Source: Rhizophagus irregularis (Eukaryota). From it: a stretch of DNA of 64,000 nt. Below, piece after piece: positions 1 to 64,000 of the stretch (position 1 is the stretch's first letter; every line of letters begins with the position of its first letter). The notes under the pieces are model-generated. The model was not told the DNA's origin. It ran no database searches and was given only the letters and a program-made list of their open reading frames with translations. The position numbers and the translations under genes were made by a program. The DNA is taken from the NCBI RefSeq assembly GCF_026210795.1, contig NC_089433.1, positions 1,488,001-1,552,000 on the forward strand. The letters are read 5' to 3'.

Positions 1-239
1 ATTACCAATTCTTAACTACATTTTTCAGTTTTTTTACTATACAAAAAAATTGTATATACATTATAAAATATATATTTTTATAAAAAATTATATTGTAATA
101 TTGAATTAAATTTTAAAAAATATTTTATTAAGTAATATTAAATAAAAAACTAATCTTAAATAATTAAATTTTAAACAAAATACATTTAAAAATATAAATT
201 TACTTGTAATTCAATGTAATACGCACAATTATAAAAAAT

Positions 240-920
240 TAATAACTCCACAAATATTAACTGTACTTTCATTAAAATAAATATTCAAGTAGATTCTAAG
301 CTGCTGAACAATTTTCAATTAATAAAAGAAGTCAATTTACTTTGGCTAAAATGCTCAAAATACGCTCTGAAGTGACAAAACAGAAAAAAATAAAATTCGT
401 AAATGAGTACCGTTGTGAAAATTATGAATAACTCATCAAGTATTAACTGTACTTTTATGAAAATTAATATTCAAGTAAAATTTGACATGCTAAACAACTT
501 TCAATTAATATAAGAAGTTGTTTTACTTTGGATAAAGTGCTCAAAATACGCTCTGAAGTGACAAAACAAAAAAAAATAAAATTCATAAATGAGTACTGTT
601 GTGAAAATTGTGAATAACTCATCATGTATTAGCTGTACCTTCATGAAAATTAATATTTTTAAGTAGATTTTAACCTGCTGAACAACTTACAATTAATATA
701 AGAAGTTGATTTACTTTAGCTAAAGATCTCAAAATACGCTCTGAAGGTAAAAAAATTTGTAACTTAATACTACTGTATTATATAAAAAATGTAAATAATT
801 CCAAAAATATTAAGTGTACTTTTATGAAGATTAATATCTTAACAGTTTTAAACTTACTGAACTACTTTTAATTAAAAGAATAAGATTTACTTTAGCCAAA
901 ATGCTCAAACCATACTTTGA
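240..920. repeat. Degenerate tandem array, ~185-bp unit, ~4 copies
   Basis: CTCAAAATACGCTCTGAAG recurs at ~355, ~540, ~728 and degenerately at ~904; TATTAACTGTACTTT recurs with the same period. Confidence 0.85.
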
Positions 921-1000
921 AATATGTGTAAAAAAAATATAATATTTGTTTATATTTTAAATTATGAGTTATTTAATTTAAATGTGTTTATATTTAAGAA

Positions 1001-1293
1001 GAACCCCGGATATCTCCAAAACAGGTCATAAGTCACACTTTCGGCAGATTGGCCCATTTTTCGGGCTTTAAAAATCGTTTTTTGTAAATATCTCGGCATC
1101 CAGTGGTCCAATTTTGATGAACTATTTTTTAAATTGTAGAGCTAAATGAGGGCTACAAAATAAAAAAAAGTTCATTAAAATTGAATTACTGGATGCTGAG
1201 ATATTTACAAAAAACAATTTTTTGAGTTTCAGCAAAAAGGGGTGTTTTTGGCCAAAAGTCCATTATGACCTTTATATTAGATATCCGGGGTCC
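1001..1293. mobile_element. Mutator (MULE)-type foldback MITE
   Basis: Ends GAACCCCGGATATCT / AGATATCCGGGGTCC; largely palindromic body; exact 10-bp TSD TATTTAAGAA at 991-1000 and 1294-1303. Confidence 0.9.
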
Positions 1294-1455
1294 TATTTAA
1301 GAAAAAAAATATTTTAATTCTATTTTATAAAGTATTTAAAAAATATTTTAGTAAAGTTTTTTATAAAAAAATAATTATAACTGAAATAAAAAAAAAATCT
1401 AAGTTAATAAATAAATATTAAACCGTAATACATAATCACATGTTATATATTAAAA

Positions 1456-1650
1456 CTAGGAAACGGGAACCGTTGTAAGTCCGGAGCGAGGTATAATAAA
1501 TAAAGATGTAGCGATATTCTACTAATTAGCAGCATAACGCCTTGGAATTCCTGGACAGAGAAACTCACGTGATTGAAAATTTACACGTTATTTCCATAGA
1601 TCATCATAGTGCGTAGACATATATAGTCCTTCGCTTCGCTCCGGACAATC
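1456..1650 (-). mobile_element. Non-autonomous Helentron/HINE-like rolling-circle element
   Basis: Subterminal inverted repeats GTCCGGAGCGA (1479) / TCGCTCCGGAC (1636); minus-strand 3' end AACGG-TTC-CCGTT hairpin followed by TCCTAG; T-rich insertion context. Confidence 0.6.
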
Positions 1651-2129
1651 AGAAATTTTATATTAAAATTAAAAATCCTATTACAAATAGCCAAAAATTG
1701 GCAATTTCATGTTAAAAATCAGAAATATTATATTAAAATTGCCAAAAAATCAGACAGCCATATTAAAAAGAGCAAAAATCTGATTTTTATTTATTTGACC
1801 TGTGTATATCTGTAGAAAATATGTTATAAACGTATGAATTTTAATATACTGTAGAATAATACGTATACCGTATCCTTCATTTACAATATTTTTGTGAACT
1901 ATATACAAAATACTGATATACAGTAGAAATGGTATACGTTATAGACATATAAATTTAATATACCGTATCATACAGTATGTTTACTATATATTTTATTATA
2001 TTTTTTACTAAATACATATTGTGAACAGTATATATTATACTAATATGCCTTATGTAAAAATGCGAATTGTATCAAAAATATATATATACAGTGTAAAATC
2101 TATATACATATTTTTTATAGAGATAAGTA

Positions 2130-2265
2130 TATTTTTTTCCACAGGTTTTTTTCCACAAGTTTAATATACTTACGTAAGTACATTTTTTCCACAGTTTTAA
2201 TATACTCATGTAAGTACATTTTTTTCCACAGTTTTACCATAGTATATACCCTACATAAGTAGATT
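2130..2265 (+). repeat. Short tandem repeat, ~38-bp unit (TTTTTTCCACAG-TTTTAATATACTCAT-GTAAGTACA)
   Basis: 3-4 adjacent degenerate copies read directly. Confidence 0.75.
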
Positions 2266-2354
2266 TTTTTTATTAATAATTAGAAACTTTAATTTCTTTT
2301 CCCATTTAATAATATACTAATTAGAAATAATTTTTTTTTTTATAAATATTCTAA

Positions 2355-2534
2355 GGGAGCTTACACATATTATGTAATTATTATAGGGGGGGAGGGGGGT
2401 AGTTAAAATTTTACGTTACACTTATTTAAATCATATGATTTATAAATATTATAATTTGATGGTTATAAAATCTAACAGGGGGGGGGGGTAAGGTTTATAA
2501 TAAAATGAATATTACGTGATATGTGTAACTCCCC
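2355..2534. mobile_element. PIF/Harbinger (Tourist-like) MITE
   Basis: TIR GGGAGCTTACACATATTATGTAAT vs reverse complement of the end GGGGAGTTACACATATCACGTAAT; TAA on both flanks. Confidence 0.75.
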
Positions 2535-2570
2535 TAAAACAAAATAAAAATTATTTAAATAAAAATCTCA

Positions 2571-4460
2571 ATGTTTACCAAAAATAATAACAATAATACA
2601 GGAGAATTACCAAAATTTAAAATTAAACGAGTCAACAATAATGAAAATAACAATACTCTTCAAAAATTTTATAAAAAAAACAAAAGCAGTGCAGTTGTTG
2701 GATTACCAAAATTTAAAATTTCCAAAGATTTTGAAAGAAGTATAAAAAAATTGGATTTAGTACCACAATCAGAAGCTGAATTTCTAGTAAATCTTCTAGA
2801 AGCACTACAACCAGAAACATTAATTATGAAATTACTTCCATATTAGAAATAAGGTCTTGAGTGGATGTTATCAAATGAACATCCTAAAGAGCCAACTATT
2901 AATAAAGAAATTTAATTCTGAATTCAAAAGGAGGATCAATCAAAAAAACACACTACTATAATACAGTAGCAAGATTTGCAATAATAACACACCTTAATCT
3001 TAACAGAGGTGAAATACTCACTAATGATATGGGTCTTGGCAAAACGATACAAATGATTGCTTTGATAACTTCCAAATCTGCAATCAATTTAGATTTCACA
3101 TATTCTAAAACTACTCTAATTGTTACTCCTTTAAGTGTGCTTAAAAATTGGATTGACCAAATCAACATACATGTTAAGAAAGGGTCTCTTTCTTATTACG
3201 TTTTTCATGGTATTGATCGAAATAATGATCCAGAATTCTTTAAAGATCACGATATAATAATTACTACATATGCTATTTTTGCACAATCAGATATTAAAGA
3301 AAGGAGTGGATTACTCGCTATTAAATGGCTTCAAGTTATCTTAGATGAAGGACATATTATTTGTACAAAATCATTAAAACAAAGTATTGCTGCATGTAAT
3401 TTGAATGCTGAGAGAAGATAGATTCTCACAGAAACCCCAATTATAAACGAGTTAAATGATATGTATTTTTTAATTAAATTTTTAAGATTCACCCCATTTG
3501 ATAATTTTGAAACATGGAATACTATATTTAACAACAAACAATGAAATTTAAAAACAATAATAACAGTCATCTTAATGATTTAAGAAACTTATAAAAACCG
3601 TTTGTCTTCGTAAAATAAAGGACATGAAATTCAATGGACATCCTATAGTATGTCTTCTTCCCATTAATTTCTATACTCATAAAATTAAGTTTAAGATGAA
3701 CGAGAAAAAGATTTATGATAAAATGAAAAGTGATACAAAAGAACAATTTAAAAGTTGGAAAGAATCAAGAAATGGCGATTTAAAAAATAATTATGTAACA
3801 TTTCTTGAAATGCTTTTTAGACTAAAACAAATTTGTAATTACACACAACTTCTTTGTAAGAGACAAATAAATCAAATAAATGGAATTGATAACAAAAAAG
3901 AAATTAGAAATTTAAATAATTTTAAGATAAGTTCTAAAATTGAAGCTTTAGTGGAATTTTTAAATTAAAATAATAATGATAATAAATCAGTAGTCTTCAG
4001 CCAATAGACATCTTTTCTTGATTTGATTGAAATTGCTTTTAAAGATGCAAATGTCAAATTTGTTCGATTTAATGGCAAGATATTACGTAATCAGTGAGAG
4101 GAGGCAGTAAATAATTTTAACAATAATTCAGAAATAAAGATTCTTTTAATTAGTTTGAAATGTGGGTCTTTGGGATTGAATCTTACTGCAGCTAATCAAT
4201 GTTTTCTTATAGATCCTTGGTAAAATCCAAGTATTAAGAATCAAGCTATAGATCAAATTTATAGAATTGGTCAAGCTTGACCAGTTTCTGTCTTTAGAAT
4301 TTTTATTGAAAATACAATTGAAAATCGCATGTTTGAATTTTAAAAGAAAAAACGTGATTTGATATTTCAAGTTTTTGAAGAGCAGCAATCTAATGAGAGT
4401 TCGAATATTGATAAAGCTCAGTTGAAGAAAGATTTGCAAGTTTTATTAGGTGAAAGTTAA
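2571..4460 (+). pseudogene. SNF2-family helicase (Rad5/HLTF/Rad16-like) pseudogene, apparently intronless
   Basis: Motifs DMGLGKTIQ, TLIVTPLSVLKNW, VILDEGH, SSKIEAL, VVFSQ, GLNLTAAN, DPW*NP..QAIDQIYRIGQ; many in-frame stops. Confidence 0.9.
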
Positions 4461-4699
4461 ATTTTTAGTATATAGGATTGGGCACTAAACTAAAAAAAAT
4501 TGAAATTTATGTGGCATCGGCAGAATCAAATTCTGCTATATTTTTTTTAAATACTTAATAATTTCTTAATTAAAATATTTGATTGAAATTAATCCATTTT
4601 TTTAAAAAAACCAAATTAATAAAATTTATTAAAAAAATCAAATATTTATTTACAATTAATTAATTATATTAATGCAAAAAGCAGTCTATTCGATGATAT

Positions 4700-4989
4700 G
4701 TATAATATATAAGAAAAAATAAATATTGCACACATCGAATATTTGATGTATAAGATAAATCTTTAATATTTATCAGGGTCTGACAGGTATATTAGTGACT
4801 ATTAGAAGGGATATCAGAAGTTTGAAATTTATATTTTTGGAAGTATACGTTTATGGAAAAAATCAAGTATATAATATGTTACCAGGTTGGAAAACTATCT
4901 AATATGTATCATTGTATCCAATATGTGGAGTATTATAAAATATGAATCGTATACATATTAGGTACTGATAAATCTCTTTTTGACCAGTG
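4700..4989. mobile_element. Orphan right end of a CACTA-type element (TTTTTGACCAGTG)
   Basis: 4977-4989 matches the terminus of the MITE at 18171-18463; left end not found, start coordinate approximate. Confidence 0.45.
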
Positions 4990-5870
4990 TTAGTAACTGT
5001 TCGTAATATTAAAAAATATATATATATAAAAAATAAACCAAAATTCATACTTACAAATCTTGATTCTTCTTTTCCTGAAGGTCAGAAGCACACTCCACCC
5101 AATCCTAAAAAAAAGAAAAAAACGGTTATTAATAACCGTTCATAATATTTTTTTAAAAAAAATAAAAAAACGGTTATTAATAACCGTTCATAATATTTTT
5201 TTAAAAAAAATAAAAAAAAATCTAAGATTCTTATGAATCTTTGGTATTTTCCCATTTTTTAGAACACAGAAGCCTTACTGAACTTATAAAAAATAAAAGA
5301 AAAAGAATAGTTAATAACTGTTTATAATATTAAAAAATAAACAAAAAAAATAACCAAGTTTCGAATTTACAAAACTTAGTTTTTTCTATTCTTCGGAAGT
5401 CGTCTGAGAGCTGAACCTAAAAAAAAGTAAAAAAGAACGGTTAATATTAACCATTTATATTTTATTAAAAAAAGACAAAAAAAAAATTCAAAGAATTCAT
5501 ATTTACGAATCTTTGGGTTTCTATACTTCAAAAACCCACCTGAATGCCAAACCTAAAAAAAAATAAATAAAAAAAATGGTTAATATTAACTGTTCATATT
5601 TTATTAAAAAAAAATAAAAAAAAACCAAAGAATTTATACTTACGAATCTTTAGGGTTTTTATACTTCAGAAGCTCACCTGAGTGCTAAACCTAAAAAAAA
5701 AGTAAAAAAGAACAGTTAATATTAACCGTTCATATTTTATTAAAAAAAAAAAACTAAAAAATTTGTGCTTACGAATCTTTGGGATTTCTATACTTTAGAA
5801 GCCCACTTGAGTGCTGAAACTAAAAAAAAAAAGTAAAAAAGAATGGTTAATATTAACCGTTCATATTAAA
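4990..5870 (-). repeat. Tandem array, ~118-bp unit, ~7 copies
   Basis: Repeated CCTAAAAAAAA..GAACGGTTAATATTAACCGTTCATA..CTTACGAATCTTTGGG; exact local duplication at 5121-5210. Confidence 0.9.
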
Positions 5871-5874
5871 AAAA

Positions 5875-6030
5875 AAGGGATAAAAGAAAGTAAAAGGGGA
5901 AAGGAGAAGGAAGGGAAAAGGGAAGGAAGGGAAAGGAGAACAAAAAAAAGGAAAGGGAAAGAAGAGAAACAGAAACGAAGGGAAAATGGAACGAAGGAAG
6001 GGAAAGGGGAGGAAAAGGAAGAAATTAAAA
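5875..6030 (+). repeat. Purine-rich (GAAGG) low-complexity tract
   Basis: Almost only A/G. Confidence 0.85.
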
Positions 6031-6090
6031 AAGTTTAAAAAAGGATGCATAAGATAATCCTTTTATTTTTAAACTTTTAATACACGTAGC

Positions 6091-6342
6091 CAGTGTTGTA
6101 CATGGGACATGTCCCGCCAAAATTTTAATATCCCGTCCATGTCCCGTCCATGTCCCGTCCAAAAATTGTCCAAGTTTACAATTTGTCTTATCAAGACAGC
6201 ACCTAATGGGCTATAATTTATAATTAAGATCACGTGATTTTAATGTCCCAATGTCCCGAACATTGCTAAAATCCTTGGACGTGTCCTGAACTGTCCCGTC
6301 CCGTCCCGTCCATGGACATGTCCCGTCCCTATGACAACACTG
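6091..6342. mobile_element. hAT-family MITE
   Basis: TIR CAGTGTTGT/ACAACACTG; exact 8-bp TSD CACGTAGC (6083-6090, 6343-6350); GTCCC subterminal repeats. Confidence 0.92.
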
Positions 6343-7459
6343 CACGTAGCGCATAACATATAATAATCGTAACATTTAATTAACATAATTCAACAAGGTT
6401 GAATATATATCTAATCATAGATTATTACTAATTGAGATTGAATTTTTTTAATTTTAGTCGAATATAGGCCAAATTGTATTAAGACTGAATATTCCTTTTT
6501 TGACTAATGTTTTCAAATTGTTATTTTTCTTTATTTTTCTTAGAATATGAATATTTTATCCTTTTAGAATCTTTACTGATCAATAACATTATATCTTAAC
6601 AAGTTGTAATATATTTTCACTTTTTGCATTAACACGTTATTCTTTTATTTTTTTTTAATCTTCTTAATTTATGAATTATAATCTAAAGTAGCTTTCTATT
6701 TAGTAATCTTTAATTTGTTTTTCTTAGAAAATGAATATTCTATTACTTTTTTTAGAGTTTTTTTTGGTTAATAATACTATACTTTGATAAACTGTGATGC
6801 ATTCTTCTTCATTATATTCTTTTATAAGTTATACTAATATATTCTTAAATATTTTACTTAATTATAAACTATTTTGAAAATATTTTCTTCCATTTTTTTC
6901 TTTTCATTTTCTTTCAGCTTTAATTTCTTCAATTTTTAATTTAGTAATAACTGGTAATATTTGAAATTATAAGATGCCAATTGCCTTCTACTGGTTTTCC
7001 ACTATTCAAACTTATCAGTTTTAGACTGTATTTATCAGTTAAACATGTTTTTTATATGTTATTTTTTTTAAGGGTGTGTTCGTTAAATTTATCATGAAAA
7101 TTTTTTTTACTAATTGTAGCTGTATAATATTAATCAAAATTACAATATAAAATTAAGCCCAATTTTGATAGTTAGCCAATATGAATAAATGTATTTGTAA
7201 CAGCCTGTTATATATATTTTTATATGCAAAATTTAATTTGAAAAACTTTTATTTAATGTATTTAAGACAGTTTTATAAACAAAATTTTAAGTTATAAGCA
7301 GTTTCTTGAAATTTTTTAAAAAAATTAGTTACACAATTGATTTTTTGTTTTTATTTACATTATGCTAATCTTAAATTTTAATTGGATAAAATTAGGGATT
7401 ATTACAAATAAGACATATAATAGGCTATTAGCCTATTGCAATTAGATTTATTCTTAAAA

Positions 7460-8000
7460 AATTGTTTTTTAATATTTTTTCCTAATATTCTATTATACGG
7501 AATTGATTATAATAAATTTCATAAGTAAATTTTGAAACTATTATAAGGAATTGGTTATAATGAATCCCATAGGTAAGTTTCAAAAAATAAAATTTTAAAA
7601 CTTTTAAAAAAACATTTTTTTCCTAATATTCTATTATATCAGTTATAATGAATCCTATAGGTAAGTTTTGAAAAATAAATTTTCAAAACTATTAAAAAAA
7701 TGTTTTTAACATTTTTTTTCTAATATTCTATTATAGGGAATTGGTTTTAAAGTTAAATACCAAATTTTATAAACAAGTTTCAGAAATTTTTTTCAAAACT
7801 TATAAAAAAATGTTAATAAAAAATATTTTTTTTATTATTTTATTATAGGGAATCAACTCTGATGTATATACTGGAATTCTATAAGTAAGTTTTAACTTTC
7901 AAAACTTTTTTTTAAAAAAATTCATTTAATATTTTTTTATTTCTTTTATAGGGAATTGGCTCCAACTTGGATACCAGATCCCAGATAAAGTTTTGAAAGT
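7460..8000 (+). repeat. Degenerate tandem array (TATTATAG-GGAATTGG...ATAG-GTAAGTTTT), ~6 copies
   Basis: Recurring CCTAATATTCTATTATAGGGAATTGG and GTAAGTTTT. Confidence 0.8.
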
Positions 8001-8029
8001 ATAAGAAAAATATAATAGTATTAGTAGTA

Positions 8030-8149
8030 CAGTGAAACCTTTCTGAATGCACCTCCCTTAGGACCATAGTAAAAAAATAGTAGAATGTACACTTAGAGAG
8101 GGTGTGCATTTATGCACTTATAGAGGGTGTACTTATAGAAGTGTTACTA
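8030..8149. mobile_element. Small Tc1/pogo-like MITE
   Basis: TA|CAGTGAAACC start, degenerate TGTTACTA|TA end, TGCACTTATAGAGGG subterminal repeats. Confidence 0.55.
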
Positions 8150-8806
8150 TATTTCTGATTTTGTATTTTTAATAATTAATAATAAATTTAAACTATTAAA
8201 TGAAATTATTGTAATTTGTAAAATATCAAATAATTTTAAATAAAAATGTATACAATTGGAAGATTTCTTATTGTTATAAATTTATTAAAAAGTTATCAAA
8301 TAGTAAATACAGTCAAACTTCGATGTACCGATACTCTATATACCGATAATTGCTTTTACTGATAAATTTTTGTTATCCCGTTTCATCACTAATAAAAAAA
8401 CCTCATTATGCCGATATTATATATAATTTCACGATGTAACGTATACCGATACAACCTCCTGATCCCTTTATAGTAATGTATATTAAGATGTACTGATAAT
8501 TTTAGTTACACTAGTGTTAATTCCAGCCGGCACTACACTAGTCAAAAACCAGGCAAACATGGCATAGTAGCCTTTATCTTTATTAAATTTATTCGAACTT
8601 TACAATTTACAAAAATAAAAAGAAAAATATAAAAATAAAACTAACTAAAAACAAAGCTATATAGTCTCCTAAGAAAAAATAAAGTAAAAAATTAATCTAA
8701 AAAAAGAAAAATCGCAATACACTAAATTTCCCCAGATCTTCCCCCTTGATATATTTCAAACAAAGTAGAAGCAACTATGCTAACAAAATAACGAATAGCG
8801 CGCCCA

Positions 8807-11800
8807 CTATAAAAATCGACACTCCATCCTGCAAAAGCTGTTATTAAGTAGCACCGTTAGACGACCCATAAAACCCGAAAAGTGATTAAACTAAGGCAAA
8901 CCATATTTTATCGAGTTCTTCAACCAATCGGTTCCGGAGTCACGTGAATCGTGTAGGGTCGGAGGTGGTAAAGATGAGTAAGGTATGTACGTTGACAAAG
9001 GCAAATTAGAAGGCATCGGAGTAGTTTTCATCTTGTAAGTAATATTCATCGCGTTTTTCCATCTACTTTTATCATAAGAACGCGGATTCCAAATTCGTCG
9101 TCTGAATTTTTGAACAAAATTATTGTGAATAGCAGCGATAACCTTAATCGCAGAGTTCCTTGGGATGGATAAATCGACAAATAAGTCAATAAAGAGTTTA
9201 GGCAAACAACCACGGACAAGGGCATAGGAGGACCAATTAGTAGAAGAAAAGGACCAGCATGAAAGAGAGGTAAGTTTAGCGATAAGTGGAGTAGGGTCAA
9301 TATCAGGCCATGTTTCCAGCTTCCAGAAGTTTAGAAAGCAAATGATTTTGATAAGATTGAAGAATCTGTTGCATAGGGACACGACGATTTTTGCACATAA
9401 AAAGGTGCATCAGGTCTTCCATGCGGTCGATACAAGAACGGCAAGTTAATTCGTCCAGTATAAATCTGGTCGAGTCCGTTTCAGCTTTTCCAAAGTAGGC
9501 AAATCATCCAAGAAAAGTTTGAATTTAAAGGTTAAGTGTGCTTGATACGTAATAGGTAAAAGATGCGTCATGAGAGGGAACTTGAAATTTAGAGTAAACC
9601 AAGTAAGTTCCCAGTCAATAATATAATCTATATTAGATGTCAATAAAGAAGTGAAGTGAAAACGCGTTAAATTTAACAAATCACGCATTAACTGCGTTTG
9701 ATAATATAGTTTGAGAAGGTGTCGTGGATTAGATTCACAAACAACATCGTTATCATAGACTAAGACAAAATCATGAGCAGAGGCCAGGTCCATTCCGGAG
9801 ATCAAAATACTAGATGACGCGGTATGGGCAGTATTGGCCAAGGAATCAGCAAAATCGTTTAAATAATTGCAGGAGTGAGCTTTAACTTTAACAGGAAAAA
9901 CTGTCAGATTTTTGGAAAGGATGGTTCGCTCAATAATCGCCCAAAGTTCAAAATTTGTAGTTTTGTAGTACAGACGACTGTTTGAATAGACAAAAGAAGA
10001 ACAACTTCGAAGGTCATCAATGGCAGTTTGTGAGTCAGTATAAATAGTAACTTCTGAGTCGCGCGAAGAAATAGTTAAAACTGCATATATAGCAGCAGCC
10101 TCAGCTTGAGAAGAAGAGGGATTATCTCGTATAAGGCCGTGAGCATAAGTGGCGATGGAGTTAGGAAAACCTGCATCAGGGACTATTTGCATCCAAGACC
10201 AGCCCATAGAAACATCCGGAGTGCCTAAATTAATAAGAGACCCATCAGTGAAAAAGGTATAGCGCGAATCCGAGGAAACGACTAACGGGGAATTTGCAAA
10301 GACAGCAGCAGCCGAGGATTCAATTGTAACAGGAGTAGTAGAGACTATAGCGATATTTGCAGAAGAAGAATCGGAATCAAAATCCAATCTACTATAATAA
10401 AGACGGACACCATCTTCTATATCAGCCCAGGTAAAAGGTGAAGCCACTTCAGAAGTAGTACGTCTAATTCGTTCATTGGTAGTGGGCAAAATAAGCGAAT
10501 GTTGTAGAGAGACCGTAGGCGTACAAAGGGTTAAATCAGCATTCCGTTTTTTGGAAGGAGGCAAAGGAGTATGAGCAGCGCAACCAGGGCAAGGAGAGAG
10601 TCTAATAAGATCACCAGGCGAAGATTCACAATCAGGGGAAATCCAGTGAACAATAGAACAAGTACCACGACTTGTTTGGACCAAGAGTTGTTTGCCAAAG
10701 ATGGGAGAACCATAATCGTCCAACGTGACAATCCAATTTTTTGTAGTAGGAGGAGAGGATGAACAGGGAGCCAATTCATAAGATGAAGAGACAATCTTGG
10801 GCGTAATAATGAAATGATCCAGCAGACGATTGTTGGAATCAGAAATAGTGGTAACTTGTTGAATATCTTTGTACCAATAAGGGATACGGCCAGGGCCACG
10901 TCGTCCAACCAAATTGTCATAATATGCCTTCCAAGAAATTAAATGAGTTCCTTGAGGAGTAACAAGCTGAGATAAATAAAACAGTTGTCATTTCCGCAAA
11001 ATGGGGAAATAAGCTTTAAAGGCTTTAGGCGTCATGCATTCGAATAAAGGAACACATCCATCTGGCAGAGATAAATTCGGAAGCTTCGAAAGTTGAGTAT
11101 GAAGCAAACGAAAGGGAGTAGAAGTTAGAAGAGCAATAGTGCATGCGATATAATCTTTCTTAAAAGAAAATAAAGAAGACCATATAGACCAGTCCTTAAT
11201 TAATAAAGAAGAAATAGGAATCAAAAAATTATATTGAATTAAACACAATCTGTAAATAAAAAGAGATTGAATAATAGAAGAAGAAGAATTAGCCATTAAA
11301 AATAAATTAGTAATATGACATTGTCGTTGATGAGCGAACAAATTAATCAAGCCCAAAGCTTGGGACAAAAATAGAATGGGGTTGGGTAAAGAACGAGAAA
11401 AGTTCGCTTTGTGCTTTACAACAGATCGTATACTTCTCGTTATTAGGTGGCATTCAGGTTCAGACAAGTGGGTAACTTGCATCCGATATTCAAGTTTTGG
11501 TACAAGAACAGCATTATATAAATACATGACTTGTTTAGAAGAGAGCTTTGCGGGTCGGATGGTCGCAGCAAAGGAGCAGCATTCACGTTTGAGTTGCTTC
11601 TTGACAAAATCACGGGAGCTCTTAATGTTAAACCAAACACCTAAAAAACGAAAAGAAGTTGTCATGGAAATTGGGGTAATAGTAATGGAAGGAACACTAT
11701 TTAAAGAGGATAAATCCAAATTAAAAGTGATAGGGGATAAAGTGGAATTCGGAGTCAAAGGCAACGAATTAGTGATTAACACATATTTGTTATGATTGGC

Positions 11801-14436
11801 AGAAGTGTTATTGATCTGATAAAATTCTTCAGTAATGGATAACATAAATTCCATGCCAGCTTTTGACGAGGAAATAAGAGTAGAGTCATCCATAAATACT
11901 AAATTATTAATCTTCAAATCAAGAGAAGGACTTGAAGAATCAATTAAAGACGGTGTAGAAAGAACATAAGGGTCCATCATCTCATTCTTCAGAATAGTAA
12001 GTAAGGGATCAATATAAATGACCCATAAAAGAGGAGAAATAACTTCGCCTTGGTCAATACCAATGCGAACCCTATAGGCAGGCGTAGATCCATGAGCAGT
12101 GAAAATGCGATTAGTGCGTTTCATAAAAAGTGAAAGGATAAACTTAACAGCAGAGGCTGGAAGACGTATACGTTCTAAGGCGAAACGTAACATCGTTAGA
12201 TCCACTGAATCAAAAGCTTTAGAAATATCTTGGGAAAGAATCCAAAGTGGGTTTTTGTTGATATCAGCATCATGGATAATAGATTCTAAAGTAATAATAG
12301 GGTCGCAGCAAGAACCTCCAGGAAGACCAGCGAAGTTACCACCTTTAAGGACATCATGTGAAGCCATAATGGTAGAAAGGCGATTATAAAAAAGTTTGAC
12401 AAGAGATTTCCTAATCATTTCAAGTAGGGTAATAGGGCGAGTATTTTTTAATTGACACTTCCATTCGTGAGGTTTGGGGATGGGAAAAACCATTGCTTGT
12501 AACCATAAGTCAGGAATATCAGCTTTGGAAAGGCATGCTTGAATTAAAATGAGGAGTAAAGCCGAGGTACAAGATCCGAGATGTTTGAGCATTTCATAGG
12601 TAATCATGGAAGGACCAGAGGCTTTACCGTTAGGAGTGGAAGAAACGGTGGATAACCATTCATCAAGGGTAGGGGGATTCATTAAAGAATCATAGATGGA
12701 GGAAGACACATCATCCATAGGTTGATAGGCAGAAGACCATCTATCAGGTAGTGTATCAATAGATACAGGAGGAGTGGACTTTATAGGTACAAAATTTTGG
12801 AAATGGTTAATAACAGCATCATCTATGTCCTTAGGATCAGTTAACAACTGAGGTTGAGTAGGATGGTCGATGAAGACACGGTCCAAAGTGATACGGCGAC
12901 GGGTGCGAGAAAGCGCTGAATCAATAAAGGAGGAAAGGTCAGTTTCAAAATTATTATTCCTATCATCCAAGTGAGCACGGATGGAGGAGTCTTGAAATTC
13001 TTTTTCTTGAAGTAAATGAAATCCCCGTAAGGATTTTGAAAGATTGGATAAATCATCAAGAAGTGACTTGAAATTATCTTGTCGACATGATGAAAGAGAA
13101 GAGGGCAGAATAGGAATGAAAGTAAAAACTTTCTTATATAATTGAAGAATGTTTTAAAGTCGATGCAAATGTATAGACCACTTATGTTCATGAGCAGCAG
13201 AATAAGTTAAAGGATATTTGCGCAATAGACGTATTGAATGCATTAGGCGATTTAAAAACCGATAATTTTGAGTTAAAATTTCCAGATCTTTAGGAACCTT
13301 AGGAGTATAATTATTGCCAACAGTAGGAGAAGGTAGAGTAGCGTTGGCGGATTTAAGGATTCGTGATTGAAGATATTCGCACATCTGATTGATATGCCAG
13401 GAGGAAAAAGTTGATGGTGAAACATCACATAAAGCATCAGCTTTATCAGCAAATTCCGTCCATTGAGTATCAGTTACAGAATCAAATTTGAAAACGTGAC
13501 GCATTTGGCGCTTAAGTTGACGAGCGCGAGCCAATTTGGTAGAGGCAAAAAGTAAAGACATATCATAATATGTAATGACAGGGTTGTGATCAGATGTGCA
13601 GATGTCTTGAGCATTAAAAATACAAGCAGTAAGAGCAAATCCTTTGAGAAGAGGGCAGGACCATACATAATCAACACGAGTAATGTGGTCATTGCGATGA
13701 AAAGGTACCTAAAGAGTCGGAAAGATTAATGGGTGTAAAATCTTCATAACCGTGAGAAAGGAGATGAAAAAGTAATCGGTGTATATGTTTTGAAGCAATT
13801 TGGGGTTGATTAAAATAAATAGGATAATATTTATCTAAATGCATATTAAAATCGCCACAAACAGCATGATAAAAACCAGCCTGTTTAGTAAGGATAAGTT
13901 GTTGAATAAGCAAATCAATAGTGTCAGTGCGCAAAACACTTTCAGCAGGGGGAGGAATATAAATAACAAATATACGCAATTTAACATTGCCTTTGAAGTA
14001 TAAATCAACAGAAAGCAGTCGTGAAGAATAGGATTTAAAATCTTGGACATGTGAAGCAAGAGAATTTTCTATAAAAAGGGAAACACCACCAGAAGAAAGA
14101 ATTTGTTTAGAAGTATCCAAATTCGAGGAAAACACAGTATAATTAGAAAGACGTTTGGATAAAAACTTCATTTGTTTGGGGTGGAGATGAGTATCAACGA
14201 TACCACCAAAGGAAATATGTTTTAAGGAAAAAAAAGAGGAAATTTCTTCCAATTTAGTCTGACCATACATTTTAAGGCCATTAACATTGAAGGAGGAAAT
14301 ATTAAATGAGTTAGGGATAGGAGAAGTGTTACTTAGAAGAAGAAAATAAAGATTCATGTGAAAAAATTTCAGTAACATTATCAGGGTTGGGAGGGTTTCG
14401 TACAAAGGTATCATAATTAAAATTATTGTCCGACAT
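8807..14436 (-). pseudogene. LINE A ORF2 (endonuclease, RT, RNase H, C-terminal Cys/His domain), disrupted
   Basis: ORF pieces with NVNGL/GDFN, QDISKAFDSV, GIDQGEVISP, FMDD, FTDGS..AEAAA..TDSQ..KVKAH. Confidence 0.93.
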
Positions 14437-14486
14437 TAAAACACAATGATAAAAACAGTCGGGGAGTTAAAATTTGAAGAAGAAAA

Positions 14487-16609
14487 TTAAACAGAAGAAG
14501 CTGAATCAGCTTGTTCCAGGGGAGCACCACCAATGGAGCTAATGAATTGTTTGATATGACCAGTGAGTTGGTCCAATTTACTTTCAATAACGACTCTACT
14601 ATTTTTGAGATCGTTAATTTCTTCTTGCGTGGAGGAGATAGGGGTAAAAGAAGGAGCATTTGGGGAAAGGTGAGAAGGAGGGGCGACGTGTTAGGAACAA
14701 GAATAGTAGGAGGCGGAGGTCACGTTAAAATACTTCTGGGGGTAAAGGAGATTTAGCGGAAGGCTGAATAATAAGCGGAACATGGGATACAGGAGCATCT
14801 TCTTGCATGAGATCCAAGTCAGGTTCATTAGGTGTAGAAAGCGGATCAAGGCCAAGGTGTGATTCAATACGAGTCATCCTTTGGTCAGCAAGTTCAAGAG
14901 CGGAAATGCGTTTGTGAAAATTAGCGACTTCGCATTGCAATTCACGTAAGAGATTTAAAATATTATTAGCATCATCAGAAGATAATGCAGAATTAGGAGT
15001 TTGTCGGGGCAAGGGACGTGCGGTAGAACGAGAAGAGGAAGAAAAAGAGACCGATCATTCTTTACTATTATGCCGAGCACGTTGGGAGGTATTGGGATTG
15101 TGTATGTTATGATTATTAACATTATTATTGCGGTCATAAGAACTGTTATTAGCACGTCCGGAATCATGAGTAGATCGATCTTTGGATTTTGAGCGAGATC
15201 GGGAGCGAGAACGTGTATTAGCAGCATTAGAGTTGGAGCGGCGAGGTTGATTGACATTAAATCGTTCTTTGAGTTTTGCTACAGGGTCGCGAGTGCGACT
15301 TCTACCTCTGGTTGATTTTAGTGGGCAAAAATTAGGAGCGCAACCTAATTTGCCACATCTGTGACAAAGTTTATTGGTATTATCTGGGGAGAACCAGAAA
15401 AGCACTTTGCCTTGGAAGCTGACAGTCTGTTCCATAGCAGCATCCATGGTTTCTTGGGAGTTGAAGGTGACGTAAGCCCATCTTTTGGGTTTGTAAGAAT
15501 TTAAAGAAAGTGGAACATTGACAGCCTTAGCGCCAAGGTCACGGGTAAGAGGAGCCAAGTTGATATCCTTAACATTGGGGGGAAGTTGAGTGAGGGTGGC
15601 AACGTATTGACGGCACGCAGCCTTTTGATCCACAGTATAGAAACACAGAGTAATTCTGAGGCAGGTGGAGAAACAGTACACGGCCCATTGGTCGGTAAAA
15701 TGAGCAATTGAATCGGCGTGATTATACACAATGCGGGCTTGCTGGACTTTGGCATTAGGCCTGGAGAAGAGGCGGCAAGACGTGATATTACCAAATTTTT
15801 TAAAATAAGCCATGAGGTTGTCTTTTTTAATGAAGAAAGGGATATTGGTAACTTGGATAGCCCGGAGATCTTCATTAGATCGGAGTTGGCGAGGGTCATG
15901 TGCATGAAAGATTAAGTCAGGGAATTCAGGATGAGTGGAACCAACGCACAAATCGCGTGCTTCAGCGGTATGGAAGTGGATAACGAGGCGTTTGGCTTCA
16001 CCAGAGCCAGTCGTACGTGCTTTTCCAGTAAACGGACTCGTAAGTTTCTAAAAAAAGGTTATTAACAGCCTCAATAAGGGCTTTGTTGGTAGGGAATTTC
16101 TTAAGAGATTCAGGGGCAGCATTCGGCGCAGCCGCAGCCTGAAAATCATCTCTGGTTATGGCGAGGGTCACCACTGGATCTGGAGTTTGATCGTTATCTG
16201 GAGCACCATTGGTATCCAAATTGGGTGACGCGTTAGGGGGTTGTTGCAAGTCTTTATTCGAAGGTGCATGCATGGACGCGTCCACATTTCCAGAAGACGC
16301 GACGTGACTGGGCGCAGTTGGCGCAGCAGATTTTTTCGGGGAGGAGGTCAAAGTATTTTCGCCAAAGATATTTTGTTGAGGAGAAGAGGAAGGTCCATCT
16401 ACTCCAACGTCAGCCGTCTGGTCATCGGCAACATAGTCTTCTTCCATAGAATTTTCGGTAATCGTACGATTACGTTTCTGCTGGACAGTATTTTCACCAT
16501 CGGAGCTTGAGTTATCAGAGTTATTATTATTTTTTCGTTCTTGACGGGAAGCTTTCCTACTGTTAGGGTTATGACTTTCACGGCCTCTCTTGGCATAGTT
16601 ACCAGACAT
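14487..16609 (-). pseudogene. LINE A ORF1 (gag-like: RRM-like region, zinc knuckle, RS-rich tract, coiled coil), disrupted
   Basis: IQVTNIPF..FKKFGNI and WAYVTF RNP-like motifs; CHRCGKLGCAPNFC; RSRSRSRSKS. Confidence 0.88.
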
Positions 16610-16763
16610 AGTAGAGGGCTTTGAATTGGGAATATATAAAATATAAAATTTTATTAGTAACTTGTATTATTTTTTTAAAAATAATAAAAAAATTATTTTC
16701 ATCGGAAATTTTCGTTTTTGAAAAATTCAGGAAAGAGTTCACTACTACTACTAGTCAAAAACC

Positions 16764-18170
16764 AGGCAAACGTGGCATAGTAGCCTTTATCTTTATTAAA
16801 TTTATTCGAACTTTACAATTTACAAAAAAATAAAAAGAAAATATAAAAATAAAACTAACTAAAAACAAAGCTATATAGTCTCCTAAGAAAAAATAAAGTA
16901 AAAAATTAATCTAAAAAAAGAAAAATCGCATTACACTAAATTTCCCCAGATCTTCCCCCTTGATATATTCCAACCAAAGTAGAAGCAACTATGCTAACAA
17001 AATAACGAATAGTGCGCCCACTATAGAAATCGACACTCCATCCTGCAAAAGCTGTTATTAAGTAGCACCGTTAGACGACCCATAAAACCCGAAAAGTGAT
17101 TAAACTAAGGCAAACCATATTTCATCGAGTTCTTCAACCAATCGGTACCGGAGTCACGTGAATCGTGTAGGGTCGGAGGTGGTAAAGATGAGTAAGGTAT
17201 GTACGTTGACAATGGCAAATTAGAAGGCTTCGGAGTAGTTTTCAACTTATAAGTAATATTCATCGCGTTTTCCCATCTATTTTTCTCATAAGAACGCGGA
17301 TTCCAAATTCGTTTTCTGAATTTTTGGACAAAATTATTATGAATAGCAGCGATAACCTTAATCGCAGAGATTCTTGGAATAGACAAATCGACTAAGATGT
17401 CAATAAAAAGTGTAGGTAAACAACCACGGACAAGGGCGTATGAGGACCAATTTGTAGAAGAAAAGGACCAGCATGAAAGAGAAGTGAGTTTAGCAATAAA
17501 GGGAGTAGGATCAATATTAGCCAATTTTCCAGCTTCCTGAATTTTAGAAATCAAATGATTTTGATAAGATTGGAGAATTTGTTGCATAGGTAGACGACGT
17601 TTTTTGCACATAAAAAGGTGCATCAGGTCCTTCCATGCGATCGATACAAGAACGGCAAGTTAATTCGTCCATGTATAAGTCTGGTCGATCCGCTTAAGCT
17701 TTTCCAATGTGGGTAAGTCGTCCAAGAAAAGTTTGAATTTAAAGGTTAAGTGTCTTGAAGCATCTTTTCGAGTAAAAAGATGCATCATGAGAAGGCTTGA
17801 AATTCAAAGTAAACCAAGTAAGTTCCCAGTCGACAATATATTCTATATTAGATAATAATAAAGAAATAAAGTGAAATCGCGTTAAATTTAACAAATCACG
17901 CATTAACTGCGTTTGATAATACTGTTTAAGAAGGTGTTGTGAATTAGATTCACAAACGACGTCATTGTCGTAAGTCAAGACGAAATCATGGGCAGAAGCA
18001 AGGTCCATTCCAGAAATCAAAATACTGGATGATGCGGTATGGGCAGTATTGGCCAGGGAGTCAGCAAAATCGTTCAAATAATTGCCAGAATGAGCTTTAA
18101 CTTTAACAGGAAGAACTGTCAAATTCTTGGTAAGGATTGTTCGTTCAATAATGGCCCAAAGCTCAAAATT
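16764..18170 (-). mobile_element. LINE copy B, 5'-truncated inside RNase H (~1.4 kb)
   Basis: Same 3' UTR as A; encodes NFELWAIIER..KVKAHSGN to the ORF2 end. Confidence 0.95.
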
Positions 18171-18463
18171 ACTAGTCAAAAACCAATATATCGGGTAGCA
18201 GACATGTATCAGATATGTACCCGATATGTGTAGTATTAATGCAGAAAATCGGGTACCCGATATGTGTAAGATATGTGTAAATATATATATCGTCTACATA
18301 TCATATACATATCATATACATATCGGTACCCGATATGTATATGATATATATATTTACATATATCTTACACATATCGGGTACCCGATTTTCTGCATTAATA
18401 CTACACATATCGGGTACATATCTGATACATATCTGCTACCCGATATATTGGTTTTTGACCAGT
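18171..18463. mobile_element. Palindromic CACTA/EnSpm-type MITE core
   Basis: ACTAGTCAAAAACCAATATATCGGGTAGCAGA ... TCTGCTACCCGATATATTGGTTTTTGACCAGT; >110-bp near-perfect inverted arms with repeated TATCGGGTA/TACCCGATA motifs. Confidence 0.92.
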
Positions 18464-19720
18464 ACTGATGATCGTACTTTCTCCCCCGTTGGGCTCTGCC
18501 CATTTTTTCCCATGAAGTTATGGATGAAAAATATGAGGATTTTTTGCCTTGAGTGATAGTAAAAGGACTTTTCGATGTTATATGAAGTTATTACCGAGGT
18601 CTTTAGTTTCGCCCGAACTCCTTACAGCTTATATTGAGTTAGGACCGTTATCATGAGTCTTGGAGTTACCAATATTACTGTAAGATGGCAGTTCCATACG
18701 AACGTTCCTCTGGGCTTTCTGAAAGGTTGAAAAGTAGTGCGTCTTGGTTCCTACGCCTTTAAAGTCTAACTGGCCGAGTGGTTCGCAGGCCGGACCGGTA
18801 TTTCTTGGAAGGAGCTCCTGACTAACGTATTTCTTGTTAGTTGATGTTGTTAACTGGGGAGTTAGTCTTCTAAAATAAGGAGACGGAGTTGAGGTGTATG
18901 TTTGGTGAATTTTACTCAGGTTTTTCTCATTGCACTTCGAGTTTTCCTGAGGTTTATGTCTTTATTTTTTGCTTTTTGTTTTTACTTGGTCGCTTTTTCG
19001 GTGTAACCTTATTTTCTTTGGGGGTGGGGGGATACTGGAAAATTTGATCGTCATGGTGGCTTGGTGTTACAATTTTAAAATCGATCATCATTGGGGTGAT
19101 AAGGGGGTGACAGGTTGGGTACCGCAGTTTTTGTAGTATGCCGATCATGGTGGTCACATGTTGGACTTTCATTGGATTGACTTATCTAGGTAGATCTTAG
19201 GTCGATGGATCGTTCGCAATGAGGTGGGTGTCCTCCGTTTGGGATCATTCGCAATGAGGTGGGTGTCCCCTCGGGGATTGCACGACACTAAAAAGTTCCC
19301 CATCGGCTGGACTGCACGACACTAAAAAGTTTCTGGAGGTCTTTGTGAAATAGGTTTGTTATCCATAGTATGTAGTCAAATAGGGGAAATTGAATTTTAT
19401 GTATTTCTGATAGTGCTAATGGTAGCTCGGAGGTTCTTTACCGATTCTAGGAGTGGGTACGGCGCTGGATGGGTTACGTATAGCATAGTCGACTTTACTC
19501 ATTTTGAGATATATTTGGGGGGAGTAGCCGTAGTTATTTAATATAGAGAGGGTGGGGTTTATAATCTTAGCTTTTCTTATTTGTAATTATTGGAAGATTA
19601 TTTGTTCTTTGTTTTTCTATTAGTTCTGCACTTGTTGCGGTGCTTTTTAGATTACTTTGTTTTCTCTAAAGTCACTTCGGCATTAATTAATAAAATTCAA
19701 GCTCAAGCTATGTTTACCTT
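18464..19720 (+). mobile_element. Element E: 1.26-kb retroposed insert of a different family sharing the LINE target and a similar 3' end
   Basis: Flanked on both sides by TGGTTTTTGACCAGTA; 3' end TTAATAAAA..AAGCTCAAGCTATGTTTACCTT resembles the LINE end TTAATAAAGATAAAGGCTACTATGCCACGTTTGCCT; no long ORF. Confidence 0.75.
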
Positions 19721-19876
19721 GGTTTTTGACCAGTAGTGACCAGTAGTAACTCTCTCCTGAATTTTTCAAAAACGAAAATTTCCGACGAAAATAATTTTTA
19801 TTATTTTTAAAAAAAATAATACAAGCTACTAATAAAATTTTATATTTTATATATTCCCAACTCAAAGCCCTCTACT

Positions 19877-22024
19877 ATGTTTGGTAACTATGCCAAGAGA
19901 GGCCGTGGAAGTCATAACCCTAACAGTAGGAAAGCTTCCCGTCAAGAACGAAAAAATAATAATAACTCTGATAACTCAAGCTCCGATAGTGATAACACTG
20001 TCCAGCAGAAACGTAATCGTACGATTACCGAAAATTCTATGGATGAAGACTACGTTGCCGATGACCAGACGGCTGACGTTGGAGTAGATGGACATTCCTC
20101 TTCTCCTCAACAAAATATCTCTGGCGAAAATACTTTGACCTCCTTCCCGAACAAATCTGCTGCGCCAACTGCGCCCAGTCACGTCACGTCTTCTGGAAAT
20201 GTGGATGCGTCCATACATGCACCTTCAAACAAAGACTTACAACAACCCCCTAACGCGTCGCCAAATTTGGATACCAACGGTGCTCCAGATGACGATCAAA
20301 CTCCTGATCCAGTGGTGACCCTCGCCATAACCAGAGATGATTTTCAGGCTGCGGCTGCGCCGAATGCTGCCCCTGAATCTCTTAAGAAATTCCCTACCAA
20401 CAAAGCCCTTATTGAGGCTGTTAATAACCTTTTTTAGAAACTTACGAGTCGTTTACTGGAAAAGCACGTATGACTGGCTCTGGCGAAGCCAAACGCCTCG
20501 TTATCCACTTCCATACCGCTGAAGCACGCGATTTGTGCATTGGTTCCACTCATCCTGAGTTCCCTGACTTAATCTTTCATGCACATGACCCTCACCAACT
20601 CCGATCCAATGAAGATCTCCAGGCTATCCAAGTTACCGATATCCCTTTCTTCATTAAAAAAGACAACCTCATGGCTTATTTTAAAAAATTTGGTAATATC
20701 ACGTCTTGCCGCCTTTTCTCCAGGCCTAATGCCAAAGTTCAGCAAGCCCGCATTGTGTATGATCACGCCGATTCGATTGCTCGTTTTACCGACCAATGGG
20801 CTGTGTATTGTTTCTCCACCTGCCTCAGAATTACTCCATGTTCTTATACTGTGGATCAAAAGGCTGCGCGCCGTCAATACGTTGCCACCCTCACCCAACT
20901 TCCCCCCAATGTTAAGGATATCAATTTGGCTCCCCTTACTCGTAGCCTTGGCGCTAAAGCTGTCAATGTACCGCTTTCTCTAAACTCTTACAAGCCCAAA
21001 AGATGGGCTTATGTCACTTTCAATTCCCAAGAAACCATGGATGCTGCTATGGAACAAACTGTCAGCTTCCAAGGAAAGGTACTTTTCTGGTTCTCCCCAG
21101 ATAATACCAATAAACTTTGTCACAGATAATACCAATAAACTTTGTAACAGATGTGGCAAATTAGGTTGCGCTCCAAATTTTTGCCCACTAAAACAAACCA
21201 GAGGTAGAAGTCACACTTGCGACCCTGTAGCAAAACTCAAAGAACGATTTAATATCAATCAACCTCGCCGCTCCAATTCTAATGCTGCTAATACACGTTC
21301 TTGCTCCCGATCTCACTCAAAATCCAAAGATCGATCTACTCATGATTCCGGTCGTGCTAATAACAGTTCCCACGACCGCAATAATAATGTTAATAATCAT
21401 AACATACACAATCCCAATACCTCTCAACGTGCCCGGCATAATAGTAAAGAATGATCGGTCTCTTTTTCTTCCTTTTCTCGTTCTACCGCACGTCCCTTGC
21501 CCCGACAAACTCCTAATTCTGCATTATCTTCTGATGATGCTAATAATATTTTAAATCTCTTACGTGAATTGCAATGCGAAGTCGCTAATTTTCACAAACG
21601 CATTTCCACTCTTGAACTTGCTGACCAAAGAATGACTCGTATTGAATCACACCTTGGCCTCGATCCGCTTTTTACACCTAATGAACCTGACTTGGATCTC
21701 ATGCAAGAAGATGCTCCTGTATCCCATGTTCCGCTTAATATTCAGCCTTCTGCTAAATCTCCCTTACCCCCCAGAAGTATTTTAACGCGACCTCCGCCTC
21801 CTACTATTCTTGTTCCTAACACGTCGCTTCCTCCTTCTCACCTTTCCCCAAATGCTCCTTCTTTTACTCCTATCTCCTCCACGCAAGAAGAAATTAACGA
21901 TCTCAAAAATAGTAGAGTCGTTATTGAAAGTAAATTGGATCAACTCACTGGTCATATTAAACAATTCATTAGCTCCATTGGTGGTGCTTCCCTGGAACAA
22001 GCTGATTCAGCTTCTTCTGTTTAA
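19877..22024 (+). pseudogene. LINE C ORF1, disrupted
   Basis: Four ORF pieces collinear with A ORF1; 25-bp duplication at 21098-21147 causes a frameshift. Confidence 0.88.
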
Positions 22025-22074
22025 TTTTCTTCTTCAAATTTTAACTCCCCGACTGTTTTTATCATTGTGTTTTA

Positions 22075-25000
22075 ATGTCGGACAATAATTTTAATTATGA
22101 CAACTTTGTACGAAACCCTCCCAACCCTGATAATGTTACTGAAATTTTTTCACATGAATCCTTATTTTCTTCTTCTAGTAACACTTCTCCTATCCCCAAC
22201 TCATTTAATATTTCCTCCTTTAATGTTAATGGCCTTAAAATGTATGGTCAGACTAAATTAGAAGAAATTTCCTCTTTTTTTTTCTTAAAACATATTTCCT
22301 TTGGTGGTATCATTGATACTCATCTCCACCCTAAACAAATGAAGTTTTTATCCAAACGTCTTTCTAATTATACTGTGTTTTTCTCGAATTTGGATACTTC
22401 TAAACAAATTCTTTCTTCTGGTGGTGTTTCCCTTTTTATAGAAAATTCTCTTGCTTCACATGTACAAGATTTTAAATCCTATTCTTCACGACTGCTTTCT
22501 GTAGATTTATATTTCAAAGGCAATGTTAAATTGCGTATATTTGTTATTTATATCCCTTCCCCTGCTGAAAGTGTTTTGCGCACTGACACTATTGATTTGC
22601 TTATTTAACAACTTATCCTTACTAAACAAGCTGGTTTTTATCATGCTGTTTGTGGCGATTTTAATATGCATTTAGATAAATATTATTCTATTTATTTTAA
22701 TCAACCCCAAATTGCTTCGAAACATATACACCGATTACTCTTTCATCTCCTTTCTCATGGTTATGAAGATTTTACACCTATTAATCTTTCCGACTCTTTA
22801 GGTACCTTTCATCGCAATGACCACATTACTTGTGTTGATTATGTATGGTCCTGCCCTCTTCTTAAAGGATTTGCTCTTACTGCTTGTATTTTTAATGCTC
22901 AAGACATCTGCACATCTGATCATAACCCTGTCATCACATATTATGATATGTCTTTACTTTTTGCCTCTACCAAATTGGCTCGTGCTCGTCAACTTAAGCG
23001 CCAAACCTGTCGCGTCTTCAAATTTGATTCTGTAACTGACACTCAATGGACGGAATTCGCTGACAAAGCTGATGCTTTATGTGATGTTTCATCTTCAACC
23101 TTTTCCTCCTGGCATATCAACCAAATGTGCGAATATCTTCAATCACGAATCCTCAAAGCTGCCAACGTTACTTTACCCTCTTCTATTGTTGGCAACAACT
23201 ATACTCCTAAAGTTCCTAAAGATCTGGAAATTTTAACACAACATTATCAGTTTTTAAATCGCCTAATGCATTCGATACGTCTTTTGCGCAAATATCCTTC
23301 AACTTATTCTGCTGCTCATGAACATAAGTGGTCTATACATTTGCATAGAATTCAAAATATTTTCCAATTATATAAGAAAGTTTTTACTTTCATCCCTATT
23401 TTGCCCTCTTCTCTTTCATTGTGTCGCCATGACAATTTCAAGTCACTTCTTGACGATTTATCCAATATTTCGAAATCCTTACGGGGATTTCACTTACTTC
23501 AAGAAAAAGAATTTCAAGACTCCTCTATTCGTGCTCATTTAGACGATAGAAATAATAATTTTGAGACTGACCTTTCCTCTTTTATCGATTCAGCGCTTTC
23601 TCGTACTCGTCGCCGCATCACTTTGGATCGTGTCTTCCTCGACCATCCTACTCAACCTCAGTTATTAACTGATCCCAAAGATGTAAATGATGCTGTTGTT
23701 AACCATTTCCAAAACTTTGTACCTATAAAGTCCACTCCTCCTGTATCCATCGATACATTACCTGATAGATGGTCTTCTGCCTACCAACCTATGGATGATG
23801 TGTCCTCCTCTATCTATGATTCTTTAATGAATCCCCCCACCCTTGACGAATGGTTATCCACCGTCTCTTCCACTCCTAACGGTAAAGCCTCTGGTCCTTC
23901 CATGATTACCTATGAAATGCTTAAACACCTTGGAACCCGTACCTCGGCTCTGCTCCTGATATTAATTCAAGCATGCCTCTCCAAAGCTGATATTCCTGAC
24001 TTATGGCGACAAGCAATGGTTTTTCCCATCCCTAAACCTCACGAATGGAAATGTCAATTAAAAAATACTCGCCCTATCACCTTACTTGAAGTGATTAGGA
24101 AATCTCTTGTCAAACTTTTCTATAATCGCCTGTCTACTATTATGGCTTCACATGATGTTCTAAAAGGTGGTAACTTCGCTGGTCTTCCTGGTGGTTCTTG
24201 TCGCGACCCTATCATTACTCTGGAATCTATTATCCATGATGCTGATGTCAACAAAAACCCACTTTGGATTCTTTCCCAAGATATCTCTAAAGCTTTTGAC
24301 TCGGTCGATCTGACAATGTTACGTTTTGCTTTAGAGCGTATACGTCTTCCAGCTTCCGCTGTTAAGTTTATCTTATCGCTTTTCATGAAACGCACTAATC
24401 GCGTTTTCACCGCTCATGGATCTACGCCTGCTTATAGGGTTCGCATTGGTATTGACCAAGGCGAAGTTATCTCTCCTCTTTTATGGGTTATTTATATTGA
24501 TCCCTTACTTACTGTTTTGAAAAATGAAATGATGGACCCTTATGTTCTTTCTACACCGTCTTTAATTGATTCTTCAAGTCCTTCTCTTGATTTGAAGATT
24601 AATAATTTAGTATTTATGGATGACTCTACTCTTATTTCCTCGTCAAAAGCTGGCATGGAATTTATGTTATCCATTACTGAAGAATTTTATCAGATCAATA
24701 ACACTTCTGCCAATCATAACAAATATGTGTTAATCACTAATTCGTTGCTTTTGACTTCGAATTCCACTTTACTCCCTATTACTTTTAACTTGGATTTATC
24801 CTCTTTAAATAGTGTTCCTTCTATTACTATTACCCCAATTTCCATGACAACTTCTTTTCGTTTTTTAGGTGTCTGGTTCAACATTAAAAGCTCCCGGGAT
24901 TTTGTCAAAAAGCAACTCAAACGTGAATGCTGCTTATTCGCAGCGACTATTCGCCCCGCAAAGCTCTCTTCCAAACAAGTTGTGTATTTACATAATGCTA

Positions 25001-27694
25001 TCCTTATACCGAAACTTGAATACCGGATGCAAGTTACTCACTTATCTGAATCTGACTGTCACCTAATAACGAGAAGTATACGATTTGTTGTAAAGCATAA
25101 AGCAAACTTTTCTCTTTCTTTACCCAATTCCATTTTATTTTTGTCTTATGCCTTGGGCTTGATTAATTTGTTTGCTCATCAACGACAATGTCATATTACT
25201 AATTTATTTTTAATGGCTAATTCTTCTTCTGTTTTTATTCAATCTCTTTTTATTTATAGATTGAGTTTAATTCAATATAATTTTTTGATTCCTATTTCTC
25301 CCCTTTTAATTAAAGATTGGTCTATATGGTCTTCTCTATTTTCTTTCAAGAAAGATTATATCGCATGCACTATTGCTCTCTTGTCTTCTACTCCTTTTCG
25401 TTTGCTTCATACTCAACTATCGAAGCTTCCGAATTTGTCCTTGTTAGATGGACGCGTTCCTTTATTTGAATGCATGACGCCTAAAGCCTTTAAAGCCTAT
25501 TTTCCCATCCTGCGTAAACAACAACTGTTTTATTTATCTCAGCTTCGTTACTCCCCAAGGAACTCATTTAATTTCCTGGAAGGCTTACTATGACAATTTG
25601 GTATGACGATGTGGCCCTGGCCGTATCCCTTATTGGTACAAAGATATTCAACAAGCTACCACTATTCCTGACTCCAATAATCGTTTCCTGGATCAGTTTA
25701 ATTTTACGCCTACGATTGACTCTTCCTTTTATGATTTGACTCCTTGTTTATCTTCTCCTCCTACTACAAAAAATTGGATTGTCACGTTGGACGATTATGG
25801 TTCTCCCATTTTTGGCAAACAACTTTTAGTCCAAGCTAGTCGTGGTACTTGTTCTATTGTTCACTGGATTTCTCCTGATTGTGAATCTTCACCTGGTGAT
25901 CTCATCAGACTTTCTCCTTGCCCTGGTTGCGCTGCTCACATTCCTCTGCCTCCTTTCAAAAAACGGAATGCTGATTTAACCCTTTGTACACCTAAGGTCT
26001 CTCTACAACATTCGCTTATTCTGCCCACTACCAATGAGCGGATTAAACGTACTACTTCTGAAGTGACTTCCTCTTTTACTTGGGCTGATATAGAAGATGG
26101 TGTCCGTCTTTATTGTAGTAGATTGGAATTTGATTTTAATTCTTCTCCAGCAGATACCGTTGTAACTTCCGTTACTCCTGTTACTATTGAATCATCGGCT
26201 GCTGCTGTTTTTGCTAACTCCCCGTTGGTCATTTCTTCAGACTCGTGTTACATCTTTTTCACTGATGGGTCTCTTATTAATTTAGACACTCCCGATGTTT
26301 CTATGGGCTGGTCTTGGATGCAAATAGTCCCTGATGCAGGCTTTCCCAACTCCATCGCCACTTATGCTCACGGTCTTATTCGTGATAATCCTTCTTCTTC
26401 TCGTGCTGAAGCTGCTGCTATTTACGCTGTTTTAACTATCTTTCCTCGTGATTCTGAAGTCACTATTTATACTGACTCGCAAACTGCCATTGATGGCCTT
26501 CGAAGTTGTTTTTCCTCTATCTACTCAAATAGTCATTTGTACTATAAAACCACAAATTTTGAACTTTGGGCTATTATCGAGCGAACCATCCTCTCTAAAA
26601 ATTTGACTGTCCTTCCCGTCAAAGTTAAAGCTCATTCTGGCAATTATTTAAACGATTTTGCTGATTCCTTGACCAATACTGCTCATACTGCGTCATCCAG
26701 TATTTTGATCTCTGGAATGGACCTGGCCTCTGCCCATGATTTTGTCTTAATTTATGACAATGATGTTGTCTGTGAATCTAATCCGTGACACCTTCTAAAA
26801 CAATACTATCAAACGCAGTTAATGCGCGATTTGTTAAACTTAACGCGCTTTCACTTTATTTCTTTATTATCAACTAATATAGATTATATTGTTGACTGGG
26901 AACTTACTTGGTTCACTCTAAATTTCAAGCCCTCCCATGACGCGTCCTTTGCTCCTGAGCACGCTTCAAGACACCTTACCTTTAAATTCAAACTTTTCTT
27001 GGATGATTTGCCTACATTGGAAAAGCTTAAACGGACCCGACCAGACTTATACATGGACGAATTAACTTGCCGTTCTTGTATCGACTGCATGGAAGACCTG
27101 ATGCACCTTTTTATGTGCAAAAAACGACGTCTGCCTATGCAACAAATTCTCCAATCTTATCAAAATCATTTGATTTCCAAACTTCTGGAAGCGAGTAATT
27201 TGGCTGATATTGATCCTACTCCATTTATAGCTAAACTTACTTCTCTTTCATGCTGGTCCTTTTCTTCTACAAACTGGTCCTCCTTCGCCTTTATCCGTGG
27301 TTGCTTACCCAAACTCTTCATCGACTTATTTGTTGATCTATCCATTCCAAGAACTTCTGCGATTAAAGTTATCGCTGCTATTCATAACAATTTTGTCCAG
27401 AAATTCAGAAGACGAATCTGGAATCCGCGTTCTTATGAGAAAAGTAAATGGGAAAACGCGATGAACATTACCTATAAGTTGAAAACTACTCCGAAGCCAT
27501 CTAATCTGCCATTGTCGACGTACATACCTTACTCATCTTTACCACCTCCGACCCTACACGTTTCACGTGACTCCAGAACCGATTGGTTGAAGAACTCGAT
27601 GAAATATGGTTTGCCTTGGTTTAATCACTTTTCGGGTTTTATGGGTCGTCTAACGGTGCTACTTAATAACAGCTTTTGCAGGATGGAGTGTTAA
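22075..27694 (+). pseudogene. LINE C ORF2 (APE-RT-RNase H-Cys/His), disrupted
   Basis: ORFs of 177, 975, 350 and 290 aa carrying the same motifs; CRSC..EDLMHLFMC at the C-terminus. Confidence 0.93.
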
Positions 27695-27978
27695 TTTTTA
27701 TAGTGGGCGCGCTATTCGTTATTTTGTTAGCATAGTTGCTTCTACTTTGGTTGGAATATATCAAGGGGGAAGATCTGGGGAAATTTAGTGTAATGCGATT
27801 TTTCTTTTTTAGATTAATTTTTTTTACTTTATTTTTTCTTGGGAGACTATATAGCTTTGTTTTTAGTTAGTTTTATTTTTATATATCTTTCTTTTTATTT
27901 TTGTAAATTGTAAAAGTTCGAATAATTTTAATAAAGATAAAGGCTACTATGCCACGTTTGCCTGGTTTTTGACCAGTG

Positions 27979-30900
27979 GCTGTATACTGTTTCTCCACCT
28001 GCCTCAGAATCACTCCATGTTTCTATACTGTAGATCAAAAGGCTGCGCGCCATCAATACGTCGCCACTCTCATTCAGCTTCCCCCTAATGTTAAGGATAT
28101 CAACTTGGCTCCTCTTACTCGTAATCTTGGCGCCAAAGCTGTTAATGTGCCACTTTCTCTAAACTCTTACAAACCCAAAAGATGGGCTTTACGTCACCTT
28201 CAACTCCCAAGAAACCATGGATGCTGCTATAGAACAAACTATTAGCTTCCAAGGCCATGTACTTTTCTGGTCCTCCCCAAATAATACTAATAAACTTTGT
28301 CACAGATGTGACAAATTAGGTTGCGCCCCGAATTTCTGCCCACTTAAACAAACTAAAGGTAGAAGTCGCACTCGCGACCCTGTTGCAAAACTCAAAGAAC
28401 GTTTTAATGTTAATCAACCTCGCCGCTCCAATTCAAAGACTGCTAATGCACGTTCTCGCTCCCGATCTCACTCCAAATCTAAAGATCGATCTGCTTCCAA
28501 TTCTGGACGTGATAACAACATTCCCCATGATCGCACTAATAATGATAAAAATCATAACAAACCCGCTCCCTATATCTCCCAACGTGCCCGCCATAATAGC
28601 AAAGAACGATCGGTCTCCTTTTCTTCCTCCTCTCGTTCTACAGCACGTCTTTCGCCCTGACAAACTCCTAACTCTGCATTATCTCCTGATGATGCTAATA
28701 ACATTCTAAACCTTTTGCGTGAATTACAATGTGAAGTAGCCAACTTTCACAAACGCATCTCCGCTTTTGAACTTGCTGACCAACGGATGTCTCGTATTGA
28801 ATTACACCTTGGCCTCGATCCACTTCCTTCGCCTAATGAGCCTGACCCGGATCTCATGCAAGAAGATGCCCCTGTTACTCATGTTCCGCTTAATATTCAG
28901 TCTTCCGCTAAATCTTCTTTGCCCCCCAAAAGTATTTTAACGTGACCTTCGCCTACAATCACTATTGTTCCTCACACGTCGCTCCCTCCTTCTCACCTTT
29001 CTCCAAATGCTCCTCCTTTTACCCCTCTCTCCTCCACGCAAGAAGAAATTAACGATCTCAAAAATAGTAGAGTCGTTATTGAAAGTAAATTGGACCAACT
29101 TACTGGTCATATCAAACAATTCATTGGCTCCCTTGGTGGTGCTCCCCTGGAACAAGCTGATTCAGCTTCTTCTGTTTAATTTTCTTCTTTAAATTTTAAC
29201 TCCCCGACCGTTTTTATCACTGTGTTTTAATGTCAGACAATAATTTTAATTATGACACCTTTGTACGAAACCCTCCCAACCCCGATAATGTTACGGAAAT
29301 TTTTTCACATGAATCGTTATTTTCTTCCTCTAGTAACACTTCTCCTATTCCCAACTCATTCAATATTTCCTCCTTTAATGTTAATGGCCTTAAAATGCAT
29401 GGTCAAACTAAATTAGATGAAATTTCTACTTTCTTTTCCTTGAAACATATTTCTTTTGGTGGTATCGTTGATACTCATCTTCACCCTAAACAAATGAAGT
29501 TTTTATCCAAGCGCATTTCTAATTATATTGTATTCTCTTCTAATTTGGATACTTCTAAACAAATTCTTTCTTCTGGTGGTGTTTCTCTTTTTATAGAAAA
29601 TTCTTTTGCTTCACATGTACAAGATTTTCAATCCCATTCTTCACGTTTGCTTTCTGTTGATTTATATTTTAAAGGCAATGTTAAATTGCGTATATTCGTT
29701 ATTTATATCCCTCCCCCTGCTGAAAGTGTTTTGCGCACTGACACTATTGATTTGCTTATTCAACAACTTACCCTTACTAAACAAGCTGGTTTTTACCATG
29801 CTGTTTGTGGCGATTTTAATATGCATTTAGATAAATATTATCCTATTTACTTTAATCAACCTCAAATTGCTTCAAAACATATTCACCGATTATTTTTTCA
29901 TCTCCTTTCTCATGGATATGAAAACTATACTCCTATTAATCTTTCCAACTTCTTAGGTACTTTTCATCGCAATGACCAAATTACTCGCGTTGATTATGTA
30001 TGGTCCTGCCCTCTTCTCAAAGGATTCGCTCTTACTGCCTGCATCTTTGACGCTCAAGACATTTGCACATCTGATCATAACTCTGTTATCACATACTATG
30101 ATATGTCTTTACTTTTTGCCTCTACCAAATTGGCTCGCACTCGACAACTTAAGCGCCAAACCCGTCGCGTCTTCAAATTTGATTCTGTAACTGATATTCA
30201 ATGGACGGAATTCGCTGTCAAAACTGATGCTTTATGTGATGTTTCACCTTCAACCTTTTCCTCCTGGCATATCAACCAAATGTGCGAATATCTTCAATCA
30301 CGAATCCTCAAAGCTGGCAATGCTACTTTACCTTCTTCTATAATTGGTAACAATTATACTCCTAAGGTCCCTAAAGATCTGGAAGTTTTAACTCAACATT
30401 ATCGGTTTTTAAATCGCCTGATGCATTCGATACGTATATTGCGCAAACATCCTTCAACTTATTCTGCTGCCCATGAACATAAGTGGTCTATTCATTTGAT
30501 TAGACTTCAAAACATATTACAATTATATAAGAATGTATTCACTTTCATTCCTATTTTGCCCTCTTCTCTTTTATCATGTCGACAAGATAACTTCAAATTA
30601 CTTCTTGATGATTTATCTACTATTTCAAAATCCTTACGAGGATTTCAGTTGCTTCAAGAAAAAGAATTCCAAGACTCCTCCATCTGTGCTCACTTGGACG
30701 ATAGAAATAATAATTTTGAAACTGACCTTTCTTCCTTTATCGATTCAGCGCTCTCACGCACCCGTCGCTGTATCACCTTGGACCGTGTCTTTATCGACCA
30801 TCCTACTCAACCCCAGTTGTTAACTGATCCTAAGGACGTAGATGATGCTGTTGTTAACCATTTCCAAAACTTTGTACCTATAAAATCCACTTCCCCTGTA

Positions 30901-33900
30901 TCTATCAACACATTACCTGATAGATGGTCTTCTGCCTATCAACCTATGGATGATGTGTCCTCCTCTATCTACGATTCTTTAATGAATCCCCCTACCTTTG
31001 ACGAATGGTTATCCACCGTTTCTTCCACTCCTAACGGTAAAGCCTCTGGTCCTTCCATGATTACCTATGAAATGCTCAAACATCTTGGTACCCGCACCTC
31101 GGCTCTGCTACTTATTTTAATTCAAACATGCCTTTCCAAAGCTGATATTCCCGATTTATGGAGACAAGCAATGGTTTTTCCCATCCCCAAACCTCACGAA
31201 TGGAAATGTCAATTAAAAAATACTCGTCCTATTACTTTACTCGAAGTGATTAGAAAATCCCTTGTCAAACTTTTTTATAATCGCCTTTCTACTATTATGG
31301 CTTCACATGATGTTCTTAAAGGTGGTAACTTCGCTGGTCTTCCTGGTGGTTCTTGCCACGACCCTATCATTACTCTAAAATCTATTATCCATGATGCTGA
31401 TATCAACAAAAATCCACTTTGGATTCTTTCCCAAGATATTTCTAAAGCTTTTGACTTGGTCGATCTGACTATGTTACGTTTTGCTCTAGAACGTATCCGT
31501 TTTCCAGCTTCCGCTGTTAAGTTTATCCTTTCACTTTTCACGAAACGCACTAATCGCGTTTTCACTGCTCATGGATCTACGCCTGCTTATAGGGTTCGCA
31601 TCGGTATTGACCAAGGCGAAGTTATTTCTCCTCTTTTATGGGTTATTTATATTGATCCCTTACTTACTGTTTTGAAGCATGAAATGATGGACCCTTATGT
31701 TCTTTCTACACTGTCTTTAATTGATTCTCCAAATCTTTCTCCTGATTTGATGATTAATAACTTAGTATTTATAGATGACTCTACTCTTATCTCCTCGTCG
31801 AAAGCTGGCATGGAATTTATGCTATCCATTACTGAAGAATTTTATCAGATCAATAACACTTCTGCCAATCATAACAAATATGTGTTAATTACTAATTCAT
31901 TGCCTTTGACTTCGAATTCCACTTTATCTCCTATTACTTTTAATTTGGATTTATCCTCCTTAAATAGTGTTCCTTCCATTACTATTACCCCAATTTCCAT
32001 GACAACTTCTTTTCATTTTTTAGGTGTTTGGTTTAATATTAAAAGCTCCCGGGACTTTGTCAAAAAGCAACTCAAACGCGAATGCTGCTCGTTCGCTGCA
32101 ACCATCCGCCCCGCAAAGCTCTCTTCCAAACAAGTTGTGTATTTACATAATGCTGTTCTTATACCGAAACTAGAATACCGGATGCAAGTTACTCACTTGT
32201 CTGAATCTGACTGCCGCCTAATAACGAAAAGTATACGATCTGTTGTGAAGCATAAAGCAAATTTTTCTCGTTCTTTACCCAATCCCATTTTATTTTTGTC
32301 TCAAGCCTTGGGCTTAATTAATTTGTTTGCTCATCAATGTCAACGTCATATTACCAATTTATTTTTAATGGCTAATTCTTCTTCTTCTTTTATTCAATAT
32401 CTTTTTATTTATAGATTGTGTTTAATTCAATATAATTTTTTGTTCCCTATTTCTCCTCTTTTAATTAAGGATTGGTCTATATGGTCTTCTTTATTTTCTT
32501 TTAAGAAAGATTATATCGCTTGCACTATTGCTCTCTTAACTTCTACTTCTTTTCGTTTGCTTCATATTCAACTTTCGAAGTTTCCGAACCTATCCTTGTT
32601 AGATGGACGCGTTCCTTTATTTGAATGCATGACACCTAAGGCCTTTAAAGCCTATTTCCCTATTTTGCGAAAATGACAATTGTTTTATCTATCTCAGCTT
32701 GTTACTCCCCAAGGATCTCATTTAATTTCCTGGAAGGCTTACTATGACAATTTGGTTGGGCGACGTGGCCCTGGCCGTATCCCTTTTTGGTACAAAGATA
32801 TTCAACAAGTTACCACTGTTCCTGACTCCAATAATCGTCTGCTGGATCATTTTATTATTATGCATACGAATGACTCTTCATTTTATGAATTGGCTCCTTG
32901 CCTATCCTCTCCTCTCACTACAAAAAATTGGATTGTCACGTTGGACGATTATGGTTCTCCCATCTTTGGCAAACAACTTTTGGTCCAAGCAAGTCATGGT
33001 ACTTGTTCTATTGTTCACTGGATTTCTCCTGAATGTGAATCTTCGCCTGGTGATCTTATTAGACTTTCTCCTTGCCCCGGTTGCGCTGCTCATACTCCTT
33101 TGCCTCCTTCCAAAAAACGGAATGCTGATTTAACCCTTTGTACGCTCACGATCTCTCTACACCATTCGCTTATTCTGCCCACTACTAATGAGCGAATTAG
33201 ACGTACTACTTCTGAAGTGACTTCCCCCTTTACTTGGGGTGATATAGAAGATGGTGTCCGTCTTTATTATAGTAGATTGGATTTTGATTCTGATTCCCCT
33301 TCTACTGATACCGTCGTAGCTCCTGCTACTCCTGTCACTATTGAATCCTCAGCTGCTGCTGTTTTTGCAAAATCCCCGTTGGTCATGTCTTCGGACTCGC
33401 ATTACATCTTTTTCACTGATGGATCTCTTATTAATTTAGGCGCTCCTGATGTTTCTATGGGCTGGTCCTGGATGCAAATTGTTCCTGATGCAGGTTTTCC
33501 TAACTCCATTGCCACTTATACTCACGGCCTTATTCGAGATAATCCTTCTTCTTCTCGAGCTGAAGCTGCCGCTATTTACGCAGTTTTAACCATCTCTCCT
33601 CGCGACTCAGATGTTACTATTTATACTGACTCGCAGACTGCCATTGACGGCCTTCGAAGTTGTTCTTCCTATGTGTACTCAAATAGCCGCCTTTACTACA
33701 AAACAACAAATTTTGAACTTTAGGCTATTATTGAATGAACCATCCTTTCCAAAAATTTGACAGTTTTTCCTGTTAAAGTCAAAGCTCACTCTGGCAACTA
33801 TTTAAATGATTTTGCTGATTCCTTGACCAACATTGCTCATACTGCGTCATCCAGTATTTTGATTTCTGGCATGGACCTTGCTTCTGCCCATGATTTTGTC

Positions 33901-35114
33901 TTAATTTATGACAATGATGTCGTCTGTGAATCTAATCCGCAACACCTTCTCAAACAATATTATCAAACGCAATTAATGCGTGATTTGTTAAATTTAACGC
34001 GATTTCACTTTACCTCTTTATTGTCATCTAATATAGATTATATTGTTGACTGGGAACTTACTTGGTTTACTTTAAATTTTAAGCCCTCTCATGATGCATC
34101 TTTTACTTCTGAACACGCTTCAAGACACCTAACCTTTAAATTCAAACTTTTCTTGGATGATTTGCCTACATTGGAAAAGCTTAAACAGACCCGACCAGAC
34201 TTATACATGGACGAATTAACTTGCCGTTCTTGTATCGACTGCATGGAAGACCTGATGCACCTTTTTATGTGCAAAAGACGACGTCTACCTATGCAACAAA
34301 TTCTCCGATCTTATCAAAAACATTTGATTTCCAAAATTCTGGAAGCAGGAAATTTGGCTGATATTGATCCTACTCCATTTATTGCTAAACTCACTTCTCT
34401 TTCTTGCTGGTCCTTTTCTTCTACAAATTGGTCCTCCTATGCCCTTGCCCGTGGTTGTTTACCCAAACTCTTCGTCGACTTATTTGTCGATTTATCCATT
34501 CCAGGAATTTCTGCGATAAAGGTTATCGCTGCTATTCATAACAATTTTGTTCAGAAATTCAGAAAACGAATTTGGAATCCGCGTTCTTATGAGAAAAGTA
34601 AATGGGAAAACGCGATGAACATTACCTATAAGTTGAAAACTACTCCGAAGCCATCTAATTTGCCTTTGTCAGTGTACATACCTTACTCATCTTTACCACC
34701 TCCGACCCTACACGATTCACGTGACTCCGGAACTGATTGGTTGAAGAACTCGATGAAATATGGATTGCCTTGGTTTAATCACTTTTCGGGTTTTATGGGT
34801 CGTCTAACGGTGCTACTTAATAACAGCTTTTGCAGGATGGAGTGTCGACTTTTATAGTGGGTGCGCTATTCGTTATTTCGTTAGCATAGTTGCTTCTACT
34901 TTGGTTGGAATATATCAAGGGGGAAGATCTGGGGAAATTTAGTGTAATGCGATTTTTCTTTTTTAGATTAATTTTTTACTTTATTTTTTCTTAGGAGACT
35001 ATATAGCTTTGTTTTTAGTTAATTTTATTTTTATATTTTTCCTTTTAATTTTTTGTATATTGTAAAATTCGAATAAATTTAATAAAGATAAAGGCTACTA
35101 TGCCACGTTTGCCT
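27979..35114 (+). mobile_element. LINE copy D, 5'-truncated within ORF1 (~7.1 kb)
   Basis: Begins at ORF1 AVYCFSTCLRI directly after the target motif; same 3' UTR. Confidence 0.95.
29230..34857 (+). pseudogene. LINE D ORF2, single frame (~1875 codons) broken only by nonsense codons
   Basis: ORFs starting at 29230, 32680 and 33757 share one frame; stops at 32674, 33721 and ~33736. Confidence 0.93.
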
Positions 35115-35408
35115 GGTTTTTGACCAGTGCTATAAGTTTGGCCTGAGTTAAAAAATTGTAACTTTAAAATTTGAGCATCATTCTTAATTATGTCTGGAAT
35201 TGGATTTTTTTCTATAATCATATTCACATTATACATAATATATTCAAGAAATTTTGGAAATTTTGGACTTGGAATTAAGTATAGTGCGAGCCAGAGTTAG
35301 ATTTTGGCCTGCATTATAATCCACTAATTACATATATGTACCGATATTTCAATGTACCGATACTTTTTTCCCAAACCGGAAGCATCAGTATATCGAAGTT
35401 TGACTGTA

Positions 35409-37009
35409 CAGTCAGACCTCAATATACTGATACTACTGGTTTGGGTAAAATATATTGTTACATCAAATTATCATTACATAATAAATCATAATGCAGGCTA
35501 AAGTCTAATTTTTGTCGGCATTATGCAAACTCTAAGTTAATTTAAAGATTAAATTATAGCTTCTTATTAACATACATTTCATGAAACAAAAGTTGTTTAT
35601 ATTTTGTGTTGAAACAAAAGCTAAAAAATTTAATTACTTGAATAAAATGATAGAAATCCTCTTGTTAATTCAGGTTAAGTTTATAGTGCTGATCTGAATT
35701 AAATCAGTGTAATCTAAAATATCAATATACTGTATTTTAGGGTTGATCACCCTTGGCTCATTGGTTAGTCCGTGAGTCCCCTTATGAAGCCTGAGTATGG
35801 TGAGGTCACAGGTTCGATTCCACTGATCACGGAAATTAAAGAATTTTACTGTGGACACTACTACCAATAGTGTAAAGGTACAGGGATTAGTGTAGGCTGG
35901 ACTGCATCATAGGTGAATTAGTATGTACCGGTCGGCGGCGTATTTAATTTAAGCAAAGGTCATGGTGTCCTCCTAGCGTTCCCTATGAGGCCATTGGGAA
36001 GCCTATTGTCCTGTCTGGATGGTCACTGCTTGCATACCATCTGGGTGAGCTCTTGTCTTGGCGGTCACTTCACAATACACTAAGGGAAGCAGGTAACTTT
36101 ACTGAAGGGGGTTAAGACGCTAGATGGTCCTCATAGATGGTAAAGTCTCAAGTGCAATGTCTTAGCAGTAGTTTACCTTCTAATAGGTTTAGGCTGATTG
36201 GAGACGTTCGTGGGCTTACAGGTATATAAGGTTCTAAGGTGAGGTTCAATTCTCCAGTGAATTTGACGTACTGGTGGGTGATCTCTGAGTAAGCTGGGTT
36301 GGTTACTTATAATAAAAGGGGTGATCCCAGCTTGCAGCGAGCTTACTGTCCTGGTAGTCACTACTATTACTACTGAAGGATTTACAACTATGGTGGGCTG
36401 GTATGGTAATCGCGACCTGTAGTGGGCTTTGAGTGAGGCCATTAGTAGTCTTAGTATTGCAGTACTTGCTGCTAATCACAAGCGGAAGGACTTCTAGATG
36501 TCTGGCTTAGTTATATCTGCCGTACGTGGGTGGTTGCTCACTTCTGACGGGTGCTAGTGGGTAGTATAACCATGTCAGAAACCCTGCTACACTACGATCC
36601 ATGTTGGGTTTAAACTTGGGCGGCCGTCTTCCCTGCTTTTTATATATAGGAGTGGACGAACATCCCATATTTCTAATAATTAGAGTAGGTTGCTTGGTTA
36701 TCTGTTGCTCAACGGTAGGAGTATGTTACTGCAACTGACGTTGTAATGCTCTCTCCACGTAGCTTTGGTGAGCCGGCTATGCTGATGTCTCCTCAAACAT
36801 AAAAAAAAAAAAAAAAAAATCAATATACTGTATTTTACTAGACTACTATAAAAAAACAAAGGGTGAGTATCAATACATGTTACATTACGAAATTATATAT
36901 GATATTAGTATAATGAGATTTTTTTATTAATTGTGAAATGGGACAACAAAAATTTATTGGTACAGGCAATTATTGGTATATAGAATATTAGTACATTGAG
37001 GTCTGACTG
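35409..37009. mobile_element. Second pogo/Tc1-like MITE of the same family as 8310-35406, inverted, carrying a SINE
   Basis: TA|CAGTCAGACCTCAAT ... ATTGAGGTCTGACTG|TA; reverse complement of 36860-37009 aligns with 8310-8460. Confidence 0.88.
35740..36818 (+). mobile_element. Long tRNA-derived SINE (~1.08 kb)
   Basis: Pol III A box TGGCTCATTGG (35754) and B box GGTTCGATTCC (35811); poly(A) tail 36801-36818; 19-bp TSD ATCAATATACTGTATTTTA (35721-35739, 36819-36837). Confidence 0.92.
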
Positions 37010-37985
37010 TATCCTATTGGTAACTATTAATACCCGATTATACTCTATTGAATATTCTGATTAAAACCTGAGTATTCTCCTTTTACGCCATTTTTTAATA
37101 GCAATCAGATTTATTAATTATTAAAATTGAAAAAAAATAGGGACCAATTGAATGGAATTCAATCACCTGATTAGTCCCTAATTTGACATTGTTCAACTAG
37201 TGGTCATTATATTTCACATAATCCGTATTTAAACACAACTATCTCAAAAACACCACTAAAAATTTTTGGTAACGTGGCTTGATGAGTTTTATTGGCCAGA
37301 TTTATTATATACAATATTATCTTAGAAAAATTTTTGCAATTTTTTTCAAGAAAAAAAAATAGTGAAGAGACATTTATCTTAAAATACTTGTAGTTTTTAT
37401 AAAAAAAAAATATAAAGAAACATTTATTTAAATATTCTTATTAGTTATAGTTCTTTTTACTTTATAAAATTTATTGTTAGTTTTTTTTTAATTAAAATAA
37501 GTGAATAAATTATTTATTATTTTAGAAATTTAACAATAAATCTTTATGTTATTAATAAAAAGATAATTTTTATAATGTATTAAATGGAAATTTATTCTTA
37601 TTCAAAACTTGATAGTTCACCTTTATACTTCCAAGGTTGTAAATAAATTTTATAAATTTTGTATTTAATATAAAAAGCGTGTTTTTATTTCACAAAAAAT
37701 AAAATACAATAAGTTTAAGAAAATAGAATAAAATAAACTATAATAAAAAAAAATAATATATATTTCAAAGTGAATTACTGGAAAAATACACAAATACAAA
37801 ACAGTTGGGGTGAAAACTGAGAAGTAAGAATATTGATATATCTACTATTTTTAGATTAGTAGTACAAAGTCCCATTACCGAAAATTTTTTGGTGGGGTAG
37901 TTTTCAAACACCCCGTAGGAAATGATCAGCAAAAATTGTCATGTAATCGAAGAATTTTCTGGGTAGTTTTTTGAACTTGTACAAC

Positions 37986-38220
37986 CCTAGCAATGGCGAA
38001 AAAAAAGTGACTGACACGTGTCTGCATTTTATTCATTACAACCGTCACACCCCACCGCGTTTCCACTTTTTATATTTATCTGAAGGACACGTTTTTTTCG
38101 AGTAGGTAAAATCTTATTCGTCACCTCTTATTCGTCACCGGTTATTTCACGTGTTAGTGCATAACCCGTAATGCGGGCCAAAAGTCACGTGTAAGTCACT
38201 TTTTTTTCGCCATGGCTAGG
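37986..38220. mobile_element. MITE with ~35-bp TIRs, superfamily unassigned
   Basis: CCTAGCAATGGCGAAAAAAAAGTGACTGACACGTG / CACGTGTAAGTCACTTTTTTTTCGCCATGGCTAGG; AAC on both flanks. Confidence 0.8.
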
Positions 38221-38347
38221 AACTCGAGTATATAGTCATTATGTTTGATGTCATGTGATTATTACTAAATCTGTGCGACAATCGTTCTTATAAATATCCT
38301 CTGATTCAAAGAAATCTCTTAACAATCGCTCTAAAAATATGTAAATT

Positions 38348-39520
38348 ATGGCCTCAAATTACCGTAACAATACAGATGGTAAGATGACAGTTTTCTCATT
38401 TAAATAAAGTCTATTAACTAGTACTGTAATTTCAGACTCAGGAGTTCGTTATTTTCCTTATCGCGTCACGCGTTCCCAGTCTAATCAACAGTCTAGTCAA
38501 CTTACCTCTCAGTCTAGTGATTCTGGCCAACTTTCTTCCCAGTCTAGCCAACCTACACGTCCGCCTACAAGGCTTCACTTATCCTCCGCGGCTATTGAAT
38601 CAGCAAGAGAAAAATTGCTCACATTCCAAAAAGCCCGAGAAGAAGGGGAAGAAGTTGAAGAAGAGGAAGAAGAGGGATATACAGGATCAAGGGAGATAAC
38701 TATAAAAGAAAACGTATCACTTGAAGAATATCTCCGTTATCGTGAAAATAATGTGCATGCTTCAGTTCGCATGTACTTATGGGATGGGAAAATTATAATA
38801 TATGAAGTACCTTCCACTCCTCATGCAGAAGTAACAGGAGAGATCATTGGAATGTTGGCCGCATGGAACAGACAGGATTTTCGATACGGTACTGAAGCAA
38901 ACACAAATTTGGGTCAGGGTAGAAATAAAGAACCAGATGCTTACGTCCGACCAAAACATCGTAATCCACCACCACAAGGTGCACTAGCTGCAGATATTTA
39001 TGGAAACCCGTTTCCAACAATGATGATTGAGGTTGGTTTTTCTCAGAACCTTCCTGATCTTCATAGAACAGCAGCTCGCTACTTCAATCCACTAACCACG
39101 ATCCAGATTGTGTTAGCCATCAAGATTTTTGGAGTTCGTACAAATGCTCTTGCAAACACTAGCACTATTGCACTTATTGCTGCATTGTACCTTCGTACAA
39201 GTCCAACCCCGCTTATTCCAACTAGTGTCATTTCTTTTGGGACGGCAAATCCTGATATAAATACTGAAAACTATATTACAGGTCAAATGGGTGTTCCTCC
39301 TGGTAGCTTTATTGGTGTAGGGCGTCCTGATCCTAACAACAATAACATTAACTTTCCTCCTTGCAATGCAGCTAACATCCCGACATATATAATGAATATT
39401 CCAGGAACAGAATTATATAACGGAGTTCCACAAAATAACCTTCCAGTAGGGTTTGCTGCTGGATATAATTTGGACCTCTGGGAGCTTCAAGTTTTAGTGC
39501 GAGAAGCTATGCACATATAA
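38348..39520 (+). CDS. PD-(D/E)xK restriction-endonuclease-fold (Uma2 / Crinkler REase-like) protein, 2 exons (38348-38378, 38436-39520)
   Basis: GT..AG intron restores the frame into the 301-aa ORF; motifs GKIIIYEVPSTPHAE, KEPDAYVRP, PTMMIEVGFSQ..L. Confidence 0.8.
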
Positions 39521-39785
39521 TTTTATCAATGAAATATCAATAGAAAAAATCTTTAATGCATTATAATTTGTATTATATATTAATTACTAAACATCCTAAT
39601 TAATCATCTCTTAAATTTTTAGCTTAATATTAATTCTTAATAAAAAAAGATACACAGATTAGCTTTACAGATTGGTGTACATATTGCAAAATTATTTGAA
39701 TATATCATGTGATCTCCTTGTTAGTAATGTGTAAAAGTTTCACCTCCATCCCGTCGACCAATTCCTAGGACTAATCTAAATAAAA

Positions 39786-40042
39786 TGAAATGTCTTTATC
39801 AATATGCCGTTGAACATGGTATCGTTCCTGAGAAATTTTCGATCATAGATCTCAGGTGAAAACCACAATTCTCGAAGTTTTGTGAACCTTTATCTTTTTC
39901 GAATTATGAGAATAAAAGGGGGTTGATTTGTGAAGAGCTATTGCGTCGTGGTATTCTAGAGAGCCGTTTAAGTGCTGAATGGCTCGATGATCTTATGAAA
40001 GAATGAGAACAAGCCCATAATCAATTTATACAAGTTGGCGTA
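39786..40042 (+). pseudogene. Coding-like gene fragment of unknown family
   Basis: Reads CLYQYAVEHG..LICEELLRRGILESRLSAEWLDDLMKE*EQAHNQFIQ with stop/frameshift. Confidence 0.35.
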
Positions 40043-40445
40043 GCCGCAGTATCTCGCTTTTTTATTGATGGTTTCGACTGTTTCGTGTAAAATTAGATCA
40101 CGTGATGTTATAAATTTGTAATTCTGCCGGCATCATGAATTTGGCCTGAATTAAATTTAAATCTATGACACAAAAGTACAAATGACTCGGTCATTTAAAT
40201 GAAATGAATAATTATATTAAATCAAGTTTATTCACAGTGGAAGGGATTTATTGGTTAAATTATAACTTAAAAATGCATTTGACTCACATTAAGGCCAAGA
40301 TTACAATAAGTGGTTATAATTGCATATTGCTTTTATTTATTCAAATTGTAAATTGTAAATGACTCATATTAAACTTAATTATTTTGAACCTTTTTAAAAA
40401 ACATTGTGCGATTTAAACATTCGCGATTGAAAAAATTATAGTATA

Positions 40446-40563
40446 GCTCAATATAATCTTGCTCTTATGTATGAAAATGGAGAAGGAATTGTAAAAGATA
40501 TAGATCAAGCAATTTATTGGTATAAAAAATCCGGACAGGGATATCAAGATGCTCAAAAATTAA
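40446..40563 (+). pseudogene. Sel1-like repeat fragment
   Basis: AQYNLALMYENGEGIVKDIDQAIYWYKKS..QGYQDAQ. Confidence 0.8.
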
Positions 40564-41660
40564 TAAACCTCCTAATAAGGGGAAGTACTTGGTATTGTTG
40601 CCAAACAAGAAAGCCAATATCCCTAAATAATTCTCATTTCTAACAACTTTTCCTGTATTGATATCTTTGAATGCAAAGATGTCGTATACAGTATTTAAAT
40701 TATTTCCAATATTAATACAATACAAGTTGAAATTGTTCATTTGTAGTTGGTAAATTCATAAGTCAAATTTTTATTGATTTTCATTTAAGGCTATCAGTTG
40801 AATAGAATCCAGTAAGTAATTTTCAAAATCTTGATGCATTGGATTCTGTTCCTCTATTTGTTCCAACATTCTCAGAAGTAAAAAATAGACTATAATCAGG
40901 CATATTATCAAATAAAAATTTCTTTATAGTGAAAATGTATCTATGAAAAATTCATAAACATAATTGTTGTCATATACTATAATAAAATAAAAATTAAAAA
41001 TCCAGAAAAAACCGCCAAAGAAACAAACTTCAGTATAAAAGATCTTTGTAAGATCCGGAACTAATGATATGTTAGAAAAGCTGAGTGTCGGGAATGTTGC
41101 GGAAAACTTGGGAAGTATGAAAAGGTCCTCCAAAGTGAAACATCACGTGTATATTTTCTTATTTATTAAAACTGCCACGCAATATATCTAAAAATTATTA
41201 TAGGAAAATGTGATACATATGTACTAAAAAGTCATAAAATTTCCGCATCATTACAAAGTGAACGAAAACCGGAAAGGAATGTTGCAGTATTATTTCCTTC
41301 TTCCTCGGGAATATATTTCATTACTTGTAATTTTCTTTTACAGGAATCTTTAAAAATGCTTACTCTCTGACTTTTGAGTATTGAGACAATTAAAGGCGCG
41401 GTTAATGATGTGTTATTGCATCCGAACTATAATACCTACTCTTGTTATAGAATTCCAAGAATTCTAGAAATTAAGGAAAGACGAAACCTAGAATATGAAC
41501 ATTCCTTCACAAAGTTTATAGGACTTGTGAACCTTAACCAATTATGCAATTTTTCACATGCGCGATTTACATTTTAACTGGCGGCCAGTTTCACATGCTA
41601 CTATTGATTGGTCCAAATGATAAAATTAAAAAACTGAACCAAAGATTATCTAAGTTAACA

Positions 41661-42793
41661 ATGGAACAACTTGCTACGCTTTCAATTGAAGACAAATTTG
41701 AAGAGGATTTATGTGAAGAAGATGAAGAATTAATACAAAAAGCTCTTCCTGTTTCTGGAAACTCTTTACCAAATAGACCACCAGCAACAGGAGAGGAATA
41801 TTTGCGTATGGTAAGGTCAGAAGCTAATAAAAGGCCTAATGTCGTTATAGCTAAAAATCAAATAAATAAGTCTAAAGAAGTTAGAATGGCAGGATGGGTT
41901 AAAAGGGGCTGGGCCAATCAAATGGAACTTGATAATTTTGATCAAAATTCAAATAATTTGGTAAATGAAGAATGGGAAAAGATATTTTTAATGAAATTTG
42001 ATTTAATAAGACAGGTTGGTTACCATTCTATCAGATTCCCCAATCTTTACATGAACTCAATCACCACAAAAACACTTATCCTTTACGTCACACTACTACA
42101 GTTAACTCGCGTGTTAAATTTACTGAATTTTGTAATTGTTAATTTACTTTTTTGATTTTGACTATTCTTATCGCTGCGAAGTAAGGGATTAGAAAAGCAT
42201 ATACGGAAGAACTTAAAGTCATCACAAAATAAATCTTCTATCAAGTTCCCAGCACGAAATGATGAAGCTGGATGGCTTAAATATTGTTATGGAATAATAG
42301 AATCTCCGAATTTTGTAGAAGGTAAAGGATTGGAAAATGAAGGTGATGTAAATGAGATGACATTGCCGCGTGTTAGTATTGTGTCAAGAATAGATCAGGT
42401 ACGGCAAGCTATTTATTTCTAATTTAATTATTTTTCAAATTCTCATTTGAATTAATTTTTTATAGTCCACAACAATTACACTTCTTTTATATCATACAAA
42501 GTGGTTATCCAATGGGATTACGATTGCACAATCTCAATGGCTTTTTGCGTTGCTTTTGCGTGTTGACAAACTCTTGACGCCTAATCAGATGGCTACTTTA
42601 AGACAACTCTGTAAGAAGTGCATTCAAATTCGACAAAAGGTAGTATTCTCGATGTTTTAGTTATCAAGATTTTTGCTCATATTAATCATTTTTACTCAAA
42701 CAGACCGATAAGGAAGATCTTATTACATTGGCTTCCTTGGATATGATAATTATTATTGTAAGAAAGTATTTTGGTCAGAAAGATCTGCTATGA
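41661..42793 (+). CDS. GEMIN2: Gemin2/SIP1 (SMN complex), 4 exons
   Basis: ALPV..PPATGEEYLRMVRSEA, QWLFALLLRVDKLL..LRQLCKKC, C-terminal YFGQKDL; GT-AG introns after 42014, 42398 and ~42639. Confidence 0.9.
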
Positions 42794-42989
42794 GATGTTT
42801 TCTCACAATTGCTCATTTTTATTAATTAATTAATTTCTGAAAATATCTATTTAAAATACATAAGAAATAAAATAAAATTTAATAACTCGAATAAAAATAA
42901 CCCATAAATTGTTCAATTAATAATTCCTTTATCTTTTGTATTTAATCTATATTATAAATTATATGTAAACTTATGTAATTACTATTTAA

Positions 42990-44835
42990 TTAATCGGAGT
43001 CATGCCCATCACACCCGTTGTCTTTTAATATGATCACATCGTCATGTATGATCTTATCATCATCTTCGATATGCGCACAATCTTTAAGCTATATTTAAGG
43101 AAACAAAGATTTTTTTTTAAAAAAAAAAGAAAATCAACTTGCATTTGTTTAATCTAAATCAGGCTTACCTTCATTTCAAAGGTTGCACTCACAGGTTTAT
43201 GATCGCTAAATGTAATTTCCATGTGACTTTTATAACTAAGTTGTTTACACCATTCATTTTTTTGGCTTCTCCATAATATTCTATCAGTCCATGCAGGAGT
43301 CCTTTTCTTTTCACTGAATTAATTTTTTTAAATTAGTTATATCATATAAATAGTAAAATTTATAAAAATAAATTACCTTGTATCCCATATATTTGTTCCA
43401 GGATCATATTTGTAAGTAGGAGGAAAGGTGATTGGTCCTTCTTCAAATCCAGCAAATGCCTGTTTAAGAATCCGTCTTTCCCTATTGAGCTATAAAATAG
43501 AATAAAATAATTAAAAATATTATTATCACTTTTATAATAAGGCTTCTTTACAATGTTGTTAAACATACTTGGTCATAATTCAACAATATTTCCATTTCAT
43601 TATTTTCCAGCATAGATTTTACCTCTAATTCTGGTATTTTTTCTATACGATAATTTAAATCTCCCATCCAAATCAAATGGCTGAGAATATGTCAATATAT
43701 TTATAGCTTTTGTGAAAAGTAAAAAAAATTAAAAAAAATAAACTACTTACTCGTTATCAAATATAGGCATAACCTGACCAGCTCCCACAATATTCTCGTT
43801 AGGTGTCATCATACCTGTAATGCCCACCATCCCTCCTATACCAGCAACTGCGTTTTTAGCATATGGAGGTATATAGTCACCAACCCAACCATACAATGTT
43901 GAATAATTTTCAGTATTGATAGGAAAAGTCATCCGTTGACAAAGATCCATATAATCCTGATTTCTTCTTTCTAATCCATTAGGATCAGCTGCTAAGTGAC
44001 AATCCATAAAACACAAATATGAATCATAAAATCGGAATCGAATGGCAACACCACCTTTATTACCCTAAATTAAATTAATAATTAATAAGCGCTTTACATC
44101 TTTTTATAAGAATCAAGGAGGAAAAAAGAAGGGCCACATTAATTTGCTTCCCCATATTGTGCTTGCCTATAAATCCATACCATCACGCCCATTATTCCAA
44201 TACCAGCATAATCAGTCCTTATGTCTTTAATATATGGAGCATGCTCTTTTTTTACCAATACTATAAGAAGAATACCGACTAGTTTTTTTGACATGATCTA
44301 AAGCGATACGAGAAATTTAAATTTGCGTAATTTAAGAAAGATGCTGAATTTAATAAAACCCACATACCTTCCAATAATTCTTAGCCTTATTTTCACCTAA
44401 TGCTTGCATGATAGCATCGGTCCATTTTAATTCTCTCTCAATATCACTTCCTATATACGATTCCATAGTTAAACCTAATTCCTGAAATCTAAAATTGTAA
44501 TGATTTGATTAATGTTAATTTACAAAATATTTCGGTTTTGTAAAAACTAACCCAATGGCATAAACGTCGATATCGTAATCACAATGAAGCCAAGGTGAAA
44601 GGGATTCGGTCGCGTCTTGTCCGCTAACATTGAATGTTCCAGCAAATACACTAACATGTATCGAGTAACAAGTCAATTAAAATATATACTAAAGTTCGCG
44701 AAGAGGATATCAAAAAAAATTTTTTTTTACACCAGAAAAAAAATTGCACATTTACTGTATAGTTTTTAGTTCTATATTGTCGTATGTTGTCTTTATTTCT
44801 TGTGCAAGTATAGGTTTTTCTAATAAGTCAGTCAT
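42990..44835 (-). CDS. Inositol polyphosphate 5-phosphatase (catalytic domain), multi-exon
   Basis: [59 protein letters not shown] motifs; GT-AG introns. Confidence 0.92.
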
Positions 44836-45280
44836 TTGCTTTGTTTTTTTAAACGAAAAATTTAAATTTTAAATTTGAATGATTATTTATTTAAATATTT
44901 GTTGAACTTTTGGGGAGTTGGCAGGTGAGTGGGCGGGATGATGATTTACGTGCCAAACTTGGTTATTACAAATAGTCTTATGCTAAATAAGGTACTACGC
45001 GTTAACGCGTTACGTTAATTACGTAACAAACATTTTTAGATATCAGGGTTATAGGTTTAATAGGGTTAACGGAAAAATATTATTAAAATACATTATTTTA
45101 GATTATAAAATACAAATTATAATTTACATATAAAAAGTTCAAGAGAATTCGAATGCATCCTGCACTGCGGAGTTACGTTTGGCAAGGTTAGGATGTTGAT
45201 ATGACATCGTCATTTTTTGATATTTGTCATCATTATATGACACACCCTGCATTTACGTTAGATATTAAATTAAATTCAGC

Positions 45281-47284
45281 TTAATTGTTGTCTGGATTTG
45301 TAACACGTAGTGTCGATTTGGGAACAATCAAAAAATTTGACTGCTGAACATCACTATCCATCATCCTTTCTTCTAATATCGTAGTATAATCTTTTCCATG
45401 TGCACCATTCTCTGAAGTTCCAGCCATGCTTAGTCGTGGTAATTCTTCAACAGCAGTGGATCCAGATGATATACTAAATTTTTTTGATTTATCTTGATTT
45501 GAAGGTTGTTCCCCTGTGCTCGAATAAGGTGCTGCGTAAAAGGCATTCCGCTTTCGTCTACGATAAAACAAAAATAAACCACCAATCAACAAAAAAAAGG
45601 ATATTACTCCTATTACTGATCCTGCTATTGTTCCAGCTTTTGAAGACGAGGGTTCCTGTGAAACGCCACTATGGGGTATTGTATTTGTATAATCCAAATT
45701 ATTTGGAGTATAATTTTCTTTCCATGTGAATGTGGTCGTATCTAAAATAAACAAAAATCAAAATCATTTATGAGGGAGAACTAAATTTTAATCACAATAA
45801 GAACCGAGATAAAATAATATCTACCAAGGACATAAATGTTATTGTCAGAAACATCATTCGCTAAATACCCTATTGGACATTGTTTAAAGAAATAAAGCAT
45901 AAATATCATATGAACACATTATGAATGTATATGGAAAAATATTTGTAAATTAATACATACCAAACGCAATCAACATATTAGTTCCAACCATGGTAGCTGT
46001 ATGAGAATATCTTGCTGGAGGAACAGCTCCTTTTGTTTCTTTTAAACTCCAGACAAATTGTGATTGTGTTGTATCTAAAACCGCAACATCCCCATATAAC
46101 ACATTATAATTTATGTTAACACCACCATGTATGATCACTTTACCGTCATGTGCTATGAATTATATAGTTATTTTAATTAAACTTTGAAATAAAATATTTT
46201 AACCAGTTTTAATCAAGCCTCAACTTACTTCCTACGGCAACATGGGCTCTACGTGCTGTTGGCAACTTACCACCTGCAGTCTTAAGATTGAATTTATAAG
46301 TCAAATATATCTATCATTTGAAATTTTTAAATTCTTTCATTAAACGTCAAAATACCTGAACATCCCATTTTGCATTTATTGTATCATAAACATAAATTTG
46401 ACTCATATCTACCAATTCATCTTTGGAATACCCTCCAATTACATACATTTTTCCATCTGAAAGAATCGTTGCAGTATGATGAAATCTTCCTGATGGTGTA
46501 TTTGGATCTGTAGCTTGGAGGCTCCATAAATTATTTTTTGTGTCCAATTTAAATAAATCCTGAAATTGAACTTGTGATGAAATTAAAGAGTTAGACACAT
46601 TAGGTATGCCACCAAAAAAATAATTTATGGATTTATCTAATTTTGTAACAGCAGTGTGTGACATCCGTGGTGTTCCCAAACTTAAGCCAGCATTGTCCCA
46701 AACGGAAGATGAATTTAAAGTATCGTAATAAAATAATGGATTTTCTAGTATTTGTTCATCAGTTGAATTTGCATATTCTCCACCATATAACACTAAAAGT
46801 TCATTTTGTGATCCACCTATACTAAGTGTATGATATGCAACGTTTGGGCCCACGAAACGTGTCATCCATCCAGGATCTGATACCGAGAAAGAGTCTGATA
46901 CATTAAGCATAAGAAGCTGATTCGAATTTTGGCTAGTATCATTAAGATCAGCTTCTCTAGTCAATCCCACTTTTCCTCCATAAATATATAAGCTGTAATA
47001 ATTTAAAAAGAAAAATATTATATTAATATTCTATTCAATAGTTAAACCCTGTTTAAATTCAAAACGAAAAGTTTTATGAATATCAATCGGAATTAAATGA
47101 TAATAAACCATTTCCCTACATATGATCTTTTAAGGTATACGACCAAAATCAATACATACTTGTTTCTTAAAAGCACTGCCGCATGACCCCACCGGGGATC
47201 TGGTAATGCAGCATTCACGCTTTGTACTAATAATTCAATACAAGTCGTTGCAACTAGAGTGGTAAACTGCTTAAGAATTAGCAT
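45281..47284 (-). CDS. Kelch-repeat beta-propeller single-pass membrane protein, multi-exon
   Basis: Signal-like N-terminus; PRWGHAA, RMSHTA, RFHHTA, ARYSHTA Kelch repeats; TM helix IAGSVIGVISFFLLIGGLFLFY followed by RRRKR. Confidence 0.88.
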
Positions 47285-47820
47285 TGTTTCAATTACACTT
47301 TTGAATATATTTTAAAAAGAACAAATGTACACCTAATAAGACTAATAAAAATATCAGGAATTTTACAACTTATATTATAATTTTTATAAATAAGAAAAGG
47401 AAAGACGAGGGGGTCAAATAACCCGCCAAAATAATTTTAATTCACCGGGGAATTGTTGGGGAATTATTGGGGGATTTGAGTAATAAAACACATAAATAGC
47501 AATAAGATCTCTCCATTGTGGAACAATGAATGAATCAAATTTGATTTTGATTATGATTATGAGTGTTCTTTTCTTCTTTTCTGCTAAGAAATGCTAAATT
47601 TTTTAAGGTAAAATTTGGATATCACGGATTACGTCAAAACATTACACTGCAGATGCATGACTATGCACGTGATCTAAAAAAAAATGCGTACAGAGGATCA
47701 GCGGATAAAATCTACAAAACGGAATAATTATAACTGAATCATTATTATCTTCATTTGAACATAAAAAACCTTGTCCGGAGTTCTTCTTTATCGTTGATCT
47801 TATAACTGGCACCAATCAAT

Positions 47821-50201
47821 ATGGAACATATTGAGGTGTGTTGTCTTTAACACATACGATTTTATAAAATACCTTGTATTTAAATAAACTTTTTTATTAT
47901 TAGACTGTTAAATGGAACGTTTTAGAACGGTTCTCCAAAGTTGCTCGTTTTTCTCGCGATACTGCCGGTTAGGCTTATTTTTTTTAATTAACTATTTATT
48001 AATTAACTATTATTGAACTATCATGTCTAATTACAAAATTTTATATTTCGATAGCAAATATACTTGAGCATCCATTAGCACGCCCTATCGTACCGCACCT
48101 TCCTCCTGGAGTTAATAATCTTCTACAATCGGATCCTACAGTTGAAGAATATGATGCAGGAAGACTTTATCTGGCGAAATGGGCTTTAAATGTTGCCGAG
48201 CAAGCTGAGGATGCGGCTAGATTAGAACATCCAGATCAACTTTTATCAAATAATTGGAGAAAACGTTGGTCTGATACAGAACTTAAGCCCTGGGAGGAAG
48301 AGACAGAGGTGGGGACTTTTGAAGTTCTGAGCGTATGTAATGTCTTTGCAAAAATATATCTCTCATTAGTGAGAGATGTTTTCCATTGTTTCATAATTTA
48401 TAATATGTATATGTACGTATCTCTTTTTATTGTAATATCTGTAAATTAGGGCGATTCAACATTACCGCCATTGCATGCTAGTCGCTCTGAACCTCTTAAT
48501 GCTGAAAAATGGTTTTCTTTTTTTGATGATGCAGAAGGAAGACTTAGGGTAGAAATAAGTGAAGTACGAGAGGCAGTATTTCGAGGTGTAAGTTTTTGTT
48601 ATACATATATAGTACTGCTCCTTAATTATATGAAGTTATTGATATTCTCTCTTATTCATATTAAAAGGGAGTGGAAGATGACATTAGAATTGAAGTATGG
48701 AAATTTTTCTTAGGTATTTATCCATGGGATTCAAGTCGAGTAGAAAGAGATAGTATATTGGAAGCTAAGAAGTATGTATTAATATTCGTTATTTTGATAT
48801 TTTTCAATTTATTTAAAAAAATTTATTTTATAGAAAAGAATATTTGGATTTGAAAAGAGAGTGGTGGGATGATCCTGAAGTACAATCTAGTAGTAACTAT
48901 AAAGAACAGAAATGTAGAATAGGTTCGTACATATATAATAATTAATTTCAAATAATTTTTTTTTTCATAGAATTTATGTGAAAATTTATTTATAGAGAAG
49001 GATGTGATTCGGACTGATCGCACCATATCATTTTTTGCTGTTGAAGATATTCCTCATCCTGATCCATTATCATCAGCATCTTCAACCCTTACAAACAATC
49101 ATCTTGAATCCATGAAGGCTATTTTGATGACTTATAATTTTTATAAAAAAGATCTCGGTTAGTTTAATTTCTTTTTGTGGGTGGGTTTGAGTTTTTTTTT
49201 TAATTTTATACAACAAGCAGAACTCTAAAAAAACCAATCATTATATATAGGATATGTCCAAGGTATGAGTGACTTATTGGCACCAGTGTATGTCGTAATG
49301 CGTGACGAAATTACAGCATTTTGGGCTTTCGTGGGATTTATGAACCGTGTGGTACATGTCCATTTAAGTTATTTTTAAGACTAATAAGTTGCATGTTTAT
49401 AATTATTTTTTTTTTTATTTATTTCGTGATTATTGATAGGAATCAAATTTCTATAGAGATCAAGTTAGCATGAGAAAACAACTTTTAACACTTGATCATT
49501 TAATTCAATTTATGGATCCTCGCCTATATAAACACCTTCGTAAGTTATTTAATGTAGTTTTTCGTGTTGTAAGTCAACATATTATAATGATATTTATGAT
49601 CCTTATGTTACTTTTGTTTCACAGAAAAAACAGAATCATTAAATCTATTTTTCTGTTTCCGCTGGATACTTATTTGGTTCAAAAGGGAGTTCAAATGGGA
49701 CGATGTACTTTATTTATGGGAAGTACTTTGGACCGATTATTTAAGTCCCCAATTTCATCTATTTTTTGCCTTAGCCATTTTAGATAAACATCGGGACATA
49801 ATAATGGAAAATTTAAACCAGTTTGATGAAATATTAAAGGCAAGTGTATGAAAAAAAATAGTTGTATTTATTTTTGATCTATAATTTTAACTTTCTTTCT
49901 TTCTTTCTAAATAAATATTTAGTATGTAAATGAACTTTCTATGAATATTCGTCTTGACGAAACATTACTACGAGCCGAGACCCTTTTTCTTCAGTTTCAA
50001 CGAATGGTTAATGCTATTGATAGAAAGAGATTAGAAAATACGAAAGAAACTTCCGAAGGAGTTAGAAGAAGAAAAGGCAAAGACCCTGCAAGTGATGAAG
50101 AAGGGGAGACTTCTAGTTCATCTAATACGACTACAGCAAAATTACCTGTAGTAAGCGATCTGTTAAGAGAGCTACTTAATAATGAATCTTCTCAGTTTTA
50201 A
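47821..50201 (+). CDS. GYP7: TBC-domain Rab GTPase-activating protein (Gyp7/TBC1D15-like), multi-exon
   Basis: KWNVLERFSKV, IRIEVWKFFLGIYPWDS, IEKDVIRTDR, GYVQGMSDLLAP, FCFRWILIWFKREF, LWEVLW. Confidence 0.88.
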
Positions 50202-51298
50202 AGGATTTTTTTTTTTCCTCATTAGACTAATAAAATGTAATATAATTAATTATTAAGGACTTAGTCACATTATTTTGAATAAAAAATTTCAAACTACTTA
50301 GAAAACAAATTTAATTTTTGAATTTTCTTAAAATATTGGATATCCTTAACAAAAAAAAATTACTAAAATGACGATGTAGAATTTCATCCAATTTTTGGAT
50401 ACTGAAAATAACAAAGAATAAAATAATAGATCTTATAAAGAAAACTTATTACGAATTCGAATTAAAATATGACAGAAAAAAAAAAAGATTATATAACCTT
50501 TTATTTAGGCTAGAGTTAGAGTAGAAAATTTATCTTTTCATTTGTCACCCGTTATACAGGTGATTCTAAAAAAATTTAAATGAATGTCGTATCTAAAAAC
50601 ATTAACATAACTAAATTTGATTATTGAATCCGTTTATCAAACTTCATTTCTTCCAACTGAACAGAAATTTACACCAAAGATCAAACATGATATGAAGTAT
50701 CTTCAGCAATCATTAGCATATGATTATTATGATATGACAATAATACGATAAAAAGGTTGATTGAGGAAACATTAAATATTTTTTTCTTTATTCTACATTT
50801 AAGTAACTCTTTGTTGTCATTGAAGAATAAGTAAGCGTCTCTTGAGAGTTTGATCGTGTCGTGTGATATTATATATATATATTCAATGAAGGATAATTCA
50901 CAGTTAAGTGGGTGGAATATCTTTTAAATGAAACGTTTCAATGAATTTGATTATTATATTGGATACTTACGAGATTACCGATTTTTTTTTAGTAAGCTAT
51001 AAGCAATGAAGTCCACATGTAGAGTTTTCTACATGTTTTAGTTCTTTGTCATTATGTGGTCATGTGAGAATGGGCAATCCAGAACAAAATATTTAAGGGA
51101 GAAGAGCAAATAAATAATTTAATCAATTTGGAATTTTTATCATAGTCTACTTTAATTTTAAAATATCAAAGTCCACATGTTTTTATTAAATAATTATTAA
51201 AGAATTCCATTTTTATGTTAGTCATAGAAGGAGAACAAAACTTTCAAATTTTATACAGTATCGCCCTTACCACTGATCACATTGTGAAAATCATCAAA

Positions 51299-51672
51299 AT
51301 GAATTTTAGGGGTTTACCACAAAAACCCGACATCCAAATCTTGACAGTCTATAATCCCGATACTAAATCCTGGCAGTCAAATCCCGAAGTTTTTTATTTA
51401 AAAAAAAAAATTAAACGTATTATAATTTAAGTTCTATATTCGGACGTTTTGCATCGCTAATAAAATTACAATCACAATTAATGTATTTTTGTTGTATTTT
51501 ACTAGAAAATCGATTTTTTTTCAAACAATGTGAAGTTTGTGAGCTTGCGGTATCACAAAAAGTAATAGAACAAGTAGATGTTCAAGCTGATGTATTATTT
51601 CTTCGTCCAAAGCAAAAAAGAGGTTTGGTTGATAAAGAAGAATTATTGATATTCGGAGAGATCGTGGAATAG
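51299..51672 (+). CDS. Possible small two-exon hypothetical protein
   Basis: Two coding-like segments (MNFRGLPQKPD.. and ..KQCEVCELAV..) separated by an AT-rich GT..AG stretch; no recognisable domain. Confidence 0.3.
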
Positions 51673-54600
51673 CATACAATATTTATTATGAGATTTGAGA
51701 CTTTTAATTAATTTACTTAAAGAAAAGATAAAGATTAAATGGAAATTTATAAATAATCTGCAATGTAATTTATTAAATTTCTAAATCATTTGCTTTAATA
51801 ATTGTATTAAACTTATAACAAAAAATTTATTATTTCAATTTAAAGGGATTATACATATTACAGAATCTCAGCAAAATTTCAGGATTTTACCAGCAGAATT
51901 TCATCGAGATTTTAGGAACTAAGGAAATATTAAGGAAATGTTTTTTTCTACTTCAAAAAAAAAAAGAAATTCAAACGAGGAAACAAAAATGCATAAAAAA
52001 AATTATAAATTATTTCACTTGATAAGTTAGCCCGCAAATAATTTGTATGTGTACCAGCTACATCATTTTTTTGTACCATCTGCACCACTTGTACCATCTA
52101 ATATCGTTTGTATTGGTTATCAATTAAAACAAAAAAAACGAATTCAGAAACAATGTAAATAAAAATTAAATAAATAAAAAAATAAATAAAAAAATCAGAC
52201 AATTTTTACACAAATAAGATATAATTAGAATAGACCCCGGAAGAGAATACTTTATTGTATAAAAACTTATGAAACAAAGAACAACAATTAAAAACTAATT
52301 TCAGGCACAAAGACCTGTTCCAAATCATCTACAATTATCTAAGGGATAACGTGTCGATTAATTAATATCTCATTACTATTTTGTTTATAATTAATTTTGA
52401 CATCAGATCGGTTTTTACGTGCTTGATTATGTACAGATTGTAATTACGGCTGACAAAAATTAAAGTTTGGGATACATTAGATATACTTGTTTATTTACTT
52501 GTTTTCTATCTTATGTTTTATCTATAATCAAATCTTTCACCAAGTATAAAAACTTGTTATGATGTACGAGTATAATTTGAGAAACGATAAGGAATTATTT
52601 ATCCATTTTAAGTAAATAGTTTCTTGAAATGTTATTCTACTTTCTATCTTTTTTCAAAGTCAAGTACCTCAACTTTGATCTATATTTTTATTTCCATTTT
52701 AAGTAATTCTCGGTAGCATTAAAGTAGTGGAACATATTAATGAATGGTGACTCAGGATCAGCTCAGATAAAATCTTGTCTGGTAATTTAAATTTTGATTT
52801 CGGACCGAATAAAAATGACTACTACAATAAACAATTCTTTCCATACGAACACGTTTCTACATCTTCATATATTACACAACATCATTTTCATCATCGTTCT
52901 GATTTCTAAATCTAGTTTATCTTTCTTTGTTTCTTTTTGTTCTCTTTTATAAATAAAGTTCTAATAACAAAGAGAAAATGTTTAATTATTCTAATTCTAA
53001 AGTCGTACTTAACGCGCAAGACATACATGAACAGATGATCAGTTCTTTTTTTTAAAAAAATTGTCCAATGATTACTTTCTTATGCAATGTTTTAAAAGAG
53101 ATTGAGGAGAAAAATTGGGGCGAAATATTAGTTGGGGAAATTTGTGCTACAAAAACTAAACATCTTTGAATTTATCGAATCGTAAAGCAAAAAAAAAAAG
53201 GAGAAACCTAACTCGATAAAAGATCACATGATGAACTTAATGAGTCATTTTTTTTATTAACAGATAAGATCTGCGCGTGATTTTTGTTTGTTTTTTAATT
53301 GTAGGAGATTGCAAATGAAATATGTAATTTTCATGTGATTTGCCCTGAATCATTAACCATTTTTTGTTCAATAAATAAGGTTTTTAATTTAAAAACAAAC
53401 AATACATATAAATACACTTTTTTATATTTTAATTTCTATTCAAAATTGGTTACTATTATATATAGTATATATAGTATATTTTTTACATCTTATTAAAATT
53501 GATATACAAATAATTTACCAATTTACTTTAAGTGTAAACAGCTAATTTTATTTAATCAAAATGGTGAAATAACACCTTGAAGTTATAATTCTTTTTTAAT
53601 ATTATATTTTTATGAAAATTCAAATATAAGCAGCCTTAACGCTATTAAACAACTTTATCTAATTATTAATTTGCCTGTTTTGCATGCAATTAACATTAAA
53701 TACATAAATATTATAATTGTAAAATAAGGTAATTTCAAACTGTTGAAATGATTAACTTATTTTGATAGGATTAGGTATTATAAAACTAAAACAGAATATA
53801 TAGTATAATATAAGCTCAAAAATATGTATATATTCTTCTATAAAAGATAAAGCAAATAGAAAAATAGCACTTCTAACCTATGAGATATTTCCAACAATAT
53901 AATCCAATCTTCTACAAAAATTGTTATATCAATATTAATATATCAGTATATATATATAATATAAGAAATAATTTGTATACCAATAATTTAAATATTGTAT
54001 ATTTTAAGTTTCTTAGCAGTTTTAACACTAGCACAAAAATATTTTTGGAAGTTTATAAGAAGAATATTTATACCAGTATTGTATTAAAGATCTTTTCTAA
54101 ATTCTCAAAAGTATATGTTCTGTCCTGTTGAAAGGAATCTTTTGATAATCTTATATTTATAAATTATAACATCTATATTATATATAGTGTATCAGTCTTC
54201 TTCAATACTGGCTTACCAATTAGATTATTTACAAATTTCATTATTTTTGTTGACATTATTTCTTTTTCAATTCAGTATGTTGTAATAGTTTTAAATACAT
54301 ATTTGATAAGTTTAAATGATATTAATACTCTTTTAATAAAAAATTTTCTCTCTGAATTGTATTTTATAATAAAAGTATATTTTAAATTATATTTTATTAT
54401 TAAGTAAAATTCTTTTAATATTAATTCAAATATTTTATGTAATTTCTTATTTCAGTTTGTAATATTTTCACTTTGCAATTGCTATATAAGGCATTTATTA
54501 TATATTTCTCTAAAGTGAATTATAATAAAGTTTTTTATAATCATATTATAAAAGTTATAATATTTAATATAAGTAAGATATTTTAATATTTAACTTTACT

Positions 54601-56157
54601 TTTTTTTTATTTAATTATTAATATTTATTTTATAAATAATGTTATTAAAATAATTTTTTAATTTTGGATTAATTCAGTTAATTTTAAAGTATATAAAAAT
54701 AACCAATTAAAACTTGGTAGAAATTTTTGCTAAAATTCAGAAAATATAGAGAAATTTTTAATAATTTCCATCTTATTAATTAACTTTATATATTTAAAAT
54801 ATATATAAATCTAACTAAAATTATTGTTAATAAAATTAAAATTATTTAAAAACTTTTTTATACTTTTTAAAATCCAGTAAAATCTTCTGACAAATTTCAG
54901 ATAATTATATTTACATTAATTACATATTATAGAATTATATTATAAAGCTAAAATTAATTTGAAATTAAAAATTATTTTGGCAACATATATAATTTATTTA
55001 ATTTTTTCAAGAAATATTAAAAAATAAAAATATAATATATTATATTATATTATTATTTTTTTTATTTTTTTAAATTTTCAAATGTAATTGAATAGAATTT
55101 TTATTGAATTTAATTGTATAAGTACAATTATATAAACTTCTATTTTTACTGTATAATGAAAATTAGTAAAATTTTAAATCATTAACAAATTTTGAAATTA
55201 TTATTATTTAAATTTTAATAAAGTAATATTTGATATAATAATTTTTAATAAATTGAATTTTACTTATTAATAGTAAAAATTTTAAATTATTAACAAATTT
55301 TGAAATTATATTAATAGGCAAAAGTGGTAAACTACTTAATTATTAGATTATTATTGTATTTAAATAATAAAAATATATGGTATATAGTATAGTAAAGTAA
55401 TAGGTTTATTTTAAAGAAATATATAATTAATAATATAAAAAAATTACTTTATATAAATTTGTTTAGTAGAATACTTCAATTATTTTATTGAATTTATAAC
55501 AAAAATAAAGAGTTTAAATATATATAGTAGATTATTAATAAATATTATTTTATTTATAAAAAAGATTTTAATTATTATATCTTATTTTATTAACTTATTG
55601 AATAATATTATATTTCTTAAATATATTAACAGATTTTTAAATATTTAAAATATAAATTATAATTGACTTTTGACAAATTTTTTAGCATTTAGTAATTCAA
55701 TTTAATAAATTATAAAATTTAAGAGTTATAAAATAAAAAAAGTTTCTTAAAATTGAATTATTAAATATTAAAAAATATTAAAAAAAAAATAGATTAATAA
55801 TTTATTAAAAGTTATAATTTATAATTTATTTTAAAAATATCCAAAATCTTATATTAATTAAAATCTAAATAATACTAAAAAAACTCAGATTTGATTTTTA
55901 TATAAATCTTATAATAAATTTTATATAAAATTATATTAACTTTTTAGCATTAAATTTTGCTATTTTAAGAATTAGTAATTGAATTTTAATAATTTTAGAA
56001 TTGTTAGATTTATCTCATTAAAATGAATATTTTGAATTTTTGATATCTATTTTATCTATTTAAATTTTTTTACAATTAATAAAAATAATATATTGATTTT
56101 TTATATTATTTTATAATATAAATATATATTATTAATATATTAGGCTAAAATTAAATA

Positions 56158-57261
56158 CAGTCAACTCTCTTTATAGTCACACATTTGGGACAGTCCATAT
56201 TTGGTGATTATAAAGAGATGTGACTATATAAAAAATTTCTTATATTAGTATATCATAATTCCGGCTAAAAATTAACATAATTTTAGCCAAAATTATACTC
56301 AAAACTTTATTGTATCGTAACTCCGCCAATATTAATCATAGAGAGATGATCTTACTGCCATTCGATTCGTCTTGATGAGACGGTTCTAATGGTATAAAAT
56401 ACATCGAAATCCAATCACTAGATTAATTTCCGAAATTAAAAAAATATTAATGGTTTTTGTGTGATAACGCCGCCAATATTGATCCTAGAGAGACGTTCTT
56501 ACCGCCATTCGATTCGTCTTGATGAGACGGTTCTAATGGTATAAAACACATCGAAATCCAATCACTAGATTAATTCTAAAATTAAAAAAATATTAATGGT
56601 TTTTGTGTAATAACTCTGCCAATATTGATCCTAGAGAGACAATCTTACTACCATTCAATTCGTCTTAATGCGACAAATCTAATGGTATAAAATACATTGA
56701 AATCCAATCACTAGATCAATTTCCGAAATTAAAAAATATTAAATGGTTTTTAAGTAGTAACTCCGTTAATATTGATCACAGAGAGATGTGCTTACCACCA
56801 TTCGATTCGTCTTGATGAGGCGATTCCAACGAGCTATTAATCGTCTTTTTACAATCACTAGGTACCGAGAAATTTAGCAAAATGTTAAATAGCGCAGTAA
56901 ACGTAAATCAAGAAATATAATGCTGATGCTTAACATTTTGTTGAATAACTCATCAGCCAGTGATCGCAAAAGGATAAAACTACCACCATTCGATTCATCT
57001 CAGTGAGACGATTCTAACAAGCTATGATACATCTTTGTACGATTATTAGATGCCAAGTTATTTAATATATTCTTTATATAACTGTGATTATAAACGGTTC
57101 TTTTTAATATAAGATTTTTGAGGATAGGTGTGATAGTGACTATAGATAGATTGTGACTATATAGGATAGATTTTAATAATAAAGTATTTTGAACATTCAA
57201 CTGGTGTGACTATATAGTAGAATGTGACTATAACGGGAGTGACTATAGAGGGAGTTGACTG
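56158..57261. mobile_element. pogo/Tc1-like non-autonomous element with internal ~147-bp tandem repeats
   Basis: TA|CAGTCAACTCTCT ... AGGGAGTTGACTG|TA; GTGACTATA subterminal repeats; 4-5 copies of CCATTCGATTCGTCTTGATGAGACG. Confidence 0.9.
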
Positions 57262-57699
57262 TACTTAATTAACATTTAACATTACAAATTACAATTTATT
57301 AAAATTTACTAATAATTAATAATTTGATATATTAATACTTTTTTCTAAAATGACAATACTAGTATATAGAGATTAATTATAAATAAAATTTATAAAAAAA
57401 TTTTAAGTATTTTTAATAAAGAATTATATAATATAACAAATGGATTTTTTGATTTATTAATATAGTAATAAAATTACTTTACTAAATACAGTATAGAAAA
57501 ATATTTCGAAATGTTTACTTTACTGAATTTAGGAAAAAATACTTGGAAATGTTTACTTTACTGAAATGTTTACTTTACTTAAAATACTAATAAAATGTTT
57601 AAATAAATCACATGTCTGATACTAATCCTATATCCTACTCTACTAAGAATAAGATGATGGAACTCTCTTTTGAAATAATTAGAAACCATTTAGTTCATA

Positions 57700-58980
57700 C
57701 TTTTCTTTTTTTTTTAATCTGTATTAAAATAATGAATCTGATACAAAATCCCTAAATTCATAAATTCCTGACATCCATAATTCCAGTCCCAACGATTTGG
57801 TGTTATCCTTCTGTGATAACTATAATGATGAAATGATACCAGAAGTATGAAAGTAGTGAGGGTATCGATTATTTCTTTTTCAAGATAGACTGAGCCTAAA
57901 ATGCATATCTACGGACTAGCCAGAGCAATTCTTTGAAAGCATCTAAACTTTTCGCTGATATTAATAGAAATAATTAAAAAAAAAGAGCAAAAAAAAAAAT
58001 ACAGTGTAATACTTGCAAGTTGCATCAATAAAGATCTCTTGATTATAAATAAGTATGGTGTAATAAATGCAAAATATTTAATATCTCCTACAATATCTTG
58101 CATAATTGTCTCTTTATTATTTTCTTTTAGTAATAATAAACTTGATTTTAGTTGATCTGGATCCTTTTAAAATTCTTTTTTAATTAGTTCAGTTTACCAG
58201 TAGTAGCATTGTTTTTGTGTTAAGTTGAGATTATTGATTTCTAATTGACTAAATATTTCTGCAGGTGTTTGACAAAGTCTATCTTTTATAAAGCTTTTAA
58301 TCTCTTGATTTATATTAAACTTTTCTGATCTATCATAAATTAAATCATGGTAAAGTTGAACAATAGCAGTTTTTGAATCAATATCTATTTTAATTTTAAG
58401 TATCCCATTGCAATTAAATCTTTCAATAGACCGTTTATCACGCTGTTTTAATAGATCTTTAATTTTTTTAGGTCTTTTTGCCAAACTAGAATTTTGTGAG
58501 CATTTGTAGCAAAAATTATAAATACAATTCTCTTTTTTTGATTAATAACTATCATGAATTCTAGTAAAATATTATATTAGATCATCATTAAATAATAAAT
58601 AAAAAAAATCTTTTAAAAAGAACTTACATATAATAGTATTCATCACTTTCACATATAATATTTTTTATAATATCTGCAATCTTTTTAACTGAACCATTAA
58701 AACCTTCTATTGAAATTATTTGAACAAAAGCTATTCCACAATCAAAACTTTTAACATATTCTTCCTGTCCCACTGAATAAATTAATTTCTTTAATGCAGT
58801 GAACATTTCTTTATAATTGTAAATTTTTTCATCATAATTTATAGGATCACTATTTTCCTTGTTTTGCTGATAATAAAGCTTTCCTTCATCACGACATAAC
58901 TTGCATTGTTTAAAACTTTTTATTTTTTCCTTGAAAAAGTAGCAGATCTCTACATATTTTACAACGTGTACATACTTATT
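57700..58980 (-). pseudogene. Decayed MULE-type transposase (FAR1/WRKY-like N-terminal region)
   Basis: Fragments RPKK..QRDKRSIERFNCNGILKI, IKSFIKD..TPAEIF..LTQKQCYYW; many stops; family assignment from recognition only. Confidence 0.55.
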
Positions 58981-60034
58981 TACCTATTTTTTTTTGTAAA
59001 TAAAATTAAAGAATTATATATTGGTATATAAATGGGAAGAAATAACAAATAATAAAATATATTTTCACGCTCAGTATTATTTTTTTTTACAAAAAATATA
59101 TACAAGTAGACTTTCTATATAAAGGAATTATATAGTAATAATAGTATAATAAACTGTTATGTTATACAGAATAAATGAATTTCCATAAAAGGTTATTGAA
59201 CAGTTGCGGAAATATCACATCTAATCTCACATGATGTGACATTGCAGAATTTTTTCGGGTGTCACTGGGATAGTTATCATTTGCCAATCTTTTTTTATCA
59301 TAACCACCATCTGTAATTTAATACCAATGTCTTGTTAATAACACCTTTTTTTAATATATGACTAGCTATAGCCTGCTGCTTCGCAACAGGTGATTCAGAT
59401 GGTGCAACAAATAATAAATTGAAACAATAAATGTGAAAATAAAAATTTAAAAAAAAACTCGTATACAATATACATGACAATGATAATCTTCATATATACA
59501 CATGAGTATGTGATAAAGATAATCAAAATTTTATAAAGAACGATTAAAAAAATTGGTTTAACTTGCACAAATTTATATGTGGGTTTCCACAACCATTATT
59601 TATAAGAATTTTAATGTTCTAATATGAAGTAATTCTCGACAAAGCAATATACAGTTGGCCATGAAAAAAAACCGTTTGGGAACAGCAGTATATACTCGGC
59701 AATTTCGAAATAATTTCAGGATTTGACATTTGGCCAATCATTCTAAAATGAAACTCCAGCCAAAAGTTGAAAGTTGGGTTTTCTGGCTGGCATTATAAAG
59801 TTTGTGTAATATTGATGTAACACAAAATTTCATCACTGAAAAATTTCTTTATGTAACATTTATCAGTGTCACGTGTTATATATGGTTCTGGCCAACACCA
59901 AAAAAATTGGTCAGAATTATAAAATAGTTTCAGAATTGATTTCATTTCAGATTTCGAAACTTTTGGATTCAGTCATGTTTTTGAATATATAATTCAGATA
60001 TTCTTTGTCAAAAATTAAGAACAATATCTAGACA

Positions 60035-60291
60035 GGACTCTGCTTACCACCTTATTATAGTTGTATCACCAGGGCGCTATCTTATAAGATAGGTCACCTC
60101 CAGGCCTAAGGTAAAAATCATATATAAAATTCTTTGTAGATCATACTATAAAAGGAAATTTTATGTTACATTGTTATGATTTTTTTCCTTTTTAGCTAAT
60201 TAACCAATAGAATTTAAGAAAAAAATAAGGTAAAAACTATTAGTAAAGGGCCAATTTTTTATGGTGACCTTTATTATAAGTAAGCGAGTCC
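60035..60291. mobile_element. MULE-type MITE nested in the Helitron
   Basis: GGACTCTGCTTAC / GTAAGCGAGTCC ends; exact 10-bp TSD TATCTAGACA (60025-60034, 60292-60301). Confidence 0.88.
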
Positions 60292-60939
60292 TATCTAGAC
60301 AGTTCAATTTCATAACCATCACCAACTATAATTGCAGCAACATCGAAGCACGGGGGAGCGTTGTAATGATGGGCATTATGTGAATGATCACTATCATTTT
60401 GAAGCAAATCTCTTGGTGAAAATTCTGGATATATTGGTTATAAGTATCTAACATATCCTGCAAACTCTGCAAAATTTTGGCATTCAGATCACACATAACG
60501 TGAAGCTGATTGTTATTTTCATAATCAGTCATAAATATAGAGCTGAGCAAATACTGTGTTTTGATATCAAAGATCCTATGCGATGATAAATTTGGCCATG
60601 AATTTTAAAATTCACCTTTACCTTGAAGTTTTCGTCAATCGGCTTAGTACCAAAAGATGAGTATGCCAAAATTCCGTTGTAATAAGCTCTGATGTTTTTA
60701 CGAAAACTTAATGCTTCTGAACAGGATGAATATATAAATCAAGTAGATAAAGGGGAGGATCAAGCACAGGAGTAAGTGGACCTTGCCAACCGCACATAGC
60801 AAACTTAGGCTGCTGTTTCGATCCTTCTCATAGACTCATACAAACAAATCTTGACAGTGTAACACATCTGATCCATATTTCCCAGATAAAAACAGAATCT
60901 TCTTTGTCGGTGACGTTCAGCTCTTTCTCTTTGCAATCT

Positions 60940-61246
60940 TCTTTTATATGACATAGAAGACTCACTTGAAGCAGACATATCGGAGGAGATAAAGAATGAT
61001 TAGCGTGAAGGAAAAAATATAAATCAACATTGCGCAAATTGGGTAGCAATGCATATAAATATATGCAAAGAAAATGGAAACACAATTCAGGGTTCTTTTA
61101 TATGATACAGAAGACTCACTTGAAGCAGACATATCGGAGGAGATAAAGAATGATTAGCGTGAAGGAAAAAATATAAATCAACATTGCACAAATTGGGTAG
61201 CGATGCGTATAAATACATGCAAAGAAAATGGAAACACAATTCAGGG
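60940..61246. repeat. ~153-bp direct tandem duplication inside the Helitron
   Basis: AGAAGACTCACTTGAAGCAGACATATCGGAGGAGATAAAG... present twice. Confidence 0.9.
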
Positions 61247-62416
61247 TTGCACACATATAGGCACAACAGCATGGAGGAAGAATACAATAAAACGGTACAA
61301 ACTGCAAGATAAAAGCAAATCTAATAAACTCACAAGGCATCCAGATCATTTAAGGTTTACATTATTATATCAAACTTTATTTCTCCGTTTACATTGTTAA
61401 TTAAAACTTTATTTTCAAATTTTAAACTTTTTTTTTAAACAAAATTTTAATTAAACATTATTTAAAAATTTAAGAATTCATTATCTACAAAAACTTTAAA
61501 TCATTAATTTATCAATATTATTACTTAAAAATTTTCATCAAACCTTATGTACATTATACTATAACCACAAACTTTAAACTAATCTTCAGGTTTCTTTTTA
61601 CAAAAGCAAAGCGAATTGATTATACAAACAAAAGAACTTGCAAACGCACACGCAGTACAAAAACGCGATGACGCAATAAAGAACATTGTACTCAAAGGTG
61701 CCACTTTTTAATTCGATAGATTCGTAGTTAGTTATGTATCATAATTCTTTTTTCCACAATTAGGAAATTTTGCAGGTGAAAGCAATTCCCGGAACTTCAT
61801 TAGTAATTACGCGCACAGCCCCTATTCTTCGGCAAGAATTTTTCCGATATTGTACTGTGCATTAATCTTACGAAATCTCTAAATTTATAATCTCGACACT
61901 CATACTGTCAAAAACTGAAAATCCCGTATATATATATATAAGAAATTGAAAATCCTAAGCCATAAAATCCCGAAATTCAATATACCGATAGATTTATAAT
62001 TAATTAAAAATTTATATATAATTAGATTTATATTAAAAAGTAAACTTTTCTCACTTCACAAAAACTGTTACAGATAGTCTTCATATTTTTACATATTTTA
62101 GTCATGAAAAACTATATATTATTCAACAATAAGCTTATTAAAATGAATTGAAATATTTGAAATTGAATATTGAATTTCGGGATTTTGATAAATATCAGGA
62201 TTATTGAATTTCGGGATTTTGTAAGTGTTGGGATTTTTGAAATAGCCTGGATTTTCAATTTCAGGATTTTTGGAAATCGGGATTACAAAGTATCAGAATT
62301 ACAGAATTACGGCATTTTATTGGATTTAAAAAGTTTTTTTATAGTAACATTTTTTTTAAAAAATATTCTTTTAATTTTTTTTTATTAACAAGGTTAAAAA
62401 TTTTAAAAAATTTAAT

Positions 62417-62487
62417 AATACTATCAATAATACTACCAATTATACTATCAACAATACTACCAATAATGCTATCAATAATACTATCAT
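62417..62487. repeat. 12-bp minisatellite (AATACTAYCAAT)
   Basis: ~6 degenerate copies. Confidence 0.75.
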
Positions 62488-64000
62488 ACAATTTGGAAAT
62501 TATATCATGTGATTTTAATAATTCCCGGTGGTCAATTTTTTATTATTACCTTTTAATTATCGTATAAACCTACCTTTTGAAATTTTTATAATTTCTTTAA
62601 TATCACTTTTTTTTTTAAATTAACCTTATTAACCTTATTAACCATTTACCATTTACCATTTACTTTTTACTTTTTACCTTTTAATTAACTAACCTTTTAA
62701 TGATCAACTTTTTTAAAAGAAAAAAAAAAAATTTTTTTTTCTTGGTAATCCATAATCCAAAAGTCCAAAACAAGGTATACCATTGACCGGAATTAAAAAT
62801 TCATCATTTATTATTATAATACCAAAATTAGAAAATTAGATTAATTTCCGAGTAGTCCGATTTAAATACATCTAACCCCGATTTTTCACCCTTTTTAACT
62901 TTTAAAAGTAACAAAGTTATTAATTAAGCATATAAATTATTTCACATTATTATAATTATAATAATAATAATAATAATTACATTATTATCATCAATGAATT
63001 ATTATATTGATATCATTTGGAAAATCTTTTAAGAAAAATGGTGGCGTGATCTTAAATAATCGACATAATCAATCACCAAATAAAGGGGAATACCGCGATA
63101 ACCTATTAAAAAAACTGACACTTTACTTTATATATCTCCGACCGCGTAACTCTTGGCAAAAAAAGGTGCATAAAATAAATAACCTAATTTTTCTTTTTAT
63201 TTTATTACGAAATGATCTTCCAAATGAATCTCGGTCAAAAATAATTTTTATACACAAATTTCTCAATATATATATTGAATGAATTACCAAATTTAGTATT
63301 AAAAGATTTTCATCTTTTGTAAAAAAAAACAATATTATTTTTTTTTTAAAAAAAAAAAAATTAGAATAAAAAAATAAAAAGGAAAATATAAAAGGGTTAA
63401 AAAAATCTTATTATTTTTATTTGTCGTAATCGTCATATCCTTCGATCAGATCGATCACTTTTATCAAATGGAGATTTGTTTTTTTTTTCGGAAATTCGGA
63501 GATACCTGTTTAACAAGTTGAATCCGAAACCCGAAACCTGAAGTTTAAAATTTTTTTTTTTTTTTTTTTTGAAGGTTTTCATATGAAAAAAAAATATTAT
63601 GAAGATATAATTATCTTAATTACCGGAATTAACGGGATGACCGGAATTAAACAAACAATAAGGAATAAACCCCAATATCGAATATTTAAAGCATTTGATA
63701 ATTTAATGAGGATATTCTTTATTAAAGGAAAAAAAAAAAAAAAATTTTCGGATAACTAAGTTCGGATAACTGACGATGAAAATGGGGAATATAAAATTCC
63801 ATTCTGACAAATAATCAATCGACATTATTGACATGATAAGTTTTAAGAGATTTTGGGGGATATACGTAAAATGTAAAATATTAAAGATTCAAAGATTTTC
63901 CGGCGGAATTTATATAAGATATTTTGATATTATAATTGGTTAGATTTCGGGAATTTTTTTTTTTTAAAAAAATTCCATTATTAAGGAAAAAATCAATGTA

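Follow-up and report, generated by a model that had tools for sequence, protein, structure and literature searches.

LINE copies flanking a palindromic MITE with CACT[A/G] termini in Rhizophagus irregularis point to probable insertion at transposon tips

In a 64-kb window of the Rhizophagus irregularis genome (the whole stretch of DNA that was analysed), LINE copies are arrayed on both ends of a palindromic MITE with CACT[A/G] ends, and the array is confirmed as real. The arrangement is probably the work of a LINE family that inserts site-specifically at CACTA-type MITE tips by target-primed reverse transcription, with an APE nick at the tip and a 15-base duplication. The features of the array are as follows.

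8533–8535, plus strand: CTA, the 3-bp target duplication on the left side of the MITE, equal to 35130–35132
8536–8551, minus strand: outermost left terminal inverted repeat (TIR) tip, a complete CACTA end formed by the terminal C and a 15-nt target-site duplication (TSD) copy, T variant
8552–16749, minus strand: full-length LINE copy A (8198 bp)
16750–16764, minus strand: TSD copy, T variant, between the 3′ end of B and the 5′ end of A
16765–18170, minus strand: LINE copy B, 1406 bp, 5′-truncated
18171–18463, no strand: core of the MITE, a non-coding palindrome of 293 bp whose tips are at 18171–18185 and 18449–18463
18464–19719, plus strand: insert E, 1256 bp, bounded by the same TSD
19720–19734, plus strand: C-variant TSD copy that separates E from C
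19735–27962, plus strand: full-length LINE copy C (8228 bp)
27963–27977, plus strand: TSD copy, C variant, between the 3′ end of C and the 5′ end of D
27978–35113, plus strand: LINE copy D, 7136 bp, 5′-truncated
35114–35129, plus strand: TIR tip farthest to the right, with its CACTG end complete
35130–35132, plus strand: CTA, the 3-bp target duplication on the right side of the MITE

Tip motif and target-site duplications

The 15-mer of the MITE tip has seven copies in the window, one at every junction of the five inserts, as the preliminary description had claimed. A search that allowed up to one mismatch gave seven matches, all of them exact, compared with a mean of 0.01 and a maximum of one in 100 shuffles. 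The motif reads TGGTTTTTGACTAGT on the minus strand (8537, 16750 and 18171) and TGGTTTTTGACCAGT on the plus strand (18449, 19720, 27963 and 35114). The T variant is found in all three left copies and the C variant in all four right copies, in each case the variant of the local MITE end. Because the variant is side-specific, we read the motif as the TSD; that it might be part of the LINE's own 3′ end is ruled out on the same ground. All inserts are bounded by TIR positions 2–16 and share one orientation, with 3′ ends facing outward and exact junctions that lack poly(A). It follows from this structure that each insertion leaves two copies of the target and that the site renews itself.

The MITE (18170–18464) is a 92% palindrome whose core carries subterminal ATATCGGGTA-type repeats, and its termini at the TIR ends have the form CACT[AG]GTCAAAAACC. 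Both ends of the core are without the terminal C/G, which is retained by the outermost tip copies (8536 and 35129). CTA stands beside both of these outer tips, a single instance of a 3-mer match with a chance of about 0.02. It had been stated that the outermost copies keep the full CACT[A/G] end and a 3-bp CTA TSD, and the sequence bears this out. Judged by its CACTA left terminus, CACTG right terminus and 3-bp CTA TSD, the MITE is of CACTA type; it shares the CAC..GTG termini and 3-bp TSD that are among the features classing fungal EnSpm/CACTA elements in PMC12730594.

LINE copies, their proteins and insert E

Copies A–D form one APE-RT-RNase H LINE family, with ORF2 93% identical to R. irregularis proteins, and display the TSD, common 3′ end and 5′ truncation of APE-type non-LTR retrotransposons. 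Their pairwise identities are 90.8–93.0%. Copy A (ORF1 start 16609, ORF2 start 14436) contains stops and frameshifts, and its 5′ head consists of AGT repeats. In copy C, ORF1 (with an RRM and a zinc-knuckle-like motif) starts at 19877 and ORF2 (APE-RT-RNase H) at 22075; both are broken, and the 5′ head AGTGACCAGTAGT is composed of TIR-tip pieces. Copy B is truncated within the RNase H region, and copy D inside ORF1, with ORF2 starting at 29230 in a single frame interrupted by three stops. CpG-biased decay was looked for in the LINE copies and none was seen.

An array of this kind could also arise locally, from one chance insertion at each end and later tandem duplication, gene conversion or mis-assembly of similar copies, with no family-wide targeting. 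Copies A and C are 96–97% alike across most of their first 3 kb, as such an origin would have it; moreover, no contig of two public runs spans 16400–18250, so that the array is known from the assembly. Set against this are the differing truncation points and the divergence of ORF2 among A, C and D, of which 63–66% falls at third codon positions (307/467, 330/512 and 306/484; p<1e-42). Neutral local duplication would not give this bias, which argues that A–D came from separate source elements. The CTA matches at both outer ends, the same TSD around the unrelated insert E and the tip junctions at other loci also speak against a local pile-up, which we consider highly improbable. The third-position bias, the side-specific T/C variants and the junctions at other loci uphold the earlier view of A–D as diverged copies, with B and D 5′-truncated, that were inserted independently.

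In ORF2, APE precedes RT (Pfam RVT_1 at 3e-20, a weak Exo_endo_phos match, and 4.5e-28 for a profile comparison with L1 EN). The predicted APE fold (pLDDT 89) has L1 endonuclease as its best PDB match (E 9e-15), and the catalytic residues Y, D, N, D and H are conserved; where L1-type APE has its first metal-binding Glu, the Rhizophagus proteins compared have Asp. An intact copy, P0001 (1873 aa), carries APE at 154–287, RT at 652–934 and RNase H at 1391–1536. The RNase H profile matches E. coli RNase HI (1e-18), and a KVKAH/KGH motif is present in Rhizophagus and most distant relatives checked. These two observations rule out the archaeal-type RNase H of plant L1 and Utopia elements, in which Arg replaces His in D-E-D-H-D. 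RT profile scores are alike for L1 (1.3e-16) and R2 (1.7e-16). In a quick tree of 39 rows out of 62 non-redundant ones, which holds no reference clades, the Rhizophagus families group with Entrophospora families.

Exact scans with the LINE 3′ end gave no match in viral contigs or metagenomes and two in bacteria, which were without LINE or TIR context and are taken as chance; scans for the TIR and for the LINE-tip junction gave none. A search for related loci returned three short, distant metagenome loci (27–34% identity, with no visible target) and none in viral or prokaryote contigs.

The preliminary description counted five retro-insertions. This stands for A–D but not for E, which has no homology to them detectable by blastn/tblastx, tblastn or HMM, and whose retro origin we infer. 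Homology of E to the C-terminus of the LINE clade looked plausible by eye but failed a shuffle test, its alignment score being reached by 346 of 500 shuffles. E has no Rfam match, no tRNA and no poly(A). Its last 40 nt, a length chosen post hoc, align with the tail of the LINE family at a level that 0.25% of 2000 shuffles reach. E is likely to be a second family or a SINE-like passenger at the same site.

Junctions beyond the window and choice of the site

Contigs of the two public runs were compared with 16400–18250 only, and joints were listed only when both sides fell within that stretch. At least seven further junctions outside the window join LINE 5′ ends to the same tip. Among the 15 of 21 joints listed, at least five link LINE to tip (16742, 16747, 16989 and 17000 to 18170/18171, and 17625 to 16750), for which the chance is (2/61)^5, or about 4e-8. 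The other two of the seven are at 16739 and 17623, and among the joints listed none lies deeper in the MITE arm. Four of the outside tip joints represent truncation points absent from the window. A motif that never precedes 5′ ends had been named in advance as evidence against targeting, and at all listed LINE-to-MITE joints the motif does precede them. At least one of the loose ends listed is off-target: at 17482, three contigs of run X7 pass from LINE body into non-TIR sequence. That insertion duplicates the tip and regenerates the target, as had been proposed, is supported by these junctions at other loci, the side-specific T/C variants and the third-position bias.

Protein sequences extend the comparison to other loci and species. 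Five of 405 proteins read across the LINE 3′ end. One of them, from R. irregularis (P0180, PKB93425.1), passes from the 3′ end through the tip peptide WFLTS-G into unrelated flank; the other four, which represent three distinct junctions and all come from R. clarus, continue into a different spacer, and the 15-mer is therefore not the target of the whole clade. These R. clarus relatives form tandems around their own 15-nt spacer, which reads L-N-L-N-S, and have nearly the same 3′ end; gene models with this spacer include GBB94890.1, GBB96011.1 and GBB95082.1. The R. clarus spacer would end in a CACT terminus if the Ser codon were AGT. A protein search with the junction peptide gave nothing at E<=10, which is weak evidence.

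For site-specific target-primed insertion we envisage the following series of steps, in which both TIR tips of one MITE would have been hit repeatedly by the LINE family. The first nick would fall after TIR base 16 on the strand beginning CACT, whose 3′ end would prime cDNA synthesis, and the second on the other strand, one base inside the TIR end, giving a 15-nt stagger. Read-through RNA ending in tip sequence could anneal to the primer, and second-strand joining might be aided by fragments of the tip that the RNA carries at its 5′ end. The MITE core, which has lost its terminal base and now lies 8–17 kb from its true ends, would be immobilised. The APE endonuclease alone may set the site, and two other ways of choosing it were weighed.

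The specificity could instead lie in RNA-DNA pairing, whereby a transcript tail that runs into the downstream copy of the tip selects complementary nicked DNA and the endonuclease is lax. All four LINE 3′ junctions are exact, with neither poly(A) nor added bases, which suits such pairing. Full-length copies also carry tip fragments at their 5′ ends, one of which is the variant of the other MITE end, and at one junction outside the window a head of the C variant comes after a target of the T variant; together these indicate that the target sequence travels in the RNA. The R. clarus relatives, in which nearly the same 3′ end adjoins another spacer, fit as well. However, RNA depth drops about tenfold around the 3′ end, none of the reads listed proves read-through, and target choice by Tx1 and R1 is ascribed mainly to the endonuclease in PMC4494074. 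We judge pairing as the source of specificity to be rather improbable.

Nor need the endonuclease read the 15-mer if something at CACTA ends brings the LINE there: a bound protein (transposase or a partner that binds subterminal repeats), MITE chromatin or breaks. New copies would then land beside the core and push older ones outward. The presence of the unrelated E at the same site and a second break one base from the transposon end are in keeping with such tethering, as is the fact that six of the seven outside junctions are LINE-to-MITE, although this excess also follows from the choice of the stretch compared (16400–18250). Outer copies have slightly more private amino-acid changes in the common region (A 10 versus B 7, D 8 versus C 5), but the trend is small. 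The first nick would lie 16 bases inside the TIR, where, to our knowledge, CACTA transposases do not cut. Tethering seems unlikely, and targeted insertion by an APE nick at the tip is the reading carried forward below.

Comparison with known LINEs

Published cases exist of LINEs that have DNA transposons as targets and form tandem stacks around a TSD (PMC4494074). In crocodilians, Tx1-Mar and SINEU-3 insert in Mariner-N4_AMi (Kojima, 2015; PMC4494074). As reported there, Tx1-Mar resembles the present family in that it is an APE-type LINE, targets a non-autonomous DNA transposon and forms tandem insertions that sandwich a TSD of similar length; SINEU-3, like E, is a second, non-coding element at the same site. 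Tx1-Mar itself belongs to the animal Tx1 clade and inserts near position 240 inside the Mariner element, a target for which SINEU has a preference of 13–90% (PMC4494074). The LINE described here is fungal, bears RNase H and is directed to the last 15 nt of a CACTA-type TIR; as a result, both MITE ends are hit and the arrays face outward. The Tx1L target site is internal to its DNA transposon. The Xenopus element Tx1L occupies Tx1D, a transposon of piggyBac type, and Tx1-9_AMi sits some 300 bp into Harbinger elements (PMC4494074). Tx1L is likewise a site-specific LINE inside a DNA transposon, with specificity ascribed to the APE endonuclease, but both elements differ from A–D in clade, host superfamily and kingdom, and the Tx1-9_AMi site is internal (PMC4494074).

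A–D share with Tx1 a preference for a DNA transposon, seen in the window and at the outside junctions, but PMC4640811 does not name Tx1 among the clades that bear RNase H, and RNase H is present in the A–D family. RNase H is reported for Proto1 (PMC4640811), and the R. irregularis TE library lists Proto1 families (Oliveira et al., 2024; PMC11075540). The literature searched holds no case of TIR targeting by Proto1. Proto1 elements have the order APE-RT-RNase H and TSDs of about 15–18 bp starting with a T run. By description, A–D resemble them in having APE-RT-RNase H in one ORF. GremLINE1 of Mucorales (Zf, AP, RVT and zf-RVT, no RNase H) is another Mucoromycota APE-RT LINE that piles up in long inverted arrays, but is pericentromeric, with an A-rich 3′ end and AT-rich nick sites (10.1101/706580, PMC9963178). 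Membership of A–D in GremLINE1 is ruled out by their RNase H and by the lack of poly(A) at all four 3′ ends.

Targeting of CACTA terminal-repeat tips by a fungal RNase H-bearing LINE clade was not found in the literature searched. Tx1L and Tx1-Mar are known examples of LINEs with DNA transposons as targets; the difference here would be the CACTA TIR-tip target in a fungal RNase H-bearing LINE. Most target-specific non-LTR families fall in three groups, early-branching, Tx1 and R1 (PMC4640811); if a fungal clade that bears RNase H keeps to one 15-nt target, specificity would have one more origin. Every transposon has two TIR tips, each insertion doubles the tip, and the host transposon needs it in order to move, so that this would be a clear case of a parasite of a parasite. 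We offer tentatively, as a possibility, that a whole clade of LINEs of mycorrhizal fungi is specialised on CACTA tips. Its families or species would have turned to 15-base tips that differ from one another, guided in part by target sequence in their own RNA; such hyperparasites would disarm DNA transposons and gain a safe site that multiplies itself. The sister families of R. irregularis and R. clarus, with near-identical 3′ ends and different targets, are a natural pair for asking whether an endonuclease loop or the RNA tail sets the site, a question that bears on LINE-based site-specific gene insertion. A LINE of this kind could shape genomes as large and half repetitive as those of arbuscular mycorrhizal fungi.

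The MITE tip around the inserts

The preliminary description had placed five retro-insertions around a palindromic MITE core (18171-18463), with A and B on the minus strand to its left and E, C and D on the plus strand to its right. The palindrome is 293 bp long, non-coding and 92% self-complementary, bears short subterminal repeats, and has as its two tips the inner two copies of the 15-mer TGGTTTTTGAC[T/C]AGT. All seven places claimed for this 15-mer hold an exact copy, whereas shuffling the 64 kb window 100 times gave a mean of 0.01 copies. The T or C variant matches the MITE side in 7/7 copies, and the 15-mer is therefore a copy of the local target.

Copies of the 15-mer
8537, minus strand, T variant
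16750, minus strand, T variant
18171, minus strand, T variant
18449, plus strand, C variant
19720, plus strand, C variant
27963, plus strand, C variant
35114, plus strand, C variant

As previously described, each outer copy retains one further terminal base, so that the ends read CACTA and CACTG, and each has CTA on its outer side (probability by chance about 0.02). According to PMC12730594, fungal EnSpm/CACTA elements are classed by CAC..GTG termini and a 3-bp TSD. A transposase belonging to the palindromic MITE was looked for and not found.

Other features of the window
232-909, 5100-5890, 56300-57060, 60939-61248: degenerate tandem repeats, units about 186, 135, 147, 154 bp
2906-3421, 41538-42155, 46347-47030: host gene exons (SNF2 helicase, SIP1/Gemin2, Kelch-repeat protein)
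8283-8452, 36867-37032: small repeat in two inverted copies, 79% alike, flanking the array at a distance; its start resembles a Tc1/mariner-type end
35297-35508: second, decayed palindrome (73%) adjoining the array on its right; it may also be a MITE
38408-39520: 370-aa open frame, Uma2 restriction-endonuclease-like domain (E 1e-10)

The LINE family and insert E

Copies A (8198 bp) and C (8228 bp) span the full length of the element, whereas B (1406 bp) and D (7136 bp) have lost part of the 5′ end, as proposed for these two. The final 21 nt are identical in A-D, except for one change in A, and abut the 15-mer directly; none of the four copies has poly(A) at its 3′ end. ORF1 gives RRM matches and ORF2 carries APE, RT and RNase H domains, in agreement with the initial reading as an RNase H-bearing fungal LINE. 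The top protein match (93% identity) is from Rhizophagus irregularis, and about 116 of the 120 matches listed, by an approximate tally, are from R. irregularis or R. clarus. The predicted fold of the APE domain (pLDDT 89) has the L1 endonuclease as its top structural match (E 9e-15), and the RNase H carries His where archaeal-type enzymes carry Arg, a criterion given in PMC4640811.

A homologue search among 50%-identity representatives (E<=1e-30) returned 273 proteins. Those that are named come from Rhizophagus and Entrophospora and the remainder from environmental contigs, and most of 12 distant long homologues have the same three domains (Pfam; two Rhizophagus controls). Fetched proteins P0276-P0387 form a broad related clade of APE-RT-RNase H proteins of 1600-2600 aa, mostly from environmental contigs. 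At the position where L1-type APE has its first metal-binding Glu, the Rhizophagus proteins listed carry Asp (VDTH; window 29320-30099), and Entrophospora and distant relatives carry Glu; the APE hairpin loop also differs between R. irregularis and R. clarus types.

Each window copy is disrupted by 3-4 stops, and three also by frameshifts. Because 63-66% of ORF2 differences among A, C and D fall at third codon positions, their divergence arose while separate source elements were under selection, before the copies inserted here; this bias and the side-specificity of the 15-mer both favour independent insertions, as had been argued. A and C (8552-16749, 19735-27962) are mosaic copies, with 96-97% identity in most of the 3 kb nearest the 5′ end and 88-95% beyond, which points to exchange between subfamilies by recombination or template switching.

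Insert E (1256 bp) is bounded by the same TSD, and no homology to A-D or to the 402-405 fetched proteins was detected. The description of five retro-insertions thus holds for A-D, which belong to one LINE family with a common 3′ end, and E is a putative retro-insertion. A relationship to the C-terminus of the clade was rejected, as 346/500 shuffles equalled or beat the HMM score, and neither Rfam nor ARAGORN gave a match. Its final 40 nt are similar to the family tail (among 2000 shuffles, 0.25% were as good, for a length picked after inspection). E is probably a second family or a passenger.

Junctions at other loci and the choice of target

Contigs of three public sequencing runs from different studies (X1, X4 and X7) and one raw RNA run were compared with window 16400-18250. 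Among the 15 joints listed out of 21 (contigs linking two places of this stretch), five run from LINE to tip and none lies deeper in the MITE, which offers 61 eligible positions. The chance of all five falling at the tip is about 4e-8, a figure that measures precision within the MITE rather than the share of copies on target, since LINE junctions with unique DNA cannot register as joints and another 575 loose ends fall outside the listing. X4 has none of these LINE-to-tip junctions. Four truncation points from the outside junctions have no counterpart in the window.

Junctions in public runs
16742, 16747, 17000 to 18170/18171, X1: LINE-to-tip
16989 to 18170/18171, X7: LINE-to-tip
17625 to 16750, X1: tandem
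16739 to 18170, X1: further junction
17623 to 18179, X1 and X7: further junction, the absent tip letters lying between

Among the loose ends listed, where contigs leave the LINE for other sequence, three X7 contigs run from 17482 into AT-rich non-TIR sequence. This counts against strict targeting, although it may be an insertion into a LINE copy. Overall, the original interpretation is supported within limits, and targeting of the TIR tip as such is very likely.

We consider that the site is probably picked by the endonuclease, by analogy with Tx1 and R1 (PMC4494074). From the TSD and standard target-primed reverse transcription, the first nick would fall after TIR base 16 on the strand that opens with CACT; on the other strand, the second would lie one base within the TIR end. 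Tip pieces stand at the full-length 5′ ends (AGTAGTAGTG in A, AGTGACCAGTAGT in C). At one outside junction a C-variant head follows a T-variant target, so such heads travel with the element, and they would likely help second-strand joining. Selection of the site by a read-through RNA tail, or by a protein bound there, ranks after the endonuclease. Poly(A) RNA reaches a depth of about 1700-1900 over the LINE 3′ UTR (16772-17081) and near zero over the ORF, and 64% of placed RNA reads continue into sequence unlike the compared stretch; the signal therefore stems mostly from related families or passengers, and it is a poor guide to full-length transcripts. The continuations hint at SINE-like or sister-family transcripts.

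Known systems and a sister family

LINEs within DNA transposons are already known: PMC4494074 describes Tx1L in Tx1D and Tx1-9_AMi in Harbinger elements, and it places Tx1-Mar and SINEU in Mariner-N4_AMi, where insertions also form tandems around a TSD. LINEs that target a TIR tip or CACTA elements were not found in the literature searched, which was seen in part and lay outside Repbase and most subscription journals. The window LINE resembles Tx1-type elements in its DNA-transposon target, but is not classed as Tx1 because it has an RNase H and a fungal host. It also differs from GremLINE1, whose domains as listed in 10.1101/706580 and PMC9963178 include no RNase H. Proto1 would be the likeliest clade, judged by domain content and a label in the R. 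irregularis TE library (PMC11075540); in the main text of that paper, 'target' and 'nested' do not occur. PMC11943222 and PMC13465315 held nothing further for comparison.

Gene models reading across the LINE 3′ end account for 5/405 fetched proteins. P0180 (R. irregularis) passes from the 3′ end through WFLTS-G, the tip, into an unrelated flank. Tail-before-head order occurs in 10/403 proteins with matches, one being an overlap artefact; since splicing can occur in gene models, this evidence is suggestive only. In R. clarus models P0214, P0217 and P0222/P0403 (the last two one cluster), the 3′ end continues LN(F/L).., with LNLNS (five codons) at 2/3 junctions, and after this spacer a 5′-truncated second copy follows head-to-tail. 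These models are suggestive of LINE tandems around a spacer unlike the R. irregularis tip, LNLNS representing 15 nt if unspliced, which suggests that the R. clarus sister family has its own fixed target.
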